Below, piece after piece: positions 1 through 64,000 of a stretch of 64,000 nucleotides of DNA. The notes beneath the pieces are model-generated. The model was not told where the DNA came from, searched no databases, and was given only the letters and a program-made list of their open reading frames with translations. Position 1 is the first letter of the stretch; the number at the start of each line of letters is the position of its first letter. The DNA comes from an uncultured candidatus Porisulfidus sp. (GTDB lineage: Bacteria > Pseudomonadota > Gammaproteobacteria > Poriferisulfidales > Oxydemutatoraceae): contig OZ244052.1 in NCBI GenBank assembly GCA_965215125.1, positions 1,920,001 through 1,984,000 of the forward strand. The letters are read 5' to 3'. A program made the position numbers and the translations under genes.

Positions 1-3000
1 TTCAACACAGAAAATCTCTATAACTACACTAGGGCCGAAGTCAAAGCAACCGCAAACAACATCACTGCCGGCGGTTTGGTCGGACAGTTAGCTGGTACAT
101 CGGTAGATACCGCAAACTACTGGGATGCCGACACCTCGCCGTCGGTCACCGCCTCCGCTGCCGGTACCAGCTTAACGACATCACAGCTAATTACTCCGAT
201 AGCACCGAATGCAAAAAACCCTGCCCGATATACCGACTGGAGTACCGATAACTGGGATTTCGGCACCCCCGAACAATACCCGATACTCAAACACGCACCG
301 GGTCCCGATGACGACGGCGACGGCAAAGGCGATGCCTGCGGCACCGAATTTACCCCCGATTGCGACGCATTGTTATTACCCGAACCACGCTACGGTTTCA
401 TAGAACTTTCGCTGGGCGGCGACGACTTTTTGGATCCGCCTTTGGACCCCGAAAATCGCTATTATAACGGCACCGTCGTGGATGCCGACGGCGACAATGT
501 CATCCGGCTGGTACAGACCACGAAGAATCCCGATAGCACGGTCAGGGTCTATATCGGAGATTCCGAAACACCGCTGGGCGCGGAATTTCGAAGTGGTCAG
601 GAATCCGAAGCCATTCCCTTGGTTCTCGGAAGAAACCTCATTAATGTAGAAATCGACCCCAAGCCCGGTATTGCGCCTTTTAGATATACGCTCGATCTCC
701 TCTTTGAACGACCGACGATAGAGATTAATTATTTGGAAGACCTTGTGGCAATAAACGATGCCCCGAATTTCAACTACAGACTCGCCAGAAATTTGGATTT
801 TGAGGACAATACCAGCTATCGCGATTTGAGCAATAGAGACAGATGGATTACAAATTTCGGTAGCATGGGAGGTTGGTCGCCGATCGAGAATTTTAACGGT
901 ACCTTCGACGGCAACGGCTATACGATATCCAATCTACAGATAGTCGGCCCTCGTAGCGGCAGCCCGGAGAATATAGGTTTGTTTGCGACGATTGCTGCCG
1001 GCGGCATCGTGCGTAATTTGGGGTTGTTGAACCTTAGAATAGATATCCCAATCAGACTAGACGCTAACGGCGGTGGGATAGCGGCAATCAATCGCGGCAC
1101 CGTGATCAACAGCTATGCGGTTGGCACTATCGAGGGAGCGAATAGCGGTATTTTGGTCGGTCGTGGCGAGCGTGGTAGTCATATTATTAACAGCTATGCG
1201 GTCGGCACTTTATACGAAAGTGAGCGATTAATGCGATTCAACGGCGGGTTGGCAGGTACTTGTCGAGATTCTACGATTGTCAACAGTCATGCACATGTAG
1301 AAATAGCTAATAGAGTTATTACTCAAGCGGCTCGCGATGTCGGTGGCTTGGTCGGCAGCAGTTGGAATTGTAATATACACAACAGCTTTGCGGTCGGTCG
1401 GTCGGATAAAGTCAATAATCAAGACGATCGGAGTTTCGGAGGATTGATTGGGGTCGTGGAGCGGGGCGGTACGGTTCAAAATAACTATGCTTATGTTGAT
1501 ATGGCCGAAAACTTAAATGCCGGTGGATTATTGGGGGATGTTCTCAATTCAGATATGAATACCGATATCGATATTTTTAATAATTACGTAATCGGCACTG
1601 CGGCATCCGGTTTTTTGCGTCAATATACTGAATCCGGACCGGGCGAACTTAGGAGCGGTGCTAATTATTGGAATATAGACACCAGTCGGACAGTGCTTAC
1701 AGACTCAAATGTCAACGCAAGCGGTCAAACCACCGAGGCACTGCAACTACCGACCTCGGCGGACGGCATCTATGGACAATGGGACGAAGAGAATTGGGAT
1801 TTCGGTACATCCGAGCAATATCCGATCCTCAAATACGCCGCACACCCCGACCCCGATGCCGATGTGCAGACATGCCGTCGTGCCGACGACGATTCGACAC
1901 GGCTACCGGTTTGCGGAGACTTGATCGCACCGCAACTCCGCTACGGCTTAAAAAATCTGGACATAGCCGACGGCACATTGACCCCGGCGTTCACCGAAGA
2001 AAACGGCGAACACTACGGCAGTTACTTGGGTACCGCTTTTGCCGATCCCGACGCAATCCGATTGATCCCGACCGCATTCGACGACCGTGCCGAGATTAGA
2101 ATCTATCAAGTCGACGGCAGAGGCGAACGGCAGTTGGGCGGTGCCTTCGCTAGCGGTGGCATCAGCGAGCCGATTACACTGAACCAAAGGTCTTTCTCAA
2201 GATACGCAAGTGCCATAAACTACTTGATCGTCGAGATAGACCCCGAAGACCCCGCCGCGCCGACCGTCAGATACCCGGTTTATCTGATGGCAGTAACACC
2301 GATCAGGTATTTGGAAGATCTTCACGCATTAGATCAACCGGGTAACCAGTTTAGAAATAGTGTGTTAGTCCGCGACTTGGATTTTGAAGATCCCGACAGC
2401 TATCGCTCGGGTGAAGTGAATAGAGTCTGGACAGTAGTGGACTTTAGTCAACCGAGTATGGGTTGGCGGCCTATCAGACGTAATCTACGAGGTATTTTTG
2501 ACGGCAACGGCCATACCCTATCCAACTTGAGAAGCAGCGGTTTTAACAGTCAAGCAGGCCTTTGGAATGTTGTTGATCCTTCCGGCATTGTACGCAATTT
2601 GGGTTTGCTCAATGTAAAAATTGCTAATAACACGATTAGTAATGGCGGTGCGTTGGCACTACAGAACGCAGGCACGATTATCGGAAGCTACGCAGTGGTT
2701 GATATCAGTACTTCCAGAAATCAAGTACCTACTATCGGCGGTTTGGTCGGCGATAATCGAGGCCGGATTTTTAATAGCTATGCGGTAGGTAACATTACCG
2801 TAGTAGATGGTCCAGAAGGAACACCTAACATTAGCATTGAAAATATCGCCAGTATCGGTGGTTTGGTCGGCTTCAGTTCAAATGATGCTTTTGGCATCTT
2901 GAATGCTCCGGAAAAAAGAGGTCTGATCGTCAACAGCTATGCCGATGTTTCGCTATCCACGACCGACTTCAGAGCCGGCGGCTTGGTCGGTCTATGCGAC

Positions 3001-6000
3001 GCGTGTGACATTCGCAATAGTTTTGCGCGCGGTGCGGTCGTAGGGAGAGGGCCTAGAGTAGCTTCGATCGGAGGATTCGTCGGTCGTTTGCAAGGCGGAT
3101 TTAGCCTGAGCAACAACTATGCGAGTGGTAGTGTCGGTAGAACCAATGTTGCGCGCGGTGTCGGTGACGGCGGATTTTTCGGTAGTCTACTTACCGCCGG
3201 CAGTCTCAATGCCAATTACTCCGTCGGGATGACCGACCATGGGTTTGGCGGTGGCCGCTTATCCGAGACCGCGCTCGGCGATGTTCCGAATTATTGGAAC
3301 ACCGACACCGCCACGACGAGCGGTACGAATGTCTCCATCAATGCAAGCGGCAAAACAACCGAGATGCTCCGAATGCCGACTACCGCAAGCGGTATCTACC
3401 GGCAATGGAGCGAAGACAACTGGGATTTCGGCACCGATACCGAATATCCGGTACTCAAACATACCTTGTTTTCAAGCCGAGATTACGGTCGTAGTCAAAG
3501 CTGCCGCGACACCGTCGACGATCTAAGACCATTACCCGTTTGTGGCAGTTTGATCGGACCGACATCCCGCAGTATACTCAAAAATCTGACCTTAGCCGAC
3601 GGTCGTGAATTGTTGCCGGCGTTCACCAACAACGGCAGTTATTCCGGCGAGGTCGTCGAAGACTCCGACATCATCCGATTGATCCCGACCGCATTCGATA
3701 GGCAAGCCGAGATCAGAATCTATGTGATCGACGGCAACGGCGAACGTCAGGTGGGTGCGACATTCGGTAGTGGCGGCACCAGCGCACCGATCACATTGGA
3801 TGCGAGTGTTATCAACCGTCTCATCGTCGAAATAATCTCCACCGACCCCACCGTGCCGACCATTCGCTATCCGCTGTATCTAAGTTATCGGGTCGGACCG
3901 ACCAAGATAGACTCGCTCGAAGCCTTGAACGCAATACGCAACCGTCCGGACGGCGATTATATATTAACCCGCAATCTGGACTTCAACGATGACGACAGTT
4001 ATGAAGATTTGAGCAACAAAGACGCCTGGACGGTAAGCGATTATCAATCTCCCGTCGATTTAGGCTGGTTGCCTATCGGTGCAATAAGGACCTTCACCGG
4101 TACTTTTAACGGTGCCGGTCATACGATTTCCAACTTGCAAATCAATAATAGCGACGGTCGCATAGACAAAGGGCTATTCGGCACTATCGGCGCGTCTGCA
4201 GTGGTGCGCAATATCGGTTTGCTCGATGTCAATATTGTAGATAACAGCGATGCGAATACCGCTGCGTTGGTCGGTGCGAATAACGGTCGGGTTGTCTCCG
4301 CTTATGCACAAGGCACCATTGTCGGCGGTAGTCGTTCGGGCGGTTTGGTCGGCTGGAGCGGTGGTGAAATCGTCAATAGCCATACGGTCGTTAGCGTGCA
4401 GGGGCAAGGCGAGGAAATCGGTGGCTTGGTCGGTTACAACGAAGGCAATATAGGCAACAGTTCGGCTGCCGGTGATGTGGCGGGCACTACCAATATCGGT
4501 GGCTTGGTCGGGCATCATCGCAACGGATCCATCTACCACAGCTATGTCAATAGCCGCGTCTCCGGCGACAACGGTGTCGGTGGTTTGCTGGGTTTCGCTT
4601 CGGCCGGCAACATCAGCGATGTTTATACGACCGGTCGGATCGATGCGCAACGCAACGCCGGTGGTTTAATCGGTAGCACCACTGCGACCGTATCACAAAG
4701 GAGCTATAGCATCGCCGAAATCTCTGCCATGTTAAGAGATGACAGTAGCTTCGGTAGCTTGGTCGGTCGCTTCGAGGGGGGTGCCGAACTGCGCGATAGC
4801 TATTTCAACTCCGACAGAGCATCGTTCCCGATCGTAGGACAACGTGCCGACGACACACAAATCACGAATGCTTCCGCGCTGACCACCGTAGACCTACAAC
4901 TCGAACCCTCGAATATGAGTACATTCAATAACATTTATGGAGCTTGGAGACAAGATTGGGATTTCGGTACCAGCGTACAATATCCGATTCTGGTAGTGTC
5001 ACCGAACCCCGATCGTAACGGTGCTAAAACATGCGGCACTTTCGACACGCCGCTGTGTAGAACTTCATTGAGAGGCAACCCGGCTTTGAGTGCGTTGCGT
5101 TTCTTGTCGGGTCAACAGAGCCCGGATGTGGACCTCCGTTATCGCGACCATATCGGTACGATAGTCAACAATGTTGCCGAGACACAACTGCTTGCGGTTG
5201 CCACCGATCCGGATGCGCAAATCACCTTCTACCTCAACGACAGACAGCACGGTGAACGCACGGTGAGCGGTACCGCCGGTGCGAGTAGTGCGGCGATGAC
5301 ACTCGGCGAAGACGGCTTAAACCGCATTGCCGTCGAAGTCATAACACCTGCGGTTGAAAATGATCCCGGCGGTGTAGACCGATACAATTTATCGGTTCGT
5401 TTCCGGCAAATTAACTCCGATAGAAACGGTAATCCGTTTATCGAAATAGCCACTTTGGAAGACTTGGATGCAATACGCGACAATACGAGTCGCAGTTATA
5501 TCTTGACCGCAGATCTGGATTTCAACGACGATAACAGTTATGGAGATTTGAGAAATCGTGCCAAAAACAAAGCTGCATGGACGGTAGATAACTTTGCTGC
5601 CTCCGATGATGAAGGTTGGCAACCGATAGATAATTTCAGCGGCGAGTTTGACGGCAACGGCTATACGATATTCAATCTGCAAATCAACCGCGACACCAAG
5701 GACGATCAAGGACTGTTTGCGGTCATCGCCGACGAAGGCGTCGTGCGCAATATCAGCCTATTCGGTGCGATGATAGAAGCTCGCAACAATGTCGGTGTAT
5801 TGGCGGGACGCAATAACGGCACCGTCATCGCCGTCGATGCCTACGCTCGGATTGACGCGAATAACACCGTCGGCGGTTTGATCGGCAATAGCCGCGGTTG
5901 GGTTATCGGGAGCAACGCCGTTGTCGTTATCTCGGCAGTCGACAGCGTCGGTGGTTTGGTCGGCAGTTCCGGGGCGACAATCATCAACAGTTATGCAAGC

Positions 6001-9000
6001 GGTGCGGTTATAGCCGCCGGCAATCGTAGCGGTGGTTTGGTCGGCGAAAATTCTATGCCGTCGGGTAGAATTATCAATAGCTATGCCGAGACCGAAGTCA
6101 CCGGAAACAGCGAAGTAGGCGGTTTGGTAGGGCACAGCACGGCGACGAGTGTCATCACCGATAGTTATGCGGCGGGTTCGGTTCGTGCCGTTGCCGAGGT
6201 GGATAGCGGGGGGCCTTACGCCGGAGGGTTGGTCGGTCGTCTGCGCGGCGCATCGACCGTCAAAAATAGTTATGCGATTGCCGCCGTCGAACCCGACACA
6301 CGGCAGAATTTCGTCGGTGGTTTGATCGGCAATAACGGCAACCGAAACGAGGCAATCACGGCAAGTTATTGGGATCGTGACACCACAGGTCAAACCGGCT
6401 CCGCAGGTGGTGCCGGTTCCACTCCGATAATCTTACAGTCCGCTACCTCGCATACAAACAGCGGTCAACAAAACCGACCTTACTACTTGTGGAGTGAACG
6501 CAACTGGAATTTCGGCACTGCCGAGCAATATCCGACACTCAAATACGCACCGAATCCGGACCGCGAAGGTCCCCCGACCTGTGGCAGTGCCGGGTTACCC
6601 GAATGTGGTAGCCCCTTAACACCGCAACTTCGCAACAGCTTGGAAGACCTAAAATTGGCATCTACGAGCCGGCTGGTTCCACCCTTTGACGCAAATACCG
6701 GCAGACACCGCAACAGTTACTTCGGTTCGGCAACCGCCAATCCGATTCGTTTAATCCCGACGGCAAGCCAAGACGATGCCGTCATCAATATCTACGCAGC
6801 CGACGGTAGCACATTACTGGAATCGGCACTCGCCAGCGGTGGTACCAGTGGGGTTATCTTCTTGAGCGACGACATCAACCGCATCGTGCTGGAGATCGTC
6901 GCTGCGACGACTGCGACGGTGCGATACCCGGTCTATATTCGCCGCATCGATGATGTGGACGGCGACGGCTTCATCGATATCGACAATCTAGAAGAACTTC
7001 GGGCAATCACCGAAATAAATAATAGACTCAAAAACTATGAATTGGTTCGCAGCTTAGATTTCAACGACCCGGACAGCTACGGCTCGGGTGAAGTGAACCG
7101 CGAGTGGACGGTAGAAGACTTTAACAACCGCGGAGACCTCGGTTGGCAACCTACAAGTTTTGCCGGAGAATTCAACGGCAATGGTTACACGATCTCGGGC
7201 CTACAAATCAATAGAGTAGCGAGCGATAATGTCGGGTTGTTTAGTCGACTTGACACCTCGGGGACGATTCGCAATCTCGGTTTGCTCAATCTAAGGATAA
7301 AAGCCGGCAACAACACCGGTGGATTGCTCGGTGCGAATTCCGGTACGGTCATCAACTGCTTCGTCATCGGCGAAATCGAAGGAAATATCCGTGTTGGTGG
7401 CTTGATAGGTATTAGTCGGATTCTGGATAAGATGCGCGGGGGTGTTATCAACAGCTATGCTGAAGCTATGGTTTCCGGAGTATCCAATGTAGGCGGTTTG
7501 GTAGGGGAGAACCCAGGCCACAAGATCTATAACAGCTACGCCGGCGGTAGAGTTGTCGGCGATAGGACTATAGGTGGTTTGGTCGGCTCTATGGTACCCC
7601 CTTTCACCGGTCAAGAGGTGAACGATGCCGATGCCGTCGTCAATAGTTACGCAACCGCTCGTGTCATGGCACGGCGGGACGCTGTCGGTGGCTTGATAGG
7701 TGTAATCTTTCGTGGAAACGATTCACTTTACAACAACACCTACACAACCGGTCAAGTTGACGGAAATGACAGTGCCGGTGGCTTGATAGGTGTGATAAAT
7801 CTAGGAGCTGCCTCACTTGACAACAGCTACATAACCGGTCGAGTTGACGGAAATAGCAATGTCGGTGGCTTGGTGGGTCGCACTAACGGAACAATCGCAC
7901 GGATTCAAAATAGCTATGTGAACAGCGACGAGAATCCGGGGATTTCTCTAGGGTCGGGATCCTTCCTGAACTCTTCCACTCAAACCTCCGCCCGACTACG
8001 ACAAGGTACAGCGCAATCAAGTGCCCCGACCGATGTTTATTACCGATGGAGTACCGATGACTGGGATTTCGGCAACGCTTTGCAATATCCGATACTCAAA
8101 TATGCCCAGACCACCGGTACCGGGTTCGTTCAAGCCTGCGGCAACGGAAGCGACGACCTACCCGAGTGTGGCACACCGATATCGCCGCAAATTCACGATG
8201 GCTTGCAGAATCTAAGTGTAGCCGACGGTGCGGAGTTGGATCCACCTTTCGGTGATGCGCATCGTGATTTAAGCGGCAGTTATTTCGGCGATCTAAGCCA
8301 CGATGCAAGCACCCTTCGCATCATACCGACGGCAAAGGTACGCAACGCAACGATTAACATCTATGTCGGCGATGTCGGCGGAAAACAAACGCCCGACCAG
8401 CAAATCGCCAGCGGCACGACTTCGACACCGATTACCTTGGTCAACGGTATCAATCGCATCGTTCTAGAGATTGTGGCAACCGGGCGCGCTACCGTGCGCT
8501 ACCCCGTTTATCTTAGATTCGATACCCAAGATAGAAACAGAGACGGTATTATCGAGATTGCTAATTTGAACGAACTCTACAATATACGCCACAACTTGTC
8601 CGGCAATTATCGTTTAGTCCGCAATTTGGATTTTGACGACCCGAACAGTTATGCGCCCGGTAGATATCCACCCGGCGAAATTAACCGCGAATGGACGGTA
8701 CTAAACTTTAGCGACCCTGCCGATCGCGGTTGGCTACCGATCGGCACGCGCACAAGTTCTTTCAGAGGCGAGTTTGATGCCGACGGTTTCACCATTGCCA
8801 ATTTACGAATCAACGATACTCGAGGCAACGAAAGCGGATTATTCGGAAATATCGGTGGACGCGGTGTGGTACGCAACCTCGGTTTGCTAAATGTCAAGAT
8901 ACAAGGACGCGGTGATGTCGGTGGTCTGAGTGTCGTCAACCGCGGCAGAATTATCGGCACTTATGTGATCGGCGAGCTATCGGGCGGCTATCGAAGAAAT

Positions 9001-12000
9001 ATCGGTGGTTTGGTCGGTGAGAATGCCGGGGGTGAAATCGTCAATAGCTATGCGCAGGTCACCCTAACGGCTTATAGAAGCGAAGCCAACAGCATCGGTG
9101 GCTTGGTCGGTGTGGTGTCGTCGGGCGGTGCGATCGTCAACAGCCATGCCGGCGGCATCTTGGAGCACAGAGGATTGCATAGTGGTGGTTTGCTCGGTAG
9201 TACCGGCTGGGGTGATAACCCCATGCCGATCAACATCGTCAATAGCTATGCCGAAGGTCGGGTCGCCGGGGTCAACCATGTCGGTGGCTTGGTGGGCAAC
9301 CTCGCAGTCGACGGAGATGCGGTGAGCAACAGCTATGCCAGAGGTGAAGTTTCGGAGTTCGCAGCAACCGGCAATGCGAATCAATATGTAGGCGGCTTGG
9401 TCGGTCTCGTCAATAAAGGATCGATCACCGACAGTTATGCTGCCAACAACATAATAGAATCAAGTGCGGTACAAAGGGAGAATATACAAATCGGAAGTTT
9501 GGTCGGCTCGCTCCTCGACGATGAGTCTCCCATATCTGCGAGCTATGCCGATATCACTCGGAGTCGCTACAACTTCATAGGAACTACCTCTACCCTTAAT
9601 TCTTTCAATAGGACTACCGCACAGCTACAAACTCCTACAGGGCGGGGTGAATCGCCCGGCGATACCTATCATCAATGGAGTGAAACCGACTGGAATTTCG
9701 GCGATAGTACCAGCTATCCGATACTCGAATATGCCGCTGCAACCGATGTATTAGGCGGAAGGAATGCCGCGTGTCGCAGTCGCACTATGAACGAGGCAAC
9801 CCGATTACCGGTTTGCGGTGAGTTGATATCGCCGCCGTTTGAAAATAGTTTGAGTAGTCTAAATTTGGGCCCGGGTGCATCACTCAATCCACCTTTCGGC
9901 GATGCGAATCGCCAGTTATTCGGCTATTATTCGGGTGCGGTCAGGTTTGACCTTAATTCCACCCAAACCGATGTTAGTCTATTCCCGGTGGCAAGAAAGC
10001 GCAATTCCACGATTGATATCTATGTCAACGGTGTTCGCAGCCAGCAAGGGCTTGCCACTAACAGGCTCAGCCGGCCGATTGAATTAACAGAGGGAATTAC
10101 TTTCATTGTTTTGGTGATCACATCGCCCGGCTTGGAACCGGTGCGATACCCGGTCTACCTCAGCTACGACCCTAGGGATAGAAACGGCAACGGTTTTATC
10201 GAGATCAACAATTTGGAACAACTCTATGACATACGCGCCGATATCGATACCCTAACCGCTGATTACGAATTAACCCGAGATTTGGACTTCAACGACCCGA
10301 ACAGCTATGCGTCGGGTATCGTCAATCGCGACTGGACGGTAGAAAGATTTGACAGCCCCACCGACTTCGGCTGGGAAGCGATAGGAGGTATCGTCGACGA
10401 CGACTGCGACGATTTTGACAGTAGGTGCTTCGGAGGCACTTTCAACGGCAACGGCCATACGATATCCAACCTATCTATTAATGGAGATGCCGATTATCAG
10501 GGCTTGTTCGTCGGTATTGCCGGGACCGGCAATGTTCGTGCGCTCGGCTTGGCAAACCTAAAGATACAAGCCGGAGACACGGTCGGAGGTTTGGCCGGTC
10601 GCAACGAAGGCACCGTCATCGATAGTTTTGCAATCGGCGAGCTTTCGGCAAACGACAGGGTCGGGGGTTTAGTCGGCATCAACGAAGGCACCGTCATGGA
10701 CAGTTATGCGATCGGCGAACTCTCGGCAAACGACAGCACCGGTGGTTTAGTCGGCATTGGCGAAGGCACCATCATCGGCAGTTATGCGATCACCGAGCTT
10801 TCGGCAAACAACGATGTCGGTGGGCTCGTCGGCGAGAGCATCGGCAAAATACTCAATAGTTATGCCGGGGGTGTGATAACCGGCAATACCGGCGTAGGCG
10901 GCTTGGTCGGCACAGCTACCGATATGTCCGGCAGCGGAATGATCGTCAACAGCCACGCCGGCGGCATCATCCATGCTTTCGGAGATTATGTCGGTGGGCT
11001 CGTCGGTAGAATAGGTTTCGGTCCGGGAAACGAGGATTTCAGAATAATCAATAGCTATGCAAACAGCCTGATTTCGTCGGACGGACAGTATGTCGGCGGT
11101 TTGGTGAGCGATTCGGCATCGGGCAAGTTCACGATTAGCAACAGCTACGCCGGCGGTCGCGTTACCGAGAGTGCCTTCGGCAATGTGACATCTATAGGGG
11201 GTCTGGCTGCGGTTACGCTGCCCGACGACTCCATCACCGATAGCTACGCCGTCACCGAGATCTACCCGCAAAGTGCGGCTGTAAGCAAAGGCAGTTTAGT
11301 CGGCAATCATTCGGGTAGGCTCGCTTCGGTTTATTCCGATGCCGCTAGAAATCCCTATATCGGCATCACCGGGAGAGGTGGCGGTCAAATCGAGGCTTCT
11401 TCCATACGGACCACCGCCGAGATGCAATCTGCCACGGGACCGTCGACGACGCAAACCGGGGTTTATTACAACTGGGATGCAAATGCTTGGGATTTCGGTA
11501 GCCGCAACGAATACCCGATACCTAGATATGTCTCGGGTCCCGATGCCGACGCTTGCGGTACCGACGATACGCCGAGCTGCGGCACTCCGATCTCCCCGCA
11601 AACTCGCTATCGCACACGCGGCCGCGGTCTGCGTGCCTTGAATGTCGAAGAAGGTGCATTGTATCCGCGCTTCGATATAGACGAACAGAATCGGGTCGGT
11701 GTCTATGTCGGTGCCGTCGTCGCCGATAACGCTGTTGCCCAACTGATCGCAACGACGATGGAAGCAAATGCGACCTATAGTGTCTATTTGGGTCCTCGTG
11801 AAATACCGTTGCTCAGCGATGCCCGAAGCGGTACGACGACAACCGAGATTACTCTGAGCGCGCGCGAAGCGACTCGTATAGTTATCGAAGTCAAAGGAAC
11901 CGAGACAGAAGGAACCGAGACAGTACGCTATATCCTCTATCTAAAACACTTGAATAACGCACTCGCGGTTGATGCCGACCACGACGGGCTCATCGAGATA

Positions 12001-15000
12001 GACTCTTTGGAAGACCTCAATGCGATTCGCTTCGTAGCCGACAGTAGCGGTTATCGTGCGAATGCCCGGACGGCTAGCAATTCGGCAGGTTGTCCGAACG
12101 GTCTATGCCGCGGCTACGAATTGACCGGAAATCTGGACTTTAACAATCCCGACGATTACGAAAATATAGATAACAGGGCGCGATGGCATGACGACGGCAG
12201 TTGGCCTCCCATAGGGAACCCCGTGCGGTTCTTTACCGGCACTTTCAACGGCAACGGCTTTGCAATTTCCAACTTAAAAGTCAGAGCGAACGGCGGACTT
12301 TTCGGGGTTATAGGCTCCGATCGCGAAGCCGAGGCTGCCGATGTGCGCAATTTCATTAGAGGACTCGGCTTGTTGAATGTAGATATTCAAGGCGATGTCG
12401 TCGGTGGCATCGCGAGATATTGCAATCGCTGTAGTATCGATAACACTTATGTCGTCGCTCGCATAAAAGGCACCGAAAGTGCTGCCGGCTTCGTCAACGA
12501 GTATTCAATATCGTCTACATCGTCGCCCGATATATTCATCCACAACAGCTATTTCATCGGTCGCGTCGATGCGCGGCACATTGCCGGCGGTTTTATAGGT
12601 AGCGGCGATTTTCATCCGCGAATTTCCGATAGTTATGTAATCGGCAGAATAATAGCCGGCAGTAGCGTAGCACAAGTCGGTAGCTTTGCGGCAACCGGTT
12701 TGGATAATTTTAATATCGCCCGTAGTTTTGCTGCCGCGTCGGCAACCCGCGCCGGAGTGCCGCAAGGCTTATCGGGAGGTGGCATCGGCAACGGTTCCAT
12801 TGAAGCGACCTATATAGACGGTGACATTGCCGGTTTGCAAACTGCCGAGCCGGCCGATGTTCAAAGCACCGAAGCACTTCAGATACCGACCGATGCAATC
12901 GGTATCTATAGCCGATGGCGCACCGAAAACTGGGATTTCGGCACCCGCGAACAATATCCGGCAATCAAATACTCGCAATGCGAGGAAACCGCTTCGGCGT
13001 TTTGTGGTAGCGTATTCCCTTATCAGGGTGGCTTGCTCAAAAGCCTAAAACTACCTGAAAATATAGGCATCAATCCGCCCTTTGATTTTGCTACATTTAA
13101 CTACGAGATCGCGGTTCCTCTGGGCCAAAAGATTTTGCAATTCACTCCCGAATCGTTCGGCACGAGTGCGACGATTGCAATTTCCGTGGACGGTGTCATG
13201 CTTGCCGAAGTGCCGAGTGGTCGTATCGTGCCGAGAATTACTTTGGATACGCGAGGTGAGACGATAGTGGATGTGGTCGTAAAGGAAAGCACCGACCGTA
13301 CCTCGTACCGTTACCGCTTTACCGTCTTCAATCTGGATGTGAGAATATACACCACGGCGATAGATGCCGACGACGACGGACTGATAGATGTAGGTACCCC
13401 CGAGCAGTTGAATGCGATGCGCTATAGCTTGGACGGCAGTTTTTATAGAGAGCGTGCCGACGGTGCCCGAGTTTATTGTCGTAGCGGTTGCCGTGGCTAC
13501 GAACTGAACGCCGATATAGACTTGACAGGAGTTGATTGGCAACCTATAGGCGGTAGCGATGCCGGCTTCAACACGCACTTCAACGGTAACGGCTATACCC
13601 TATCCAATCTGACTTGGAATGCCCCCGTTTCCGATGATATAGGCTTGTTTCATACCCTAGGTGAAAATGCGAGGATAGAAGATATCCGACTGATAGACCC
13701 CCAAATCCGTATAACACAGGTTGATAGCCCCGATCGCTTGATCGGCACTTTGGCGGCAACCAACTTCGGCATTATCTTCAATAGTCGGGTTGAAAATGCC
13801 ACCATCGATATTCAACGGTCATCTACCAATACCAGTGTCGGGGGTTTGGTTGCCGACAACAGAGGTGTCATTGTCAACAGCGGAGTGGCAGGCGGTTCCA
13901 TGATAACGGCATCGGACCCCGGCAACTTGGCAGGTTTAGTACATTTGAATTCAAACGGTGTCATTCACGGCAGTTTTGCAACCATTTCGATCTCCGCTAA
14001 AAATAGCAACCGATTTAGAGCTGCGGGTTTGGTTAATACCAACAATAATCAATCGGTAATAAGCGATAGCTATGCGCAAGGCGATATTGCATTTGACTTC
14101 GGTGGCTCCAGAGCGGGTTTGGTAGAGCGCAACAACGCAAGCATTGAAAACAGTTATTCAACCGTGAACATTAGAGGTAACGGAGGCGGTCTGGTAGAAT
14201 CCCGATTTTCGGATAGTACCATTCGTAATAGCTATTGGGATGCCGACACCAGCGGTCAAACTACCGGTTTGGCAGGCACCTCTCGAACGACGGTGGAGCT
14301 ACAATCCGGTGTTGCGCAAAATAATAATATCGATACCGTCTACTATCAGTGGAATCCCGAGCATTGGCATTTCGGCAATAGCGACCAATACCCGACCGTA
14401 CTCTACCAAGACGGTAATCTCGATTTGTGTAGAGAGCCGACCGAAACACAACTGCAACGCTGTGCCGGCTTGGTTTCCGGCGGGTTATCGGAAGCCGACC
14501 GTGCGATCGTCTGTCGCGACCGTTTGCCCGGAAATAGAGTAGACCCGCCGTATTGCGGTGCATTGGTGCCGAGTCAAGCTCGAGTCGGTTTGATCGGACT
14601 GGAACTTTCTGCCGGTGTGGAATTGGTACCGGAATTCAGTCCCGAAGTGGAGTCGTATGAATTGAATGTGGACTCAGGGACTACCACATTCGATATCATG
14701 CCGACCGCCTATTATCAAACCGACACCGTTTCGTTGATAACCGGTAGTGATGAGCGTATCGTTGCCGACAACACCAGCCGACGTCTCGATATAGCCGATA
14801 TAGACGACTTCAGCCTAGCGGTACGCGCCGCTGCCACGACCCGCACGCGACTCTATACGGTTGTTTTGAGAGAGACAACCGTGCCGGAAGCGGTGAGAAT
14901 GGGAATACAAATCTCGGCATTGGACGGCTTGAATTTGTTCCCCGATTTTTCGCAAGATATAACCGACTACGGCGTGACCGCCTATTCCGACACATCGCAC

Positions 15001-18000
15001 ATGCGTCTGCTCGTGTCGGCAATGGACACGGTGGCAGGTTTTATACCGGATGTTGAAGTCACCGGTGCCGGCGGGATGGATGCCGAATTGAATTCCCCTC
15101 TAACCCAACTCACAAAATTCTTTAATGTGCCGCTAAACGATGTCGGCATGACGACGATTACGGTGACCGTGAGTTCCGGGTTTCGCTATCGTTTTGAATA
15201 TACCATTAATGTGGATCGTCTACCTTTTTCAATTCCGATCAACAGCAAAGGCGATCGTCTTGCCGATGTCGACGGCAACGGCTTGTTGGAAGTCGGAACG
15301 GTGGAGCAGTTGGATGCGATGCGCTATCAACCGAACGGTAGCGGTTATCGTGCGAGCGGGACGGTGAGCGAGATAAACAGCGGCTGTCCCCCCAGCGGTT
15401 GCATAGGTTATGAACTGGTAGCAGATTTAGATTTTCTCGACGAGTCCAGCTACGATAACGCACAGCTTACGATGCCGTTATGGACGACCGGTGCCGGGTG
15501 GCAACCGATAGGCAGCCGGACAAATCCTTTTACCTCCCGGTTTGTTTCTTCGGACCGTACGATTTCAAATCTATCTATCCGTCGTCGCGGTAGCGATGAT
15601 ATCGGTTTATTCGGTGTCATCCGCGGTGCCGTAATTATTAATGGTATCGGTTTAATCAATGTAGAGATTGCCGGCAATAACCGTGTCGGTGCGTTGGTCG
15701 GTGTAGATCTAGGAGGCAATAGCCGAATCATCAACAGCTATGCATCCGGTACGGTACGCGCTTTCGGCGACGATGCCGATGGCTTGGCCGGAGTCCACCG
15801 CGGTAATGCCGGTGGCTTGGTCGGAGTCCACCGCGGTCGGATCGTCAACAGCTTTGTAAGCGGCTTGGTGACCGCACCCGACGGTGCTGCCGGCGGATTG
15901 GTCGGTAGCTTATTGAGCGGCAATATCGACAACAGCTATGCCGGCGGTGCGGTGATAGGTAGGTTTGCCGGCGGCTTGGTCGGATCGATGCAAACCGCTG
16001 TCATCACCAACAGCTATGCGGCGGTTTCGATCGGCGGTAATACGGGAGGTGGCTTAGTCGGCATCGTTGCCCGCGGCGGCGCATCGACGATTGATGATAG
16101 TTATGCGGTCGGTCGCAATAGTTCCGGCGATGCCAAAGGTTTGGCGAGCGAAGAGCAAGCCGGCTTGCTCACCGTCACCACTAGCTACTGGGATAGCGAT
16201 GTTGCGAATGTTTCCACCAGCGACGGTGGTGGTAGCGGTCGGACCACCGCAAACCTTCGGCAGACTATCAGTAATACCGGAATCTACGCCGGCTGGGCGG
16301 AAGAACACTGGTGGTTCGTCCCTAGAGAGCAGTACCCGAGGCTAAGATATCAAAGCCAATGTGAGACCTCCGGCAGTACGACGAGACCGGATTGCGGTGA
16401 GCTATTGCCCGGACAATATACCGGTTTGATGAGATTGACATTTTCGCAGGAAGTTCTACATCTGGAGCCGCAGTTTAACCCGAGAATATTCGATTATGCG
16501 CTTACGCTGAAAGCCGACGAGACGCAATTCACAATGACACCGACTTGGTATAACAACAATCAAGTTGGGATTAGCGATACCAGCGGCACGAATTCGTCGC
16601 AGAAAGTGAGCAGCGGTCAAGAGTCCGCTTCAATCACGGTGCCGGTGAACGGACTGAACATTATGGTGCGTGCCACCGGTACTACAATTATCAATAACGA
16701 AGACAAAAACCTAATATATCGTATAAGCGTCAGTCGCCATCCCTATTTAACGCTCGGCGATGTAGATGAGGACGACGACGGCTTGATAGAGGTGCGCGAT
16801 TTTAGAGATTTGAATGCGATGCGCTATCAGCTGGACGGTAGCGGCTATAGAGCGTCGACCACAGCCGAAAAGATTAGCGTAGGTTGTCCCTCGTCCACCG
16901 GCTGTATCGGCTACGAGTTGGCAACGAGCATCGACTTCGCGAGGAGAAATTGGAATCCTATAGGAGCGAGCGGTGCCGGTGGCTTTAGTTGTGATCACCC
17001 GACGAGCGAGTGTTTTGCGGCGATATTCGACGGTAACCGAGATTTGGGTTATGAAATTTCCAATTTAAGTATAGCCGCATCCGATGCCGACAATGTCGGA
17101 CTATTCGCTTATTTATCTGCCGCAGCCGGGGTTAGAAACCTCGTTTTATCGAATATATCGCTGCAAGGCAGCGAGGGTGTCGGTGGTATCGCCGGCTACA
17201 GTGCCGGGACTCTGGAGAATAACGGGGTCGACGGTACGGTAGTCGGCAAAGCCTATCTAGGCGGTGTCGTCGGATATAACGACGGCCTTATCAGAGAGAA
17301 TTTTGCCGATGTCGTGGTCGGTGGAGACACCTCGGGCGAGAACGACAACATCGGTGGTTTGGTCGGTTATAACACCGATAGGATCTTCAACAGCTATGCG
17401 ATCGGCAGCGTATCGGGTGATAACAACATCGGTGGTTTGGTCGGTCGTAGCGAGCGTGGCGGTCATATTATCAACAGCCATGCAAACAATCGTGTGTCGG
17501 GTATAAACCATATCGGTGGTTTGGTCGGGCGCAACGACGACAATTCAAGAATTCTCAGTAGTTATGCTTTGGGTGAGGTTTCGGGTAACACCGGGGTCGG
17601 TGGTTTGGTCGGTTTGAATTTCGGTATACTACGGGATACCTACGCAAGCGGTAATATCGTCGCAAGCGATAGGGTCGGCGGTTTGGTCGGTGATAACCGT
17701 AATGCTGACAATAATGCAATCGGCAATAGTTATGCTATCGGACGAGTGCGAGGTGATACCGAAGTCGGTGGTTTGATCGGCTACAACACCGGCACCGGCA
17801 ACATCACCGATAGTTATTGGGATATGAACACGAGCGGACTCACGCAAAGTGCCGGTGGCAGCGGCCAAACCACTGCTAGATTGCGAATCGACATAATAGG
17901 TTCTGGTACAACTATTTTTGGTTCAAGTAATAGTATCTTTCTTCATTGGGATTTGGCGCAATGGCAATCCAGCCGCAATCAATATCCGATACTCAAATAT

Positions 18001-21000
18001 GCAAACTACAGTATCGACGGCAGTCGGACATGTCGCTTCGTTGATTCCAGAATATTACAACAAAGCCCGGAACTAGTGCCCGACGACTTGGCAATATGCG
18101 GTCAGAGCACTAATATACTTCAACCTCGAACATTCCAGAGTTACGGTTTGAACAGTTTGCTTAGTTTAGGAATTCCGCAGTTGTCGCCGCAATTTTCACC
18201 GACCAGGTTGCGTTATCGGGTTGATGTAGAGTTTGACGAAGCGGTTGAGAGATCACTGTTGCTATCATTAGTACCGACTGCTGCGGATCCCGATGCGATC
18301 ATCGATATTGCCTATAACGGAGAGCAAAGCACCGTTGCCAGCGGTGCCGGCGAGGAAATCGTGCTGGATCCGGCAAGCGAGGATGACATTATTATCACTG
18401 TGCGAACCCCTAGTCCGGATGCCAAGTCCAACCCCAAATCGGTCGTTGAATATGTGCTGGAGCTCGATTATTTTGTCGTCGATCTCGCCAGAGAGATAGT
18501 AATCGCCGTGAACCGAGAAGTCGATAGCGACGGCGACGGTTTGATAGAGATCAATTATCTGGAGGATTTGGATGCGGTGCGCAACGATGTCGACGGCATA
18601 GTTTATCGCTACACATTCCCCAATGGTATATCGGTACGGAGTGCAACGGGTTGTCCCACCACCCCGACTGTCGGTTGTCGGGGCTACGAACTGATAAGAG
18701 ATTTGGATTTTCTCGATCCCGACAGCTATCTCTCGGGCACGGTGAACCTCGATTGGGTGAATCGCTGGGATCCTATAGCCAACACTGAGTTTTCTGAATG
18801 CAATTTGGGTACCTGTTTCAACGGAATCTTCGACGGCAACAATCATACCATTCATAATCTGCGTATCGGTGCCGATGTCGGCAAAGACGCAGCAGGTTTG
18901 TTTCATTCCATAGGTCGGACGGGCCGCGTTAGCAATTTGAGTTTAAGAAATGTTACGATTGAAAATTTGGCACCGAGGACGGTTCAAGTCGGTAGCTTGG
19001 CAGGCCATAGTTATGGCACTATTTCCAATACCCGTGTAATCAACGGCAAGATTTTAATAGACCAACCCCCGATACCCGATGATAGGGGTGGTGTGGGTCG
19101 CGATAGACGAGGTGTCGGTGGCTTGGTCGGTACCAATGAAGTCGGCGGCATTGTCCGGTATAGTTCGGCACATATCGATGTTTCAACACATATCGATGAT
19201 TCAACCATGGCTGGAATCTCGGATATACGGACAGGCGGATTGGTAGGCAGTGGCAGAACGGGAGGAAAGATATTTAACAGCTACGCAATCGGTACGGTGA
19301 CGGGAGATTTCATAGCTGGTTTGGTAGGATTTCGAGACAATGTAAATAATGTCGTTGAAAATAGTTATATGATGGTTAAATTAAACATAATCGGTCGAGA
19401 GAATCCCAATTCGAATCTCATCGGTACAATTAGTGGCATAAGCGTGGATAGTCCTTTCTTGACTTTTAGGGATGCGATCAAAAATAGTTATGTAGCCGGT
19501 AGGTTCGTCAATAACTCGGGGCTGGCTACGAATCGGTTTTTTCTAAACATATTCACTCCGAGACCGGGCTTAGGGGATAACGACAAATATCTCTTCTTTG
19601 ACGAATTATCCTCAGGACGCGCAGGAGCCACGGATAGTTACTGGGATGAAAATTTCGGCAATATTAACCGCAATATTGCCAGTCGTCGGATGACTGCGCA
19701 ATTACAAATGCCGACCACCTCAACCGGTATTTATGAAAATTGGAGTACTGCCGATTGGGATTTCGGCACCGCTTCGCAGTATCCGACGCTGAGAGCTGCC
19801 GATGGTGAGTTGGCACCCGAGGTATGGGATATGTTGGTAGACGATATCGCACCGACAAGAGCTCTGATATTGCCCGACGAGGACATGTTCGATCAATTCA
19901 TTTTCAGAGGGCGACAGCTGATAGTCGACGGCAATCGTCTGCTTGCGCCGATTACGCTCGACACGGATCCTGCCGTTGCCGACATCGAAGTTGAGATCTA
20001 CTGCGACCGCTTCCGTTGTCGGTTGGCAGACCCCGACGATAGTACCTCGGTTATTTTAGGCACTACCGATACCCGGCAGATTAGGTTCACCGCCCGTCGT
20101 GGCAACCGAGTGTCGGATTATAATTTCGATGTTGCCTACGATGAATTGTTCCTAAACAATGTCGATAACATCAGCGTAGACGAAGGCGACACCTTCGATG
20201 TGATCGGTGAATACCCGGATAAATTAGGGCTTAGCACGACGCCGAATTTCACGATCAAATGGTCGCAAATAACGGAAACGGATCCGTCCATAGCCCTTGT
20301 AGATACCAATCGCTTAAACCTCGGATTAAGACCGCAGGCAAATGTGGTGGCCGAGAGTAGCGACCATAGCATCGTCACATTTAGGCTGGAAGTCGGCATC
20401 GGAGATCAAGCACACATCGTTAGAGACATATCGGCGCGTATCAACAAGGTCAACAATGCACCGCCCACCGGAAGCCTCGCACTTCAACTCGCCGATAATA
20501 GGAGAATAAGGTTCGTAGTATTATCGCAACCGAACGATATAGACGGTGGTCTCGGTCAGCCTACGCTACAATTTCAACGGCGTCTCGTCGGCGATAGAAG
20601 CGGGATTTGGGATAACTTTCAACTGCCGGAATCGCCTCCCAATCTCTATACCGCGCCGCTCGAAGCCAGAAGTTATGAATATCGTATCGTTGCCTCATAT
20701 CGAGACGGACAGGGTTATAGCGAATCGTTAATAACGAATTCGGTCACAATCATTTCAACCCAGGACCCCGACGGCGACTTTGTTTTGAATGACGACGACA
20801 TAGACGACGATAACGATGGATTGATAGAAATCCGCTGCTTGGAAGACCTCAACAGGGTGCGCTATGAGTTGGACGGTAGAGGTTACAAAGACAGCGAGGA
20901 TGACGCGTTGAATACCACCGGTTGCCCGATTGGTGGTTGTATCGGCTACGAGTTGGTGGAGAACCTCGATTTTGAGGACGATGCAAGCTACTGTACATCG

Positions 21001-24000
21001 GATACGGATACGACTGCGCGCGACGCACTCAAGGCTGCGTGGACGGTGGCGCAGGGCAATTTCGGAAATCCCAGAGATCTGAGCTGGCAACCGATAGGGG
21101 GTGTCTTCAGCGCGGTGTTTGACGGAAATAACAACAAAATCTCAAATCTGCAAATAAATAGTAGCGTTCCGACAACACAAACAAATGTGGGTTTATTCTC
21201 CGTTATCGGTGCAAACGCAAAAGTTGAAAATCTGCAGCTTGAAGATGTTGCGATCAAAGGCTTCGTGGTTAGGAGAAACATAGGCGGCATCGCCGGCACT
21301 TTGCGCCGCGACGGCTTAGTTTTTAATAGTTATGTGACCGGTAATACCGAGAGAAACAATACCAATAAAGTAATCTCGGGGGATTTGGGAATTATGGGGG
21401 GGTTGATCGGCTTGAACCGAGGTAACATCCTCAATAGTTATGCACAAATTAATATACGCTTGGATGCGAGGAGCGGGACCCTACCACCGGTGACGAGTGA
21501 TGTCAAGTTCGCCGGTGGATTAGTCGGTGAGAATAGCGGCGGCGGCAAGATTCTAAACAGCTATTATGCAAACGGAGAAATTCTCGGACCTTGTGCTGTC
21601 GGTGGATTGGTCGGGGTTCAAAGATCCGAGAACCGGAATACGCTGTCGCTGACCAGCGAAATCAGAAATAGTTATGTCTTTGCTGCCAGAGTGCAACTGA
21701 ACCGTGCCGAGTCTCGTTGCGGAAACTGGATCAACAATACCGTGTATGCCGGCGGGTTGGTCGGTTTTAGTGCCGATTCTCCCATTACCAATAGCTATGT
21801 AGGAAATGGGACCAGGGCATTTAGAGACGGCAATAGAAACACATGTTCTAGTAGTCAAATAGCACTCCAAAATTTCTCTGTAGACGGTGATCCTATCACA
21901 AGAAATATTGCAATTCGTCTCGGCGGCTTTGCCGGGCGTGTCAACAACAATGATATAACCGACGGTTATTGGGAATACAACGGTTATCAGTGTAGTAGTG
22001 GTCCTAATCCATACTATGGCTTGGCTGATTCGCCGCTCAGAGCCAGGCATGGCAATGACGAATTGATATTTCCTACAGCTCCGAATGCGGCACCGCTAGA
22101 CGGCCAATGTGAGGATCTTAGGCTTGGTACTGGTACTAATTCAAAGTATTCTTGTACAACTTATACAAACTGGAGCACCGACGATTGGTTCTTCGGTAGT
22201 AGCAATGAATACCCGTTTATTAGACACGCTGTCGGATTGGTTAGAAATAATCCGGGTTGCGATTTTGACGACAATACCTCATTGCCTGAATGCGGTGCTT
22301 TATTGCCCGGTCGACCGCGCAGTGACCTGAATGTAAGAGACAACCCAGTACCCGGGTTATCGCCACCTCTGCAGGTAGATATCCCGCCGCAAGCGAGAAT
22401 TCGCTATGCCGTCGACGGCGATACCCTAACCGAACTAAACGCACCGAATACGATCACTATAGACGAGGGAGAGACCCTGACCTTGGATGCATTGCGGAGT
22501 ATCTCGGCAAATAATACGCCTTTGAACTATTTATGGAGGCAGGCGAGCGGTCCCATGTTGTTGCTCGAGCCGGTTGCCGGCACCGAGATTCAACTTCGTG
22601 CCGCCGATGATTTCGTAGCTGCCGATGTGGATAGCGCACAAGTTGTTATCTGGTTGGAACTCGGAGAGAGAAACAATCCCGATTTGTTCACATTAACAAG
22701 TATCACGCTGAATGTCATTAAGCGCAACAGCCAAGGTAGCCTGACTGTCGATTGGTTGGGTGATGCAGTGTTGTATTTATCCGAAATCAACGACCCCGAC
22801 GGTGGTCCTTTCACCGATGTTGAGTATCAATGGCGCCGCGGGAGTGACGGAAGATTCGTCGATATCATAGGTGCCAACGAATTGAGTTATAGAGTGCCGC
22901 CGGAAGCCAGGGACAGTCAGTATCGTCTGCAAGTCGGGTATACCGACGGACAAGGTTATTTCAATCGCGTTTCCTTCGACGCACAACCGTACTCGACGAT
23001 TGCCGATTTGGTCGATAAAGACCGAGACGGATTGATAGAGATTTCTACGATAGAGCAACTGAGTGCCATCCGCCATCAACCCGACGGCAGCGGCTATAAA
23101 GCCGAAATGAACGGTGCATCCGATAGTAGCGGTTGTCCGGGCGGGACTTGTCGCGGTTACGAATTGGTTAGGAATTTGGATTTCGACGACCGCGCTAGTT
23201 ATAGCAGTACTGCGACCGATGTGATAGAACAATGGGATAATTGGAATGGAATTGATAATTTTAATACCGTTTTTGAAGGCAACGAATTGACGATTTCAAA
23301 TCTAAAAATAATCGGCGAAGCGAATAGTTCGAATATAGGTCTGTTCGGTAGAACACTACAAGCGGCTGAAATTCGGAATATCAGCTTGGCACAAGCCAGT
23401 GTGCAGGGCGCAAACAGGGTGGGCATGCTCGCCGGTAATTTTACCGGTCGTGCGATTACCGACAGTCATGTGTTGAGTGGTGATGTCGTCGTAACCGGTG
23501 AAATCGGCGGTTGTTTGATCGGCCGTGCCGGCGGCAACGCGACTATTAGTGATAGTTCGGTAAATTGTACGATAACCGGATACAATACCGTGGGTGGTTT
23601 GGTCGGTGAGAGTTCTGCAGGAATTGAGCGTAGCTTTGCAACCGGTGCGGTTGTAGAATTGCCGCTATCCAATCTAAGCCGCACAATCGAGATCGGAGGA
23701 TTGGTTGCCACCTTGCTCGATGGGCGTATCGAGGATAGCTATGCAGCCGTTGATATACGAAGTCAAAGTACGAACAATTTGATCTTTTCCTCTTCGGGGG
23801 TCGGTGGCTTGGTCGGCCGGAGTGAGTTTGGTGCCTCGATTAACAATAGTTATGCGATAGGTGATGTAATCAATGTCGGAGATGCTCGTATCGATCTCGT
23901 AGGCGGCTTGGTCGGAGATGCAGGCGGTTCGATATCAAATAGTTATGCAACCGGCAATGTGGATGTATCGAGCGGCTTGCAAAGCCTCAATACGGGCGGT

Positions 24001-24500
24001 TTGGTCGGACGCCTCAACGCGACGACCGTTGATAATAGTTATGCAAGCGGCGATGTAAAAGGATATAGAAATGTGGGCGGGTTGATCGGCTTGGTGAGAG
24101 ACTCTAATTCGGGCATCAATAATAGCTATGCCAACGGTGCGGTTAGCGGGGATGCGCGAATAGGTGGCTTGGTCGGTAATGCAAACGGTTCGATATCAGA
24201 CAGCTATGCAATCGGCAACCTGAGCGGGCGAGCGGATGTCGGTGGCTTTGCCGGTATCGGATCTGCATCATTGCAAAACAGTTATTGGGATACCGACCGT
24301 AGCGGTACAACAAGCAGTGTTGTTGCAAGAGGCTTTGCATCCGAAGTCCTTAAATCGGCAACTGCGCCAAGCATGACAGCAAACGGAGTGTATTACACCT
24401 GGAGTTCGGATAACTGGGATTTCGGTGTCGACACGCAGTATCCTGCCCTTAAATACAGAGACGCTAGTTGCGGAACTGCAACACCATCATCGAATTGCGG
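1..24500 (+). repeat. 14 complete plus 1 partial GLUG beta-helix modules, each followed by one or more Ig/cadherin-like spacers, usually via a Cys-containing linker
   Basis: Module starts at ~712, 2293, 3898, 5419, 6952, 8530, 10177, 11971, 13363, 15265, 16765, 18523, 20803 and 23014. Each ends in a WDFG/WNFG/WHFG/WFFG-type motif (degenerate in two modules) followed by YP. Confidence 0.85.
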
Positions 24501-27500
24501 CGAGGTGTTGTTGCGTCAACGTCTCGGCTTGCGAGATATACGATTAAGCCAACTAGGTGCAACGAGGCAGGCACAAATTGTTCCGACCTTCGATGCAACG
24601 ATCGATAAGGAGGATCCCGATGCGACCGCGGTCAGAGACTATAGATTATATGTGGACAGCAATGCCCTCGAATTTGGAATTAACGCGGTTGCAAATAGCC
24701 GCGACAGCGTCATCGCCGTGGACGGCGGTCCGGTATCGGCAGGCACGGTAGATTATTCGCCTGCTCTGGACTTTTCTACCACGACGGTGGTGAAAATACT
24801 GGTGTCCGAACCGTACGAGATTGAAGGCAAGGAAAACCTCAAAGTTGAATATCGTTTAACGCTCAATGCTTTCCCGATGGTCGACGACATTCAATATCAA
24901 GCGGCACTAGATGAGCAATCGGCACCGCTAAATGCTTCGGTGCCGATAAGGGAAGGCCACTTTATAGTTTTGACTAGCCGGGTGTCGGATATCAACGGTA
25001 ACGATTTGAGCTACCGGTGGACGGTGGATAGAACTCAAGTATCACTTTTGGACGAATCTACGCTCGTCGGCACCGTCGTAGGCGGTTCGGGTAATATCAT
25101 TCTTCCGTTCTATTTGACCGATGATTTCGTCGCCGCAGATCGCTCTCAAGAGATGGTGCGTGTGTCGTTGACGGTTCAAGATTCCGAAGGCATCAGCATG
25201 ACCGAGGAACTGTCGTTGCCGGTGATGAAACACAACAACGGCACAATCGGTGGAATCAGCACACCTACGCAGATAGGCTTCACTTATACTGCCCCGACCG
25301 TCACTGCGACGCAGTTGGCCGAGGACCCCGACCGGGGAGGTGATATCGATAGCATCGGCTATCAATGGCAGCGGCAGTTGGATGGTGTTTGGTCGGATAT
25401 CGCCGGTGAGACCGATCCGAGGTATACCGTAAGCGGTTCTATTGCCGATTTCTATCGGGTGTTCATAGGCTATACCGACGGTCAAGGCTATAGAGTTGAG
25501 GTGCCGTCGGCACCGGCGCAAGCCTCGTCGGGTTTGTTGTTGAGAGCACTACCCGAAGCCGGTGCCGACGTAATAGGAAATCTTACTATCCGTTTCAGAG
25601 CGGAGAATTTAAGGGAAGCCGAAGGTGAAATGCGAGACGGTTTCTTCATAACTACGACAAAATATACCGTGCCTACCGAAACCGCCGACATCACGGTTAC
25701 AGCATTCGGCGGAGGCGAGGATATACGCGTAAACGATATGCCTATCGGAATTGACTCCGAGCGAACTCTTCCACTGGATTTCGGCAATAATGAGATTACC
25801 GTTCAATGGCGAGATGAAGAAGGAAGCATGGAGAGAACCTTTACGATAACCGTCCGCCGTGCATACGATACGACGCTACCGAGCTTGCGTATTGCATGGC
25901 AAGGGCAAACTGCGATAGATTTTACCGAAACACCGTCGCAGTCGGATACCGACTATGAATTATCGGAGTTCATCCCTAACAACATTCAAACCGTATCGGT
26001 GTTTGCACGGATATCCGAAGCGGTGAATATTGCCATTGATTTGAATGGAGACAATGTCGGCAATGTTAGCACGAGCACCTCGACCGAAGCCGGCGCGGTT
26101 GTGGCGCGAGCGACATTCGGCGGCTTAGTCTTGGGGGAGAATACTATTCGGTTTGTTATATCGTCTCCGGATGGACTGCAGAGCCAGGAATATACCGCAA
26201 CGGTTTGGCGCAGATATAATGCTCGACTGGAAGCCTTAAGTACGAGTGCTACGGAGGAGCAACTCTCGCCGCCATTTAGTTCCGGAACAACCGAATATTC
26301 GGCACGCACCGCCAACCACCGTGTATCCGAGCGGATCGATTTTAGCGGGGCGGCGGGAACAACAGTCGTCGTTAATAATGTAGCAAGAGGTTCCACATCT
26401 ACGCTACCTCTGCGCATAGGTGATAACACTGCCGAACTGATAGTGATGGCACCGCGTGAACGAGATACGACTTACACGGTTATCGTCCACCGTGAATATA
26501 GCCTGAATCTGCGCAGCCTAAGTTTGGCGAATGCAGTGGAATTAGTGCCGACACTTGTTCCTACGAGAGATAGATATATCACGGAAAATCGATATACCGC
26601 AACGGTTCCCGATACGACGACGCAAGTTACGGTGACATTCGCAACCGACCTAGGCATAAGGTCGCTTCTGAGTGCGCCCATCCGGCCGGTGATTACCGAG
26701 AATAATACGATACGCAACAACGATACCGACGATCGGATAGAGATCACCGCATCGGTGCCGTTGAAATTTGACGAAAATCCTATTTTGATCAGGACTTCGG
26801 CACTCGGAGAGCAGCGTGTTACCACGCTTACGGTCACCCGGCTCAGAGGTAAAAATCCCGATTTGCAGCCGCAGCCCGACGGTTTGGTTCCCGAGACGGC
26901 GGATTCTATAAGCTACGATGAAGACACTCGACGCTATACCATCGATGTACCTAATCGTATTGCCGACCTTCGGTTGACCTTGAGACCACAGGATCCGAAT
27001 GTCTCTAGTATTACTCTGGGCAATAGACAACTGGATTTGAGGGGGCTGAGAGACACCGGTTCGGTTGACGGAATTATTTCCGACTTGATAGAAGGCGGGG
27101 TGGTTGAAGTAGGACTGAAAATAATCGCACACAACGGGATCAATTCGCAGACCTATACGGTGAGAATCAATCGTGCATTGAGTAGCAACGACAACCTCGA
27201 TTATGTGCAACTTAGTCAATTTAATGAAGGACAAGACTCCGCCGCAGCTTCGTATCGGATAGACAGCGGACAGTTTATCGGAATCGGACTATTGTCGCAG
27301 CAGTCTGTTCGCAACGAAGTGGATAAAATCAAATTGCTGCCGATAACCGAGCATAGAGATGCGACCGTTAGGATTACCAAAGTCGGAGATACGCCCGAAG
27401 TCGTCTACCTCGACGCGAAGGGTAGCGGTAGCACGCCGAGCGACTTCATCAATCTGGACTTGGGACAAAACGATATTAAAATTAGAGTAACCGCACCCGA

Positions 27501-30500
27501 TAGAATAGAATCGACTACCTATACGCTGAGCATAACTCGCAACCTGAGCGACAATACCGAATTGGAAACAGCCCCGAGTGTTTCGGGTAATCCTGCGCAG
27601 TTGGTGCGGCGAGGCGTGTATATCGCCGAGCTTGCTAGAAATACGACGAGCTTTTCCGTAGAGGCGACGGCTTTACATCCGAGTGCGACGGTGACAATCA
27701 ACAGTATGGGTGGTGGCCGCACTGCAAGCCTAACGAACATTCCCATAAACGTCGATATGCCCGAGCAGGAGTTTACCATAGTTGTGCAGGCGCAAAACCG
27801 AATCACCACCCAGCCTTATGTCTTGACGGTAAGCCTCATTCGGAGTTCGGATGCGAGCTTGGCTTCGTTGCGTGTGTCCAATACCAGCCCGAGCAATATA
27901 GTGTTGCAAGATAACATAGATAAATACAACGCAACCCTAGCCGAGGATAGGTTTGTTACGACCGTGACCGCAGTTGCAACTGATCGATTTGCAACGGTGA
28001 AAATTATAGAAAACGGCATTACGATTATGTCGGGAGACCAAAATGTAAGCAGGAGGATTTTCATATTTGAAACCGGAAGCAGTAGAGATTTGCAGGTTGA
28101 AGTGACTGCGCAGGATATGACGACAAGAACTTATACCTTAACTATTACTCGTGCAGAAAGTAGCAATAACTGTTTGAGTGCTATAGCGATCCTGAACCGA
28201 GACGGCAATCAGTTGCGGAACAGGAACATTCGATGCGACGATACCAATCCATCTTTTGATATAGCCAATTCGGTGGCACAAATATTAGTCCGACCGACTG
28301 CCGAAGACCGCCGTGCAACTATCAAAGTACATGCGCCGGGCGACACCGTCGGCGAGCGGGTTCGAAGCGGCGCGAATAGCACTAGACCGATAACGGTGCC
28401 CGAAGGCGGCACAACGACGATTACGATTGTAGTGACCGCCCAAAACGACGAGACCCGACCTTATACCGTGGCAGTGAATCGTGCGGAAAGTTCGAATGCC
28501 GATTTAAGTGATTTGCAGTTGCTCGATATAAACAATGTGAATCTACTGCCGGACTTTGATCCTACGAGCGAAACACAAACCTATAGGCTTACGGTTCCTA
28601 ATACGACCACCGGCACCAGAGTGATTGCCGCAGCCCATCCAAAAGCAGGGATAAGGGTCGATATAGACGATGTAGATGCTATCGCCACCGGCACGATTAA
28701 CCGGGAGTTTGATTTGGAAGAGGTCGAAGTAGAAAAACGGATTCGTATTGTGGTTACTTCCCAAGACCGCAGTACCACCCGAGGCTATACCGTGTTCGTT
28801 AAGCGTGCCAGAGCCGATCGCAACAATGCAAACTTAGCAAGCATTGCGATTTCGTTGGATAACGACACGCCTCTCCTGACATTGACATCACCCGACGAAG
28901 GTACAAGCGCAACCTATTCGGCGCGTATCATGGGGACAGCCGAGCGTGAAATCCAGACTATAGAACAACTCATAGTATCGCCGCGTCCCGAAGACGGAGG
29001 TGCGACGATTAGTATAGACGGCGGCACGGTGGAATCTATGCCCGATAAGACGGTCATGCTCACTGCCCCATTGGATACACCGGAGGAGCCACCCATAGCC
29101 ATTAAAGTGATTGCCGATGATAAGACTACATCTGCGGTGTATAGCTTGCAAATAACCCGAGTGAGCAGTGCGGATGTGGGTTTTGCAACTGTCGTTGTCG
29201 GGGGTACTGAACTGGATATCGACGATCGTTCAACCCGATATACGGCAAGTATAGGAGAGCGTACGACGAATACCATCGTGTCCGTAAGAACAAGACATTC
29301 GCAGGCGACAATGGAAATCACTTTAGGCAGTGATACCGTTTCTACCGGAAATCGCGCGAGCAGACGTGTTGTTATCGACGATACCGGTGGTCGTGAAAGG
29401 CTGCAGATCAAAGTGATTGCCCAAAACCGTACGACGAGCCGAACTTATACCGTCAGAGTGGAGCGCGACCGCAGTAGCGATACGAGCTTGGCTTCGCTGA
29501 GCGCGGAGAATACTCGCGCAAGCGATTTAGAAGTGGTAGACAACAAAACCTTATATACTGCGACCTTAGCCGAGGATGTGGTGAGTACGACCGTGACTGC
29601 GGTTGCGAAAGATCGATTTGCAACGGTAAAAATTATAGAAAACGGCATTACGATTGCGTCGGGAAGCCGAGAGGTAGAAAGGAATATTTTCATACCCGAA
29701 ACCGGAGGCAGTAGAACTTTGCAGGTTGAAGTGACCGCACAAAACCGCGCGCAGCAAACATATAGATTGACGGTAGAACGAGACCCAAGCACCGACGACC
29801 GTCTGTATAGATTGGTGTTGCGACCGTCATCGGGCGGAGCAGTGCCGATAGTCACTAGACCGACTACGACGACCGAATATCGGGCAAGGTTTAATTTTAA
29901 TGTGACCGGTGTTAGAGTGCAAGCGTCTGCACATCCGAATGCCGATAAGATAGAAGTATTTGCACCGGGAAGCTCTGCCGGCGAAGAGATAGCGCAGGGC
30001 GGTATCAGTTCTTCAATCTCCTTGACCGAAGGTGAGCCTTCGGTGATTAGAATTTTGGTGACCGCACAAAACGGTGAGACGACCAGACCTTATGTGATAC
30101 GGGTGACCCGTGCTTTGAATCCCGATGACGATTTAAGAGGCCTTGGGCTAATATCCGAAGATGTGAGATTAGATCGACCTTTCACTAGAAATAATCGCTT
30201 ATATAGAGTGTTGGGAAATATCGGGGAAGAACTTACGGTGACGGTGACCTCCGGTTCGGGTCAGCGGATTATCGTAGACGACGACGAGATGCCTCTAATC
30301 GAAGCCGGTTCGGAACCGATAACCTCCGCTTTCTCTAGATCCTTGGAGTACGGAGAGAATACGATTGAGATTTTAGTAATTGCTCAGAACCGTACGACGA
30401 GTCAAACCTATACCTTGAATGCATTTCGTCCGGTGGTTTTGGAGGATTTAGATTTAGGAGGACTCAGTGATGGTGATGCTTATCGCTTCGATCCTTTTGA

Positions 30501-33500
30501 GAGAAACTATGCGGTGAGGATTTCTACTCGAACGTTGGTGGTCACTCCGGTGATACCTATGGATAGCAATATTGGATATACAATTTCTGAAGGAAGTACT
30601 ATGCTAACGCCAAATGCCTCTGCATCCATCACGATTCCCGAAGGGGAAACCAGAGCTATCACTATAACACTGCAAGCACCGAACGGAACGATGAATAGCT
30701 ATAGGGTGCAAGCGACTCGGGAGCGGAGCGACAACGCCAACTTGGGTAATCTGCAGATATCGTTTGAAACTACATTGTTCCAATTCGGCAACCTAGCGAC
30801 AAGTGCGAACTATGTCTATACGGTTCCTAATCGTATAACCGATATTACATTGTCGGCGGGAGTAGCACAAACCAGCGCAACGATTATAGATTTTAGAGTA
30901 AACGGTAATCGAGCGAGTGGTGTGTCTTCGGATAAAACCGAGATAGATCGGACTATTCCCTTAAACGAAGGTGAGACTAAAGAAATCACGATTAAAGTAC
31001 TCGCTCAAGACCTAGAGACGAGCAAAACTTATACGATCGGTGTAACCCGTAGGCTCAGTGGCAATACCGATTTGAGCGAAGCCCCGATAATCATCATCCC
31101 GGGTGTCGGCGAGACTACGGCAACCGCAGTTTCGGGAAGCGATACCGAATATACTGCGGTGATTGATAGAAATGTAACCTTGTTCTCGGTATCGGCGACG
31201 GCAGCACACTCCAGTGCGACGGTAACGATCAGTATCGATGATGGTTCGGATGCAGTCGGTGGTCGGACTGCAACGAAGACCGGTATCCCGATCAGTGTTC
31301 CGACGAGACTTTCCGACATTGCGCTGGCACGGCAGAAGATTACTATAGTCGTGCGGGCACCGGATAGAACCACCACCCGAGAATATACTTTGACGGTAAG
31401 CCTTGCCGATAGCACGGATGTGCGCTTGGCTTCGCTGAGCGTGGGTGGGTTTGTGCTACCGGCGGGTAGCGACGGGACTTACAATGCATCTTTACTCGAG
31501 GATGCGCCAAATCCGCAAGTGGCTGCAAGTGCGATCGATCTATTTGCAACGGTGACGATTACCGATACCGAAAACGGCACGCTACTCGTTGAAGGAGGTC
31601 AAAGAGCATCAGGTACGATTACCTTAGAGACCGGAGAGACTAAAATTTTAAGCATTAAAGTGACCGCACAAGATAGCATGACGAGTCAAACTTATACCTT
31701 GACGATGACGCGTGCCGAGAGTTCGGATGCGAGCTTGGCTTCACTGGGTGTATCCAATATCAGTCCGAGTAATATAGTGTTGCGAGATAACCTATTTACA
31801 TATACTGCAACCTTAGCCGAGGATGTAGCAAATACGACCGTGACCGCAGTTGCCGGCAATCGATTTGCAATGGTGACGATTACCGAGATTACCGAGAACA
31901 ACATGCCGTTCGCCGCAGGAGTTGAAAGAGCAATAGGGAGAGCTACCCTAGACCGGACCGGAGACACTAGAACCTTCGAAATTAGAGTGACCGCACAAAA
32001 CCTTGTAGCGATGAGCCGGATCTATACTTTGGAAGTGACGCGAGCTAAAAGTAGCGATGCGAGCTTGAGGTCGCTTACCGTCGAGCGTGCCGACCCGGAA
32101 GAGTTGGTATCGGAAGCCGACCGAGACGAGTATACTGCGACCGTAGGTGTGGATGTGGTAAATACGACCGTGACCGTAGTTGCTAACGATGAATTTGCAA
32201 CGGTGACGATTACCGATACCGAAAACGACACGCTGCTCGCTGAAGGAAGGCAAAGTACAGCAACTAGGATTACTTTAGAGAAGACCGGTGCTTCCAGAAC
32301 CCTGCAAATCGTAGTGACTGCGCAAAACGACATGACGAGTACTTATACTTTGACGGTGGTGCGCGCCGAGAGCTCGGATGCGAGCTTGGCTTCGCTGAGC
32401 GTGGAGAACACCATTTCAAGTGATTTAGAAGTGGTAGACAATAAAACCTTATATACTGCGACCGTAGGTGCGGATGTGGTAAACACAACCGTGACCGCCG
32501 TTGCAAACAATACATCTGCAACAGTGACGATTACCGAAAACGGCATACTTGTCGCCGGAGGAGATGATCGCAGGGCAGAAAGAAGTATTACTTTAGCTCG
32601 GAGAGGAGACACTAAAACCTTGCAGATTAAGGTGACCGCACAAAATGGCATGACGAGTCGGACTTATACTTTGATAGTAGCCCGAGGGGTGAGTCTGGAT
32701 GCGAGCTTGGCTTCGCTGAGCGTCGAGAACACCATTTCAAGTGATTTAGAAGTGGTAGACAATAAAACCTTATATACTGCGACGGTAGGTGTGGATGTGG
32801 CAAATACGACTGTGACCGTAGTTGCTAACGATGAATTTGCAACGGTGAGGATTACCGATACCGAAAACGACACGCTGCTCGCTGAAGGAGTGCAAAGTAC
32901 GGCAACTAGGATTACTTTAGAAGAAACCGGAGTTCGTAAAACCTTGCAGATTAAGGTGATTGCAGAGAGTCCCACGACGAGTCAAACTTATACCTTGACA
33001 GTGGTGCGTGCCGATAGCACGGATGCGAGCTTGGCTTCGCTGAGCGTCGAGAATACCATCTCAAGCGATTTAGAAGTGGTAGACAACAAAACCTTATATA
33101 CTGCAACCCTAGCCGAGGATGTGGCAAATACGACCGTGACCGCAGTTGCCGGCAATCGATTTGCGACGGTGACGATTACCGAGATTACCGAGAACAATAT
33201 GCCGTTCGCCGAAGGAGTTGAAAGAGCAATAGGGAGAGCCACCCTAGACCGGACCGGAGACACTAGAACCTTCGAAATTAGAGTGACCGCACAAAACCGT
33301 GTAGCGATGAGCCGGATCTATACTTTGGAAGTGACGCGAGCTAAAAGTAGCGATGCGAGCTTGAGGTCGCTGAGCGTCGAGAATACCATCTCAAGCGATT
33401 TAGAAGTGGTAGACAACAAAACCTTATATACTGCGACCCTAGCCGAGGATGTGGTAAATACGACCGTGACCGTCGTTGCTAACGATGAATTTGCAATGGT

Positions 33501-36000
33501 GAGGATTACCGATACCACCGATACCGAAAACGACATACTACTTGCTCGAGGAGGTCAAAGTACAGCGACCAGGATTACTTTAGAAGAGACCGGAGATCGT
33601 AGAACCTTAGACATTGAAGTGACCGCACAAGACGGCATGACGAGTACTTATACCTTGACGGTGACGCGCGCCGAGAGTTCGGATGCGAGCTTGAGGTCGC
33701 TGAGCGTCGAGAATACCATCTCAAGCGATTTAGAAGTGGTAGACAACAAAACATTATATACTGCAACCCTACCCGAAGATGTGGCAAATACGACCGTGAC
33801 CGTCGTCGCTAACGAATTTGCAACGGTGGAAATCACCTTAGACGAAGATACCGTTTCTAACGGCAATAGCGCAAGCAGACCTGTTGTTATTGATGAGACC
33901 GGTGCTTCCAGAACCCTGCAAATCGTAGTGACTGCGCAAGACGGCACGATGAGTCCGATTTATACCTTAACGATAAACCGTGCGGAAAGTTCCAATGACG
34001 ATTTAAGTGAGTTGCAGTTGCTCGATATAAACAATGTGAATCTACTGCCGGACTTTGATCCTACGAGCGAAACACAAACCTATAGGCTTACGGTTGCTAA
34101 TACGACCACCGGCACTAGAGTGGTTGCTACAGCCCATCCGAGAGCGGTAATCGAGGTCGACGTAGACGGTGTAGAGACTACCGCCACCGGCACGATTAAC
34201 AGAAAGTTTGATTTGGAAGAAGTCGAAGTAGAAAAACGAATTCGTATCGTGGTTACTCCGCAAGACCGTAGTACGCCCCGAGGCTATACCGTGTTCGTTA
34301 AGCGTGCCAGAGCGGCTGCAACGAATGCAAACTTAGCAAGTATTACACTTTCTTTGGATAGCGACACGCCTCTCCTAACATTGACATCACCCGACGAAGG
34401 TACGAGCGCAACATATTCGGCGCGTATCATGGGGACAGCCGAGCGTGAAGTCCGGACCATAACACAAATCATAGTATCGCCGCGTCCCGAAGACGGAGGT
34501 GCGACGATTAGTATAGAAGACGATGAGGCGGTATCTATGCCCGATAAAATTGTCATGTTGAAAGCTGATCTCGATACATCGGAAGCACCGATAGCTATTA
34601 AAGTCATTGCCGAAGATAGAACGACATCTGCGACTTATAGCTTGGTGATAACCCGAGTGAGCAGTTCGGATGACAAGTTAGGAAATCTTGAGTTGAGACC
34701 TCAAGGCTTGACGCTAAGTCCACCGTTTAATAGCAGTACATTGCCATACACGGTGATGGGAAATATCGGAGCAGAACTTATATTGAGTGTGACTTCCGGT
34801 TTGGGTCAGCAGATTATAATAGGAGACGATGGGACACCCCTTATCGATGCCGGTTCGGAGGCAATAACCACATCTACACCCGTTGCTTTAGAATACGGAG
34901 AGAATACGATTGAGATTTTGGTAATTGCTCAAAACCGTATAACGAGTCAAACTTATATCTTGACTGCATTTCGTCCGGTGGTTTTGGAGGATTTAGATTT
35001 GGAGGGACTCGGTGATGGCGATGCATATAGTTTTGATCCTTTTGAAAGAAACTATGCGGTGAGGATTTCTACTCGAACGTTGGTGGTCACTCCGGTGATA
35101 CCTATGGATAGCAATATTGGATATACAATTTCTGAAGGAAGTACTATGCTAACGCCAAATGCCCCTGCATCCATTACGATTCCCGAAGGGGAAACCAGAG
35201 CTATCACCATAGCACTGGAAGCATCGAACGGAACGACGAACAGCTATGTGGTGACCGCGACTCGTGAAGATAGTAGTGATACTAGTTTGCAGACATTAAC
35301 GGTAGACAACGGAATGCCTGTCATTGATACTAACGACCCGCTAAGATATCTTGTGGAATTAGCAACTAATGTAGAAAAGACGACCATAACCGCAGTTGCT
35401 AATAATACGAATGCAAGATTGACAATCGGTGAAGTAGGAAATACTCCGAGTGATCCGGATCGCTCGGTGAGTCTACCGATTACGATTGCCGCCGGAACAC
35501 ATAAAGATGTCACTATTACCGTGACCGCACAAAACGATAGTACCCAAACTTATACCGTGGCTATATCTCGTGCCTCTGCGATGGGCATCAACGACACGGG
35601 AATTAGTCTCACATTGTCCGGAATAAGTGACTTAAATCCTGATCCCAATACTACGATGGGCTACATCGGCACCCTGAGTGACAATACTACGAATACCGAA
35701 GTATCTGCATTGGCAACTGTTAACGGCATAAGTATTCAAAGCATTCGCGTGAATACGAACACCACTGAATATATCAAGGATGGCACTTCTCAAGACCTAG
35801 ATGAAAATCTTAGCGTTATTTCTAATCCTAATATCCCGGTGGGAAATGGAACCACATTTACTATCTTAGTAAGACGCAGCGATAATACCGAAGATGGCTA
35901 CACCGAAGCGGAGTATACCGTTAATGTAGAAGGAACCACAGACCCCGGTACCGGTATTAGAATCAGAGCCAAGGTGTTCTTGGAAGGTCCACTGCAATAA
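1..36000 (+). CDS. Giant repetitive surface protein/adhesin, 5'-partial, at least 11,999 aa: GLUG-motif beta-helix modules plus a cadherin-like beta-sandwich stalk
   Basis: Frame 1 has no stop from base 1 (FNTENLYNYTRAEVKATANNITAGGLVG...) to TAA at 35998-36000, so the TTG at 76 is internal. Repeated motifs LEDLxAIR, FxGxFDGNGxTISNL, GGLVG/NSYA, SYWD and WDFG..QYP run to ~24500. About 105-aa units (DASLxSL...YTAT...VTAQ...TYTL) run from ~25600 to ~35940. Confidence 0.93.
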   Translation, partial: FNTENLYNYTRAEVKATANNITAGGLVGQLAGTSVDTANYWDADTSPSVTASAAGTSLTTSQLITPIAPNAKNPARYTDWSTDNWDFGTPEQYPILKHAPGPDDDGDGKGDACGTEFTPDCDALLLPEPRYGFIELSLGGDDFLDPPLDPENRYYNGTVVDADGDNVIRLVQTTKNPDSTVRVYIGDSETPLGAEFRSGQESEAIPLVLGRNLINVEIDPKPGIAPFRYTLDLLFERPTIEINYLEDLVAINDAPNFNYRLARNLDFEDNTSYRDLSNRDRWITNFGSMGGWSPIENFNGTFDGNGYTISNLQIVGPRSGSPENIGLFATIAAGGIVRNLGLLNLRIDIPIRLDANGGGIAAINRGTVINSYAVGTIEGANSGILVGRGERGSHIINSYAVGTLYESERLMRFNGGLAGTCRDSTIVNSHAHVEIANRVITQAARDVGGLVGSSWNCNIHNSFAVGRSDKVNNQDDRSFGGLIGVVERGGTVQNNYAYVDMAENLNAGGLLGDVLNSDMNTDIDIFNNYVIGTAASGFLRQYTESGPGELRSGANYWNIDTSRTVLTDSNVNASGQTTEALQLPTSADGIYGQWDEENWDFGTSEQYPILKYAAHPDPDADVQTCRRADDDSTRLPVCGDLIAPQLRYGLKNLDIADGTLTPAFTEENGEHYGSYLGTAFADPDAIRLIPTAFDDRAEIRIYQVDGRGERQLGGAFASGGISEPITLNQRSFSRYASAINYLIVEIDPEDPAAPTVRYPVYLMAVTPIRYLEDLHALDQPGNQFRNSVLVRDLDFEDPDSYRSGEVNRVWTVVDFSQPSMGWRPIRRNLRGIFDGNGHTLSNLRSSGFNSQAGLWNVVDPSGIVRNLGLLNVKIANNTISNGGALALQNAGTIIGSYAVVDISTSRNQVPTIGGLVGDNRGRIFNSYAVGNITVVDGPEGTPNISIENIASIGGLVGFSSNDAFGILNAPEKRGLIVNSYADVSLSTTDFRAGGLVGLCDACDIRNSFARGAVVGRGPRVASIGGFVGRLQGGFSLSNNYASGSVGRTNVARGVGDGGFFGSLLTAGSLNANYSVGMTDHGFGGGRLSETALGDVPNYWNTDTATTSGTNVSINASGKTTEMLRMPTTASGIYRQWSEDNWDFGTDTEYPVLKHTLFSSRDYGRSQSCRDTVDDLRPLPVCGSLIGPTSRSILKNLTLADGRELLPAFTNNGSYSGEVVEDSDIIRLIPTAFDRQAEIRIYVIDGNGERQVGATFGSGGTSAPITLDASVINRLIVEIISTDPTVPTIRYPLYLSYRVGPTKIDSLEALNAIRNRPDGDYILTRNLDFNDDDSYEDLSNKDAWTVSDYQSPVDLGWLPIGAIRTFTGTFNGAGHTISNLQINNSDGRIDKGLFGTIGASAVVRNIGLLDVNIVDNSDANTAALVGANNGRVVSAYAQGTIVGGSRSGGLVGWSGGEIVNSHTVVSVQGQGEEIGGLVGYNEGNIGNSSAAGDVAGTTNIGGLVGHHRNGSIYHSYVNSRVSGDNGVGGLLGFASAGNISDVYTTGRIDAQRNAGGLIGSTTATVSQRSYSIAEISAMLRDDSSFGSLVGRFEGGAELRDSYFNSDRASFPIVGQRADDTQITNASALTTVDLQLEPSNMSTFNNIYGAWRQDWDFGTSVQYPILVVSPNPDRNGAKTCGTFDTPLCRTSLRGNPALSALRFLSGQQSPDVDLRYRDHIGTIVNNVAETQLLAVATDPDAQITFYLNDRQHGERTVSGTAGASSAAMTLGEDGLNRIAVEVITPAVENDPGGVDRYNLSVRFRQINSDRNGNPFIEIATLEDLDAIRDNTSRSYILTADLDFNDDNSYGDLRNRAKNKAAWTVDNFAASDDEGWQPIDNFSGEFDGNGYTIFNLQINRDTKDDQGLFAVIADEGVVRNISLFGAMIEARNNVGVLAGRNNGTVIAVDAYARIDANNTVGGLIGNSRGWVIGSNAVVVISAVDSVGGLVGSSGATIINSYASGAVIAAGNRSGGLVGENSMPSGRIINSYAETEVTGNSEVGGLVGHSTATSVITDSYAAGSVRAVAEVDSGGPYAGGLVGRLRGASTVKNSYAIAAVEPDTRQNFVGGLIGNNGNRNEAITASYWDRDTTGQTGSAGGAGSTPIILQSATSHTNSGQQNRPYYLWSERNWNFGTAEQYPTLKYAPNPDREGPPTCGSAGLPECGSPLTPQLRNSLEDLKLASTSRLVPPFDANTGRHRNSYFGSATANPIRLIPTASQDDAVINIYAADGSTLLESALASGGTSGVIFLSDDINRIVLEIVAATTATVRYPVYIRRIDDVDGDGFIDIDNLEELRAITEINNRLKNYELVRSLDFNDPDSYGSGEVNREWTVEDFNNRGDLGWQPTSFAGEFNGNGYTISGLQINRVASDNVGLFSRLDTSGTIRNLGLLNLRIKAGNNTGGLLGANSGTVINCFVIGEIEGNIRVGGLIGISRILDKMRGGVINSYAEAMVSGVSNVGGLVGENPGHKIYNSYAGGRVVGDRTIGGLVGSMVPPFTGQEVNDADAVVNSYATARVMARRDAVGGLIGVIFRGNDSLYNNTYTTGQVDGNDSAGGLIGVINLGAASLDNSYITGRVDGNSNVGGLVGRTNGTIARIQNSYVNSDENPGISLGSGSFLNSSTQTSARLRQGTAQSSAPTDVYYRWSTDDWDFGNALQYPILKYAQTTGTGFVQACGNGSDDLPECGTPISPQIHDGLQNLSVADGAELDPPFGDAHRDLSGSYFGDLSHDASTLRIIPTAKVRNATINIYVGDVGGKQTPDQQIASGTTSTPITLVNGINRIVLEIVATGRATVRYPVYLRFDTQDRNRDGIIEIANLNELYNIRHNLSGNYRLVRNLDFDDPNSYAPGRYPPGEINREWTVLNFSDPADRGWLPIGTRTSSFRGEFDADGFTIANLRINDTRGNESGLFGNIGGRGVVRNLGLLNVKIQGRGDVGGLSVVNRGRIIGTYVIGELSGGYRRNIGGLVGENAGGEIVNSYAQVTLTAYRSEANSIGGLVGVVSSGGAIVNSHAGGILEHRGLHSGGLLGSTGWGDNPMPINIVNSYAEGRVAGVNHVGGLVGNLAVDGDAVSNSYARGEVSEFAATGNANQYVGGLVGLVNKGSITDSYAANNIIESSAVQRENIQIGSLVGSLLDDESPISASYADITRSRYNFIGTTSTLNSFNRTTAQLQTPTGRGESPGDTYHQWSETDWNFGDSTSYPILEYAAATDVLGGRNAACRSRTMNEATRLPVCGELISPPFENSLSSLNLGPGASLNPPFGDANRQLFGYYSGAVRFDLNSTQTDVSLFPVARKRNSTIDIYVNGVRSQQGLATNRLSRPIELTEGITFIVLVITSPGLEPVRYPVYLSYDPRDRNGNGFIEINNLEQLYDIRADIDTLTADYELTRDLDFNDPNSYASGIVNRDWTVERFDSPTDFGWEAIGGIVDDDCDDFDSRCFGGTFNGNGHTISNLSINGDADYQGLFVGIAGTGNVRALGLANLKIQAGDTVGGLAGRNEGTVIDSFAIGELSANDRVGGLVGINEGTVMDSYAIGELSANDSTGGLVGIGEGTIIGSYAITELSANNDVGGLVGESIGKILNSYAGGVITGNTGVGGLVGTATDMSGSGMIVNSHAGGIIHAFGDYVGGLVGRIGFGPGNEDFRIINSYANSLISSDGQYVGGLVSDSASGKFTISNSYAGGRVTESAFGNVTSIGGLAAVTLPDDSITDSYAVTEIYPQSAAVSKGSLVGNHSGRLASVYSDAARNPYIGITGRGGGQIEASSIRTTAEMQSATGPSTTQTGVYYNWDANAWDFGSRNEYPIPRYVSGPDADACGTDDTPSCGTPISPQTRYRTRGRGLRALNVEEGALYPRFDIDEQNRVGVYVGAVVADNAVAQLIATTMEANATYSVYLGPREIPLLSDARSGTTTTEITLSAREATRIVIEVKGTETEGTETVRYILYLKHLNNALAVDADHDGLIEIDSLEDLNAIRFVADSSGYRANARTASNSAGCPNGLCRGYELTGNLDFNNPDDYENIDNRARWHDDGSWPPIGNPVRFFTGTFNGNGFAISNLKVRANGGLFGVIGSDREAEAADVRNFIRGLGLLNVDIQGDVVGGIARYCNRCSIDNTYVVARIKGTESAAGFVNEYSISSTSSPDIFIHNSYFIGRVDARHIAGGFIGSGDFHPRISDSYVIGRIIAGSSVAQVGSFAATGLDNFNIARSFAAASATRAGVPQGLSGGGIGNGSIEATYIDGDIAGLQTAEPADVQSTEALQIPTDAIGIYSRWRTENWDFGTREQYPAIKYSQCEETASAFCGSVFPYQGGLLKSLKLPENIGINPPFDFATFNYEIAVPLGQKILQFTPESFGTSATIAISVDGVMLAEVPSGRIVPRITLDTRGETIVDVVVKESTDRTSYRYRFTVFNLDVRIYTTAIDADDDGLIDVGTPEQLNAMRYSLDGSFYRERADGARVYCRSGCRGYELNADIDLTGVDWQPIGGSDAGFNTHFNGNGYTLSNLTWNAPVSDDIGLFHTLGENARIEDIRLIDPQIRITQVDSPDRLIGTLAATNFGIIFNSRVENATIDIQRSSTNTSVGGLVADNRGVIVNSGVAGGSMITASDPGNLAGLVHLNSNGVIHGSFATISISAKNSNRFRAAGLVNTNNNQSVISDSYAQGDIAFDFGGSRAGLVERNNASIENSYSTVNIRGNGGGLVESRFSDSTIRNSYWDADTSGQTTGLAGTSRTTVELQSGVAQNNNIDTVYYQWNPEHWHFGNSDQYPTVLYQDGNLDLCREPTETQLQRCAGLVSGGLSEADRAIVCRDRLPGNRVDPPYCGALVPSQARVGLIGLELSAGVELVPEFSPEVESYELNVDSGTTTFDIMPTAYYQTDTVSLITGSDERIVADNTSRRLDIADIDDFSLAVRAAATTRTRLYTVVLRETTVPEAVRMGIQISALDGLNLFPDFSQDITDYGVTAYSDTSHMRLLVSAMDTVAGFIPDVEVTGAGGMDAELNSPLTQLTKFFNVPLNDVGMTTITVTVSSGFRYRFEYTINVDRLPFSIPINSKGDRLADVDGNGLLEVGTVEQLDAMRYQPNGSGYRASGTVSEINSGCPPSGCIGYELVADLDFLDESSYDNAQLTMPLWTTGAGWQPIGSRTNPFTSRFVSSDRTISNLSIRRRGSDDIGLFGVIRGAVIINGIGLINVEIAGNNRVGALVGVDLGGNSRIINSYASGTVRAFGDDADGLAGVHRGNAGGLVGVHRGRIVNSFVSGLVTAPDGAAGGLVGSLLSGNIDNSYAGGAVIGRFAGGLVGSMQTAVITNSYAAVSIGGNTGGGLVGIVARGGASTIDDSYAVGRNSSGDAKGLASEEQAGLLTVTTSYWDSDVANVSTSDGGGSGRTTANLRQTISNTGIYAGWAEEHWWFVPREQYPRLRYQSQCETSGSTTRPDCGELLPGQYTGLMRLTFSQEVLHLEPQFNPRIFDYALTLKADETQFTMTPTWYNNNQVGISDTSGTNSSQKVSSGQESASITVPVNGLNIMVRATGTTIINNEDKNLIYRISVSRHPYLTLGDVDEDDDGLIEVRDFRDLNAMRYQLDGSGYRASTTAEKISVGCPSSTGCIGYELATSIDFARRNWNPIGASGAGGFSCDHPTSECFAAIFDGNRDLGYEISNLSIAASDADNVGLFAYLSAAAGVRNLVLSNISLQGSEGVGGIAGYSAGTLENNGVDGTVVGKAYLGGVVGYNDGLIRENFADVVVGGDTSGENDNIGGLVGYNTDRIFNSYAIGSVSGDNNIGGLVGRSERGGHIINSHANNRVSGINHIGGLVGRNDDNSRILSSYALGEVSGNTGVGGLVGLNFGILRDTYASGNIVASDRVGGLVGDNRNADNNAIGNSYAIGRVRGDTEVGGLIGYNTGTGNITDSYWDMNTSGLTQSAGGSGQTTARLRIDIIGSGTTIFGSSNSIFLHWDLAQWQSSRNQYPILKYANYSIDGSRTCRFVDSRILQQSPELVPDDLAICGQSTNILQPRTFQSYGLNSLLSLGIPQLSPQFSPTRLRYRVDVEFDEAVERSLLLSLVPTAADPDAIIDIAYNGEQSTVASGAGEEIVLDPASEDDIIITVRTPSPDAKSNPKSVVEYVLELDYFVVDLAREIVIAVNREVDSDGDGLIEINYLEDLDAVRNDVDGIVYRYTFPNGISVRSATGCPTTPTVGCRGYELIRDLDFLDPDSYLSGTVNLDWVNRWDPIANTEFSECNLGTCFNGIFDGNNHTIHNLRIGADVGKDAAGLFHSIGRTGRVSNLSLRNVTIENLAPRTVQVGSLAGHSYGTISNTRVINGKILIDQPPIPDDRGGVGRDRRGVGGLVGTNEVGGIVRYSSAHIDVSTHIDDSTMAGISDIRTGGLVGSGRTGGKIFNSYAIGTVTGDFIAGLVGFRDNVNNVVENSYMMVKLNIIGRENPNSNLIGTISGISVDSPFLTFRDAIKNSYVAGRFVNNSGLATNRFFLNIFTPRPGLGDNDKYLFFDELSSGRAGATDSYWDENFGNINRNIASRRMTAQLQMPTTSTGIYENWSTADWDFGTASQYPTLRAADGELAPEVWDMLVDDIAPTRALILPDEDMFDQFIFRGRQLIVDGNRLLAPITLDTDPAVADIEVEIYCDRFRCRLADPDDSTSVILGTTDTRQIRFTARRGNRVSDYNFDVAYDELFLNNVDNISVDEGDTFDVIGEYPDKLGLSTTPNFTIKWSQITETDPSIALVDTNRLNLGLRPQANVVAESSDHSIVTFRLEVGIGDQAHIVRDISARINKVNNAPPTGSLALQLADNRRIRFVVLSQPNDIDGGLGQPTLQFQRRLVGDRSGIWDNFQLPESPPNLYTAPLEARSYEYRIVASYRDGQGYSESLITNSVTIISTQDPDGDFVLNDDDIDDDNDGLIEIRCLEDLNRVRYELDGRGYKDSEDDALNTTGCPIGGCIGYELVENLDFEDDASYCTSDTDTTARDALKAAWTVAQGNFGNPRDLSWQPIGGVFSAVFDGNNNKISNLQINSSVPTTQTNVGLFSVIGANAKVENLQLEDVAIKGFVVRRNIGGIAGTLRRDGLVFNSYVTGNTERNNTNKVISGDLGIMGGLIGLNRGNILNSYAQINIRLDARSGTLPPVTSDVKFAGGLVGENSGGGKILNSYYANGEILGPCAVGGLVGVQRSENRNTLSLTSEIRNSYVFAARVQLNRAESRCGNWINNTVYAGGLVGFSADSPITNSYVGNGTRAFRDGNRNTCSSSQIALQNFSVDGDPITRNIAIRLGGFAGRVNNNDITDGYWEYNGYQCSSGPNPYYGLADSPLRARHGNDELIFPTAPNAAPLDGQCEDLRLGTGTNSKYSCTTYTNWSTDDWFFGSSNEYPFIRHAVGLVRNNPGCDFDDNTSLPECGALLPGRPRSDLNVRDNPVPGLSPPLQVDIPPQARIRYAVDGDTLTELNAPNTITIDEGETLTLDALRSISANNTPLNYLWRQASGPMLLLEPVAGTEIQLRAADDFVAADVDSAQVVIWLELGERNNPDLFTLTSITLNVIKRNSQGSLTVDWLGDAVLYLSEINDPDGGPFTDVEYQWRRGSDGRFVDIIGANELSYRVPPEARDSQYRLQVGYTDGQGYFNRVSFDAQPYSTIADLVDKDRDGLIEISTIEQLSAIRHQPDGSGYKAEMNGASDSSGCPGGTCRGYELVRNLDFDDRASYSSTATDVIEQWDNWNGIDNFNTVFEGNELTISNLKIIGEANSSNIGLFGRTLQAAEIRNISLAQASVQGANRVGMLAGNFTGRAITDSHVLSGDVVVTGEIGGCLIGRAGGNATISDSSVNCTITGYNTVGGLVGESSAGIERSFATGAVVELPLSNLSRTIEIGGLVATLLDGRIEDSYAAVDIRSQSTNNLIFSSSGVGGLVGRSEFGASINNSYAIGDVINVGDARIDLVGGLVGDAGGSISNSYATGNVDVSSGLQSLNTGGLVGRLNATTVDNSYASGDVKGYRNVGGLIGLVRDSNSGINNSYANGAVSGDARIGGLVGNANGSISDSYAIGNLSGRADVGGFAGIGSASLQNSYWDTDRSGTTSSVVARGFASEVLKSATAPSMTANGVYYTWSSDNWDFGVDTQYPALKYRDASCGTATPSSNCGEVLLRQRLGLRDIRLSQLGATRQAQIVPTFDATIDKEDPDATAVRDYRLYVDSNALEFGINAVANSRDSVIAVDGGPVSAGTVDYSPALDFSTTTVVKILVSEPYEIEGKENLKVEYRLTLNAFPMVDDIQYQAALDEQSAPLNASVPIREGHFIVLTSRVSDINGNDLSYRWTVDRTQVSLLDESTLVGTVVGGSGNIILPFYLTDDFVAADRSQEMVRVSLTVQDSEGISMTEELSLPVMKHNNGTIGGISTPTQIGFTYTAPTVTATQLAEDPDRGGDIDSIGYQWQRQLDGVWSDIAGETDPRYTVSGSIADFYRVFIGYTDGQGYRVEVPSAPAQASSGLLLRALPEAGADVIGNLTIRFRAENLREAEGEMRDGFFITTTKYTVPTETADITVTAFGGGEDIRVNDMPIGIDSERTLPLDFGNNEITVQWRDEEGSMERTFTITVRRAYDTTLPSLRIAWQGQTAIDFTETPSQSDTDYELSEFIPNNIQTVSVFARISEAVNIAIDLNGDNVGNVSTSTSTEAGAVVARATFGGLVLGENTIRFVISSPDGLQSQEYTATVWRRYNARLEALSTSATEEQLSPPFSSGTTEYSARTANHRVSERIDFSGAAGTTVVVNNVARGSTSTLPLRIGDNTAELIVMAPRERDTTYTVIVHREYSLNLRSLSLANAVELVPTLVPTRDRYITENRYTATVPDTTTQVTVTFATDLGIRSLLSAPIRPVITENNTIRNNDTDDRIEITASVPLKFDENPILIRTSALGEQRVTTLTVTRLRGKNPDLQPQPDGLVPETADSISYDEDTRRYTIDVPNRIADLRLTLRPQDPNVSSITLGNRQLDLRGLRDTGSVDGIISDLIEGGVVEVGLKIIAHNGINSQTYTVRINRALSSNDNLDYVQLSQFNEGQDSAAASYRIDSGQFIGIGLLSQQSVRNEVDKIKLLPITEHRDATVRITKVGDTPEVVYLDAKGSGSTPSDFINLDLGQNDIKIRVTAPDRIESTTYTLSITRNLSDNTELETAPSVSGNPAQLVRRGVYIAELARNTTSFSVEATALHPSATVTINSMGGGRTASLTNIPINVDMPEQEFTIVVQAQNRITTQPYVLTVSLIRSSDASLASLRVSNTSPSNIVLQDNIDKYNATLAEDRFVTTVTAVATDRFATVKIIENGITIMSGDQNVSRRIFIFETGSSRDLQVEVTAQDMTTRTYTLTITRAESSNNCLSAIAILNRDGNQLRNRNIRCDDTNPSFDIANSVAQILVRPTAEDRRATIKVHAPGDTVGERVRSGANSTRPITVPEGGTTTITIVVTAQNDETRPYTVAVNRAESSNADLSDLQLLDINNVNLLPDFDPTSETQTYRLTVPNTTTGTRVIAAAHPKAGIRVDIDDVDAIATGTINREFDLEEVEVEKRIRIVVTSQDRSTTRGYTVFVKRARADRNNANLASIAISLDNDTPLLTLTSPDEGTSATYSARIMGTAEREIQTIEQLIVSPRPEDGGATISIDGGTVESMPDKTVMLTAPLDTPEEPPIAIKVIADDKTTSAVYSLQITRVSSADVGFATVVVGGTELDIDDRSTRYTASIGERTTNTIVSVRTRHSQATMEITLGSDTVSTGNRASRRVVIDDTGGRERLQIKVIAQNRTTSRTYTVRVERDRSSDTSLASLSAENTRASDLEVVDNKTLYTATLAEDVVSTTVTAVAKDRFATVKIIENGITIASGSREVERNIFIPETGGSRTLQVEVTAQNRAQQTYRLTVERDPSTDDRLYRLVLRPSSGGAVPIVTRPTTTTEYRARFNFNVTGVRVQASAHPNADKIEVFAPGSSAGEEIAQGGISSSISLTEGEPSVIRILVTAQNGETTRPYVIRVTRALNPDDDLRGLGLISEDVRLDRPFTRNNRLYRVLGNIGEELTVTVTSGSGQRIIVDDDEMPLIEAGSEPITSAFSRSLEYGENTIEILVIAQNRTTSQTYTLNAFRPVVLEDLDLGGLSDGDAYRFDPFERNYAVRISTRTLVVTPVIPMDSNIGYTISEGSTMLTPNASASITIPEGETRAITITLQAPNGTMNSYRVQATRERSDNANLGNLQISFETTLFQFGNLATSANYVYTVPNRITDITLSAGVAQTSATIIDFRVNGNRASGVSSDKTEIDRTIPLNEGETKEITIKVLAQDLETSKTYTIGVTRRLSGNTDLSEAPIIIIPGVGETTATAVSGSDTEYTAVIDRNVTLFSVSATAAHSSATVTISIDDGSDAVGGRTATKTGIPISVPTRLSDIALARQKITIVVRAPDRTTTREYTLTVSLADSTDVRLASLSVGGFVLPAGSDGTYNASLLEDAPNPQVAASAIDLFATVTITDTENGTLLVEGGQRASGTITLETGETKILSIKVTAQDSMTSQTYTLTMTRAESSDASLASLGVSNISPSNIVLRDNLFTYTATLAEDVANTTVTAVAGNRFAMVTITEITENNMPFAAGVERAIGRATLDRTGDTRTFEIRVTAQNLVAMSRIYTLEVTRAKSSDASLRSLTVERADPEELVSEADRDEYTATVGVDVVNTTVTVVANDEFATVTITDTENDTLLAEGRQSTATRITLEKTGASRTLQIVVTAQNDMTSTYTLTVVRAESSDASLASLSVENTISSDLEVVDNKTLYTATVGADVVNTTVTAVANNTSATVTITENGILVAGGDDRRAERSITLARRGDTKTLQIKVTAQNGMTSRTYTLIVARGVSLDASLASLSVENTISSDLEVVDNKTLYTATVGVDVANTTVTVVANDEFATVRITDTENDTLLAEGVQSTATRITLEETGVRKTLQIKVIAESPTTSQTYTLTVVRADSTDASLASLSVENTISSDLEVVDNKTLYTATLAEDVANTTVTAVAGNRFATVTITEITENNMPFAEGVERAIGRATLDRTGDTRTFEIRVTAQNRVAMSRIYTLEVTRAKSSDASLRSLSVENTISSDLEVVDNKTLYTATLAEDVVNTTVTVVANDEFAMVRITDTTDTENDILLARGGQSTATRITLEETGDRRTLDIEVTAQDGMTSTYTLTVTRAESSDASLRSLSVENTISSDLEVVDNKTLYTATLPEDVANTTVTVVANEFATVEITLDEDTVSNGNSASRPVVIDETGASRTLQIVVTAQDGTMSPIYTLTINRAESSNDDLSELQLLDINNVNLLPDFDPTSETQTYRLTVANTTTGTRVVATAHPRAVIEVDVDGVETTATGTINRKFDLEEVEVEKRIRIVVTPQDRSTPRGYTVFVKRARAAATNANLASITLSLDSDTPLLTLTSPDEGTSATYSARIMGTAEREVRTITQIIVSPRPEDGGATISIEDDEAVSMPDKIVMLKADLDTSEAPIAIKVIAEDRTTSATYSLVITRVSSSDDKLGNLELRPQGLTLSPPFNSSTLPYTVMGNIGAELILSVTSGLGQQIIIGDDGTPLIDAGSEAITTSTPVALEYGENTIEILVIAQNRITSQTYILTAFRPVVLEDLDLEGLGDGDAYSFDPFERNYAVRISTRTLVVTPVIPMDSNIGYTISEGSTMLTPNAPASITIPEGETRAITIALEASNGTTNSYVVTATREDSSDTSLQTLTVDNGMPVIDTNDPLRYLVELATNVEKTTITAVANNTNARLTIGEVGNTPSDPDRSVSLPITIAAGTHKDVTITVTAQNDSTQTYTVAISRASAMGINDTGISLTLSGISDLNPDPNTTMGYIGTLSDNTTNTEVSALATVNGISIQSIRVNTNTTEYIKDGTSQDLDENLSVISNPNIPVGNGTTFTILVRRSDNTEDGYTEAEYTVNVEGTTDPGTGIRIRAKVFLEGPLQ
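10603..10836 (+). repeat. Three tandem 78-bp (26-aa) GLUG rung repeats
   Basis: Units (N/G)EGT(V/I)xxS(F/Y)AIxELSANxxxGGLVG start at 10603, 10681 and 10759, with high DNA similarity. Confidence 0.85.
28480..29169 (+). repeat. Intragenic direct repeat X, copy 1 (two cadherin-like domains); copy 2 at 33979-34665
   Basis: Near-identical DNA and protein: LQLLDINNVNLLPDFDPTSETQTYRLTV ... TPLLTLTSPDEGTSATYSARIMGTAERE ... ITRVSS. Confidence 0.9.
30211..30720 (+). repeat. Intragenic direct repeat Y, copy 1; copy 2 at ~34756-35264
   Basis: Shared LEYGENTIEILVIAQNR...AFRPVVLEDLDL...FDPFERNYAVRISTRTLVVTPVIPMDSNIGYTISEGSTMLTPNA, near-identical at DNA level in the core. Confidence 0.88.
31711..33978 (+). 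repeat. Seven tandem 312-330 bp cadherin-like units with long identical DNA tracts
   Basis: Unit starts at 31711, 32041, 32362, 32683, 33007, 33337 and 33667. SLSVENTISSDLEVVDNKTLYTAT occurs in five of them. Confidence 0.9.
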
Positions 36001-36014
36001 AAAGTGGGGTTGAA

Positions 36015-36042
36015 GTGGCAGGCTTCGCCTGACGGGGTGGTT
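36015..36042 (+). repeat. Partial copy of the dispersed REP-like element (gtggcaggc-ttc-gcctgacggggtggtt)
   Basis: Matches 37143-37170 and the two copies within 61003-61194, apart from the 3-nt hairpin loop. Confidence 0.75.
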
Positions 36043-36079
36043 CACAATCACTATGTACTCCATAATTACGCAAGCCACC

Positions 36080-36118
36080 TATCCGCCCGAATGTGCCGGC
36101 ATATTTTCCCGGCGGATA
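36080..36118. terminator. Stem-loop downstream of the giant gene, possible terminator
   Basis: tatccgcc (36080-36087) pairs with ggcggata (36111-36118), with an inner aatgtgcc/ggcatatt stem. No U-tract on the + strand. Confidence 0.3.
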
Positions 36119-36135
36119 AAATGACAAGTATTCTA

Positions 36136-36144
36136 TGCTATACT
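36136..36144 (+). promoter_or_regulatory. Putative extended -10 promoter element (TGcTATACT) for the hydrolase gene
   Basis: TGn followed by TATACT about 60 bp upstream of ATG 36205. Strong RBS AAGGAGGT at 36192-36199. Confidence 0.4.
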
Positions 36145-36204
36145 ACCTTCTATTTACGATAACTGAATATTTAACCGACAACTTAAGACTCAAGGAGGTG
36201 CATT

Positions 36205-37068
36205 ATGGATGTCAATATCAATCTCAACGGATTAGACTTAAAAATCAACGTTGAAAAAGCCGGTTCAGGCAAAACTGCTTTATTAATGGTTCATGGGATT
36301 CCGACAAATGCGCGTTTGTGGCGACATTTGCAGGAACACCTGAAAGATGACTACACCAGCTATGCGATGGACATGGTCGGCTATGGAATGTCCGATATGC
36401 CACTGGATGATTTTGAACATACACTGACTAACCAAGCGGAAGCCATCCGCGCGGTGATAGAAGCCCTAGACCTTAAAGGCAAAGTAATCCTCTTGGCACA
36501 CGACCACGGCGGCGGTGCCGCACAAATTTTGGCATCGAAGTACTGCGACCATATAAGTCGTCTGGTGCTAATCAACCCGGTAGCATTTGACTACTGGCCG
36601 GTGCTTGAAGTAGAAGGCTTTAATGGCTTGGTGGGTGCTAGCGACGAAGTTCTGCAAGGTGCTATGGCGCAGGCTGCTGCAGGCTTCGGTATGCTACTAC
36701 GCACCGGTAGCCACGACAAAATTGCTTTTACCGACCAAAATGTCAAGCAAAACTACTTGCAGTTTTGGGCTCGCGGACCGGGCTTAACCGGCTTCAAGTC
36801 TTTGGTTAAAGTCTGTAGCCAACCCGGCAATCAAGAAACCCTGTCGGTAGATCACTCTCAAATCAAATGCCCGACGCTAATCTGCTGGGCATTACACGAT
36901 GCGTGGATGCCCAAGGAATCCGGGATACGCCTCAAAGCTGCAATCGCAGGTCCGGTGAGACTCGAGTTCATAGAAAGAGCAGGGCATTATGTGCTGGAAG
37001 ACCGACCCGATGCAGTCGCAGCCCATGTGCATGACTTTATCACCGAATGGGAAGGCATCTCTTTATAA
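36205..37068 (+). CDS. Alpha/beta hydrolase, epoxide hydrolase/dehalogenase-like (Asp nucleophile)
   Basis: HGIP oxyanion motif, DMVGYGMSD, nucleophile elbow AHDHGG, catalytic His in AGHYVLED, RBS AAGGAGG. Confidence 0.88.
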   Translation: MDVNINLNGLDLKINVEKAGSGKTALLMVHGIPTNARLWRHLQEHLKDDYTSYAMDMVGYGMSDMPLDDFEHTLTNQAEAIRAVIEALDLKGKVILLAHDHGGGAAQILASKYCDHISRLVLINPVAFDYWPVLEVEGFNGLVGASDEVLQGAMAQAAAGFGMLLRTGSHDKIAFTDQNVKQNYLQFWARGPGLTGFKSLVKVCSQPGNQETLSVDHSQIKCPTLICWALHDAWMPKESGIRLKAAIAGPVRLEFIERAGHYVLEDRPDAVAAHVHDFITEWEGISL

Positions 37069-37084
37069 AGCCTCTATAAATCAC

Positions 37085-37361
37085 CCGTAGTTGTGATACA
37101 TTCCCCTCCTTGTAGGGACGGACTCGTATGTCCGCCCTTAGGGTGGCAGGCGCAGCCTGACGGGGTGGTTGTGTCGTGTCTGCATGATTTATACATTCAT
37201 CCATCCAATTTATGGAAACCAAAAACAAATGGCGCAAGCGATTACGGCTGTGCAGAACGGCACTTAAGGGCAGACATATCAGTCTGCTCCTACAGGTGGG
37301 TTGGATAATTATACGGCGCATAGCGATTGGGTTCGTGCAAAACGGTATTTTTTCAACAGCC
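37085..37361. repeat. Composite MITE/REP-like element between convergent genes
   Basis: ttcccctcc arm at 37101; GTAG palindrome 37112-37139; caggc-gca-gcctgacggggtggtt; inverted GTAG palindrome 37266-37293; terminal tttttcaacagcc ending 37361. Homologous to 53825-53960 and 61003-61290. Confidence 0.8.
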
Positions 37362-37369
37362 AAAGTATC

Positions 37370-38047
37370 TTATCGGGTATGCACCACACGCGACACCAGC
37401 GTTCCGGTATAGATGGCATTCGCGGTTAACGCGCCGGCAATACCTATCTCGGATAAAATATTCAAGTCGTCTCGGTCTCGTATACCTCCGCCTGCATAAA
37501 TTTCTCCCCGATAGCGACTGCGCAACTGTTTTAAGCAAGCGATATCGGCACCGCTTCGGCTACCGATGCGATCTAGGCACAAAACGATAATGCGCGACGG
37601 CCAATAGCGGATCTGTGTTAAGACATTGTGTCCGATCAATTGCCCATTCTTAAAATCCAACGACAGAATGTAGCGTTCACCGACAAAGCGATCCAAGTCT
37701 TCGGTTAAGGTTTCGGTACCTATGACCTTGACTACCGATTGAGGCATTTCCAACGATCTAAACTGAGCATAGTTGCCGATCCCTGCATCCAGCCAAAACT
37801 CAATTTCGGGAAATTGTTTGCATAAATCGGAAATCAAATTATGATGATTGCCTTGTTTATTAATCACATCTAGATCCGCTAGATATATAATATCGGTGTC
37901 TAATAATTTTAATAGAGTTTGTATTACTTTCACGGCAGAAGCATGCGGAAAAAGTTCGCTATGCAACGGGCGATATTTTTGACGTATTCCGCCCTGTGCT
38001 TGAACTACTACACCTCCCATTAAATCTATTGCAGGTATTAGTTTCAT
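37370..38047 (-). CDS. HisA/HisF-related TIM-barrel protein (Orf17-type, H4MPT/methanofuran cluster)
   Basis: IPAIDLMGGVVVQAQGGIRQKYRP, IYLADLD, WLDAG, SLDFK, IYAGGGIR, plus cluster context. Confidence 0.85.
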   Translation of the reverse strand: MKLIPAIDLMGGVVVQAQGGIRQKYRPLHSELFPHASAVKVIQTLLKLLDTDIIYLADLDVINKQGNHHNLISDLCKQFPEIEFWLDAGIGNYAQFRSLEMPQSVVKVIGTETLTEDLDRFVGERYILSLDFKNGQLIGHNVLTQIRYWPSRIIVLCLDRIGSRSGADIACLKQLRSRYRGEIYAGGGIRDRDDLNILSEIGIAGALTANAIYTGTLVSRVVHTR

Positions 38048-38065
38048 CGTTGAAAATATAAGGTC

Positions 38066-39046
38066 ATGAGAGTAGTCATATTCGAGTATACCAGTAGCGG
38101 CATCTGTAAACCCGAGTCATTATATCCCGACCTAATCAAGGAGGCGGATTTAATGGTCAACGAGTTGGGGCAGCAGATGAGGGAAGCAGGCTGTGATTTA
38201 GTGCTATTTCGCAGTCCGTCTTTGCCGCCGCCGTTATTCGAAGCCGAGATTATATCGCTCGACGGGACCGATGATTGGCATGCTATCTTGGAAGACCAAC
38301 TTCACAGGGCGGATGCCTATATACCGCTTGCCCCGGAAAGCGATGCTTTGCTCGAGAATTTATGCCTCAAAGCGGAACAAACACACTGCACTTTATTGAA
38401 TACATCGGCGCATACGGTACGCGAGACCTCTAATAAACACTATACCTTGAAACGATTGGCAGCGCATCGCATTCCTTGCATAGGTTGCTACCCTATAGAC
38501 CAATGCACTTTCCCAATGTCCGAAGATTGGGTTATCAAGCCGAATAACGGCTTTGCTTGTGAGCATACTTTTTTGATACGTTCCGGCGATATGCCGACAT
38601 CGGCACAAAAGCAGCATGCACAAATATGTCAACCTTATTTGCAAGGCACAAATGCCAGTTTGAGCATAATCTATGCAGCCGATTCCAAACCGTGTATCTT
38701 GGGTGTCAACCGCCAAGAAATCACCGTAGGAGAGCAGGATTGTTTTCAATTGATTACTTGTCATGTCAATGCGCTTGCACATCTGGAACTGGATTTTGAA
38801 GGTCTAGCTGCCGATGTGCAGAAATGTTTTACCGGCTTGCTCGGCTATGTGGGTATTGATATTATCATTCATGACGACACATCCTATGTATTAGAGATTA
38901 ACCCGCGCCTGACGACTTCTTTTGCCGGTCTTGCAAAGACCACCGGTGTCAATCCATGTGCGATGCTACTGGCAGCTGTTTGTGGTGAACCACTGCCGTG
39001 TCCTAAGCGAAGCGAGTTCACCGACTATAAGGTCGGTATAACTTAA
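38066..39046 (+). CDS. ATP-grasp ligase (tyramine-glutamate ligase MfnD/Orf1-like)
   Basis: IFEY N-terminus, PLAPES, VIKPNNGFACE, GYVGID, LEINPRLTTSFAGL. Confidence 0.82.
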   Translation: MRVVIFEYTSSGICKPESLYPDLIKEADLMVNELGQQMREAGCDLVLFRSPSLPPPLFEAEIISLDGTDDWHAILEDQLHRADAYIPLAPESDALLENLCLKAEQTHCTLLNTSAHTVRETSNKHYTLKRLAAHRIPCIGCYPIDQCTFPMSEDWVIKPNNGFACEHTFLIRSGDMPTSAQKQHAQICQPYLQGTNASLSIIYAADSKPCILGVNRQEITVGEQDCFQLITCHVNALAHLELDFEGLAADVQKCFTGLLGYVGIDIIIHDDTSYVLEINPRLTTSFAGLAKTTGVNPCAMLLAAVCGEPLPCPKRSEFTDYKVGIT

Positions 39047-40120
39047 ATGACTAAAGCCGGTATATGCGCCGAGCCACAGAATTATATAGGGTGGGATATA
39101 GGGGGGGCGCACTTGAAGGTGGCGCAGTTATCATCTGATACTCATGTAAAGGCAGTAATACAAATCGCATGCCCTTTGTGGCAAGGTATCGATGAATTGG
39201 AACGAGCATACCGAAAGGCATGCAAAGAGATATCCATTTCAAGTAGTATCACCGACCCTATCCACATTGTTACGATGACCGGTGAACTAGCCGATAGTTT
39301 CAGCGATAGGAAGCAGGGCGTATATCGCATCTTAGATACCATGTATCGTTTATTAGGGCAACCTTATAAGGTCTATGCAAGTGATAAAGGCATATTGAAT
39401 CATGACGACGTATCCGATGTAGAATCGGTTGCATCCCGAAACTGGCAAGCGACTGCCGAATGGCTTGCGATGAATTGTGAAGAAGGCATATTGGTGGATA
39501 TGGGTAGCACCACAACCGATTTAGTGCCCTTTAAGCACGGATTTATAGAGGTTCAAGGATATGACGATGCGATGCGGATGCAACACGGAGAATTAATTTA
39601 TACCGGCATCAGTAGAACACCGGTCATGGCAATTTCGGATCATTTCAATATAGATAGCGTTAATTATCCGATTATAGCAGAAAATTTTGCGACAATCGCA
39701 GATGTTTACCGAATTTTAGGGCAATTATCGGAAGATGATGACTTATATCCTACCTGCGACCATAATGCTAAAACAGTCTCGGCAAGTGCGAGGCGCTTGG
39801 AGAGAATGTTTGGTATTGATTGGGCAGGGGATCTGGATACGACACGTGCTAAAGCTCGGGCGATTGCCGAGGCACAGCAGCAAAAAATTAGCCATGCGCT
39901 CGATACTTTGATAAGGAGAGCCGAATTATCCGACGGTGCTTATGTTATCGGTGCGGGTTCGGGATATAAGATAGTACAATGTATCGCCGAGCGTCTAGGA
40001 CTAAGTTTTATGCCGTATCATCGTTTGTTAACCAATTTGCCTAAACATTTAGAAGATGTCGTATGCCGTTGTGCGAGTGCCGTGAGTGTTGCAGGTCTGG
40101 CGCACCGAAAGCACCTATAA
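39047..40120 (+). CDS. Hydantoinase/oxoprolinase-family H4MPT-linked C1 protein (Orf9/MfnF-like)
   Basis: GWDIGGAHLK, CPLWQG, TMTGELAD, VASRNW, DMGSTTTD, ELIYTG, ENFATIADVYR. Confidence 0.87.
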   Translation: MTKAGICAEPQNYIGWDIGGAHLKVAQLSSDTHVKAVIQIACPLWQGIDELERAYRKACKEISISSSITDPIHIVTMTGELADSFSDRKQGVYRILDTMYRLLGQPYKVYASDKGILNHDDVSDVESVASRNWQATAEWLAMNCEEGILVDMGSTTTDLVPFKHGFIEVQGYDDAMRMQHGELIYTGISRTPVMAISDHFNIDSVNYPIIAENFATIADVYRILGQLSEDDDLYPTCDHNAKTVSASARRLERMFGIDWAGDLDTTRAKARAIAEAQQQKISHALDTLIRRAELSDGAYVIGAGSGYKIVQCIAERLGLSFMPYHRLLTNLPKHLEDVVCRCASAVSVAGLAHRKHL

Positions 40121-40124
40121 AGAT

Positions 40125-41507
40125 ATGACTAAGTTATGGATCAAGGATTTGGCTTATGCGAGCGACAGCGCAAAGCTATTCGATTGTTTGAGGGGACAGC
40201 CGGGTGCGGTATTTTTGGATAGTGGAAGTCGTCGTCGGGATGCGCGCTACGATATTCTGACGGCGTGCCCTTCGCGCCTGATTCGCAGCAAAGACGGCAT
40301 CACGACCGTGGAATATGCCGATGGACGCTCTCAAAGCTATACCGAAGATCCCTTTGAGGTCGTGCGCATACAACTCGCTTTTGATGAAATAGAAAACGAT
40401 AACGAACTGCCTTTTCATGGTGGTGCGATCGGTTATTTCGGATACGATTTGGGTCGTCGCATAGAAAAGTTGCCGCACTATGCAAGCGATTCCGACGGTC
40501 TGCCGGAGCTAATGCTCGGGATATACGATTGGGCGGTTGTCAACGACCATCTACGCAAGCGAACTTGCCTGGTCGCATATCCGAGTGATCAATTCGGCAT
40601 AAAAGATTTTAGTCGATGGGAGGATTTGTTAAATCAAGCACCGCGCCCTGCGCAAAAATTCGTTTGCAAACAGTTAGGTGTGTTGCAATCTAATATGGAT
40701 CGTGCGACTTACATCAAGTGTTTCAATGCGGTAAAAGAGCATATTTATCAGGGCAACTGCTACCAAATCAATCTGGCACAGAGATTTGCCGTGTCAATGG
40801 AGTGCGATGCTTGGCAGCTGTATTGCCGTTTGCGCTCGATCAATTCCGCCCCGTACTCGGCGTATTTAGATTTCGGGCAATTTCAGGTTTTGAGCATTTC
40901 TCCGGAACGCTTTTTACATTTGCACGAAGGTTATGTTGAGACCAGTCCTATCAAAGGCACCCGCCCGCGGCATCGCGACCCCGACCAAGATAATAAGCAG
41001 GTCGAAGCGTTGTCCAACAGTGCTAAAGATCAAGCCGAGAACCTGATGATCGTCGATTTACTACGCAACGATTTCGGCAAAAGTTGTCGTCCGGGTTCTA
41101 TCACTGCCAAACACTTATTTAATATCGAGAGTTTCGACAATGTGCACCATCTAGTCAGTACGGTCTGCGGAAAGCTTGATAAAAACAAAGATGCTTTGCA
41201 TTTGTTGAAGGACTGTTTTCCCGGTGGTTCTATCACCGGCGCACCCAAGTTACGGGCGATGGAAATTATAGAAGAATTAGAACCGCATCGGCGCGGTGTG
41301 TATTGCGGTTCTATAGGATACTTGAGCCATAATGGCGATATGATGCTCAATATCGCGATCCGCACTGCGATATATCAAAATCGGCAATTCGTGTTTTACG
41401 GCGGCGGTGGCATTGTCGCAGACTCCGATGCCGATTTGGAATATCAGGAGACGATGGACAAGGTGTCGTCTATGACCGACTTGTTAAAAGAAGCCGCAAA
41501 CGAATGA
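40125..41507 (+). CDS. pabB: Aminodeoxychorismate synthase component I
   Basis: FLDSG, PFHGGAIGYFGYDLG, YQINLAQRF, SISPERFL, PIKGTRPR, AENLMIVDLLRND, FPGGSITGAPK. Start placed at ATG 40125, just after the upstream stop at 40120. Confidence 0.9.
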   Translation: MTKLWIKDLAYASDSAKLFDCLRGQPGAVFLDSGSRRRDARYDILTACPSRLIRSKDGITTVEYADGRSQSYTEDPFEVVRIQLAFDEIENDNELPFHGGAIGYFGYDLGRRIEKLPHYASDSDGLPELMLGIYDWAVVNDHLRKRTCLVAYPSDQFGIKDFSRWEDLLNQAPRPAQKFVCKQLGVLQSNMDRATYIKCFNAVKEHIYQGNCYQINLAQRFAVSMECDAWQLYCRLRSINSAPYSAYLDFGQFQVLSISPERFLHLHEGYVETSPIKGTRPRHRDPDQDNKQVEALSNSAKDQAENLMIVDLLRNDFGKSCRPGSITAKHLFNIESFDNVHHLVSTVCGKLDKNKDALHLLKDCFPGGSITGAPKLRAMEIIEELEPHRRGVYCGSIGYLSHNGDMMLNIAIRTAIYQNRQFVFYGGGGIVADSDADLEYQETMDKVSSMTDLLKEAANE

Positions 41508-42076
41508 AATGGGTGTTGAAGATCGGCGGCAGCTTGTATCGGCATACCGAGTTGGCAGATGTGCTGGCACAAGCAAAACATCTCTCCCGCGCCTCGGCAA
41601 GATGTACGATCGTACCGGGCGGCGGTCCGTTCGCCGACCAAGTTCGGGTAGCCGATAAACAGTGGCACTTAGACGAGCAAACCGCACATCGAATGGCAAT
41701 ATTGGGAATGCGTCAATACGGCAGATTATTGGCAAGCCTATCACGATTGTCGGTATATTATTCGGATGAACAAAGTAGCGAGCGGTGCGCAATATGGTTG
41801 CCGATAGACCACCCGACACCGACATGTTTGGCTAAAATTCCGCGTCAGCAACTGGATTGGGATTTTACCTCGGACTCAATCGCAATTTGCATGGCGGATT
41901 ATATCGGTGCCGAATATCTGGTTTTGGTAAAAGCAATTTCCGTAGACCAAGCGGGCTCTATCGCAAATTTGGTAGACAAACGTTTCGTCGGTTTGATGCA
42001 AGATAGATCTATGAAAGTTATTTGCCTATCGGTTGAAGAGTGGCTACAAAAGAATACCGCAACATTGTTCTCCTAA
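41504..42076 (+). CDS. Amino-acid-kinase-family protein (Orf21/MfnE-like)
   Basis: VLKIGGSL, IVPGGGPFADQVR, AHRMAILGM, WDFTSDSIA. ATGA overlap with pabB. Confidence 0.85.
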   Translation: MKWVLKIGGSLYRHTELADVLAQAKHLSRASARCTIVPGGGPFADQVRVADKQWHLDEQTAHRMAILGMRQYGRLLASLSRLSVYYSDEQSSERCAIWLPIDHPTPTCLAKIPRQQLDWDFTSDSIAICMADYIGAEYLVLVKAISVDQAGSIANLVDKRFVGLMQDRSMKVICLSVEEWLQKNTATLFS

Positions 42077-42247
42077 AAACTTATATATTTATTTCTCTGA
42101 ATGGACGGCATATTGGGTCTACGAAGCTGCTCGTCGGATATCTTAGGCTATTCGTCGGGTTTAGAATCGATGCCATCCGAGAATCGCTAGTATATTCCTT
42201 GGTTTGCCTTAAGGCATTAATTTACATATAATCCATAGGAGAATAAA

Positions 42248-42553
42248 ATGAATGGAACAACCAATCAAAGTACGGAAATTTTCGATACGATGCACAAATT
42301 AGAACGAGCAGGCATGTCAAGAACACAGGCAGAGATAACGGCGCGCGCAATTGACCGGCAAGTATCACTGTCGATGCAGGAAGTGCTGGATAAAATAGAC
42401 GCGCGTTTTGACGCTCACGAAATCCGTTACGAAGCGCGTTTTCAAGCTATAGAAAAAAGATTGTCGTGGCTCTATATAGAAAGCATTGTAGCTCTATGTG
42501 TCATTGGTGCCGGCTTTTCCGGTGTCATTATTGCTTTACTGCATATGGCCTAA
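42248..42553 (+). CDS. Small DUF1640/CCDC90-like coiled-coil protein with C-terminal membrane anchor
   Basis: FDT...L..AG....QAE head motif, heptad-like IDARFDAHEIRYEARFQAIEKRL, hydrophobic tail, RBS AGGAG. Confidence 0.65.
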   Translation: MNGTTNQSTEIFDTMHKLERAGMSRTQAEITARAIDRQVSLSMQEVLDKIDARFDAHEIRYEARFQAIEKRLSWLYIESIVALCVIGAGFSGVIIALLHMA

Positions 42554-42590
42554 ACGATAATCCAAAGCCCCTGCAATAATTAGCCGGATT

Positions 42591-43268
42591 CTATTGTCGT
42601 AGTTGAGCGGTAATTTTTTGTATCATTGCGGCGGATAAAATGCCTTGTCTTTGATGGTTTTCACACAATGCGGTTCTAAAGCCCAGATAATCGGGTGTCA
42701 TTGTAAGCAAAGGCTTGATGTCTTGGTATTTTAAGGAACCTGCGATGCCGCAAAGCAAACCGTTGCTTTGCGCGGTTTTCACAAAACTACTTAACTCGGA
42801 GTCGCTTTTGATAGTTCGTACCGAACCGTTCTTTTTATTTGCCGTATCTACCATGATTCCGCTGAAACCCGCCGACTTTAATAGATGACAGGGTCCCGAT
42901 AAATCGTTAAAGTATTCGGCGAATAAAACTCCGACTAAATTAACATTTGTAGCGACTGTTTTGAGCGCGGGCAAACATTTCAAAAGCCAATCACCGCCGA
43001 ACATTCCGACTTTGACATAATTTACTCCGAGCTTTGCGATTGCCTGCGTTTTTTTCAATACGACTTCGGGATCGGCAGGCAAATCACCTATGGTTGCGCT
43101 ACTGATACATGTCCCTGAAACGAGATCCATGATTTTACCGATAGTATGTTCGTCCAATGCCCCTAAGGCACCCTGTGCAGGGTTTTTCATATCAAGTATT
43201 CCCACCGAGGCCTGTAGTGCGATGCGTGCTTCTTCCACACTGGAAATGCTCGCTAATAATTTCGTCAT
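42591..43268 (-). CDS. mfnB: (5-formylfuran-3-yl)methyl phosphate synthase (Orf22/DUF556)
   Basis: LLASISSVEEA, DMKNPAQGALGA, SATIGD, YVKVG, MVDTANK, GIAGSL, PDYLGFRTALC. ATG at 43268 forms an ATGA overlap with the upstream gene. Confidence 0.87.
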   Translation of the reverse strand: MTKLLASISSVEEARIALQASVGILDMKNPAQGALGALDEHTIGKIMDLVSGTCISSATIGDLPADPEVVLKKTQAIAKLGVNYVKVGMFGGDWLLKCLPALKTVATNVNLVGVLFAEYFNDLSGPCHLLKSAGFSGIMVDTANKKNGSVRTIKSDSELSSFVKTAQSNGLLCGIAGSLKYQDIKPLLTMTPDYLGFRTALCENHQRQGILSAAMIQKITAQLRQ

Positions 43269-43837
43269 AGTATCTCCGATATTTCGGGAAATTTTTTCTG
43301 CACGCGTTCCATCAACCACGACCACGCTTCGAGTTCCTCGGAGCCGGCGGTTTTATCTATGGCAATTTTCAGATAAGCGATCTCGGTGAGAATTTTCTCG
43401 GGTGCTAATCGCTCTAGGCGGCTGACGAGTATCGCCAATTCTATAACCGCAGCTTGCGCTCGGTTAAAGCCGTTGAAAGGTGCGTGCGTTGCCTCGTGCA
43501 ATATCTCGGTGTATAGCTTCGGTCTGAGTGCATCCTCTTCGGTTTTGACGACTTTGACTTCAATGTGACTCAACGCCGCCTCTAGTCGCTTGGCTTTTAC
43601 ATGTTTACTTTCTGTCAGAGACCATTCTCTGTGACCGCTTAGACAACCTGCAAATACTCTGACATCGTCTATACGGTTGATTACCGCATATGGTATGCGC
43701 TTGAGATTATCCAAAGTGGTAGACGGTTTGAAAGGAGCTAGTATCGTAAAGGAATCGCTCACCCACATACCCATCGGAGCAAGATATGTGCTACCGTCTT
43801 CGTTGCAAGTAGAGACGATTGTTTCAAGTATCTTCAT
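43265..43837 (-). CDS. DUF447-family protein (Orf19-type)
   Basis: ETIVST, APMG, PFKPSTTLDNL, DDVRVFAG, GFNRAQAAVIELAILVSRL, LKIAIDKTAG. Confidence 0.85.
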   Translation of the reverse strand: MKILETIVSTCNEDGSTYLAPMGMWVSDSFTILAPFKPSTTLDNLKRIPYAVINRIDDVRVFAGCLSGHREWSLTESKHVKAKRLEAALSHIEVKVVKTEEDALRPKLYTEILHEATHAPFNGFNRAQAAVIELAILVSRLERLAPEKILTEIAYLKIAIDKTAGSEELEAWSWLMERVQKKFPEISEIL

Positions 43838-45272
43838 TCTTTGTATTTCGTTTTTTTCTGTTTTTTATTTTTTCGCGTCGTTCCTTTAAGGTTACGCCGC
43901 CTTCCTTGAAAGTAGTGAGGTCTTCTTCTTTAGGTTCTACGGCACATCCCCAAAGCAATTCTTCGTCCTGATTGTAACGCTTTCCTAGCTGCCATGCAAT
44001 CTGCGCTCGCCCTAATTCCACTCCCAAGTAAAAGGCGTGTCCGCCGTCGTCCGAGACACCCAGCTCGGTATAAAAATCAAAAGGATCGGTTGCAACTTTA
44101 TAGAGATCGCAGTTATATATATGTATACCCTCTTCGTTGAGCTGTATTCTGAAATTTTTATCTTTGATAGACTCGGCAATGGTTTTAATCTCCTCCGTAC
44201 TGTAAGGAAAAGGGTGTCGTTCGTGCAATGCCATCAAACCACTTGCGATATTCGCAGGCGTGGAGCTGTGGCGACGCGCTGCATACATAATGCGCCTTGC
44301 CAAATCGGCTTCTCGTATCGCACAGCGGCAGTGTTCGCTAACTTGGGTGGTCAATAAGTATCTAATGTCAAGTTCCGATACGATTCCCAATAGCAATGCA
44401 TTGATGCCCGAGGTGTCGGCGTGTGTTAGTTCGGTTAGATTGCCGATTCCCATCATTATTTCTATATGCGGATGATCGTGGCGCAAGCGGTGGTAGCGTG
44501 CCACAGAATCGCTAAATCCGTAATGTATGGGATCTAGAATAGGGTCGGCGATAAATGCTCTATTTTTTTTCTCCAGTCTTTCTATGCAGTTATAAAGTGT
44601 TTCTATCTGTTGCGGTGTGTCCGGGATCACGATAGGTATCGCCTCGCTTTCGTCGGCGACCCATAGCGTGTTTTGTTTTAGGCTGAGCAGATAATCTGCG
44701 CCGTACTGTGATGCCTGTAACAGCTGTTCGGTGTTATGCGTATCTACGCTGACCTTGAAACGATGTTCTTTGAGCAAACTAATCGTATCTTTGAGTTGCG
44801 GAAAAGGTGTTTCCGGCATAAACCCTATATCTATCACATCGGCACCGTCGGCTCTGTAACGTTGCGCAATATTCAGAGTCTCTTCCGGCGACTGCTCGGC
44901 AGCTTCGACTATCTCACCGAAGATCAACACATCCGAGTCTTCCAAATCGTAATGATGTGTTTTACCGAAGAGTGATGGAATGTCCTTGAGTTCGTCGGGC
45001 CCGCGTTCAAACGGAATACGGAAATGAGAGTAAAGTTCGTCTAAGTCACCGCGAAAAAGACCCGGTAAAATAATTCTGTCAAATTGATCTATGTCTTTTA
45101 ATCTTCGTTTGATGATATTCGTGGTCATCATAGAAGCGACGCTTAAACCTAAATTACGGACATCGTATGTAAATGCGTCGCTTTGCATGTCCTCTAAGAT
45201 ACGAACCAACCCCGAATAAGCGAGTTTACCGGTTAGAAATAGGATATGCTCTTTGTTTTTAATATCAGTCAT
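43824..45272 (-). CDS. Dihydropteroate synthase-related pterin-binding protein (Orf20-type)
   Basis: ILFLTGKLA, RGPDELKDIP, GADVIDIG, DPILDPIHYGF, MGIGNLTELTHAD, HAFYLGVELGRAQIAWQLGKRYNQDE. Confidence 0.88.
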   Translation of the reverse strand: MTDIKNKEHILFLTGKLAYSGLVRILEDMQSDAFTYDVRNLGLSVASMMTTNIIKRRLKDIDQFDRIILPGLFRGDLDELYSHFRIPFERGPDELKDIPSLFGKTHHYDLEDSDVLIFGEIVEAAEQSPEETLNIAQRYRADGADVIDIGFMPETPFPQLKDTISLLKEHRFKVSVDTHNTEQLLQASQYGADYLLSLKQNTLWVADESEAIPIVIPDTPQQIETLYNCIERLEKKNRAFIADPILDPIHYGFSDSVARYHRLRHDHPHIEIMMGIGNLTELTHADTSGINALLLGIVSELDIRYLLTTQVSEHCRCAIREADLARRIMYAARRHSSTPANIASGLMALHERHPFPYSTEEIKTIAESIKDKNFRIQLNEEGIHIYNCDLYKVATDPFDFYTELGVSDDGGHAFYLGVELGRAQIAWQLGKRYNQDEELLWGCAVEPKEEDLTTFKEGGVTLKERREKIKNRKKRNTKNEDT

Positions 45273-45297
45273 AATAAACTTGAGTTATCGGATAATT

Positions 45298-45326
45298 TTG
45301 GAATATTTTGAGGGTGTATATATAAT
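45298..45326 (+). promoter_or_regulatory. Putative sigma70 promoter of the sulfotransferase array (TTGGAA-N17-TATAAT)
   Basis: TTGGAA at 45298-45303, 17-bp spacer, perfect TATAAT at 45321-45326, in the divergent intergenic region. The AT-rich context lowers specificity. Confidence 0.45.
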
Positions 45327-45388
45327 AGCTAATTCTCGAGTTAGATACTTAAAAAACACACATTTTAATACTTATTTTATCAATATCC

Positions 45389-46312
45389 ATGATGCGTGAC
45401 ACTGAATCACCTTATTATAGAACGCCCGTACCCGACAAAAGCTATTTTGACAAACTCAACACGATGGTGTTGGTATCTACTTTTCCTCGCTCCGGTTCGA
45501 CATTACTCGGCTATTTACTAACCGCCCATTGCAATATGGTGGTAGCTAGCGAACCGAACAACTACAAAGAAAATCTATATAGTGAAGTGCCCCCGATGGC
45601 ATTAATAAATTATATTTTATATGTAGACAAAATGAGGTTTGAAGAAGCGGAAAATGCTCGTTCTACGGAAAAGCCACAGGAAACCTCTATATCCGATAAT
45701 ACTATAAAGAGGACTTATAACAAGCGAGAACGTTATATGTTTGTTCCTAATCAATGGCAGGCATGTTGCGAGTCGTTGCGCGTTATAGGAATTAAAAATT
45801 CATCGGTATTGGCGAGGCATCTATCGGAGGAAGATATATATGAAAAATTCAAGCTAAAACTTCATAAATTAGGAATTCATCGTTTGAAGTTTATTTTTAC
45901 AGTACGAAACCCTTACGATATGATCAGCACGGATATAGTGCATCGAGCCGGAAATCCGAAAATGGCTTCTTTCACCGAGGAGCAGAAACATAGCCTAATA
46001 ACTAAAAAAGTAAAAAATCAATTTGTAAAACGATGCGAAATAGCTAAAAAGATTTTTAAATTAACTAGAGATAAGGATATATTTATAAATAGGCACGAGG
46101 ATATGGTGGCTTCACCCATAGACCAGCTGAGCAAGCTATGCGATTTCCTGAAAGTGCCGGCATTTCCCGATTATCTTAATGATTGTGCGTCCGTGGTTCA
46201 TAAAAAATCCAACAAAAGCCGCCATGAACTGGATTGGTCGGGGCAACAAAAGGAAGAGGTAGCGAAACTGATAGATAAATATCACTTCCTTTCCGGCTAC
46301 AGCTGGGATTGA
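45389..46312 (+). CDS. Sulfotransferase family protein, array copy 1
   Basis: 5'-PSB-like FPRSGSTLL, 3'-PB-like FIFTVRNPYDMIST, RHEDMV...LCDFL. Confidence 0.85.
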   Translation: MMRDTESPYYRTPVPDKSYFDKLNTMVLVSTFPRSGSTLLGYLLTAHCNMVVASEPNNYKENLYSEVPPMALINYILYVDKMRFEEAENARSTEKPQETSISDNTIKRTYNKRERYMFVPNQWQACCESLRVIGIKNSSVLARHLSEEDIYEKFKLKLHKLGIHRLKFIFTVRNPYDMISTDIVHRAGNPKMASFTEEQKHSLITKKVKNQFVKRCEIAKKIFKLTRDKDIFINRHEDMVASPIDQLSKLCDFLKVPAFPDYLNDCASVVHKKSNKSRHELDWSGQQKEEVAKLIDKYHFLSGYSWD

Positions 46313-46632
46313 TAACAAACACTCAAAAGATTATTTATGTCCGACCGTATTGATTCACAAGATTATGAAATGCCTGCACTCGACACAGCGTATTTTAAGG
46401 ATATACGTATATTCGTATCAACGATAGGATTTCATAGAAGCGGTTCATCACTAGTCGGTTATTTACTGACCGCACATCGCAATATAATAATCGCTCATGA
46501 ACCTCGTATCAAAAATACGGATCTATACGAATTAACTGCAAAAGAATTATTTAATTGGATTATTGCAAAAGATAAAAATAGATTTAGAGCTGCAAAAGAA
46601 TTTATTGAAAATAGTCAAAAATCTTCATCACT

Positions 46633-47948
46633 GAGACTGTAATTTAAATTGTGTAAGTTCTAATTAAGATAAACTAGGTGGCAACACCAAACTAATAAAG
46701 GAGAACTTATGAAAGATATAAAAAGCATCGGGAAAGAATTATCCCGTCATGTAAAGACCCAACAAGAGATGACCGATATCATCGGTCAGTTGATTAAGTC
46801 AATGATGGAAGGCATACTCAATGCGGAGCTGGACGACCATCTCGGCTATGAGAAAAACGACAAAGCATCCAAGCGTAGAAAGAATACCCGCAACGGGCAT
46901 AGTGCCAAGACCTTAAAGACCAATTATGGGGATATAACGATACAGACACCGCGAGATCGGGAGGCGTCGTTTGAACCGATGATTGTGCCGAAAGGGAAAA
47001 CCCGTTTAGACGGATTTGAGGATACGATATTGGCACTCTATGCGCAAGGGATGACGGTGCGACAGATACAAGAGTCGATTAAAGAGTTGTATCATGGTGC
47101 GGAGATTTCTACTGCGGTTATCTCGAATGTCACCGATGCGGTGATAGACGAGGTGCGGACTTGGCAGAGCCGAGTGTTAGAGTGCCTCTATGTGGTGATG
47201 TATCTGGATTGCATCGTCGTCAAAGTGCGAGAGCAAGGCCGTATCATTAACAAGTCGATCTATGTTGCACTGGGCATAAAGCGCAGTGGACGCAAGGAAT
47301 TACTCGGGTTGTGGATTGCCGAGACCGAAAGTGCTAAGTTCTGGTTAGCGATATTAACCGAGCTACAAAATCGGGGTGTGAAAGATATCTTGATCTGTTG
47401 CATAGATGGTCTGAAGGGTTTCGCAGAGGCGATTGCCAGCGTCTATCCGCAGGCAAAAATACAACTGTGTCTAGTCCACATGATGAGAAACTCGCTACGC
47501 TATGTTGCGACTAAAGATAAGAAAGCAGTCTCGGCAGCGTTAAAGAAGATATACAATAGTCCTACGGCGCAGGCTGCCGAGCAGGCGTTAGATGAGTTTG
47601 CCGATTGCTGGTCGGCAAAATATCCGAGTGTTGAGCGGTCGTGGCGCAATAACTGGGACAACCTGATTACGTTATTTGATTACCCGCCGGAGATTAGAAA
47701 AATTATCTATACAACGAATGCGATAGAAAGTCTCAATAGCGTGATTAGAAAATCCATCCGCAACCGGAAGATATTCCCGAGCGACCAATCGGCATTGAAA
47801 GTAGTTTATTTGGCAATCAAAAAAGCCTCTGCTCGCTGGACGCTGCCGATACGAAATTGGATACCGGCGATGAACCGATTAGCTATTGAATACGAAGGTA
47901 GATTTGATATTGAGGAAAACGAAGTTACACAAAATAGTTAACAGGCTC
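46633..47948 (+). mobile_element. IS256-family insertion sequence, 1316 bp
   Basis: 28-bp imperfect terminal IRs (46633-46660 gagactgtaatttaaattgtgtaagttc; 47921-47948; 21/28 match). 8-bp target duplication tcatcact at 46625-46632 and 47949-47956. Confidence 0.95.
46709..47941 (+). CDS. IS256-family (Mutator-like DDE) transposase
   Basis: ELDDHLGYEK, RNGH, PRDREASFEP, YLDCIVVKVR, DGLKGF, QLCLVH, IYTTNAIESLN. Intact 410 aa, RBS AAGGAG. Confidence 0.96.
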   Translation: MKDIKSIGKELSRHVKTQQEMTDIIGQLIKSMMEGILNAELDDHLGYEKNDKASKRRKNTRNGHSAKTLKTNYGDITIQTPRDREASFEPMIVPKGKTRLDGFEDTILALYAQGMTVRQIQESIKELYHGAEISTAVISNVTDAVIDEVRTWQSRVLECLYVVMYLDCIVVKVREQGRIINKSIYVALGIKRSGRKELLGLWIAETESAKFWLAILTELQNRGVKDILICCIDGLKGFAEAIASVYPQAKIQLCLVHMMRNSLRYVATKDKKAVSAALKKIYNSPTAQAAEQALDEFADCWSAKYPSVERSWRNNWDNLITLFDYPPEIRKIIYTTNAIESLNSVIRKSIRNRKIFPSDQSALKVVYLAIKKASARWTLPIRNWIPAMNRLAIEYEGRFDIEENEVTQNS

Positions 47949-48596
47949 TCATCACTAAATAAAAGTGAGTCCAAATCAGGGTATGGTGCAAAAAGCAAAT
48001 ATGTGATGGTTCCTAATCAATGGCAAACCCGCTGTGAGTCTTTGCAGGTGATCGGGGTTAAGCGTTCTGCATATATGAACTGCGTCTCAAACATAGACAT
48101 ACTAGAGACTTTTAGGGAAAATCTTAGCGAGGAATCAGTTAGTTGCTTAAAGTTCATTTTTACTGTGCGTAATCCTTACGATATGATTAATACCAGTATG
48201 AGATATAAGGCTAAAAAAGGCAAGATAAAAACGGCAACACAAGTTGATATAGGGAAAATACTGCATAAAAGAATAAAAAATTTCGCGGAAGTATGTAAAA
48301 AGATAGAGGTTATTTTTGCGTTAATTAAAGCCGAGGATATATTTATAAATAGGCATGAGGATATGGTGGCTTCACCCGTAGACCAGCTGAGCAAGCTATG
48401 CGATTTCCTGAAAGTGCCGGCATTTCCCGATTATCTTAATGATTGTGCGTCCGTGGTTGATAAAAAAGCCAACAAAAGCCGTTATGAACTGGATTGGTCG
48501 GAGCAACAAAAGGAAGAGGTAGCGGAACTGATAGATAAATATCACTTCCTTTCCGGCTACAGCTGGGATTCATAACAAACACTTATAGGATTATTT

Positions 48597-49517
48597 ATGT
48601 CCGATCGTACTTCTCCCTCGAGATTAAAAATGTCTGCACACGATACGACACCCTTTGAGAATGTACATACATTTGTATCAACGATAGGCTTTAATAGAAG
48701 CGGTTCATCCCTAGTCGGTTCTTTACTCACCGCACATCGCAATATGATAGTTGCCCATGAGCCTCGTCAAAGGAGACCTATATCTATATTCAAAATTGAT
48801 CCTTTGGTGTTATTTTATTTCCTTCTTGTAAGAGATACGGAGAGAAATAGAACCATAAAAAAATGTATTGAAAATAGCGAAAAATCTTTATCACTAAATA
48901 AAAGCGAGTTCAAAACAAGGTATTATACAAGAAACAAATATATGATAGTTCCCAATCAGTGGCAAGCCCGCTATGAGTCTTTGCAAGTTATAGGAATTAA
49001 AGATTCTCCATGCATACAAAAGCAATTATTAAAAGCAGGCATGTTAAAAACTTTTAGGGAAAATCTTAAAAAGGAATCGGTTAGTTGCTTAAAGTTTATT
49101 TTCATGGTTCGCAACCCTTACGATTTAATTAGTAGTGATACAATTCATTACGCTCAGACGAATTATCTTAGAAAGTTAACACAAGATAATATGAATAAGA
49201 GCCTGTGTAATCTGATGAGGAAGTTCCATAGAAAATGCAGAATAGTGAAGTATCCTTTTACGGTGATTAAAGCCGAGGATATATTTATAAATAGGCATGA
49301 GGATATGGTGGCTTCACCCGTAGACCAGCTGAGTAAGCTATGCGATTTTCTGGGCGTACCGGCACTTCCCGATTATCTTAATGATTGTGCGTCCGTGGTT
49401 GATAAAAAAGCCAACAAAAGCCGTTATGAACTGGATTGGTCGGAGCAACAAAAGGAAGAGGTAGCGAAGCTCATAGATAAATATCACTTCCTTTCCGGCT
49501 ACAGCTGGGATTCATAA
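48597..49517 (+). CDS. Sulfotransferase family protein, array copy 3
   Basis: GFNRSGSSLV, VPNQWQ, VRNPYDLISS. Confidence 0.85.
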   Translation: MSDRTSPSRLKMSAHDTTPFENVHTFVSTIGFNRSGSSLVGSLLTAHRNMIVAHEPRQRRPISIFKIDPLVLFYFLLVRDTERNRTIKKCIENSEKSLSLNKSEFKTRYYTRNKYMIVPNQWQARYESLQVIGIKDSPCIQKQLLKAGMLKTFRENLKKESVSCLKFIFMVRNPYDLISSDTIHYAQTNYLRKLTQDNMNKSLCNLMRKFHRKCRIVKYPFTVIKAEDIFINRHEDMVASPVDQLSKLCDFLGVPALPDYLNDCASVVDKKANKSRYELDWSEQQKEEVAKLIDKYHFLSGYSWDS

Positions 49518-49538
49518 CAAACACTTATAGGATTATTT

Positions 49539-50459
49539 ATGCCCGACCGTACTCTTCCCCGAGATTATAAAACACCTGCATCCGACGCAGCGTATTTTAG
49601 GGATGTACATACATTCGTATCAACAATAGGCTTTCATAGAAGCGGTTCATCCCTAGTCGGTTATTTACTGACCGCACACCGCAATATGATAATTGCCCAC
49701 GAGCTTCATGACAAATATAAAAATCTATACGAAGTCGATCCAAAAGAGTTATTTAATTATATTTTTCTAAGGGATAGAAATAAATTTAGAATAGCAAAAG
49801 AATTTATTGAAAACACCGAAAAATCTTCGTCATTAAATAAAAGTGAGTCCAAATCAAGGTACGGTGCGGGAAACAAATATGTGATAGTTCCTAATCAATG
49901 GCAAGCTCGCTGTGAATCTTTACAGGTGATAGGAGTGAAATGTTCCTCATACTCAACTAATCACCTATCAAAAATAAATATATTAAAGACTTTTAGGGAA
50001 AATCTTAAGAAGAAATCGATTAATCGCTTAAAGTTTATTTTCACGGTGCGCAACCCTTACGATATGATTACCACCAATGTAGCATATTGGGCTAATAATA
50101 AGAGAATTAGAACGGTGACACAGAACGATGTAAATATGGTATTGGACTATAATGTGAAAGTACGCCTCCCTGAAATATGTAAAGGGGCAGAGAGTCTTTT
50201 TACGGTGATTAAAACCGAGGATATATTCATAAATAGACACGAAGATATGGTGGCTTCACCGGTAGGCCAGCTGAGCAAGCTATGCGATTTCCTAAAAGTA
50301 CCGGCGTTTCCCGATTATCTTAATGATTGTGCGTCCGTGGTTGATAAAAAAGCCAACAAAAGCCGTTATGAAGTGGATTGGTCGGAGCAACAAAAGGAAG
50401 AGGTGGCGGAACTGATAGATAAATATCACTTCCTTTCCGGCTACAGCTGGGATTCATAA
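49539..50459 (+). CDS. Sulfotransferase family protein, array copy 4
   Basis: GFHRSGSSLV, VPNQWQ, VRNPYDMITT. Confidence 0.85.
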   Translation: MPDRTLPRDYKTPASDAAYFRDVHTFVSTIGFHRSGSSLVGYLLTAHRNMIIAHELHDKYKNLYEVDPKELFNYIFLRDRNKFRIAKEFIENTEKSSSLNKSESKSRYGAGNKYVIVPNQWQARCESLQVIGVKCSSYSTNHLSKINILKTFRENLKKKSINRLKFIFTVRNPYDMITTNVAYWANNKRIRTVTQNDVNMVLDYNVKVRLPEICKGAESLFTVIKTEDIFINRHEDMVASPVGQLSKLCDFLKVPAFPDYLNDCASVVDKKANKSRYEVDWSEQQKEEVAELIDKYHFLSGYSWDS

Positions 50460-50480
50460 CAAATACTTACAGGATTATTT

Positions 50481-51428
50481 ATGCCCGATCGTACTCTTCC
50501 ACAAGATTATGAAATACCTGCACCCGACGCAGCGTATTTTGACGATATACATACGATGACACTGGTATCGTATTTTCCCAGATCCGGTTCATCGCTACTC
50601 GGTTATTTACTTACCGCACATCCCAATATGGTTATAGCTAATGAGCCTGCCCGACCGGATGAGACATTATATGACAAAGTTCCTTTTATAGTTTTACTGA
50701 ATTATATTTTATATATAGATAAAATGAGATTTGAGGGTGCGAGAAAAATTCGGGATCCACAGACTTTTGAGGAGGCCTCGGACTCGAATAATTCGGTAAA
50801 AAGAACTTATAATCAGCAAGAACGTTATATATCTGTTCCTAATCAATGGCAGGCCCGTTGCGAGTCGTTGAAAGTAATAGGTATTAAAAACTCATTACCG
50901 TTGGCAGAGAGTTTATTAGCGGAGGGGATGTTAGAAAAGCTAAAAGAGAATCTCAAACAAGCAAATATTCGTCGCTTGAGGTTTATTTTCACGGTGCGTA
51001 ATCCTTATGATATGATTGCCACCGATGTAGTCTATTGGGCAGGTAATAGAAGGCTTAGAGTGGTAACACAGGATGATGTGAATAAGATGCTAGATTATAA
51101 AATAAAGATATCGTTTCCTATTATGTGCAAGCAAGGGAAAAAACTACTGGAGCTAATGCAACCGACGAATATGCTAAGCAAAAATACGGATATACTGATA
51201 AATAGGCACGAAGATTTAGTCGCTTCTCCCGCTAAACAACTAACCAAGCTATGCAAATTCCTAAAAGTGTCTTATCCCCGCGATTATTTGGAAGATTGTG
51301 CTTCGGTAATTCGCAAAAAAACTAATAAAAGCCGTCATGAACTGCACTGGTCGGACGAGCAAAAGGAAGAAGTAAGAAAAATAATTAACGAATACGATTT
51401 CTTCTCGGGCTACAACTGGGATATATAA
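50481..51428 (+). CDS. Sulfotransferase family protein, array copy 5
   Basis: YFPRSGSSLL, VPNQWQ, VRNPYDMIAT. The 3' end is diverged from copies 1-4. Confidence 0.85.
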   Translation: MPDRTLPQDYEIPAPDAAYFDDIHTMTLVSYFPRSGSSLLGYLLTAHPNMVIANEPARPDETLYDKVPFIVLLNYILYIDKMRFEGARKIRDPQTFEEASDSNNSVKRTYNQQERYISVPNQWQARCESLKVIGIKNSLPLAESLLAEGMLEKLKENLKQANIRRLRFIFTVRNPYDMIATDVVYWAGNRRLRVVTQDDVNKMLDYKIKISFPIMCKQGKKLLELMQPTNMLSKNTDILINRHEDLVASPAKQLTKLCKFLKVSYPRDYLEDCASVIRKKTNKSRHELHWSDEQKEEVRKIINEYDFFSGYNWDI

Positions 51429-51456
51429 ACAAAGTGTATGAGGGATACAAACGCTT

Positions 51457-53481
51457 GTGCTTCAAAAAATGTTTAAGCTGAAAAGTAGCTATACACCTTC
51501 GGGTGATCAACCACAGGCCATAAAAGAATTGACCCGAGGTCTGAGAGACAACTTATCGCATTTGACGCTGCTGGGTGTGACGGGTTCGGGCAAAACCTTT
51601 ACGATTGCAAATGTCGTAGAACAAGTACAACGCCCGACGATAGTATTGGCCCCTAATAAGACTTTGGCAGCACAGCTTTACGGTGAACTAAAGGATTTTT
51701 TCCCTGATGCTGCAGTAGAATATTTTGTTTCGTATTACGATTACTATCAACCCGAGGCTTATGTGCCGAGTAGCGACACCTATATAGAAAAAGATGCATC
51801 GGTGAACGATCATATAGAGCAGATGCGGCTATCGGCAACCAAGGCTTTGTTTGAACGCGCCGACACCGTAATCGTAGGCACGGTATCGGCAATTTACGGC
51901 TTGGGTGATCCTAAAAAATACCTGCATATGGTTATCCATTTAGATAGAGGCGATGCGATTACCCAACGCAAAATCCTAAAACGCTTAGCCGAACTGCAAT
52001 ATACACGAAACGATATAGAACTCAGACGCGGTTGTTTCAGGGTGCGCGGTGATGTAATCGACGTGCACCCCGCAGAATCCGAGCGAGAAGCGGTTCGCAT
52101 AGAGTTATTCGACGACGAAATAGAAAAGTTAAGCTACTTTGATCCTTTGACCGGCGAAGTTTTGGGTAGTGTGCCGCGTTTGACGATTTATCCCAAGTCG
52201 CACTATGTGACACCTAGGCAAACGATACTCGATGCGATAGAGCAAATTAAAGTAGAACTTCGCACGCAACTTGATTTATTGACTCGCTCCAACAAGCTCG
52301 TAGAGGCTCAACGTTTGGAACAACGTACGATTTACGATATAGAAATGATGTACGAGCTCGGCTATTGCTCGGGTATAGAGAATTATTCGCGTTATTTGAG
52401 TGGTCGCGGTGCCGGACAGCCACCGCCTTGCTTGCTCGATTATTTGCCCGAAAATGCGTTGATGGTAATGGACGAGAGTCATGTTTCCATACCACAGTTT
52501 ATGGGAATGTACAGAGGCGATCATTCGCGTAAAAAAAATCTGGTTGAGTACGGTTTCAGGTTGCCTTCGGCACTCGACAATCGCCCGTTAAAGTTCGAGG
52601 AATTCGAAGCACTTGCCCCGCAGATGATACTGGTTTCGGCAACCCCTGCGCAATACGAAAAAGAGCATAGCGGTATCGTTGCCGAGCAGGTTGTACGACC
52701 TACCGGATTGATAGATCCTCAAACCGATGTCCGACCGGTTACTTCGCAGGTAGACGATGTGTTATCCGAAATTAATAAACGAGTGGCGCGCGACGAACGC
52801 GTATTGATTACCACCTTAACGAAGCGGATGGCAGAAGACTTGACCGACTATTTGAGTGAACACGATGTGCGGGTGCGCTATCTACATTCGGATGTAGATA
52901 CCGTTGAACGCGTGGAGATTATCCGCGATCTCAGGCTGGGCATATTCGATGTATTGGTAGGTATCAATCTATTGCGTGAAGGTTTGGATATTCCGGAGGT
53001 TTCTCTGGTTGCAATACTCGACGCAGATAAAGAAGGTTATTTACGTTCCGAGACTTCTTTGGTGCAGACTATCGGGCGTGCCGCTCGCCATATCAACGGG
53101 ACGGCAATACTCTATGCCGATAAAATCACCCGTTCGATGAAAGCGGCTTTGGTAGAGACCAAGCGTCGCCGAGACAAGCAACGAGAATTTAATAAACGCC
53201 ACGGTATTTCTCCGCAAGGCATACATAAGAAAGTTACCGATGTCATGGAAGGCGCACATCTAAAGCAAGTCGGCAATAAGAAACGTCGTCGAGTTGCTGA
53301 AATAAAAATAGCCGATTACGATACGCTGACACCCGATGAAGCGGTTAAAAAAATCAAAAAGCTGGAAGAGCAAATGTACGCATGTTCGAGAAATCTAGAA
53401 TTTGAAGAAGCTGCACGTCTGCGCGATCAAGCCGCTCTGGTTAAAACGCAAGTATTCGGTGCTACAGAAAAGCAATATTGA
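51457..53481 (+). CDS. uvrB: Excinuclease ABC subunit B
   Basis: [52 protein letters not shown]-terminal [11 protein letters not shown]. Alternative start at ATG 51469. Confidence 0.97.
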
Positions 53482-53518
53482 TGAGATTATTTGCCGAATA
53501 AGAAAAACGAGGATTACG

Positions 53519-53824
53519 ATGTCGTATGCCGATGTAATAAAAGCGACGGCGGAACATTGCGCCGACGGGACATACACCTTCAGCGTAACCGTACAGCACG
53601 AAGACGAGGGTTGGAAACACTATGCCGATCGTTGGGAAATCATCGGACCGAACGACGAGGTGTTGGCAACCCGTGTGTTGTTGCACTCCCATGTAGGTGA
53701 AAAATCTTTCACCCGAACCAAAGCCGGCGTATCGATTCCCGAGACCATTGAACGAGTACGAGTGCGAGCGCACGATTCGCTACACGGCTACGGTGGCATT
53801 GAAACCGAGGTTATATTGACCTAA
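53519..53824 (+). CDS. Conserved hypothetical small His-rich beta protein
   Basis: ATG 53519 with RBS GAGGA. Motifs H.DEGWKHYADRWE, RVLLHSHV, FTR, VRAHDSLHGYGG. Confidence 0.7.
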   Translation: MSYADVIKATAEHCADGTYTFSVTVQHEDEGWKHYADRWEIIGPNDEVLATRVLLHSHVGEKSFTRTKAGVSIPETIERVRVRAHDSLHGYGGIETEVILT

Positions 53825-53960
53825 CCGTAGGGGCGGACTTCATTAAATTGCCGATTGACCTACTGGCTCAATCGGCGGCTTTGCCCTGCCCCTACAGGTG
53901 GTTTGGATAATTATGTGGCGCAGGGCGGTTGGTGTTGTGCGATGTCATTTTTCAACAGCC
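53825..53960. repeat. Shorter member of the composite MITE/REP family, between convergent genes
   Basis: gtaggggcgg (53827) ... ctgcccctac (ending 53895) enclose a perfect 9-bp stem gccgattga/tcaatcggc. Then cctacaggtg.ttggataattat...tttttcaacagcc as at 37289-37361. Confidence 0.78.
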
Positions 53961-54001
53961 TCGACTTGTCCGCACAACTTCACACCGATTGACCTACCGG
54001 C

Positions 54002-54682
54002 TTAAGAGGAACTACCGTCAATCCAATCAATGAGCTGCGGTAGAGTATCAAAAATTGCTTCTGCCCCCCATTCGGAAATATCAACTTCTTTGACATGATA
54101 ACCGTAGGATACTGCGAGCGCGCACATGCCCGCGCTTATCGCTGCGGTCATGTCGTTTAGCGTGTCGCCTAAGTAAGCACAGTGTCGGGGGAATAAATTA
54201 AGCTGTCTCGCTGCACACAACAGAGGTCTGGGATGCGGTTTTTTTTGATCGGTCGTATCACCGTAGACTAAACAATCGGCGTAGTCGTACAGCCCTAGCT
54301 TTTGCAATATCGGTACCGAAAGACGCTCGGATTTATTCGTTACAATTCCCCATTTCATTCCTAAGTCTTTGATTTTTGTTATCGTTGCGATTGTCTCCGG
54401 AAATAAGCTCGTAGTATCGTGTAGGTGTGCTCGGTAGATTTCTATAAACTCGGACGATAGCTGCTCGCGTTCAATCTCGCCGTAATCATCACCGAAAGCG
54501 GCTTTTATTAGCGAGTAGCTACCTTGCCCTGCATGAGGACGCATCGCTGCTATGTCTTTGGCAGGGTGTCCTTTTTTCTCCAATAAAATGTTTAGAGATT
54601 TGATTAGATCGCCGGCTGTATCTATCAGTGTGCCGTCTAAATCAAATAGAATCGCGTGTAAAGATTTCAAGGGCGTCGGCAA
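54002..54682 (-). CDS. gph: HAD-family phosphatase (phosphoglycolate phosphatase/MupP-like)
   Basis: LFDLDGTLIDT, GIVTNK, KKPHPRPL, YLGD; lies downstream of ubiG. Confidence 0.8.
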   Translation of the reverse strand: MPTPLKSLHAILFDLDGTLIDTAGDLIKSLNILLEKKGHPAKDIAAMRPHAGQGSYSLIKAAFGDDYGEIEREQLSSEFIEIYRAHLHDTTSLFPETIATITKIKDLGMKWGIVTNKSERLSVPILQKLGLYDYADCLVYGDTTDQKKPHPRPLLCAARQLNLFPRHCAYLGDTLNDMTAAISAGMCALAVSYGYHVKEVDISEWGAEAIFDTLPQLIDWIDGSSS

Positions 54683-55365
54683 TGCATTAAGTAGTTGACA
54701 TCGGGTTCGCCGCTCAAAACCGCCGTATCTAAAAAAGGCAAATAGTGCATACCGGTGATATCGCAGACAGTTGCGTTGTTTTGTTTCACCATCGCCGCAA
54801 GTTCCGAGGGTTTGATTAACTTTTGATAATCGTGTGTTCCTTTAGGAAGTAGTTTTAGCAGATATTCTGCCCCCACGATCGCCAGTAAATAGGCTTTCGG
54901 TGTACGGTTGATTGTTGAAAAAAATACATTACCGCCCGGCTTGACCGCACGAATACAAGCGGAGACCAGGGATTGTGGCTCGGGTACATGCTCCAAAAGC
55001 TCCATACAGGTGACGATATCGTAGTAATTTGTATTTTGTTCGGCGTGTTGCTCGGCACTCGTATATCGGTAATCAATAGCGAGTTTAGATTCGTGCAAAT
55101 GCAATCGGGCGGTTTCAAGCGAGGCTTTACCCAAATCAATACCGACTACCGTAGCCTCTTTACGCGCCATCGCTTCGCATAATAGACCGCCGCCGCAACC
55201 TACATCCAGGACTTTTTTATTTTTGAGGGTAGTGCGCGTGGCGATATATTCGGCACGCACCGGATTGATGATATGTAATGTTTTGAAAACTCCTTCGGGA
55301 TCCCACCAACTCATTGCGGAGGTTTCAAACTTATCTAATTCCCGTTGTTGTGCATTAACTTCCAT
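54667..55365 (-). CDS. ubiG: Ubiquinone biosynthesis O-methyltransferase
   Basis: WWDPEG.FKTLHIINPVR, VLDVGCGGGLL, CMELLEHVP, STINRT, AEYLLKLLPKGTH. Confidence 0.95.
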   Translation of the reverse strand: MEVNAQQRELDKFETSAMSWWDPEGVFKTLHIINPVRAEYIATRTTLKNKKVLDVGCGGGLLCEAMARKEATVVGIDLGKASLETARLHLHESKLAIDYRYTSAEQHAEQNTNYYDIVTCMELLEHVPEPQSLVSACIRAVKPGGNVFFSTINRTPKAYLLAIVGAEYLLKLLPKGTHDYQKLIKPSELAAMVKQNNATVCDITGMHYLPFLDTAVLSGEPDVNYLMHCRRP

Positions 55366-55571
55366 GTGCGTATTCTATCATTTGCATGATAGACTACATA
55401 TTAGTTCTGATTTTAATGCGCTATGAATGTATCGATTTAGCATTAGGTCTTGCTAATTATAGAAAAATAATTTACGATTATAGATGCTCTCTTGAGCATA
55501 TCGGGAAAAGTCAGAGATACTGACAATCTAAAGTTTTAGAGAGTACAACGCTAAAGTATAAGGGGGGAAAT

Positions 55572-55919
55572 ATGAGATATACAAGAAATACTACGAAATT
55601 TTTTTCGGTATTACCGGCAATCGTATCAATTTTATTTTTAACCGGATTTACGCAAAAAATCCAAATTGAAGATATAGCCGAAGATGCCTTTATGATTAAA
55701 CACCGCGTCATTGCACCCGATTTGGAATTAGGTGAAGAGGAGGGAGAATACGAGGAATTTAGAAATATTGAAGAGGTTGCCGAGGAAAAATGTCTTAATA
55801 TGGGGAAAAAACATTTGTTTGTACATAAAATTTTTCATTGTTTGAAAATCAAGTGTTTAAGATTCGATCACGTATATAGATGTGTAGATGAATCTTCGGA
55901 ACCTGTGTCGGACGAATAA
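55572..55919 (+). CDS. Hypothetical small exported protein with four Cys
   Basis: Basic N-terminus plus hydrophobic stretch, RBS AAGGGGG, AT-rich, A...C...GK...C....C...YRC pattern. Confidence 0.55.
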   Translation: MRYTRNTTKFFSVLPAIVSILFLTGFTQKIQIEDIAEDAFMIKHRVIAPDLELGEEEGEYEEFRNIEEVAEEKCLNMGKKHLFVHKIFHCLKIKCLRFDHVYRCVDESSEPVSDE

Positions 55920-56048
55920 AACAACCGATACCGATAAGAATCACCCTCTCGCTTCAATAACGCATTCAGGGGTTTTCATGGTTCTAATGTGAGATTAACG
56001 CTATAATCTGTTTACGTGTACCAGCCTGCGCCCGAATAGCTACTATAA

Positions 56049-57335
<1,287 letters not shown>

Positions 57336-57341
57336 GTAAAG

Positions 57342-58199
57342 TTAAGGTTCAAGATAGCGAACCTTAAATGTTAAATAAAGCTGATCTACATCCGGATTAT
57401 TTTCTGCTTTAGGTTCTTCGTTTAATATCAACCGCACAAGTTGCAAACGATAATGCTTTAAGTCCGAGTGGCCTGCCAACATTGTCAAGAATTCCGAGGA
57501 TCCTATAAATTGCATAGAGAATGTCATATAGTGTAGTCTTAGACAGCGATCGTATAAGCACGATTCAAATAATTCCGGTCCTGCGCATAGATACAAGCGA
57601 CGATAGCCGGCTTTAATTAATTGTTTTGTAATTGTCCCCCCCTCAACGCGTTGTTTACCGGCGACAACGACTTTATAACCTTGTTTTTGCCACGCTCGGA
57701 TTCGCTGTGTGTCGCCGTTATCGCTCGTTGCAATCCAAACATCTTTTTTGGCGAGGCTATCCGGCATCGGGAATTCAAGCGTATTGCTACAGACGACGAC
57801 GAGCGGCTGTGCAGATAACCTTCGCTGCAATCGCCAGTCGCATAGATCGGCGTGTTCTTCTGCATTCCCGATATGCAAGATGTTGCTCAGATGTCCTGCC
57901 GCTAATGCGCGTAGATAACCGCCGTGGGTAATAAGACAATCGGCTTGTGCTTGCAGTTCCAAGAACAGTCGGTGGTCGGTATTACTGGTGAGTTGTTCCG
58001 GTAGCAGCAAAGTTTTATTTTTAGATATTGCAATACGCCCGTCCAAACTGGTCAGGAAATTAGAATAAACGATAGGTTCATCGCAGCCGGATAAAAACGG
58101 GTCGTCTAAATAGGTGCCGTGCAGCCGTTTGTATTTTTTGTATTCGGGATAAATTTGTGTGATATTCATGTATAATTGAGCGATTACCGAACATGACAT
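57342..58199 (-). CDS. RibD C-terminal/dihydrofolate reductase-fold protein
   Basis: VYSNFLTSLDGRIA, D.RLFLELQAQAD, LYLCAGP. Alternative start at ATG 58169. Confidence 0.78.
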   Translation of the reverse strand: MSCSVIAQLYMNITQIYPEYKKYKRLHGTYLDDPFLSGCDEPIVYSNFLTSLDGRIAISKNKTLLLPEQLTSNTDHRLFLELQAQADCLITHGGYLRALAAGHLSNILHIGNAEEHADLCDWRLQRRLSAQPLVVVCSNTLEFPMPDSLAKKDVWIATSDNGDTQRIRAWQKQGYKVVVAGKQRVEGGTITKQLIKAGYRRLYLCAGPELFESCLYDRCLRLHYMTFSMQFIGSSEFLTMLAGHSDLKHYRLQLVRLILNEEPKAENNPDVDQLYLTFKVRYLEP

Positions 58200-58221
58200 T
58201 ATATTCTATCAAGGTGATTTT

Positions 58222-60063
58222 ATGACCCTAAACACGATCAAAGTTTTACCGTCTCAGCTCGTCAATCAAATCGCCGCCGGTGAAGTAATAGAACGCCCGG
58301 TATCCATTGTCAAAGAATTGGTAGAAAACAGTTTAGATGCAAATGCAAATCGTATCGTAGTCAAAATAGAGCGAGGCGGTTCGAAGTCTATAGAAGTCGG
58401 CGACGACGGAGACGGCATCCCCGCCGAGCAATTGGCATTGGCACTGTCGCGCCATGCAACCAGTAAAATTTCCGCTATGGAGGATCTAATAGCTATCAAA
58501 CAATTTGGATTCAGAGGTGAGGCTTTACCGAGTATTGCCTCGGTGTCACGTCTCACATTAAGTTCAAACACGTCCGAGCAAGGAAATGGTCATCAAATTG
58601 TGGTTGACGGAGGCGATGCTACTGCCGACCAGGTTATTCCTACGGCGCGTGCTAAGGGTACGACGGTAACAGTCGGTGATTTGTTTTTCAATGTACCGGC
58701 GAGACGGAAATTTCTCAAGACCGAACGCACCGAGTTTTCTCATATACAGCAGTTTTTGTACCGCATTGCGCTTGCGCGTCACGATGTCGAGTTCATACTG
58801 GAGCATAACGGTAAAACGATATTCCATTTTCCTAAAACCGAGCATAAGACCGAGTTGCAATCGCGTTTGAAAAAAATATTCGGCAAGGCTTTTGCCGAGC
58901 AAAATATCCGGCTTTCGGAGAGTATAGAAGACCTGGCTGTTTCCGGTTGGTTCGGATTGCCGACCATCGCTCGTAGTCAGCCCGATATGCAGTATTGCTA
59001 TGTCAACGGTCGGGTGGTGCGAGATAAGACCCTCGCCCATGCGGTGCGTCGTGCATATAACGATGTGCTGTACCAAGATCGCCATCCTTGTTATATTCTG
59101 TATTTGGATATTGCTGCAAGCAAGGTAGACGTAAATGTACATCCTGCTAAACACGAAGTACGCTTTCACGATCAAAGATTGGTACACGATTTTGTGCATA
59201 TAGCTATCCAACGGGGACTTGCTCGAATATCACCTAAGACGGTGCCCAATTTGGTTGAATATCGGAATGGACTGCAAAATAGCACGCACAGTGGCGGTTT
59301 TCCGCACAAAACATCGGTTAAGAAGACCGCGCAGCCGCACTTAAACTTATCCGTAGAGAGGCACGGTAGCGGTCGATCAGGCCGGGGTTTTTATAAGCAA
59401 GTCACAGAACATATCCAACCGGCAAACGACTATATGCGAACCGAAGCTAAGGACCGGATGATGAATGACCAAGTGATGTTACCTTTGGGTGAGGCGATTT
59501 GCCAAGTGCACGGTATCTACATCATCGCACAAAATATCGAAGGTTTTGTGATAGTAGACATGCACGCCGCACACGAACGCATAGTCTACGAGCGTCTCAA
59601 AGAGGCCTATAAAAAGCAAGGCGTACATTCACAACCTTTGCTCGTCCCGGAAACTTTGGAAGTGAGTGAAAGAGAAGCCGATATATGCGAACTACACACC
59701 GAGACATTGGAAAAAATCGGTTTCGGCGTAGAGCGCATCGGCTTGTGTAGGTTGAGAATTAAGCGGGTATCTTCGTTGTTAAAAGGGATCGATCTTAGTC
59801 GATTATTGCTGGATGTATTGGCCGATTTCATGCACAATGACTCATCGGAGCGTATCGAGGATCGTATCAACGATATATTGTCTACGATGGCGTGCCACAG
59901 CGGTGCGGTGCGCGCCAATCGTAAATTATCTTTGGATGAGATGAATGTGATATTGCGAGACATAGAATCAACCGAGCGTAGTGGGCAGTGTAATCACGGT
60001 CGTCCGACATGGTTGCAACTGAGCATAAAACACTTGGATAAACTATTCAAAAGAGGGCAATAA
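58222..60063 (+). CDS. mutL: DNA mismatch repair protein MutL
   Basis: NQIAAGEVIERP, GFRGEALPSI, VDVNVHPAKHEVRF, endonuclease motif DMHAAHERIVYE, CNHGRPT. Confidence 0.97.
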   Translation: MTLNTIKVLPSQLVNQIAAGEVIERPVSIVKELVENSLDANANRIVVKIERGGSKSIEVGDDGDGIPAEQLALALSRHATSKISAMEDLIAIKQFGFRGEALPSIASVSRLTLSSNTSEQGNGHQIVVDGGDATADQVIPTARAKGTTVTVGDLFFNVPARRKFLKTERTEFSHIQQFLYRIALARHDVEFILEHNGKTIFHFPKTEHKTELQSRLKKIFGKAFAEQNIRLSESIEDLAVSGWFGLPTIARSQPDMQYCYVNGRVVRDKTLAHAVRRAYNDVLYQDRHPCYILYLDIAASKVDVNVHPAKHEVRFHDQRLVHDFVHIAIQRGLARISPKTVPNLVEYRNGLQNSTHSGGFPHKTSVKKTAQPHLNLSVERHGSGRSGRGFYKQVTEHIQPANDYMRTEAKDRMMNDQVMLPLGEAICQVHGIYIIAQNIEGFVIVDMHAAHERIVYERLKEAYKKQGVHSQPLLVPETLEVSEREADICELHTETLEKIGFGVERIGLCRLRIKRVSSLLKGIDLSRLLLDVLADFMHNDSSERIEDRINDILSTMACHSGAVRANRKLSLDEMNVILRDIESTERSGQCNHGRPTWLQLSIKHLDKLFKRGQ

Positions 60064-60072
60064 ATACTACAG

Positions 60073-61014
60073 ATGCAGGTACCGGACGACGCATGCGACA
60101 AGCTGATATGTTTGATCGGCCCTACCGCAAGCGGTAAAAGCACGGTTGCGGTTGAGATTGCAAAGCAGCTTCCCGTTGACATCGTCAGCGTGGATTCGGC
60201 ATTGATTTATAAGTCCATGGACATAGGAACGGCAAAGCCCGGAGCGCAAATACGCGCTCGCATACCTCACCACCTAATAGACATCATAGAACCCGACGAA
60301 TATTATTCCGCTGCCCGATTTAGAAAAGATGCCTTAAGTGCAATAGCACAAATACGCCGTCGCCACCGTATTCCGTTACTGGTGGGTGGTACGATGTTTT
60401 ATTTTAATGTATTGGCAAACGGCTTATCACCGATGCCCGAAACCTATCCCGAGACCAGAGCAAAACTTGTGGATCGTTATAAGACTACCGAGAATTTATA
60501 TAAGAAATTACAGAGTGTGGACCCGGCAACCGCTATCCGTATTCACCCTAAGGATAAGCAACGCGTATTAAGAGCACTGAGTGTGTATTCGGAGAGTCGA
60601 CGAACAATGAGTTACTACCGAATGCAACCGTCAAAAACATCTGCGATGGCGACACACTATATCGCACTTGATTTCGATGATCGTGCAACGATGCATCGGC
60701 GTATAGAACAACGTCTAAGCGGTATGTTGCAACGAGGCTTATTGGGCGAAGTTGCAACATTGATGTTAAGAGGGGATTTAGATGCGAGCAGTACATCGAT
60801 GCGAGCAATCGCTTATCGCCAAGTATGGCAATATCTAATCGGGAATTACGATTACTCCGAGATGGTGCAAAGCGCATTGGCTGCAAGCCGCCAATTTGCC
60901 AAGCGACAGCTAACATGGATGCGAAGGATGCCGATTATTGCGCGCTATGCGGTTGACGCAATGTCCCCCGAGCACATCGCAAAACGAATCGTCGAAGACA
61001 CATGGGGCTGTTGA
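60073..61014 (+). CDS. miaA: tRNA dimethylallyltransferase
   Basis: GPTASGKS, SVDSALIYKSMDIGTAKP, PHHLID, LVGGTMFY, RQFAKRQLTW. Confidence 0.96.
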   Translation: MQVPDDACDKLICLIGPTASGKSTVAVEIAKQLPVDIVSVDSALIYKSMDIGTAKPGAQIRARIPHHLIDIIEPDEYYSAARFRKDALSAIAQIRRRHRIPLLVGGTMFYFNVLANGLSPMPETYPETRAKLVDRYKTTENLYKKLQSVDPATAIRIHPKDKQRVLRALSVYSESRRTMSYYRMQPSKTSAMATHYIALDFDDRATMHRRIEQRLSGMLQRGLLGEVATLMLRGDLDASSTSMRAIAYRQVWQYLIGNYDYSEMVQSALAASRQFAKRQLTWMRRMPIIARYAVDAMSPEHIAKRIVEDTWGC

Positions 61015-61290
61015 AAAAGTATCTACGAACCGTAGGGGGTGGTTAATTCCCCTCCTGTGGAGGGGTGGCAGGCGAAGCCTGACGGGGTGGTTGTGTCGTG
61101 GGGCTGTTGAAAAAGTATCCACGAACCGTAGGGACGGTACATTCCCCTCCTTCGGAGGGGTGGCAGGCGAAGCCTGACGGGGTGGTTGTGTCGTATCTGC
61201 ACAATTTATACATCCATCCAATTTACGGAAGCCATTATTTGTCGGCGCAGGGCGGTTGGTGTTGTGCAGAACGGCACTTAAGGGCAAACA
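61003..61290. repeat. Composite MITE/REP element with a tandem 96-bp duplication, between convergent genes
   Basis: tggggctgttgaaaaagtatc...gaaccgtaggg...ttcccctcc-NNN-ggaggggtggcaggcgaagcctgacggggtggttgtgtcg starts at 61003 and again at 61099. 61195-61290 aligns with ~37178-37276. Confidence 0.85.
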
Positions 61291-61364
61291 GATATATTAA
61301 ACCTCGGCTTATTTGATATAAGATAAATGCTTAGGTAGATGCAGTGCCTAGGAGGACGGTGCCG

Positions 61365-62504
61365 CTATTTTGCGCGGGCATTAGACCAGTATTTTAGACT
61401 TTGCATTTCCAATAATCGGCTAACTGTTCTATTAAACTCAAACCCCAGACGACCTGCTCGATACAGCTCGCGGGCTTGTGCTTGCGCCGATAGCACTAGG
61501 ATTACATTTTGATCGTAGAACTCGTCAATCAATTGTATGAAGCGGCGGGCTGCATTGTCTCGGTTATTGAAGATCGGAACCCCGGATATTAAAACGGTAT
61601 GGTAGAGGTGCGCGATGATAATATAGTCTGCTACCGAGCGGGGTGTTTCACAAAGCTCTTTGAACTCAAACCAAACAACATTGGGTGTATGCATGCGTAC
61701 CTTGATATTGCGATCGTTTATTTTTATAGAATCATTACTATCGACATCTTCGGAACCGAGTGCGGTAAAGCATTGTCTCATTAAAGTCTCCGATTGTTCG
61801 TCATAAGGCGTGTGATAGCTACCGGAACTTTTAATATGTAGGGAGCGATAATCAACACCGGTTTGCATTGTCACGACTTCGGTATGGCGTTCTATCAGCG
61901 CAATAGCGGGCACAAAGCGATCGTGCTGCAAACCGCCTTTATATAAGTCCTTAGGAGCAAAATTAGATGTGGTAACAAGCACGATTTGACATTCGAATAA
62001 AGCGGCGAGTAAGCGATAAAGAATCATGGCATCGGTGATATCGGATACAAAAAACTCGTCCAAGAATAATACCTGCACACGATCGGCTAAGTCTTCGGCG
62101 ATGATTTTCAAAGGGTTTTTTCGGTTGGACATTTTTTTTAGAGAACCGTGCACCCCTTGCATGAATTGGTAATAGTGAAACCGTCGCTTTTTATCGACGG
62201 GCAATACTTCGTAGAAAAAATCAAGCATATAGGTCTTACCCCTACCGACGCCTCCCCACAAATAAAGCCCTCGGTTGGAGTGGTTTTCAGAGTGACGACC
62301 GGTATTTTTAGGTCTTAGCCAACTTGCCCAAGTTTTTTTCGGTGCCGGAGTCAGCAGTTGATCCGATATAGTTTGCAGATAAGCGACGACTTTTAGCTGT
62401 TCAGGATCTACTTGGTAAGCACGTTTTTTTAGATGCAATCGGTAAAGGGTTTCCAAGCAAATTGTTTTGTCTTTATCCATTATCTTATTATTATAATAAG
62501 ACAT
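61365..62504 (-). CDS. zapE: AFG1/ZapE-family ATPase
   Basis: GLYLWGGVGRGKTY, LFLDEFFVSDITDAMIL, TTSN, GGLQHDRF, RRFIQLIDEFYD, RTVSRLLEMQS. Confidence 0.93.
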   Translation of the reverse strand: MSYYNNKIMDKDKTICLETLYRLHLKKRAYQVDPEQLKVVAYLQTISDQLLTPAPKKTWASWLRPKNTGRHSENHSNRGLYLWGGVGRGKTYMLDFFYEVLPVDKKRRFHYYQFMQGVHGSLKKMSNRKNPLKIIAEDLADRVQVLFLDEFFVSDITDAMILYRLLAALFECQIVLVTTSNFAPKDLYKGGLQHDRFVPAIALIERHTEVVTMQTGVDYRSLHIKSSGSYHTPYDEQSETLMRQCFTALGSEDVDSNDSIKINDRNIKVRMHTPNVVWFEFKELCETPRSVADYIIIAHLYHTVLISGVPIFNNRDNAARRFIQLIDEFYDQNVILVLSAQAQARELYRAGRLGFEFNRTVSRLLEMQSLKYWSNARAK

Positions 62505-62561
62505 GGGATGAGCTAATATGTTCTTTTGTATAAATTTCTACGAATACTGGATAGAGCCGAT

Positions 62562-63782
62562 ATGCGTATTGGTGTTTTAGGGTCGGGTATTACCGGATTG
62601 ACCACTGCTTATAGTTTGAGCCTTCAAGGCTTCAATGTGTCGGTCATAGACCGGGAAGATCAGTCTGCGATGGGTGCAAGTTATGCGAACGGCGCGCAGT
62701 TGTCGGTCAGCAACGCAATACCGACTGCGTATCCGTCGGTATTTATTTATTTATTCAGGAGTCTATTCAAGCAAGAAGGCGGTTTGTTTTTCAAGGCACA
62801 CTTGTCGTGGGACGAATGGCGTTGGATATATCACTTTATTCGTAATTGCCGCCGGACGGTTTCCGAATCCAATCTGATTCGTTTAGCAGAGATTTGTGTG
62901 CGTTCCCGAGAGTTGTATTATCAATTACTAGAGCAGACCGACATCAACTTTAATTTTTCAAAAAAAGGGATATTACATTTTTATGTCGATAACACCGCTT
63001 ATAAAATTGCCGCTCGCCAGTCGGCTTTGCTGAGGCAGGTTTCACCGAGCATAAGACAAATCGTCGATAGAGAGCAGATTATAGAAATAGAACCGGCGTT
63101 GCGTATCTGTTCCGAAAACATCGTCGGCGGTTTCTACAGTCCGGAAGATGCAACCGGAGACGCTAGACTTTTTTGTTTGGAACTAGAACGGTTGTGCAGA
63201 GCGCGAGGCGTAGAATTCCTATATAACACTTGCGTGCAGAACCTGAAGTTGAAGGCTAGAGAGGTCATAGTGCAAACCGATCAAGGGGATTTAAATACCG
63301 ATCATGTTGTGTGTTGTTTGGGTGTTCATTCGTCCTTACTATTAAAGAAAATAGGTATATCTTTGAACATCTATCCACTCAAAGGTTATTCGATTACAAT
63401 TGATTTAAACGACTCCGAATCAAGATTACATGCCCCTAAAGTCTCGTTATTCGACGATCAATATAAACTTGTTGCAAGTCGTTTGGGACAAAAATTGCGG
63501 ATCGCAGGCATTGCCGAACTTGACAGCTACAGTGTTGATATAAATCCGAACCGTGTTGCGTATCTCAAACAGTGGATGCACACATATATGCCGAAGGTTT
63601 CGATAAATCAATACACAACATGGACGGGGTTGCGCCCTGCGACACCCTCCAGTTTACCCTATGTGGGGAATATATATCACCGGCGTTTGTGGTTGAATAC
63701 CGGGCACGGTACTTTAGGATGGACTGCGGCGATGGCAACCGCCGAGGCGGTGTGCAACGGAATTTTAAGCATTACCCGGTAA
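62562..63782 (+). CDS. dadA: D-amino acid dehydrogenase (FAD-dependent)
   Basis: GSGITG Rossmann motif, ASYANGAQLS, IYPLKGYSIT, WTGLRPATP, NTGHGTLGWT. Start placed at ATG 62562. Confidence 0.85.
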   Translation: MRIGVLGSGITGLTTAYSLSLQGFNVSVIDREDQSAMGASYANGAQLSVSNAIPTAYPSVFIYLFRSLFKQEGGLFFKAHLSWDEWRWIYHFIRNCRRTVSESNLIRLAEICVRSRELYYQLLEQTDINFNFSKKGILHFYVDNTAYKIAARQSALLRQVSPSIRQIVDREQIIEIEPALRICSENIVGGFYSPEDATGDARLFCLELERLCRARGVEFLYNTCVQNLKLKAREVIVQTDQGDLNTDHVVCCLGVHSSLLLKKIGISLNIYPLKGYSITIDLNDSESRLHAPKVSLFDDQYKLVASRLGQKLRIAGIAELDSYSVDINPNRVAYLKQWMHTYMPKVSINQYTTWTGLRPATPSSLPYVGNIYHRRLWLNTGHGTLGWTAAMATAEAVCNGILSITR

Positions 63783-63808
63783 TTATCGGAGCCTCGGATC
63801 GTGCCGGG

Positions 63809-64000
63809 TTAAAAAACCGAAGAACTTAATTCGTCTATCGAGCGTAGGATATGCGGGTCGTCGCTTAAGGCATAGCTGATGCAATGCCGGACTGCGGAAG
63901 GTGGAGAGATGCCTGCTGTGATTAGTTTTGCGGTATGCACCAACAGGCGAGTGCTGGCACCTTCGTCTAAGCCGTTGCCTTTCAAATTGCGTGTCATTTC
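63809..64000 (-). CDS. CbbQ/NirQ/NorQ-family AAA+ ATPase, C-terminal part (gene runs in from beyond the window)
   Basis: RNLKGNGLDEGASTRLLVHTAKLI..G......LSDD matches the CbbQ/NorQ C-terminal consensus. Confidence 0.8.
   Translation of the reverse strand, partial: EMTRNLKGNGLDEGASTRLLVHTAKLITAGISPPSAVRHCISYALSDDPHILRSIDELSSSVF

Follow-up and report, generated by a model that had tools for sequence, protein, structure and literature searches.

The 64,000-nucleotide stretch of DNA analysed here (hereafter the window) begins with a reading frame without any stop codon over 36 kb. This raises the questions of whether such a frame is a gene at all and, if so, what kind of protein it encodes and how this protein could be brought to the cell surface and kept there.

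Extent and reality of the open frame

Positions 1..36000 of the forward strand form a single open frame of 11,999 codons, which ends in a TAA at 35998-36000 and is still open at the 5' edge, the N-terminus of its product lying beyond the window. The other five frames contain between 289 and 732 stops over the same 36 kb, and the chance of a stop-free frame, estimated from base composition, is about 1e-259. These counts bear out an earlier reading of the letters (the sequence-only reading), which had reported a stop-free frame of 36 kb open at the window edge. The GC3 of the frame is 0.49-0.54, compared with 0.42-0.53 in the neighbouring genes if a sulfotransferase array is left out. No Rfam family or tRNA was detected in the window, and no promoter-like or terminator-like site was found at 35900-37400.

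Two open reading frames from the databases correspond to most of the product. Residues 1027-5344 of the first (P0247) are colinear with window residues 1-4315 (91.4% identity) and residues 1-7497 of the second (P0018) with window residues 4379-11905 (78.6% identity); together they cover about 11,900 window residues in the same module order. The minimum of 12,000 amino acids given by the sequence-only reading holds and is probably too low, since P0247 reaches at least ~1,026 residues upstream of the window start: judging from this orthology, the full protein probably has at least ~13,000 residues. It is among the largest bacterial proteins known. An exact search with the first 60 nt of the window had no match in the genome contigs, and no full-length entry for the protein itself was found among the database candidates of 5,500-17,500 aa.

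Directly 3' of the giant frame lies an alpha/beta-hydrolase gene (36205..37068, forward strand), a conserved neighbour that anchors the synteny: it occupies the same place after a gene bearing the C-terminal tail described below in loci L002 (97% amino acid identity) and L026 (98%). The window and L002 clearly share a syntenic locus, to which L026 may belong as well. The hydrolase was also considered as an enzyme that processes the tail, but is regarded here as a conserved neighbour and nothing more; it has no specific NCBIfam identity, all its matches being far below the cut-offs.

Many paralogs of the GLUG/cadherin-like family exist in these genomes and the stalk contains internal DNA repeats (up to 86.6% identity between copies, over a length of 516 nt), so that paralogous GLUG or cadherin-like genes might have been collapsed or joined into a 36-kb frame during assembly. 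Nevertheless, the 24 kb of the module region show hardly any DNA self-similarity (9 of the 32 DNA self-matches, the best with 80% identity over 180 nt), no exact repeat in the giant gene exceeds 117 nt, the two independent ORFs are colinear with the window protein at 91% and 79% identity with the same order of modules, and L002 shares the stalk, the tail, the stop and the hydrolase junction. An artefact of this kind is largely refuted and retains very little probability; from these sequence comparisons, a chimeric assembly seems unlikely.

Another scenario is that the frame is a decaying or silent relic, open for historical reasons in a gene that has fallen out of use. In the related assembly, a frame break at window residue ~4,316 divides the ortholog into at least two ORFs, a point that counts against the reading favored here, and the N-terminal start of P0247 falls inside a module; the break could correspond to gene decay in the relative or to sequencing errors there. 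The dN/dS of the stalk, calculated over 2,233 codons against the syntenic L002 copy, is fairly high (0.53) and indicates moderate constraint at most. Yet this ratio is below 1, the tail is nearly invariant across paralogs and the last module (M14) shares 98.6% of its residues with the corresponding module of P0018. Against L002, dS is 0.283 for the stalk and 0.280 for the neighbouring hydrolase, and since a stop-free 36 kb would not last at a dS of ~0.28 without selection, the frame seems to be maintained by selection. A relic appears, in consequence, highly improbable.

Modules, inserts and stalk

The sequence-only reading had divided the protein into beta-helix modules followed by beta-sandwich units, a layout that was recovered both by Pfam scans and by our own HMMs. 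Residues 1 to ~8,168 are made up of modules of ~520 aa, each consisting of a cadherin-like beta-sandwich and then a GLUG beta-helix, and the best partner of a module within the protein is only 29-41% identical. The Pfam Glug family PF07581 (cut-off 20.5 bits) was detected in residues 1-4000 (E = 3.8e-39, 130.8 bits) and 4001-8000 (E = 3.1e-34, 115.4 bits). The module HMM found 14 complete modules and a partial one at the window edge, in line with the 15 or more that had been announced. All of them are on the forward strand. The partial one, M0 (1..345), is the C-terminal part of a further upstream module (aa 15-115 match HMM positions 414-516) and runs on upstream in P0247. It is followed by M1 (352..1893, aa 118-631), in which both sandwich and beta-helix were recognized, M2 (1900..3525, aa 634-1175), M3 (3532..5070, aa 1178-1690), M4 (5023..6609, aa 1675-2203), M5 (6595..8181, aa 2199-2727), M6 (8158..9780, aa 2720-3260), M7 (9802..11592, aa 3268-3864) and M8 (11572..12999, aa 3858-4333), all delimited by the module HMM. 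The next modules have direct counterparts in P0018: M9 (13003..14466, aa 4335-4822; 89.9% identity to residues 1-443), M10 (14548..16407, aa 4850-5469; 90.2% to 471-1080), M11 (16387..18039, aa 5463-6013; 89.8% to 1074-1616), M12 (18142..19806, aa 6048-6602; 75.4% to 1651-2208), M13 (20800..22305, aa 6934-7435; 82.3% to 2549-3029) and M14 (23008..24504, aa 7670-8168; 98.6% to 3259-3758). The identities of 75-98.6% between M9-M14 and these orthologs, set against the 29-41% of their best partners within the protein, suggest that the modules are kept individually.

The last modules are interrupted by two inserts on the same strand. Insert 1 (19807..20799, aa 6603-6933) has no Pfam family and ends in a '...YRIVASYRDGQGY' element that recurs in inserts 2 and 3. 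Insert 2 (22306..23007, aa 7436-7669) has a weak PKD-like match below the cut-off (PF22352, E = 6e-4) and a 'YQWRR...YTDGQGY' element. A linker region (24505..25761, forward strand, aa 8169-8587), with a weak cadherin-like match and the third element of this type ('YQWQR...YTDGQGY'), leads to the stalk (25762..35718, forward strand, aa 8588-11906), which is made up of tandem units with a period of ~108 aa that are up to ~81% identical to each other. About 30 beta-sandwich units had been predicted there; our stalk HMM found 30 cadherin-like units, and Pfam Cadherin-like PF12733 matched the last 3,999 aa in 28 stretches (E = 1.8e-193, 628.1 bits, cut-off 24.2). Neither the stalk units nor the linker/insert region have sequence relatives in the PDB. 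After the stalk come a diverged remnant of a last sandwich and a short linker (35719..35955, forward strand, aa 11907-11985). The module region contains 69 of the 71 cysteines, mostly as close pairs at module borders, which counts in favor of an extracytoplasmic location.

The AlphaFold2 model of M5 (pLDDT 86.1, pTM 0.81) shows a sandwich at module residues 16-117 and regular short strands forming the beta-helix at residues 187-463. The profile matches of the module in the PDB are N-terminal domains of IgA1 proteases (6xjb, 7jgj, 6xja, 7uvl, 7uvk and 3n6z; E = 1e-16 to 1e-11), and the five best Foldseek matches of the model are again these structures, with 3n6z, 6xjb and 7uvl at probability 1.00. 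The helix of the modules is a right-handed beta-helix homologous to the non-catalytic N-terminal domain of IgA1 proteases. In those enzymes, according to the available part of the text of PMC7695701, this helix folds by itself, is not catalytic and contacts the IgA1 Fab substrate. The GLUG-motif proteins and M26 IgA1 metalloproteases concerned are those of S. pneumoniae (6XJA/6XJB), G. haemolysans (7UVK) and Bacteroides ovatus (3N6Z). Contrary to these proteins, the window protein lacks an M26 catalytic domain (no match in the Pfam and NCBIfam scans, the NCBIfam ZmpA model reaching 57 bits for a cut-off of 3000), has neither an HExxH zinc site in its 11,999 aa nor an LPxTG motif, and has a different C-terminal end; moreover, it carries the helix in at least 15 copies, each preceded by a cadherin-like sandwich, in a Gram-negative host. 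The model of the M26 N-terminal region (PF05342) matched it weakly, with 25.6 and 30.4 bits for a cut-off of 27.7.

The beta-helix also resembles those of glycosidases, lyases and tailspikes, with lower scores: Foldseek returned isopullulanase, GH28 exopolygalacturonase, the P22 tailspike and Pel3 (E = 3e-4 to 2e-2). The modules could then be pectate-lyase-type enzymes and the whole protein a giant multi-catalytic depolymerase of sponge-matrix or algal polysaccharides, an idea to which the subtilases among the tail-bearing exported proteins would also be congenial, as they suggest a degradative secretome. Nevertheless, the TM-scores to the enzymes are low (0.15-0.22), the best matches in both sequence and fold are non-catalytic helices, and neither a glycosidase or lyase Pfam family nor the zinc site was detected across the 11,999 aa. 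We consider the depolymerase improbable and favor binding modules.

The sequence-only reading had also taken a small number of helices, one or a few, as usual for GLUG proteins. This premise is not supported: among the nearest large relatives, our HMM commonly finds 8-12 modules in one array. With 36,074 matching cluster representatives at E ≤ 1e-30, multi-module GLUG giants are not rare.

The C-terminal tail

What is new in this protein is its C-terminal tail, which is also its most unusual feature and had escaped the sequence-only reading. The protein ends in the 14 residues IRIRAKVFLEGPLQ-COOH (terminal letters GIRIRAKVFLEGPLQ*), encoded at 35956..35997 of the forward strand (aa 11986-11999) and directly followed by the TAA. 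This end conforms to the pattern [IL]x[IV]Rx[KR][VIL]FLEG[PAL]L[QRK]-COOH at the extreme C-terminus, by which we define a family proposed here, the FLEGPLQ-tail proteins of Ca. Oxydemutatoraceae / Ca. Porisulfidus. The tail is present at the end of 48 of the 150 best profile matches and of 46 of the 86 large relatives. Among 306 fetched proteins, 111 of its 114 occurrences are at the extreme C-terminus, three are within the last 13 residues and none is elsewhere. In the genome scan, 52 of the 55 sites belong to four Ca. Oxydemutatoraceae / Ca. Porisulfidus genomes, and 33 are on one chromosome of 2.37 Mb. The carriers comprise subtilases, Calx-beta and cadherin/Ig-like proteins, small proteins without Pfam families and the GLUG giants; each genome of this clade has dozens of secreted proteins that bear the tail and are unrelated in other respects. 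A few distant matches without it have the source name filamentous haemagglutinin.

Alignment A2 shows almost no variation in the last 14 residues (nine of the 14 columns, largely forced by the scan pattern, together with R188 and R190), whereas the preceding 186 residues are only 24-45% identical to those of the window protein. The third positions of the tail codons and the stop codons vary, and conservation stops at the stop codon: the tail is conserved as a peptide and not as DNA. The possibility that it is the footprint of a repeated DNA element is ruled out by this synonymous variation and by the abrupt end of conservation. Pfam and NCBIfam scans of the last 110 aa detected no family at E ≤ 0.1 or E ≤ 1, and no mention of the motif was found in the literature searched. 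In the model of the C-terminal 200 aa (pLDDT 61), the tail is unstructured (pLDDT ~33), a prediction that weakly hints at a free signal peptide.

The tail resembles a signal for export or anchoring, of a kind not described so far. Similarly to LPXTG/sortase, PEP-CTERM/exosortase, GlyGly-CTERM/rhombosortase and the C-terminal domain (CTD) of T9SS, it is a short and strictly C-terminal signature on unrelated secreted proteins; its restriction to a lineage and its dozens of carriers per genome are also reminiscent of such signals. Known C-terminal sorting signals consist of a signature followed by a transmembrane helix and basic residues, or of a CTD of 80-100 aa. Contrary to LPXTG, PEP-CTERM and GlyGly-CTERM, the 14-residue tail has neither a transmembrane helix nor a basic cluster after it, and no hydrophobic stretch can follow the motif because the protein ends there; it is also far shorter than the T9SS CTD. 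We tentatively suggest, as a possibility that falls somewhat short of probable, that the tail is the cargo signal of an undescribed sorting or anchoring system of sponge-symbiotic Gammaproteobacteria, which would take Sec-exported proteins as different as 20-kDa proteins, subtilases and adhesins of more than 1.3 MDa to the surface and keep them in place. Docking could proceed by strand addition, the tail joining an outer-membrane receptor or a secretin-type machine as a free amphipathic beta-strand. No partner of the tail was found and no dedicated sorting enzyme was identified; the only candidate machinery recurring near tagged giants is a PilN/PilP/secretin/ATPase operon (for example at 2149-7430 of locus L013), which was seen only in Ca. 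Porisulfidus loci and is absent from the window. If such a system exists, its largest known cargo would be the window protein. Through the shared tail, unrelated hypothetical proteins become a defined set of surface and secreted proteins that lends itself to testing. The cargo of any MAG can be predicted from the tail, phylogenetic profiling can be used to look for the machinery, and metaproteomes can tell retention of the tail from cleavage.

Proposed export and display, and host lineage

Complete relatives, the tagged ones included (e.g. P0022, P0184 and P0190), have signal-peptide-like N-termini with a module directly after, and we infer from them that the window protein would also have a Sec start. 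Read from these relatives, its architecture would comprise a signal peptide that leads the export, an array of modules (each in the order cadherin-like sandwich, acidic DxDxDG-type linker and GLUG beta-helix), a stalk of ~30 cadherin-like sandwiches acting as a spacer and the 14-residue tail. The tail may serve as a recognition or tethering signal that brings the protein to the cell surface and keeps it there, while the at least 15 differentiated beta-helix modules would be held at a great distance from the cell, where they would offer binding surfaces to ligands of the host or matrix. A display away from the cell fits the C-terminal position of the stalk next to the conserved tail; tail tethering, adhesion and any ligand are points that we infer. 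Overall, the 36-kb frame is a real gene, and its product is likely an extracytoplasmic fibre that acts as a Sec-exported, C-terminally tethered multivalent adhesin. Counting against this reading, we know of no outer-membrane route for a Sec-exported protein of such size.

The tail is also found on small proteins and proteases without an obvious need for tethering, and it is predicted to be unstructured. The protein could thus be a released or structural matrix component (a sheath, an S-layer-like coat or a biofilm scaffold) whose tail is a removed export signal without any role in tethering. Yet in the stalked relatives (e.g. P0022, P0199 and P0195) the stalk is always situated between the modules and the tail, a polarity that makes sense if the tail end remains at the cell. 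We regard the matrix protein as unlikely and retain the tethered adhesin.

Similarly to the giant RTX/T1SS adhesins (SiiE, LapA-type and ice-binding type), the window protein would extend from the surface as a very long fibre with tandem beta-sandwiches as spacer for a binding region. Nevertheless, its polarity is reversed, with N-terminal binding modules and a C-terminal stalk, it has no RTX nonapeptides (no GGxGxDxUx motif, and no HemolysinCabind or other RTX family in the Pfam scan), and its complete relatives have N-termini that look like Sec signal peptides. T1SS substrates are not known to carry a Sec signal peptide. As for autotransporters and two-partner secretion (T5SS), which are marked by a C-terminal beta-barrel translocator or an N-terminal TPS domain, no barrel domain was found and the protein ends 14 residues beyond the beta-sandwich and linker; at the other end, outside the window for this protein, complete tagged relatives have a module right behind the signal peptide.

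The organism is a gammaproteobacterium whose closest relative by genome is a Ca. Oxydemutatoraceae MAG; apart from this, the tail occurs in Ca. Porisulfidus MAGs. The Ca. Oxydemutatoraceae have been described as sulfur-oxidising sponge symbionts, and a named Oxydemutator species as a sponge symbiont. The sequence-only reading had proposed a multivalent adhesin, as might suit a host- or matrix-associated symbiont: the anatomy on which it relied and its guess of a symbiont are both supported, the latter by this sponge-symbiont lineage. Its premise on the usual number of helices is not, and the adhesin is a proposal here as well. The protein bears on how uncultured sponge symbionts hold on to their host or get recognised by it. 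At least 36 kb are given to it in a genome that, judging from relatives, probably has only 2-3 Mb, and related genomes appear to devote up to about one tenth of their DNA to the same family, if contigs of equal length are one and the same contig.

Very large proteins have been reported from other bacteria, among them the 'large' genes for more than 10,000 aa of West-Roberts et al. (bioRxiv 10.1101/2023.11.21.568195), Giant1-5 of Apilactobacillus kunkeei (PMC12863079) and the giant proteins of green-sulfur epibionts (bioRxiv 10.64898/2026.03.19.712371). As far as the available parts of these texts go, all three are in the same size class and have an extracellular repeat architecture, with a context of symbiosis in two of them. 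The 'large' genes differ from the window protein in domain content, GLUG and cadherin being absent from the available text of that preprint. The same text does not list Gammaproteobacteria among the phyla rich in giant genes, and outside the phyla that it names, few bacterial proteins as long as the window protein have been seen.

Extent and architecture of the giant protein

The first 36,000 nucleotides of the window form a single open reading frame on the forward strand (11,999 codons), which ends in a TAA codon at 35998-36000 and is open at window base 1. The other five frames contain 289-732 stop codons over the same stretch, and the chance of finding no stop at all, computed from base composition, is about 1e-259. 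The GC3 of this ORF is 0.49-0.54, near the 0.42-0.53 of the neighbouring housekeeping genes. The giant ORF is real and coding, and the stop-free frame across 36 kb described in the sequence-only reading stands.

Self-comparison of the translated protein separates two blocks: residues 1 to ~8,250 are made up of long units with 30-48% identity, and the stretch from ~8,500 to the end is made up of tandem units of ~108 aa with identities of up to ~81%. HMMs built from the protein itself delimit a partial module at the window edge (aa 15-115), 14 complete modules of ~480-620 aa each, the last of which ends at residue 8,168, and 30 beta-sandwich units at residues 8,588-11,906 (the stalk). Pfam recognizes Glug (PF07581, E = 3.8e-39 and 3.1e-34) and, over 28 stretches in the last third of the protein, Cadherin-like (PF12733, E = 1.8e-193), in agreement with the GLUG modules on a cadherin-like stalk that had been proposed. 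In the alignment of the window modules, the consensus starts with a Cys-containing border, followed by a cadherin-like sandwich, an acidic DxDxDGLIEI element, GGLVG..N.G.I.NSYA-type rungs and a closing SYWD...WDFG..QYP.LK. A 'YQW.R...YTDGQGY' element recurs in three insertions (aa 6603-6933, 7436-7669 and 8169-8587), for which Pfam gives only sub-threshold PKD-like or cadherin-like matches. The module region contains 69 of the 71 cysteines, most of them as close pairs at module borders, a pattern that would fit an oxidising, extracytoplasmic location. A motif search of the window protein found no RTX nonapeptides, HExxH or LPxTG.

One module (aa 2199-2727) was folded using the other 13 as alignment, a prediction that the sequence-only reading had suggested, and the resulting model (pLDDT 86.1, pTM 0.81) has a beta-sandwich at its residues 16-117, followed by an extended series of short strands at residues 187-463. 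Among solved structures, the 14-module profile matches the N-terminal domains of IgA1 proteases (6xjb, 7jgj, 6xja, 7uvl, 7uvk and 3n6z; E = 1e-16 to 1e-11). The same structures occupy the top Foldseek ranks of the module model, followed, with much lower TM-scores, by pectate-lyase-type helices (isopullulanase, GH28, P22 tailspike). PMC7695701 describes the helix of the S. pneumoniae IgA1 protease as a self-folding, non-catalytic domain with a gate-like movement and a contact to the IgA1 Fab. Thus, among relatives of the module helix, the only one to have been characterised is a protein-binding unit. The helices could alternatively have an enzymatic role, but this is the lesser reading because their best homologues are non-catalytic and no catalytic family was found.

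Assembly, orthologues and related proteins

The sequence-only reading had named a chimeric assembly of several paralogous genes as one outcome that would overturn it. The stalk DNA copies reach at most 86.6% identity over 516 nt and the longest exact repeat anywhere in the giant gene is 117 nt. A chimera is unlikely and is largely excluded by two database ORFs, both with a longest contig of 1,278,805 bp, that are colinear with the window protein: residues 1027-5344 of P0247 correspond to window residues 1-4315 (91.4% identity) and residues 1-7497 of P0018 to window residues 4379-11905 (78.6%). The 24-kb module region is nearly devoid of DNA self-similarity (9 of the 32 self-matches, the best being 80% over 180 nt). 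Modules M9-M14 are found in P0018 in the same order with 75-98.6% identity, whereas the best partner of each module inside the window protein reaches only 29-41%; therefore, each module position has been conserved on its own from one species to the other, which favours differentiated modules over a recent local amplification.

P0247 also carries 1,026 residues (two modules) upstream of window residue 1, so the window protein probably has at least ~13,000 aa and at least 16-17 modules. P0247 in turn starts within a module and lacks a signal peptide; the start of the protein is not reached there either. P0247 and P0018 combined have 13,162 aa; the longest protein is 7,822 aa among the 150 best module-profile matches and 7,908 aa among 89 matches sized 5,500-17,500 aa. 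Proteins of >10,000 aa are termed 'large' in a preprint on giant genes, which does not name Pseudomonadota among the phyla rich in them (10.1101/2023.11.21.568195). The related assembly has the orthologous gene in at least two ORFs, with the break at a place where the window frame is open: P0247 ends with a short out-of-frame tail at about window residue 4,316 and P0018 begins 63 residues later. This split could correspond either to real decay in that genome or to assembly indel errors.

The stalk has 82.7% DNA identity over 6,873 nt with a locus (L002) of a Candidatus Oxydemutatoraceae MAG chromosome (OZ244779.1). In both, the C-terminal tail of the giant protein and its stop lead to an alpha/beta-hydrolase gene through the same junction (93.9% nucleotide and 97% amino acid identity). 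This gene (window 36205-37068; L002 10145-11005; L026, another genome locus, 9055-9915 on the reverse strand) directly follows the stop of a tail-bearing gene each time. Its protein was without specific family assignment in a family-model scan and is 97-98% identical across the window, the Ca. Oxydemutatoraceae MAG and a Ca. Porisulfidus MAG (dN/dS 0.03-0.04). Between window and L002, the stalk has a dS of 0.283 and the hydrolase one of 0.280, and this equality fits vertical orthologues of the same age; the respective dN/dS are 0.53 and 0.04. That the giant gene is an unused, silent relic is unlikely, since 36 kb of frame are open despite a dS of ~0.28 from the nearest relative. NCBI taxonomy places Ca. 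Oxydemutatoraceae in the Gammaproteobacteria, order Chromatiales. Nguyen et al. 2023 is reportedly the source reference for Oxydemutator thiolithooxidans. PMC11685487 describes this species as a sulfur oxidiser living in symbiosis with the sponge Stylissa, and Ca. Porisulfidus serves as outgroup to SUP05 in PMC9123188.

At E<=1e-3 the module profile matches 115,205 cluster representatives, and at E<=1e-30 it matches 36,074. GLUG proteins had been said to carry usually one or a few helices, which does not hold: our HMM counts 8-12 full modules in many of the large proteins most closely related to the window's. In complete relatives, a signal-peptide-like N-terminus leads directly into a module; more modules follow, then optionally a cadherin-like stalk, and finally the tail. 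Examples of this design are P0022 (5,753 aa; 4 modules and 33 stalk units), P0190 (7,236 aa) and P0184 (7,908 aa). Signal peptides were judged by inspection and by a crude hydrophobic-run test; among the 150 best profile matches, proteins with and without the tail motif pass this test at similar rates (31/48 and 70/102), so it does not discriminate between them. Nineteen large GLUG proteins (2,562-7,286 aa; 94,269 aa in total) possibly lie on one 2,964,232-bp contig, in which case the family would take up ~9.5% of its DNA; 6-7 paralogues of ~5,800-7,200 aa recur likewise for contigs of 2.2-2.9 Mb. In the literature searched, a GLUG motif, domain or repeat is mentioned by only five papers, and no description of GLUG proteins of sponge symbionts was found. 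The family is abundant in databases but unstudied, and the window giant is a very large new member.

The C-terminal tail and the proposed fibre

The window protein ends in GIRIRAKVFLEGPLQ. The same type of motif ends 48 of the 150 best profile matches and 46 of 86 large relatives. Its 114 occurrences in 306 fetched proteins are at the extreme C-terminus (111) or within the last 13 residues (3), and nowhere else; among 518 locus ORFs, it is C-terminal in 49, just after the signal peptide in one and never internal. A collection of 185,579 species was scanned with the back-translated motif plus stop, for the variant K-V-F-L-E-G-[PA]-L only, and 52 of the 55 sites fall in four genomes (33 in OZ244779.1, 2 in OZ245010.1, 11 in OZ241323.1 and 6 in CBDAVG01). 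Three further sites, in Bacteroidota ORFs of 9-58 aa, are taken to be chance matches (rough chance expectation ~4).

The ORFs ending in the motif (tagged) range from <130 aa (five, possibly fragments) to >3,342 aa, and 21 of the 36 that are complete from stop to stop in the loci pass the hydrophobic-run test. Their passengers include subtilisin-like proteases with a P-domain, Calx-beta, cadherin/Big_9 proteins, Ig-like giants, GLUG giants and a family of proteins (180-330 aa) that have clear signal peptides and of which the one scanned member has no Pfam family. Sixteen stalk-type C-termini, when aligned, are near-invariant over the final 14 residues (9 of 14 columns invariant, plus R188 and R190). 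The scan pattern partly imposed the identity of the last nine, but not that of the I-R-I-R part. The 186 aligned residues upstream of the tail have 24-45% identity with the window protein, and between the last sandwich and the tail lies a linker that differs in length. Third codon positions vary freely, each of the three stop codons occurs and the conservation does not extend past the stop, which indicates selection on the peptide and rules out a DNA repeat. The last 110 residues of the window protein match no Pfam or NCBIfam model and four tail motif strings are absent from the literature searched; as far as these searches reach, the tail is undescribed. In a low-confidence fold of the last 200 residues (pLDDT 61), residues 182-200 are predicted to be unstructured (pLDDT ~33) and unpacked on the last domain.

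The tail seems to behave like a cargo signal: it is strictly terminal whatever the passenger, confined to one lineage, carried by many proteins per genome and selected as a peptide. Sortase-type signals consist of a signature, a transmembrane helix and a basic cluster, and the tail is different from them, as well as from the T9SS domain and from T1SS signals, the latter because the relatives carry apparent Sec signal peptides. Wherever a relative has a stalk, it separates the modules from the tail, the polarity expected if the tail end were cell-bound and the modules pointed outward. From its sequence, the window protein may be read as a fibre exported by Sec and attached C-terminally, in which the tail end would tether the fibre at the cell, the ~30 stalk domains would act as a spacer and at least 15 differentiated beta-helix modules would be presented as putative binding units. 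With typical sizes of ~4 nm per sandwich and 5-6 nm per helix, the extended fibre is estimated at a few hundred nanometres. Alternatively, the protein may possibly be a released matrix protein, the tail being only an export signal. Overall, we rate it as a probable giant adhesin of the bacterial surface, with a sorting-type signal at its C-terminus.

On three Ca. Porisulfidus contigs, an operon encoding PilN-like, PilP, secretin (PF00263) and T2SSE-ATPase proteins converges on the 3' ends of tagged giants (locus L013 2149-7430; CBDAVG010000002 893742-899056; a copy in OZ241323.1); no operon of this type is found within the window. The operon is a candidate for the machinery that exports tagged proteins; its adjacency may also be plain synteny. 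The only non-C-terminal motif among the locus ORFs, VKVRAKVFLEGAL, directly follows the signal peptide of a 1,373-aa protein with two FGE-sulfatase/PvdO-like domains (locus L020, 5784-9905, reverse strand), encoded just downstream of a tagged GLUG gene. This position would fit a terminal strand working from either end.

Other features of the window

The rest of the window contains ordinary chromosomal genes, including uvrB, serS, mutL, miaA and zapE. At 45389-51428, five sulfotransferase paralogues (PF13469/PF00685) form an array with a GC3 of 0.37-0.40, distinctly below the 0.42-0.53 of its neighbours. An IS256-family transposase gene (46709-47941) lies between the first copy and a partial copy of 229 aa (47886-48575), and the array looks like an acquired island containing an insertion. 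A tetrahydromethanopterin/methanofuran-type cofactor cluster occupies 37370-45272, in a genome related to sulfur-oxidising symbionts; it encodes an H4MPT-linked C1 transfer pathway protein (TIGR03123, above cut-off), 4-HFC-P synthase and MfnD/E/F-like, DUF447, DUF6513/dihydropteroate-synthase-like and PabB-like proteins. Finally, a short intergenic repeat is present in two copies (37141-37361 and 61043-61290), both 82-85% similar to a stretch of the Ca. Oxydemutatoraceae chromosome (locus L009, 10628-10959), and is possibly a small dispersed repeat element.

Follow-up and report, generated by a model that had tools for sequence, protein, structure and literature searches.

NodH of Sinorhizobium meliloti is recognised by the Pfam model PF13469 because of its RXG motif, as the review PMC11625862 states. 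The proteins encoded by the gene array described here resemble NodH in their Pfam family, in the R-x-G type of their 5'-phosphosulfate loop (here PRSGS) and in their fold; however, while NodH comes as one gene within the cluster of its pathway, the genomes studied here hold 11-17 family matches each. No close sequence relation to any characterised Sulfotransfer_3 member was detectable. The closest solved sequences are the CurM and OLS sulfotransferases (PDB 4gbm and 4gox; E 1.4e-8 and 5e-4), which are domains of polyketide and olefin synthases that sulfate a β-hydroxyacyl-ACP. At 19-22% identity and Z scores of 13.9 and 13.7, they have in common with the array proteins the PRSGS loop, an R(H/N)PY motif and a C-terminal region of the form YEDLV..P..L..LC.FL.VP, whereas the array proteins are stand-alone, with no polyketide synthase genes among the flanking ORFs. 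The best structural matches listed are TPST1/2 (Z 15.2-15.7, rmsd 3.1-3.5 over 213-221 residues), although identity is as low as 13-15% and the lead over carbohydrate sulfotransferases amounts to about 1 Z unit; a gene for a peptide substrate was not identified. A bacterial tyrosylprotein sulfotransferase is known as well, namely RaxST.

Gene conversion together with birth-and-death turnover is a general phenomenon in tandem bacterial paralogues, which thereby evolve in concert. The array shows the corresponding signs, i.e. discordant trees for different segments, a drop of dS within a tract that includes the spacer, and copy numbers that vary between species. In contrast to the general case, conversion here affects only the gene junctions and only two of the four types of gene, and thus the enzymes keep distinct middle parts. 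Superficially, the mixture of constant and variable segments is also reminiscent of cassette-based variation systems such as Neisseria pilE/pilS, Borrelia vlsE, shufflons and DGRs; however, the array has no silent partial cassettes, single expression site, dedicated recombinase or reverse transcriptase, and its variable segments are stable across species.

Layout of the array and enzyme family

The window, i.e. the whole stretch of 64,000 nucleotides that was analysed, carries five head-to-tail sulfotransferase genes on the plus strand at positions 45389-51428 (Table 1). An earlier note on this DNA had described five paralogues with a regular spacing, common sequence anchors and a base composition richer in AT than the surroundings. 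The starts of copies 3, 4 and 5 lie exactly 942 bp apart, G+C is 0.37-0.40 in the array versus 0.46-0.49 in the flanks, the VPNQWQ anchor (motif GTTCCYAATCARTGGCA) occurs five times where none is expected (100 shuffles), and the RSGS..LLTAH and VRNPYD anchors are present in all copies. The number of genes stands too, but the earlier note had overlooked that copy 2 is interrupted by an IS256-family element. Each copy has an ATG start codon and a short purine-rich upstream stretch of its own.

Table 1. Coordinates of the array, its junction blocks and adjoining features within the window.
Feature	Position	Strand	Basis or remark
Left anchor gene, DUF6513, weak pterin-binding matches	43824..45272	-	Pfam; adjoins array in 5/5 genomes
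Promoter-like site TTGGAA-17-TATAAT, candidate operon promoter	45298..45326	+	10/12 matches; 116-bp gap before copy 1
Copy 1, type A sulfotransferase, 307 aa	45389..46312	+	ORF, Pfam, trees
Junction block 1 (3' ~240 bp of copy 1, spacer, first codons of copy 2)	46072..46350	+	
Copy 2 (type B), 5' piece, ahead of the IS	46337..46632 (ORF 46337-46642)	+	Sulfotransfer_3 E 0.0049, 101-aa fragment
IS256-family insertion sequence inside copy 2, 1316 bp	46633..47948	+	Profile search, repeats
IS transposase ORF	46709-47941	+	NF033543, 429 bits
Copy 2 (type B), 3' piece	47957..48575 (ORF 47886-48575)	+	Pfam
Junction block 2 (copy 2 / copy 3)	48335..48613	+	Block alignment
Copy 3, type B, 306 aa	48597..49517	+	ORF, Pfam, tree
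Junction block 3 (copy 3 / copy 4)	49277..49555	+	Block alignment
Copy 4, type B, 306 aa	49539..50459	+	ORF, Pfam, tree
Junction block 4 (copy 4 / copy 5)	50219..50497	+	Block alignment
Copy 5, type D, 315 aa	50481..51428	+	ORF, Pfam, tree
Right anchor gene uvrB, starts 28 bp past copy 5	51457..53481	+	Adjoins array in 5/5 genomes

The transposase of the inserted element scores far above the NF033543 cut-off of 150 bits. The terminal inverted repeats of the element are imperfect (21/31 matching), an 8-bp target duplication, TCATCACT, flanks it at 46625-46632 and 47949-47956, and five identical full copies as well as two partial ones occur in the genome. When the element and one copy of the target duplication are removed by coordinates, copy 2 reads as an open frame of 304 codons. 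Copy 2 has recently been knocked out by an active IS256-family element, and its splitting leaves four intact genes in the array.

All copies match the Pfam families Sulfotransfer_3 and Sulfotransfer_1, the intact ones with E values of 7e-11 to 1.5e-12. Copies 1, 3, 4 and 5 reach 40.8-48.7 bits for PF13469 and 32.4-36.5 bits for PF00685 (curated cut-offs 27 and 22 bits, respectively); the 3' piece of copy 2 is over both cut-offs with 31.5 and 26.4 bits, while its 5' fragment falls under the Pfam cut-off. Among 17 array genes the AH, VPNQWQ, RNPYD, HED and KSR columns are invariant, as are S35, G36 and S37 of the 5'-phosphosulfate loop, which aligns with PRSGST of the CurM sulfotransferase; all five copies of the window have the complete RSGS, whereas three array genes from other genomes carry G instead of the arginine. 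The 3'-phosphate motif (R171, N172, P173, Y174, D175) is invariant in 56 sequences and aligns with VRHPYSVIES of CurM. An AF2 model of copy 4 (pLDDT 88, pTM 0.87) retrieved sulfotransferases in 50/50 listed structural matches (Z 11.8-15.7), including TPST1 (Z 15.7), HS 3-OST-1 (Z 14.5), Stf9 (Z 14.1) and the CurM domain (Z 13.9, 22% identity). The genome also encodes, outside the array, a fused ATP-sulfurylase/APS-kinase in one open frame of 567 aa, and genes for PAPS synthesis, for which the earlier note had suggested to look, are thus present. Family and fold identify the array genes as PAPS-dependent sulfotransferases of the Sulfotransfer_3 kind, with activity being predicted from Pfam matches, motifs and the modeled structure, in agreement with the earlier assignment.

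The gaps between the copies are short, no terminator-like sites were found on the plus strand between them, and one promoter-like match lies upstream of copy 1, which suggests that the array is probably transcribed as one operon from there. The promoter-like site is weak, since the scan as a whole, with 28 sites versus 21.3 +/- 4.9, was not above shuffles.

Gene conversion at the junctions and stability of the four types

In each of the five congeneric genomes searched, the array is flanked by a DUF6513 pterin-type gene and by uvrB, and it comprises 1, 3, 4, 5 and 5 copies, respectively, in these genomes. The family matches, which are distributed over genomes of 1.6-2.9 Mb, comprise in addition to this array a second one at another fixed site and several dispersed copies of low G+C. 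The array is best read as an old, genus-specific expansion that became fixed between the pterin-pathway gene and uvrB.

The variable parts of the genes form four types, A, B, C and D, each monophyletic with 99-100% support, and the order of the types is unchanged in four species. The present genome lacks type C, and type B has multiplied in it (copies 2, 3 and 4). The orthologue of copy 1 occupies the first position in the three other multi-copy arrays of the genus, and type D (copy 5) comes last, adjoining uvrB, in all four multi-copy arrays. Among the B copies, copy 3 has diverged furthest (end branch 0.4), and the variable part of copy 4 is 91% identical at the nucleotide level to the single B gene of the sister genome G003. 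Orthologue dS between G000 and G003 is 0.19-0.42, in line with a dS of 0.29-0.35 in the flanks. In windows of 25 codons along the variable part, one gap-filled window being unscorable, the nearest relative of copies 1, 4 and 5 is always the same-type gene of another species. Omega values, taken over between-species orthologue pairs and most paralogue pairs, are 0.17-0.64 in the variable and 0.05-0.36 in the constant parts; the recently converted tract of copies 1 and 2 gives 0.85, resting on very few changes, and the highest single sliding window reaches 1.01. The variable parts are held under purifying selection, although the omega of type B reaches 0.6-0.8 in two segments and this average might conceal a small number of sites under positive selection. 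The divergent segments, which had been called hypervariable in the earlier note, are conserved between the orthologues of different species, and the term is thus an overstatement.

A different picture emerges at the 3' ends. Copies 1-4 do share the near-identical block of about 270 bp that had been described: a 266-nt stretch of copy 2 has an identity of 96.2% to copy 3, 95.5% to copy 1 and 95.1% to copy 4, whereas copy 5 reaches 73% and five dispersed paralogues 66-71%. Homogenisation is limited to the last ~80 codons and the spacer of types A and B and continues through the non-coding spacer, and the 3' end of copy 5 is not homogenised with those of the other copies. Within this genome, dS of the constant block is 0.044 for copies 1 and 2 and 0.12-0.32 among copies 1-4, whereas that of the variable part is saturated in pairs of A and B (about 2 for copies 1 and 2). 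Divergence along the genes is strongly non-uniform, as had been proposed. The tree of the constant part mixes A with B genes by genome, and monophyly of A (p 0.0017) as well as of B (p 0.0012) is rejected there by AU tests; for the variable part, a clade of copies 1-4 is rejected (p 0.0007). The low dS of the block and the rejection of the type tree demonstrate that the similarity of the 3' blocks is due to recent gene conversion between neighbouring copies, in accordance with the recombination invoked in the earlier note.

It might be argued that the block is alike solely because strong purifying selection acts on a cofactor-binding part, with no gene conversion involved: the block aligns with the conserved YEDLV..P...L..LC.FL.VP region of the CurM sulfotransferase, its omega is low (0.05-0.2), and the second array is likewise more identical at its 3' end. 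However, the dS of the block in copies 1 and 2 is lower than that seen at the species level (0.29-0.35) while the sequence upstream is saturated, the non-coding spacer is alike as well, and copy 5 and the dispersed paralogues carry the same motifs but are only 66-73% identical in this block. The synonymous sites and the spacer refute purifying selection as the sole cause, and together with the AU tests they make this explanation highly improbable. An assembly artefact, i.e. repeat collapse or mis-joining behind the block or the copy number, could be suspected because in each of four short-read runs the contigs stop at the constant blocks, with none reaching across the array. It is next to negligible, given that the blocks are 95-96% alike between copies and not identical, that contigs from three samples of two studies contain every unique segment at 100% identity, and that four other genomes have arrays of the same design at this site, two of these genomes being single-contig while the array of a third is located on a 2.49-Mb contig of a three-contig assembly. 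According to the earlier note, the constant blocks would let recombination swap specificity segments, possibly varying the sulfation of surface glycans, proteins or metabolites; as a programmed system, they would be recombination handles through which cells change sulfation quickly, in the manner of cassette-based antigenic variation. The mosaic of constant and divergent segments and the variation of copy number between species are compatible with such a system, as is a 77-bp patch with 14 substitutions (six amino-acid changes) in the variable part of copy 5, which separates the contigs of run X5 and one minor X4 contig from the window. At these sites, the same-type gene of the sister species matches 10/14 and the genome's own paralogues 4-5/14, pointing to allelic exchange and not to donation from a cassette. 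In addition, the variable-part clades are stable across species, cross-type mosaicism was found in none of the scored 25-codon windows of copies 1, 4 and 5, omega remains under 1 for the variable parts, and unique segments are identical in the contigs from both studies; no structural variant within the population was seen in the contigs of the short-read runs. As every copy is a complete gene with its own start, the array lacks silent cassettes as well as a single expression site, and Pfam searches of all flanking ORFs (36205-63782) identified no invertase, integrase, recombinase or reverse transcriptase besides the IS256 transposase. A segment-swapping system is thus very unlikely, and the array is best understood as ordinary evolution of a gene family with no programmed generator of diversity.

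Candidate acceptors and proposed history

Our leading guess for the acceptor is a glycan, which might be a sugar of the surface glycan, and the types probably differ in the acceptor, or in the position, that they sulfate. The array and the five other paralogue loci of the genome are located between housekeeping genes. Glycan-related neighbours were observed at only two of these five, an aminotransferase (DegT-type)/oxidoreductase pair near the locus at 619849 and a fragment of the UDP-glucose/GDP-mannose dehydrogenase type near the second array; beside the array itself, Pfam searches of the flanking ORFs identified none. Outside the genus, the context of 22 of 67 loci with distant homologues was examined: 6/22 adjoin glycosyltransferase, Wzx-type or nucleotide-sugar genes, 5/22 further sulfotransferases and 2/22 genes for PAPS synthesis, while the context of 9/22 is uninformative. 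Alternatively, the same evolutionary history might concern peptide or protein (tyrosine), small-metabolite or lipid acceptors, for example tyrosine sulfation of the giant secreted proteins of this genome. Human and tick tyrosylprotein sulfotransferases head the listed structural matches, an acyl-ACP sulfotransferase of the CurM/OLS type is closest by sequence, the gene of a giant cadherin-like/GLUG protein ends 9 kb upstream, and the array itself lacks adjoining glycan genes. However, carbohydrate sulfotransferases follow within about 1-2 Z units, and the fold therefore does not discriminate the class of acceptor; glycan genes do adjoin some of the distant homologues, and PKS/NRPS or RiPP genes were found at none of the 22 loci. 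Acceptors other than glycans thus appear unlikely to us, although they keep appreciable weight.

Taken as a whole, the data likely reflect a lineage-specific expansion of sulfotransferases that proceeded by duplication, loss and gene conversion centred on the junctions. The products would be cytoplasmic PAPS-dependent enzymes, encoded in tandem by four diverged paralogue types in a kept order, whose divergent middle parts may represent long-standing differences on the acceptor side. The near-identical block is the mark that homologous recombination between adjacent copies has left, with conversion at the junctions (3' end, spacer and first codons of the next gene) repeatedly overwriting types A and B by each other. 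The same blocks would readily lend themselves to unequal crossing-over, by which entire genes are gained or lost; this would explain the 1 to 5 copies among species, and it is from the copy numbers between species that we infer it. The 11-17 family matches per genome are restricted to a single genus of sulfur bacteria associated with sponges. It might further be speculated, as a rather improbable extension, that the array, the second array and the dispersed copies jointly write a species-specific sulfation of the surface glycans. If so, the similarity of the junction blocks would be kept because selection favours arrays in which entire enzyme genes are readily gained or lost, and sulfation patterns would change rapidly from one host-adapted lineage to the next, with no switching machinery dedicated to it.

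A tandem sulfotransferase array interrupted by an insertion element

Five ORFs of one sulfotransferase family lie head-to-tail on the plus strand at 45389-51428, with copies 3, 4 and 5 starting at 48597, 49539 and 50481, in steps of exactly 942 bp, and with a 300-nt repeat family recurring at spacings of 2260, 942, 942 and 969 bp. The anchors RSGS..LLTAH, VPNQWQ and VRNPYD occur in all five copies, the DNA motif GTTCCYAATCARTGGCA is present five times against none expected (100 shuffles), and the G+C content of the array is 0.37-0.40, compared with 0.46-0.49 in both flanks. A 266-nt query taken at the end of copy 2 shares 96.2% identity with copy 3, 95.5% with copy 1 and 95.1% with copy 4, but only 73% with copy 5 and 66-71% with five paralogues dispersed in the same genome. 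The regular spacing, the shared anchors, the AT-richness and the near-identical block in copies 1-4, all described in an earlier note made by reading the DNA without database searches, are thus borne out. According to a junction-by-junction alignment, this constant block extends from about 240 bp before the stop codon across a spacer of 21-24 bp and into the opening codons of the gene that follows.

The earlier note had also counted five genes. Five copies are indeed present, but copy 2 is broken by an IS256-family element that the first reading missed. The element has imperfect terminal repeats (21/31) and is flanked by an 8-bp target duplication, TCATCACT; when it is removed by coordinates, copy 2 becomes an open 304-codon frame. 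As the 2.22-Mb, single-contig genome holds five full-length copies that are 100% identical, together with two partial ones, the insertion into copy 2 is recent, and the element itself has been active recently. In the contigs of three sequencing runs it is covered about 7 times as deeply as its flanks, which fits this copy number, and the run contigs extend only 29-30 letters over its junctions (the rule for scoring being 31).

Contigs of four runs were compared over 44800-52000. The unique parts of copies 1, 3, 4 and 5 recur at 100% identity in runs from two studies, and the array sequence is therefore no accident of assembly; the run contigs all end at constant blocks and none spans the array, so that gene order and copy number rest on the assembly. 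Two apparent joints, one from 45529 to 50024 that links copies out of register (side 26) and one from 46444 to 47949 (side 21), were dismissed as repeat artefacts, and 11 differences at 49380-49491, in a low-depth contig of run X4 within the constant block, are most simply explained as the block of another copy at 90% likeness. One patch in copy 5 (50920-50996, codons 147-172) carries 14 substitutions in 77 bp, with six amino-acid changes, on an otherwise nearly identical background; this form is the major one in run X5 and occurs as a minor contig in X4. It matches the corresponding gene of the sister genome, G003, at 10 of the 14 sites, and paralogues of its own genome at only four or five. 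This single patch looks like allelic exchange between lineages rather than donation from a neighbouring copy.

Coordinates of features in the window and in its source contig (G000:C1)
Feature	Position	Remarks
Promoter-like site	45298-45326	upstream of copy 1; scan overall not above shuffles
IS256-family element	46633-47948	1316 bp; interrupts copy 2 at codon 99
Transposase ORF of the element	46709-47941	NCBIfam NF033543, 429 bits
Other full copies of the element	G000:C1 665077-666392, 840504-841819, 1088728-1090043, 1318964-1320279	
Second sulfotransferase array	G000:C1:1796518-1798444	locus L105; counterparts in loci L031, L032, L033
Dispersed paralogue loci	G000:C1 619849, 1241038, 1260237, 1796521, 2100534	singly or in pairs

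Four inherited types joined by converted junctions

The codon alignment was split into columns 6-270, preceding the constant block (the variable part), and the last 80 codons (the block). In the variable part, the 17 genes of four multi-copy arrays resolve into four clades with 99-100% support, here called types A to D. Type A is always the first gene and type D always the last, while type B occupies the middle of the array, with three copies in the source genome (copies 2, 3 and 4), two in the congeneric genome G004 and one each in G001 and G003; type C is found only in G001 and G004. Genes of one type from different species share 79-92% DNA identity, and genes of different types 50-63%, except for C and D (73-76%). 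For the pair formed by the source genome and G003, dS is 0.42 for type A, 0.19 for copy 4 against the G003 type-B gene and 0.30 for type D, values to be set beside 0.29-0.35 for the flanking genes uvrB, DUF6513 and DUF447, which indicates that the types were inherited vertically with the species.

The earlier note had read these segments as hypervariable, and the array as a diversifying system in which specificity segments are swapped between constant blocks. Neither reading agrees with the data. In every scorable 25-codon window of the variable part, the nearest relative of copies 1, 4 and 5 is the G003 gene of the same type, and that of copies 2 and 3 is almost always another B gene, with the exception of two low-identity windows of copy 3 (0.61-0.67); no cross-type exchange was seen in these nearest-neighbour windows. 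In the sliding-window dN/dS analysis that the note had proposed, omega was never clearly above 1 (maximum 1.01, in one type-A window). Over the whole variable part, omega is 0.17-0.42 between orthologues and up to 0.64 between B paralogues, with 0.04-0.17 in the flanks. Type B reaches 0.6-0.8 near residues 61-90 and 180-225 of copy 4, and the less constrained stretches fall on long helices and a low-confidence loop of the structural model (residues 68-110, 136-160 and 181-225). The four types are thus vertically inherited under purifying selection. Cassette switching or programmed diversification was examined for its defining features, which were not found, and was rejected.

The constant block has a different history. 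In the tree of the last 80 codons, A and B genes group by genome or lineage, and C and D remain apart. AU tests reject an A clade (p 0.0017) and a B clade (p 0.0012) for the block, and a forced group of copies 1-4 for the variable part (p 0.0007), p-values that are descriptive, since the groups were named after the alignment had been seen. Between copy 1 (A) and copy 2 (B), dS drops from saturation upstream (about 2) to 0.044 in the block. As the block value lies well below the species-level value of about 0.3, the conversion post-dates the split from G003. In G001, G003 and G004, dS between the A and B blocks is 0.64-0.68, lower than upstream; since these values are lowered yet not recent, conversion is episodic. 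Purifying selection might be considered as the sole cause, as omega in the block is 0.05-0.2 and the block matches a conserved cofactor-side region. However, selection on the protein yields neither synonymous identity nor the near-identity of the non-coding spacer, and it does not explain why copy 5 and the dispersed copies lack this identity. In all genes but the first, the initial 20 or so codons likewise group according to genome rather than type (copy 5 against copy 4, 0.85-0.89), and the homogenised unit is therefore the gene junction. The constant block is therefore a gene-conversion tract between A and B, centred on the junction, and homogenisation by recombination is a part of the earlier interpretation that held. 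Unequal crossing-over at the junction blocks would gain or lose whole genes without creating chimeric enzymes; it is the simplest account of arrays with one to five copies.

Enzyme identity and possible acceptors

Pfam assigns the intact copies to Sulfotransfer_3 (E 7e-11 to 1.5e-12) and also to Sulfotransfer_1. The columns S-G-S, A-H, V-P-N-Q-W-Q, R-N-P-Y-D, H-E-D and S-R are invariant in the 17 array genes from five genomes, and their core holds in a 56-sequence alignment reaching down to 31% identity. With a family profile, the closest solved sequence is the CurM sulfotransferase domain (4gbm, E 1.4e-8, 22% identity). Its alignment with the array family takes in the PRSGS loop, an R-x-P-Y motif and, in the C-terminal part, the 'EDLV..P...L..LC.FL.VP' region. 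For copy 4, modelled with AlphaFold2 (pLDDT 88, pTM 0.87), the 50 structural matches listed are all sulfotransferases, among them tyrosylprotein sulfotransferases (Z 15.2-15.7), heparan-sulfate 3-O-sulfotransferases (Z 13.7-14.5), Stf9 (Z 14.1) and CurM (Z 13.9), scores too near each other for an acceptor class to be named from the fold. Profile, motifs and predicted fold place the array proteins in the PF13469/PF00685 superfamily of PAPS sulfotransferases, with catalysis predicted; they fall in no characterised subfamily. NCBIfam has no family model for them, and the ESM Atlas returned only generic sulfotransferase clusters. The note had suggested a check for cysDNC-type genes of PAPS synthesis, and the genome does hold a single 567-residue open frame with ATP-sulfurylase and APS-kinase domains, as well as two inositol-monophosphatase/CysQ-type genes, a universal family.

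Direct reading of the array proteins revealed no hydrophobic leader at the N-termini, and a cytoplasmic location is therefore the most likely. The gaps of 21-28 bp, the lack of plus-strand terminator-like sites between copies and the one promoter-like site suggest that the array genes may be co-transcribed, and the types may differ in acceptor or in the position sulfated. In a survey of 22 distant homologues (30-39% identical), in which Pfam was run on about the two nearest ORFs per side (85 of 161 ORFs), six adjoin glycosyltransferase, Wzx-type flippase or nucleotide-sugar genes, five adjoin more sulfotransferases and two PAPS-synthesis genes; nine have nothing informative nearby, and three cyanobacterial ones have an ABC ATPase gene on one side and a methyltransferase gene on the other. 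For a glycan acceptor we regard the chances as roughly even, while a peptide, protein or metabolite acceptor would be rather improbable, though by no means negligible. Three adjacent Pfam-less ORFs of 349-379 aa, two of them near-duplicates judging by their identical weak-match pattern, lie at locus L107:2963-6953 (G000:C1:615811-619801), with sugar-modifying genes (for a DegT-type aminotransferase and a GFO/IDH/MocA oxidoreductase) on one side and one of the dispersed sulfotransferase paralogues on the other. Six neighbours without annotation at other paralogue loci gave nothing credible in relaxed Pfam scans. A role in defence was dropped, as PADLOC gave only a 16.8-bit BrxA stretch on copy 4. 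Viral contigs yielded only four relatives at 25-29% identity, so that a phage vector is not evident, and tblastn of the plasmid collection with copy 4 gave no match at E 1e-3; cyanobacterial synechan sulfotransferases are encoded on a megaplasmid.

A sulfotransferase expansion within the genus

In a search of 40 relatives, all four same-genus genomes carry the family with 11-17 matches each, three of four genomes of one other genus match weakly (E about 1e-17), and the remaining 32 have none. The array is flanked by a DUF6513/pterin-type gene and uvrB in all five genomes, with one copy in G002, three in G003, four in G001 and five each in G004 and the source genome. Among 77 loci fetched from the genome collection, arrays of at least three copies are confined to this genus; the 67 loci outside it hold one copy (63) or two (four). 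A second array of the family, at another fixed site between the signal-peptidase gene lepB and an acetolactate-synthase-like gene, has two copies in the source genome, five in G001, three in G003 and two in G004, and here too the ends of the genes are more alike than the middle, in a milder form than in the main array. The main array and five other paralogue loci of the source genome are insertions of low G+C content (0.35-0.37; genome 0.46) that lie between housekeeping genes. Judging by the search output, two of the paralogues, at G000:C1 2100534-2101392 and at 1241038-1241817, seem to be split or to carry frameshifts. In the G004 array (L023:5671-8566), three consecutive genes each start with a 4-bp overlap of the preceding stop and have in common a five-codon N-terminal extension (MINTS), and the type-C gene has a 24-residue insertion repeating adjacent sequence.

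Elsewhere in the window, a methanofuran/tetrahydromethanopterin-type biosynthesis cluster occupies 37370-45272, with genes for a 4-HFC-P synthase (MfnB-like), DUF447, DUF6513 (weak pterin-binding matches) and ATP-grasp proteins, and hydantoinase-like, amino-acid-kinase-like, His-biosynthesis-like barrel and aminobenzoate/anthranilate-synthase-like genes. At 1-36000 (+), a frame open from the first base encodes at least 11,974 aa, a giant surface-protein gene extending beyond the window start; its product has GLUG motifs and numerous beta-sandwich domains of cadherin-like type, of which the last third alone holds 17 stretches. The whole window was also scanned with Rfam and for tRNA genes, and nothing was found.

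The evolution of the array is the known birth-and-death and concerted evolution of tandem paralogues. It exemplifies how a bacterial enzyme family grows, in that old paralogues keep their substrate-side parts while junctions are homogenised and copy number shifts. One paper naming the genus treats it as an outgroup to SUP05 and another as a known sponge symbiont; open-access listings and abstracts yielded no literature on sulfotransferase expansion in it. The wider interest is mainly ecological: in a lineage associated with sponges, one genus alone has expanded its sulfation enzymes, and sulfated surface molecules would be plausible tokens by which such bacteria and an animal host with abundant sulfated matrix recognise each other. 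If their acceptors were identified, the four types would be a set of sulfotransferases, already at hand, that differ in specificity.
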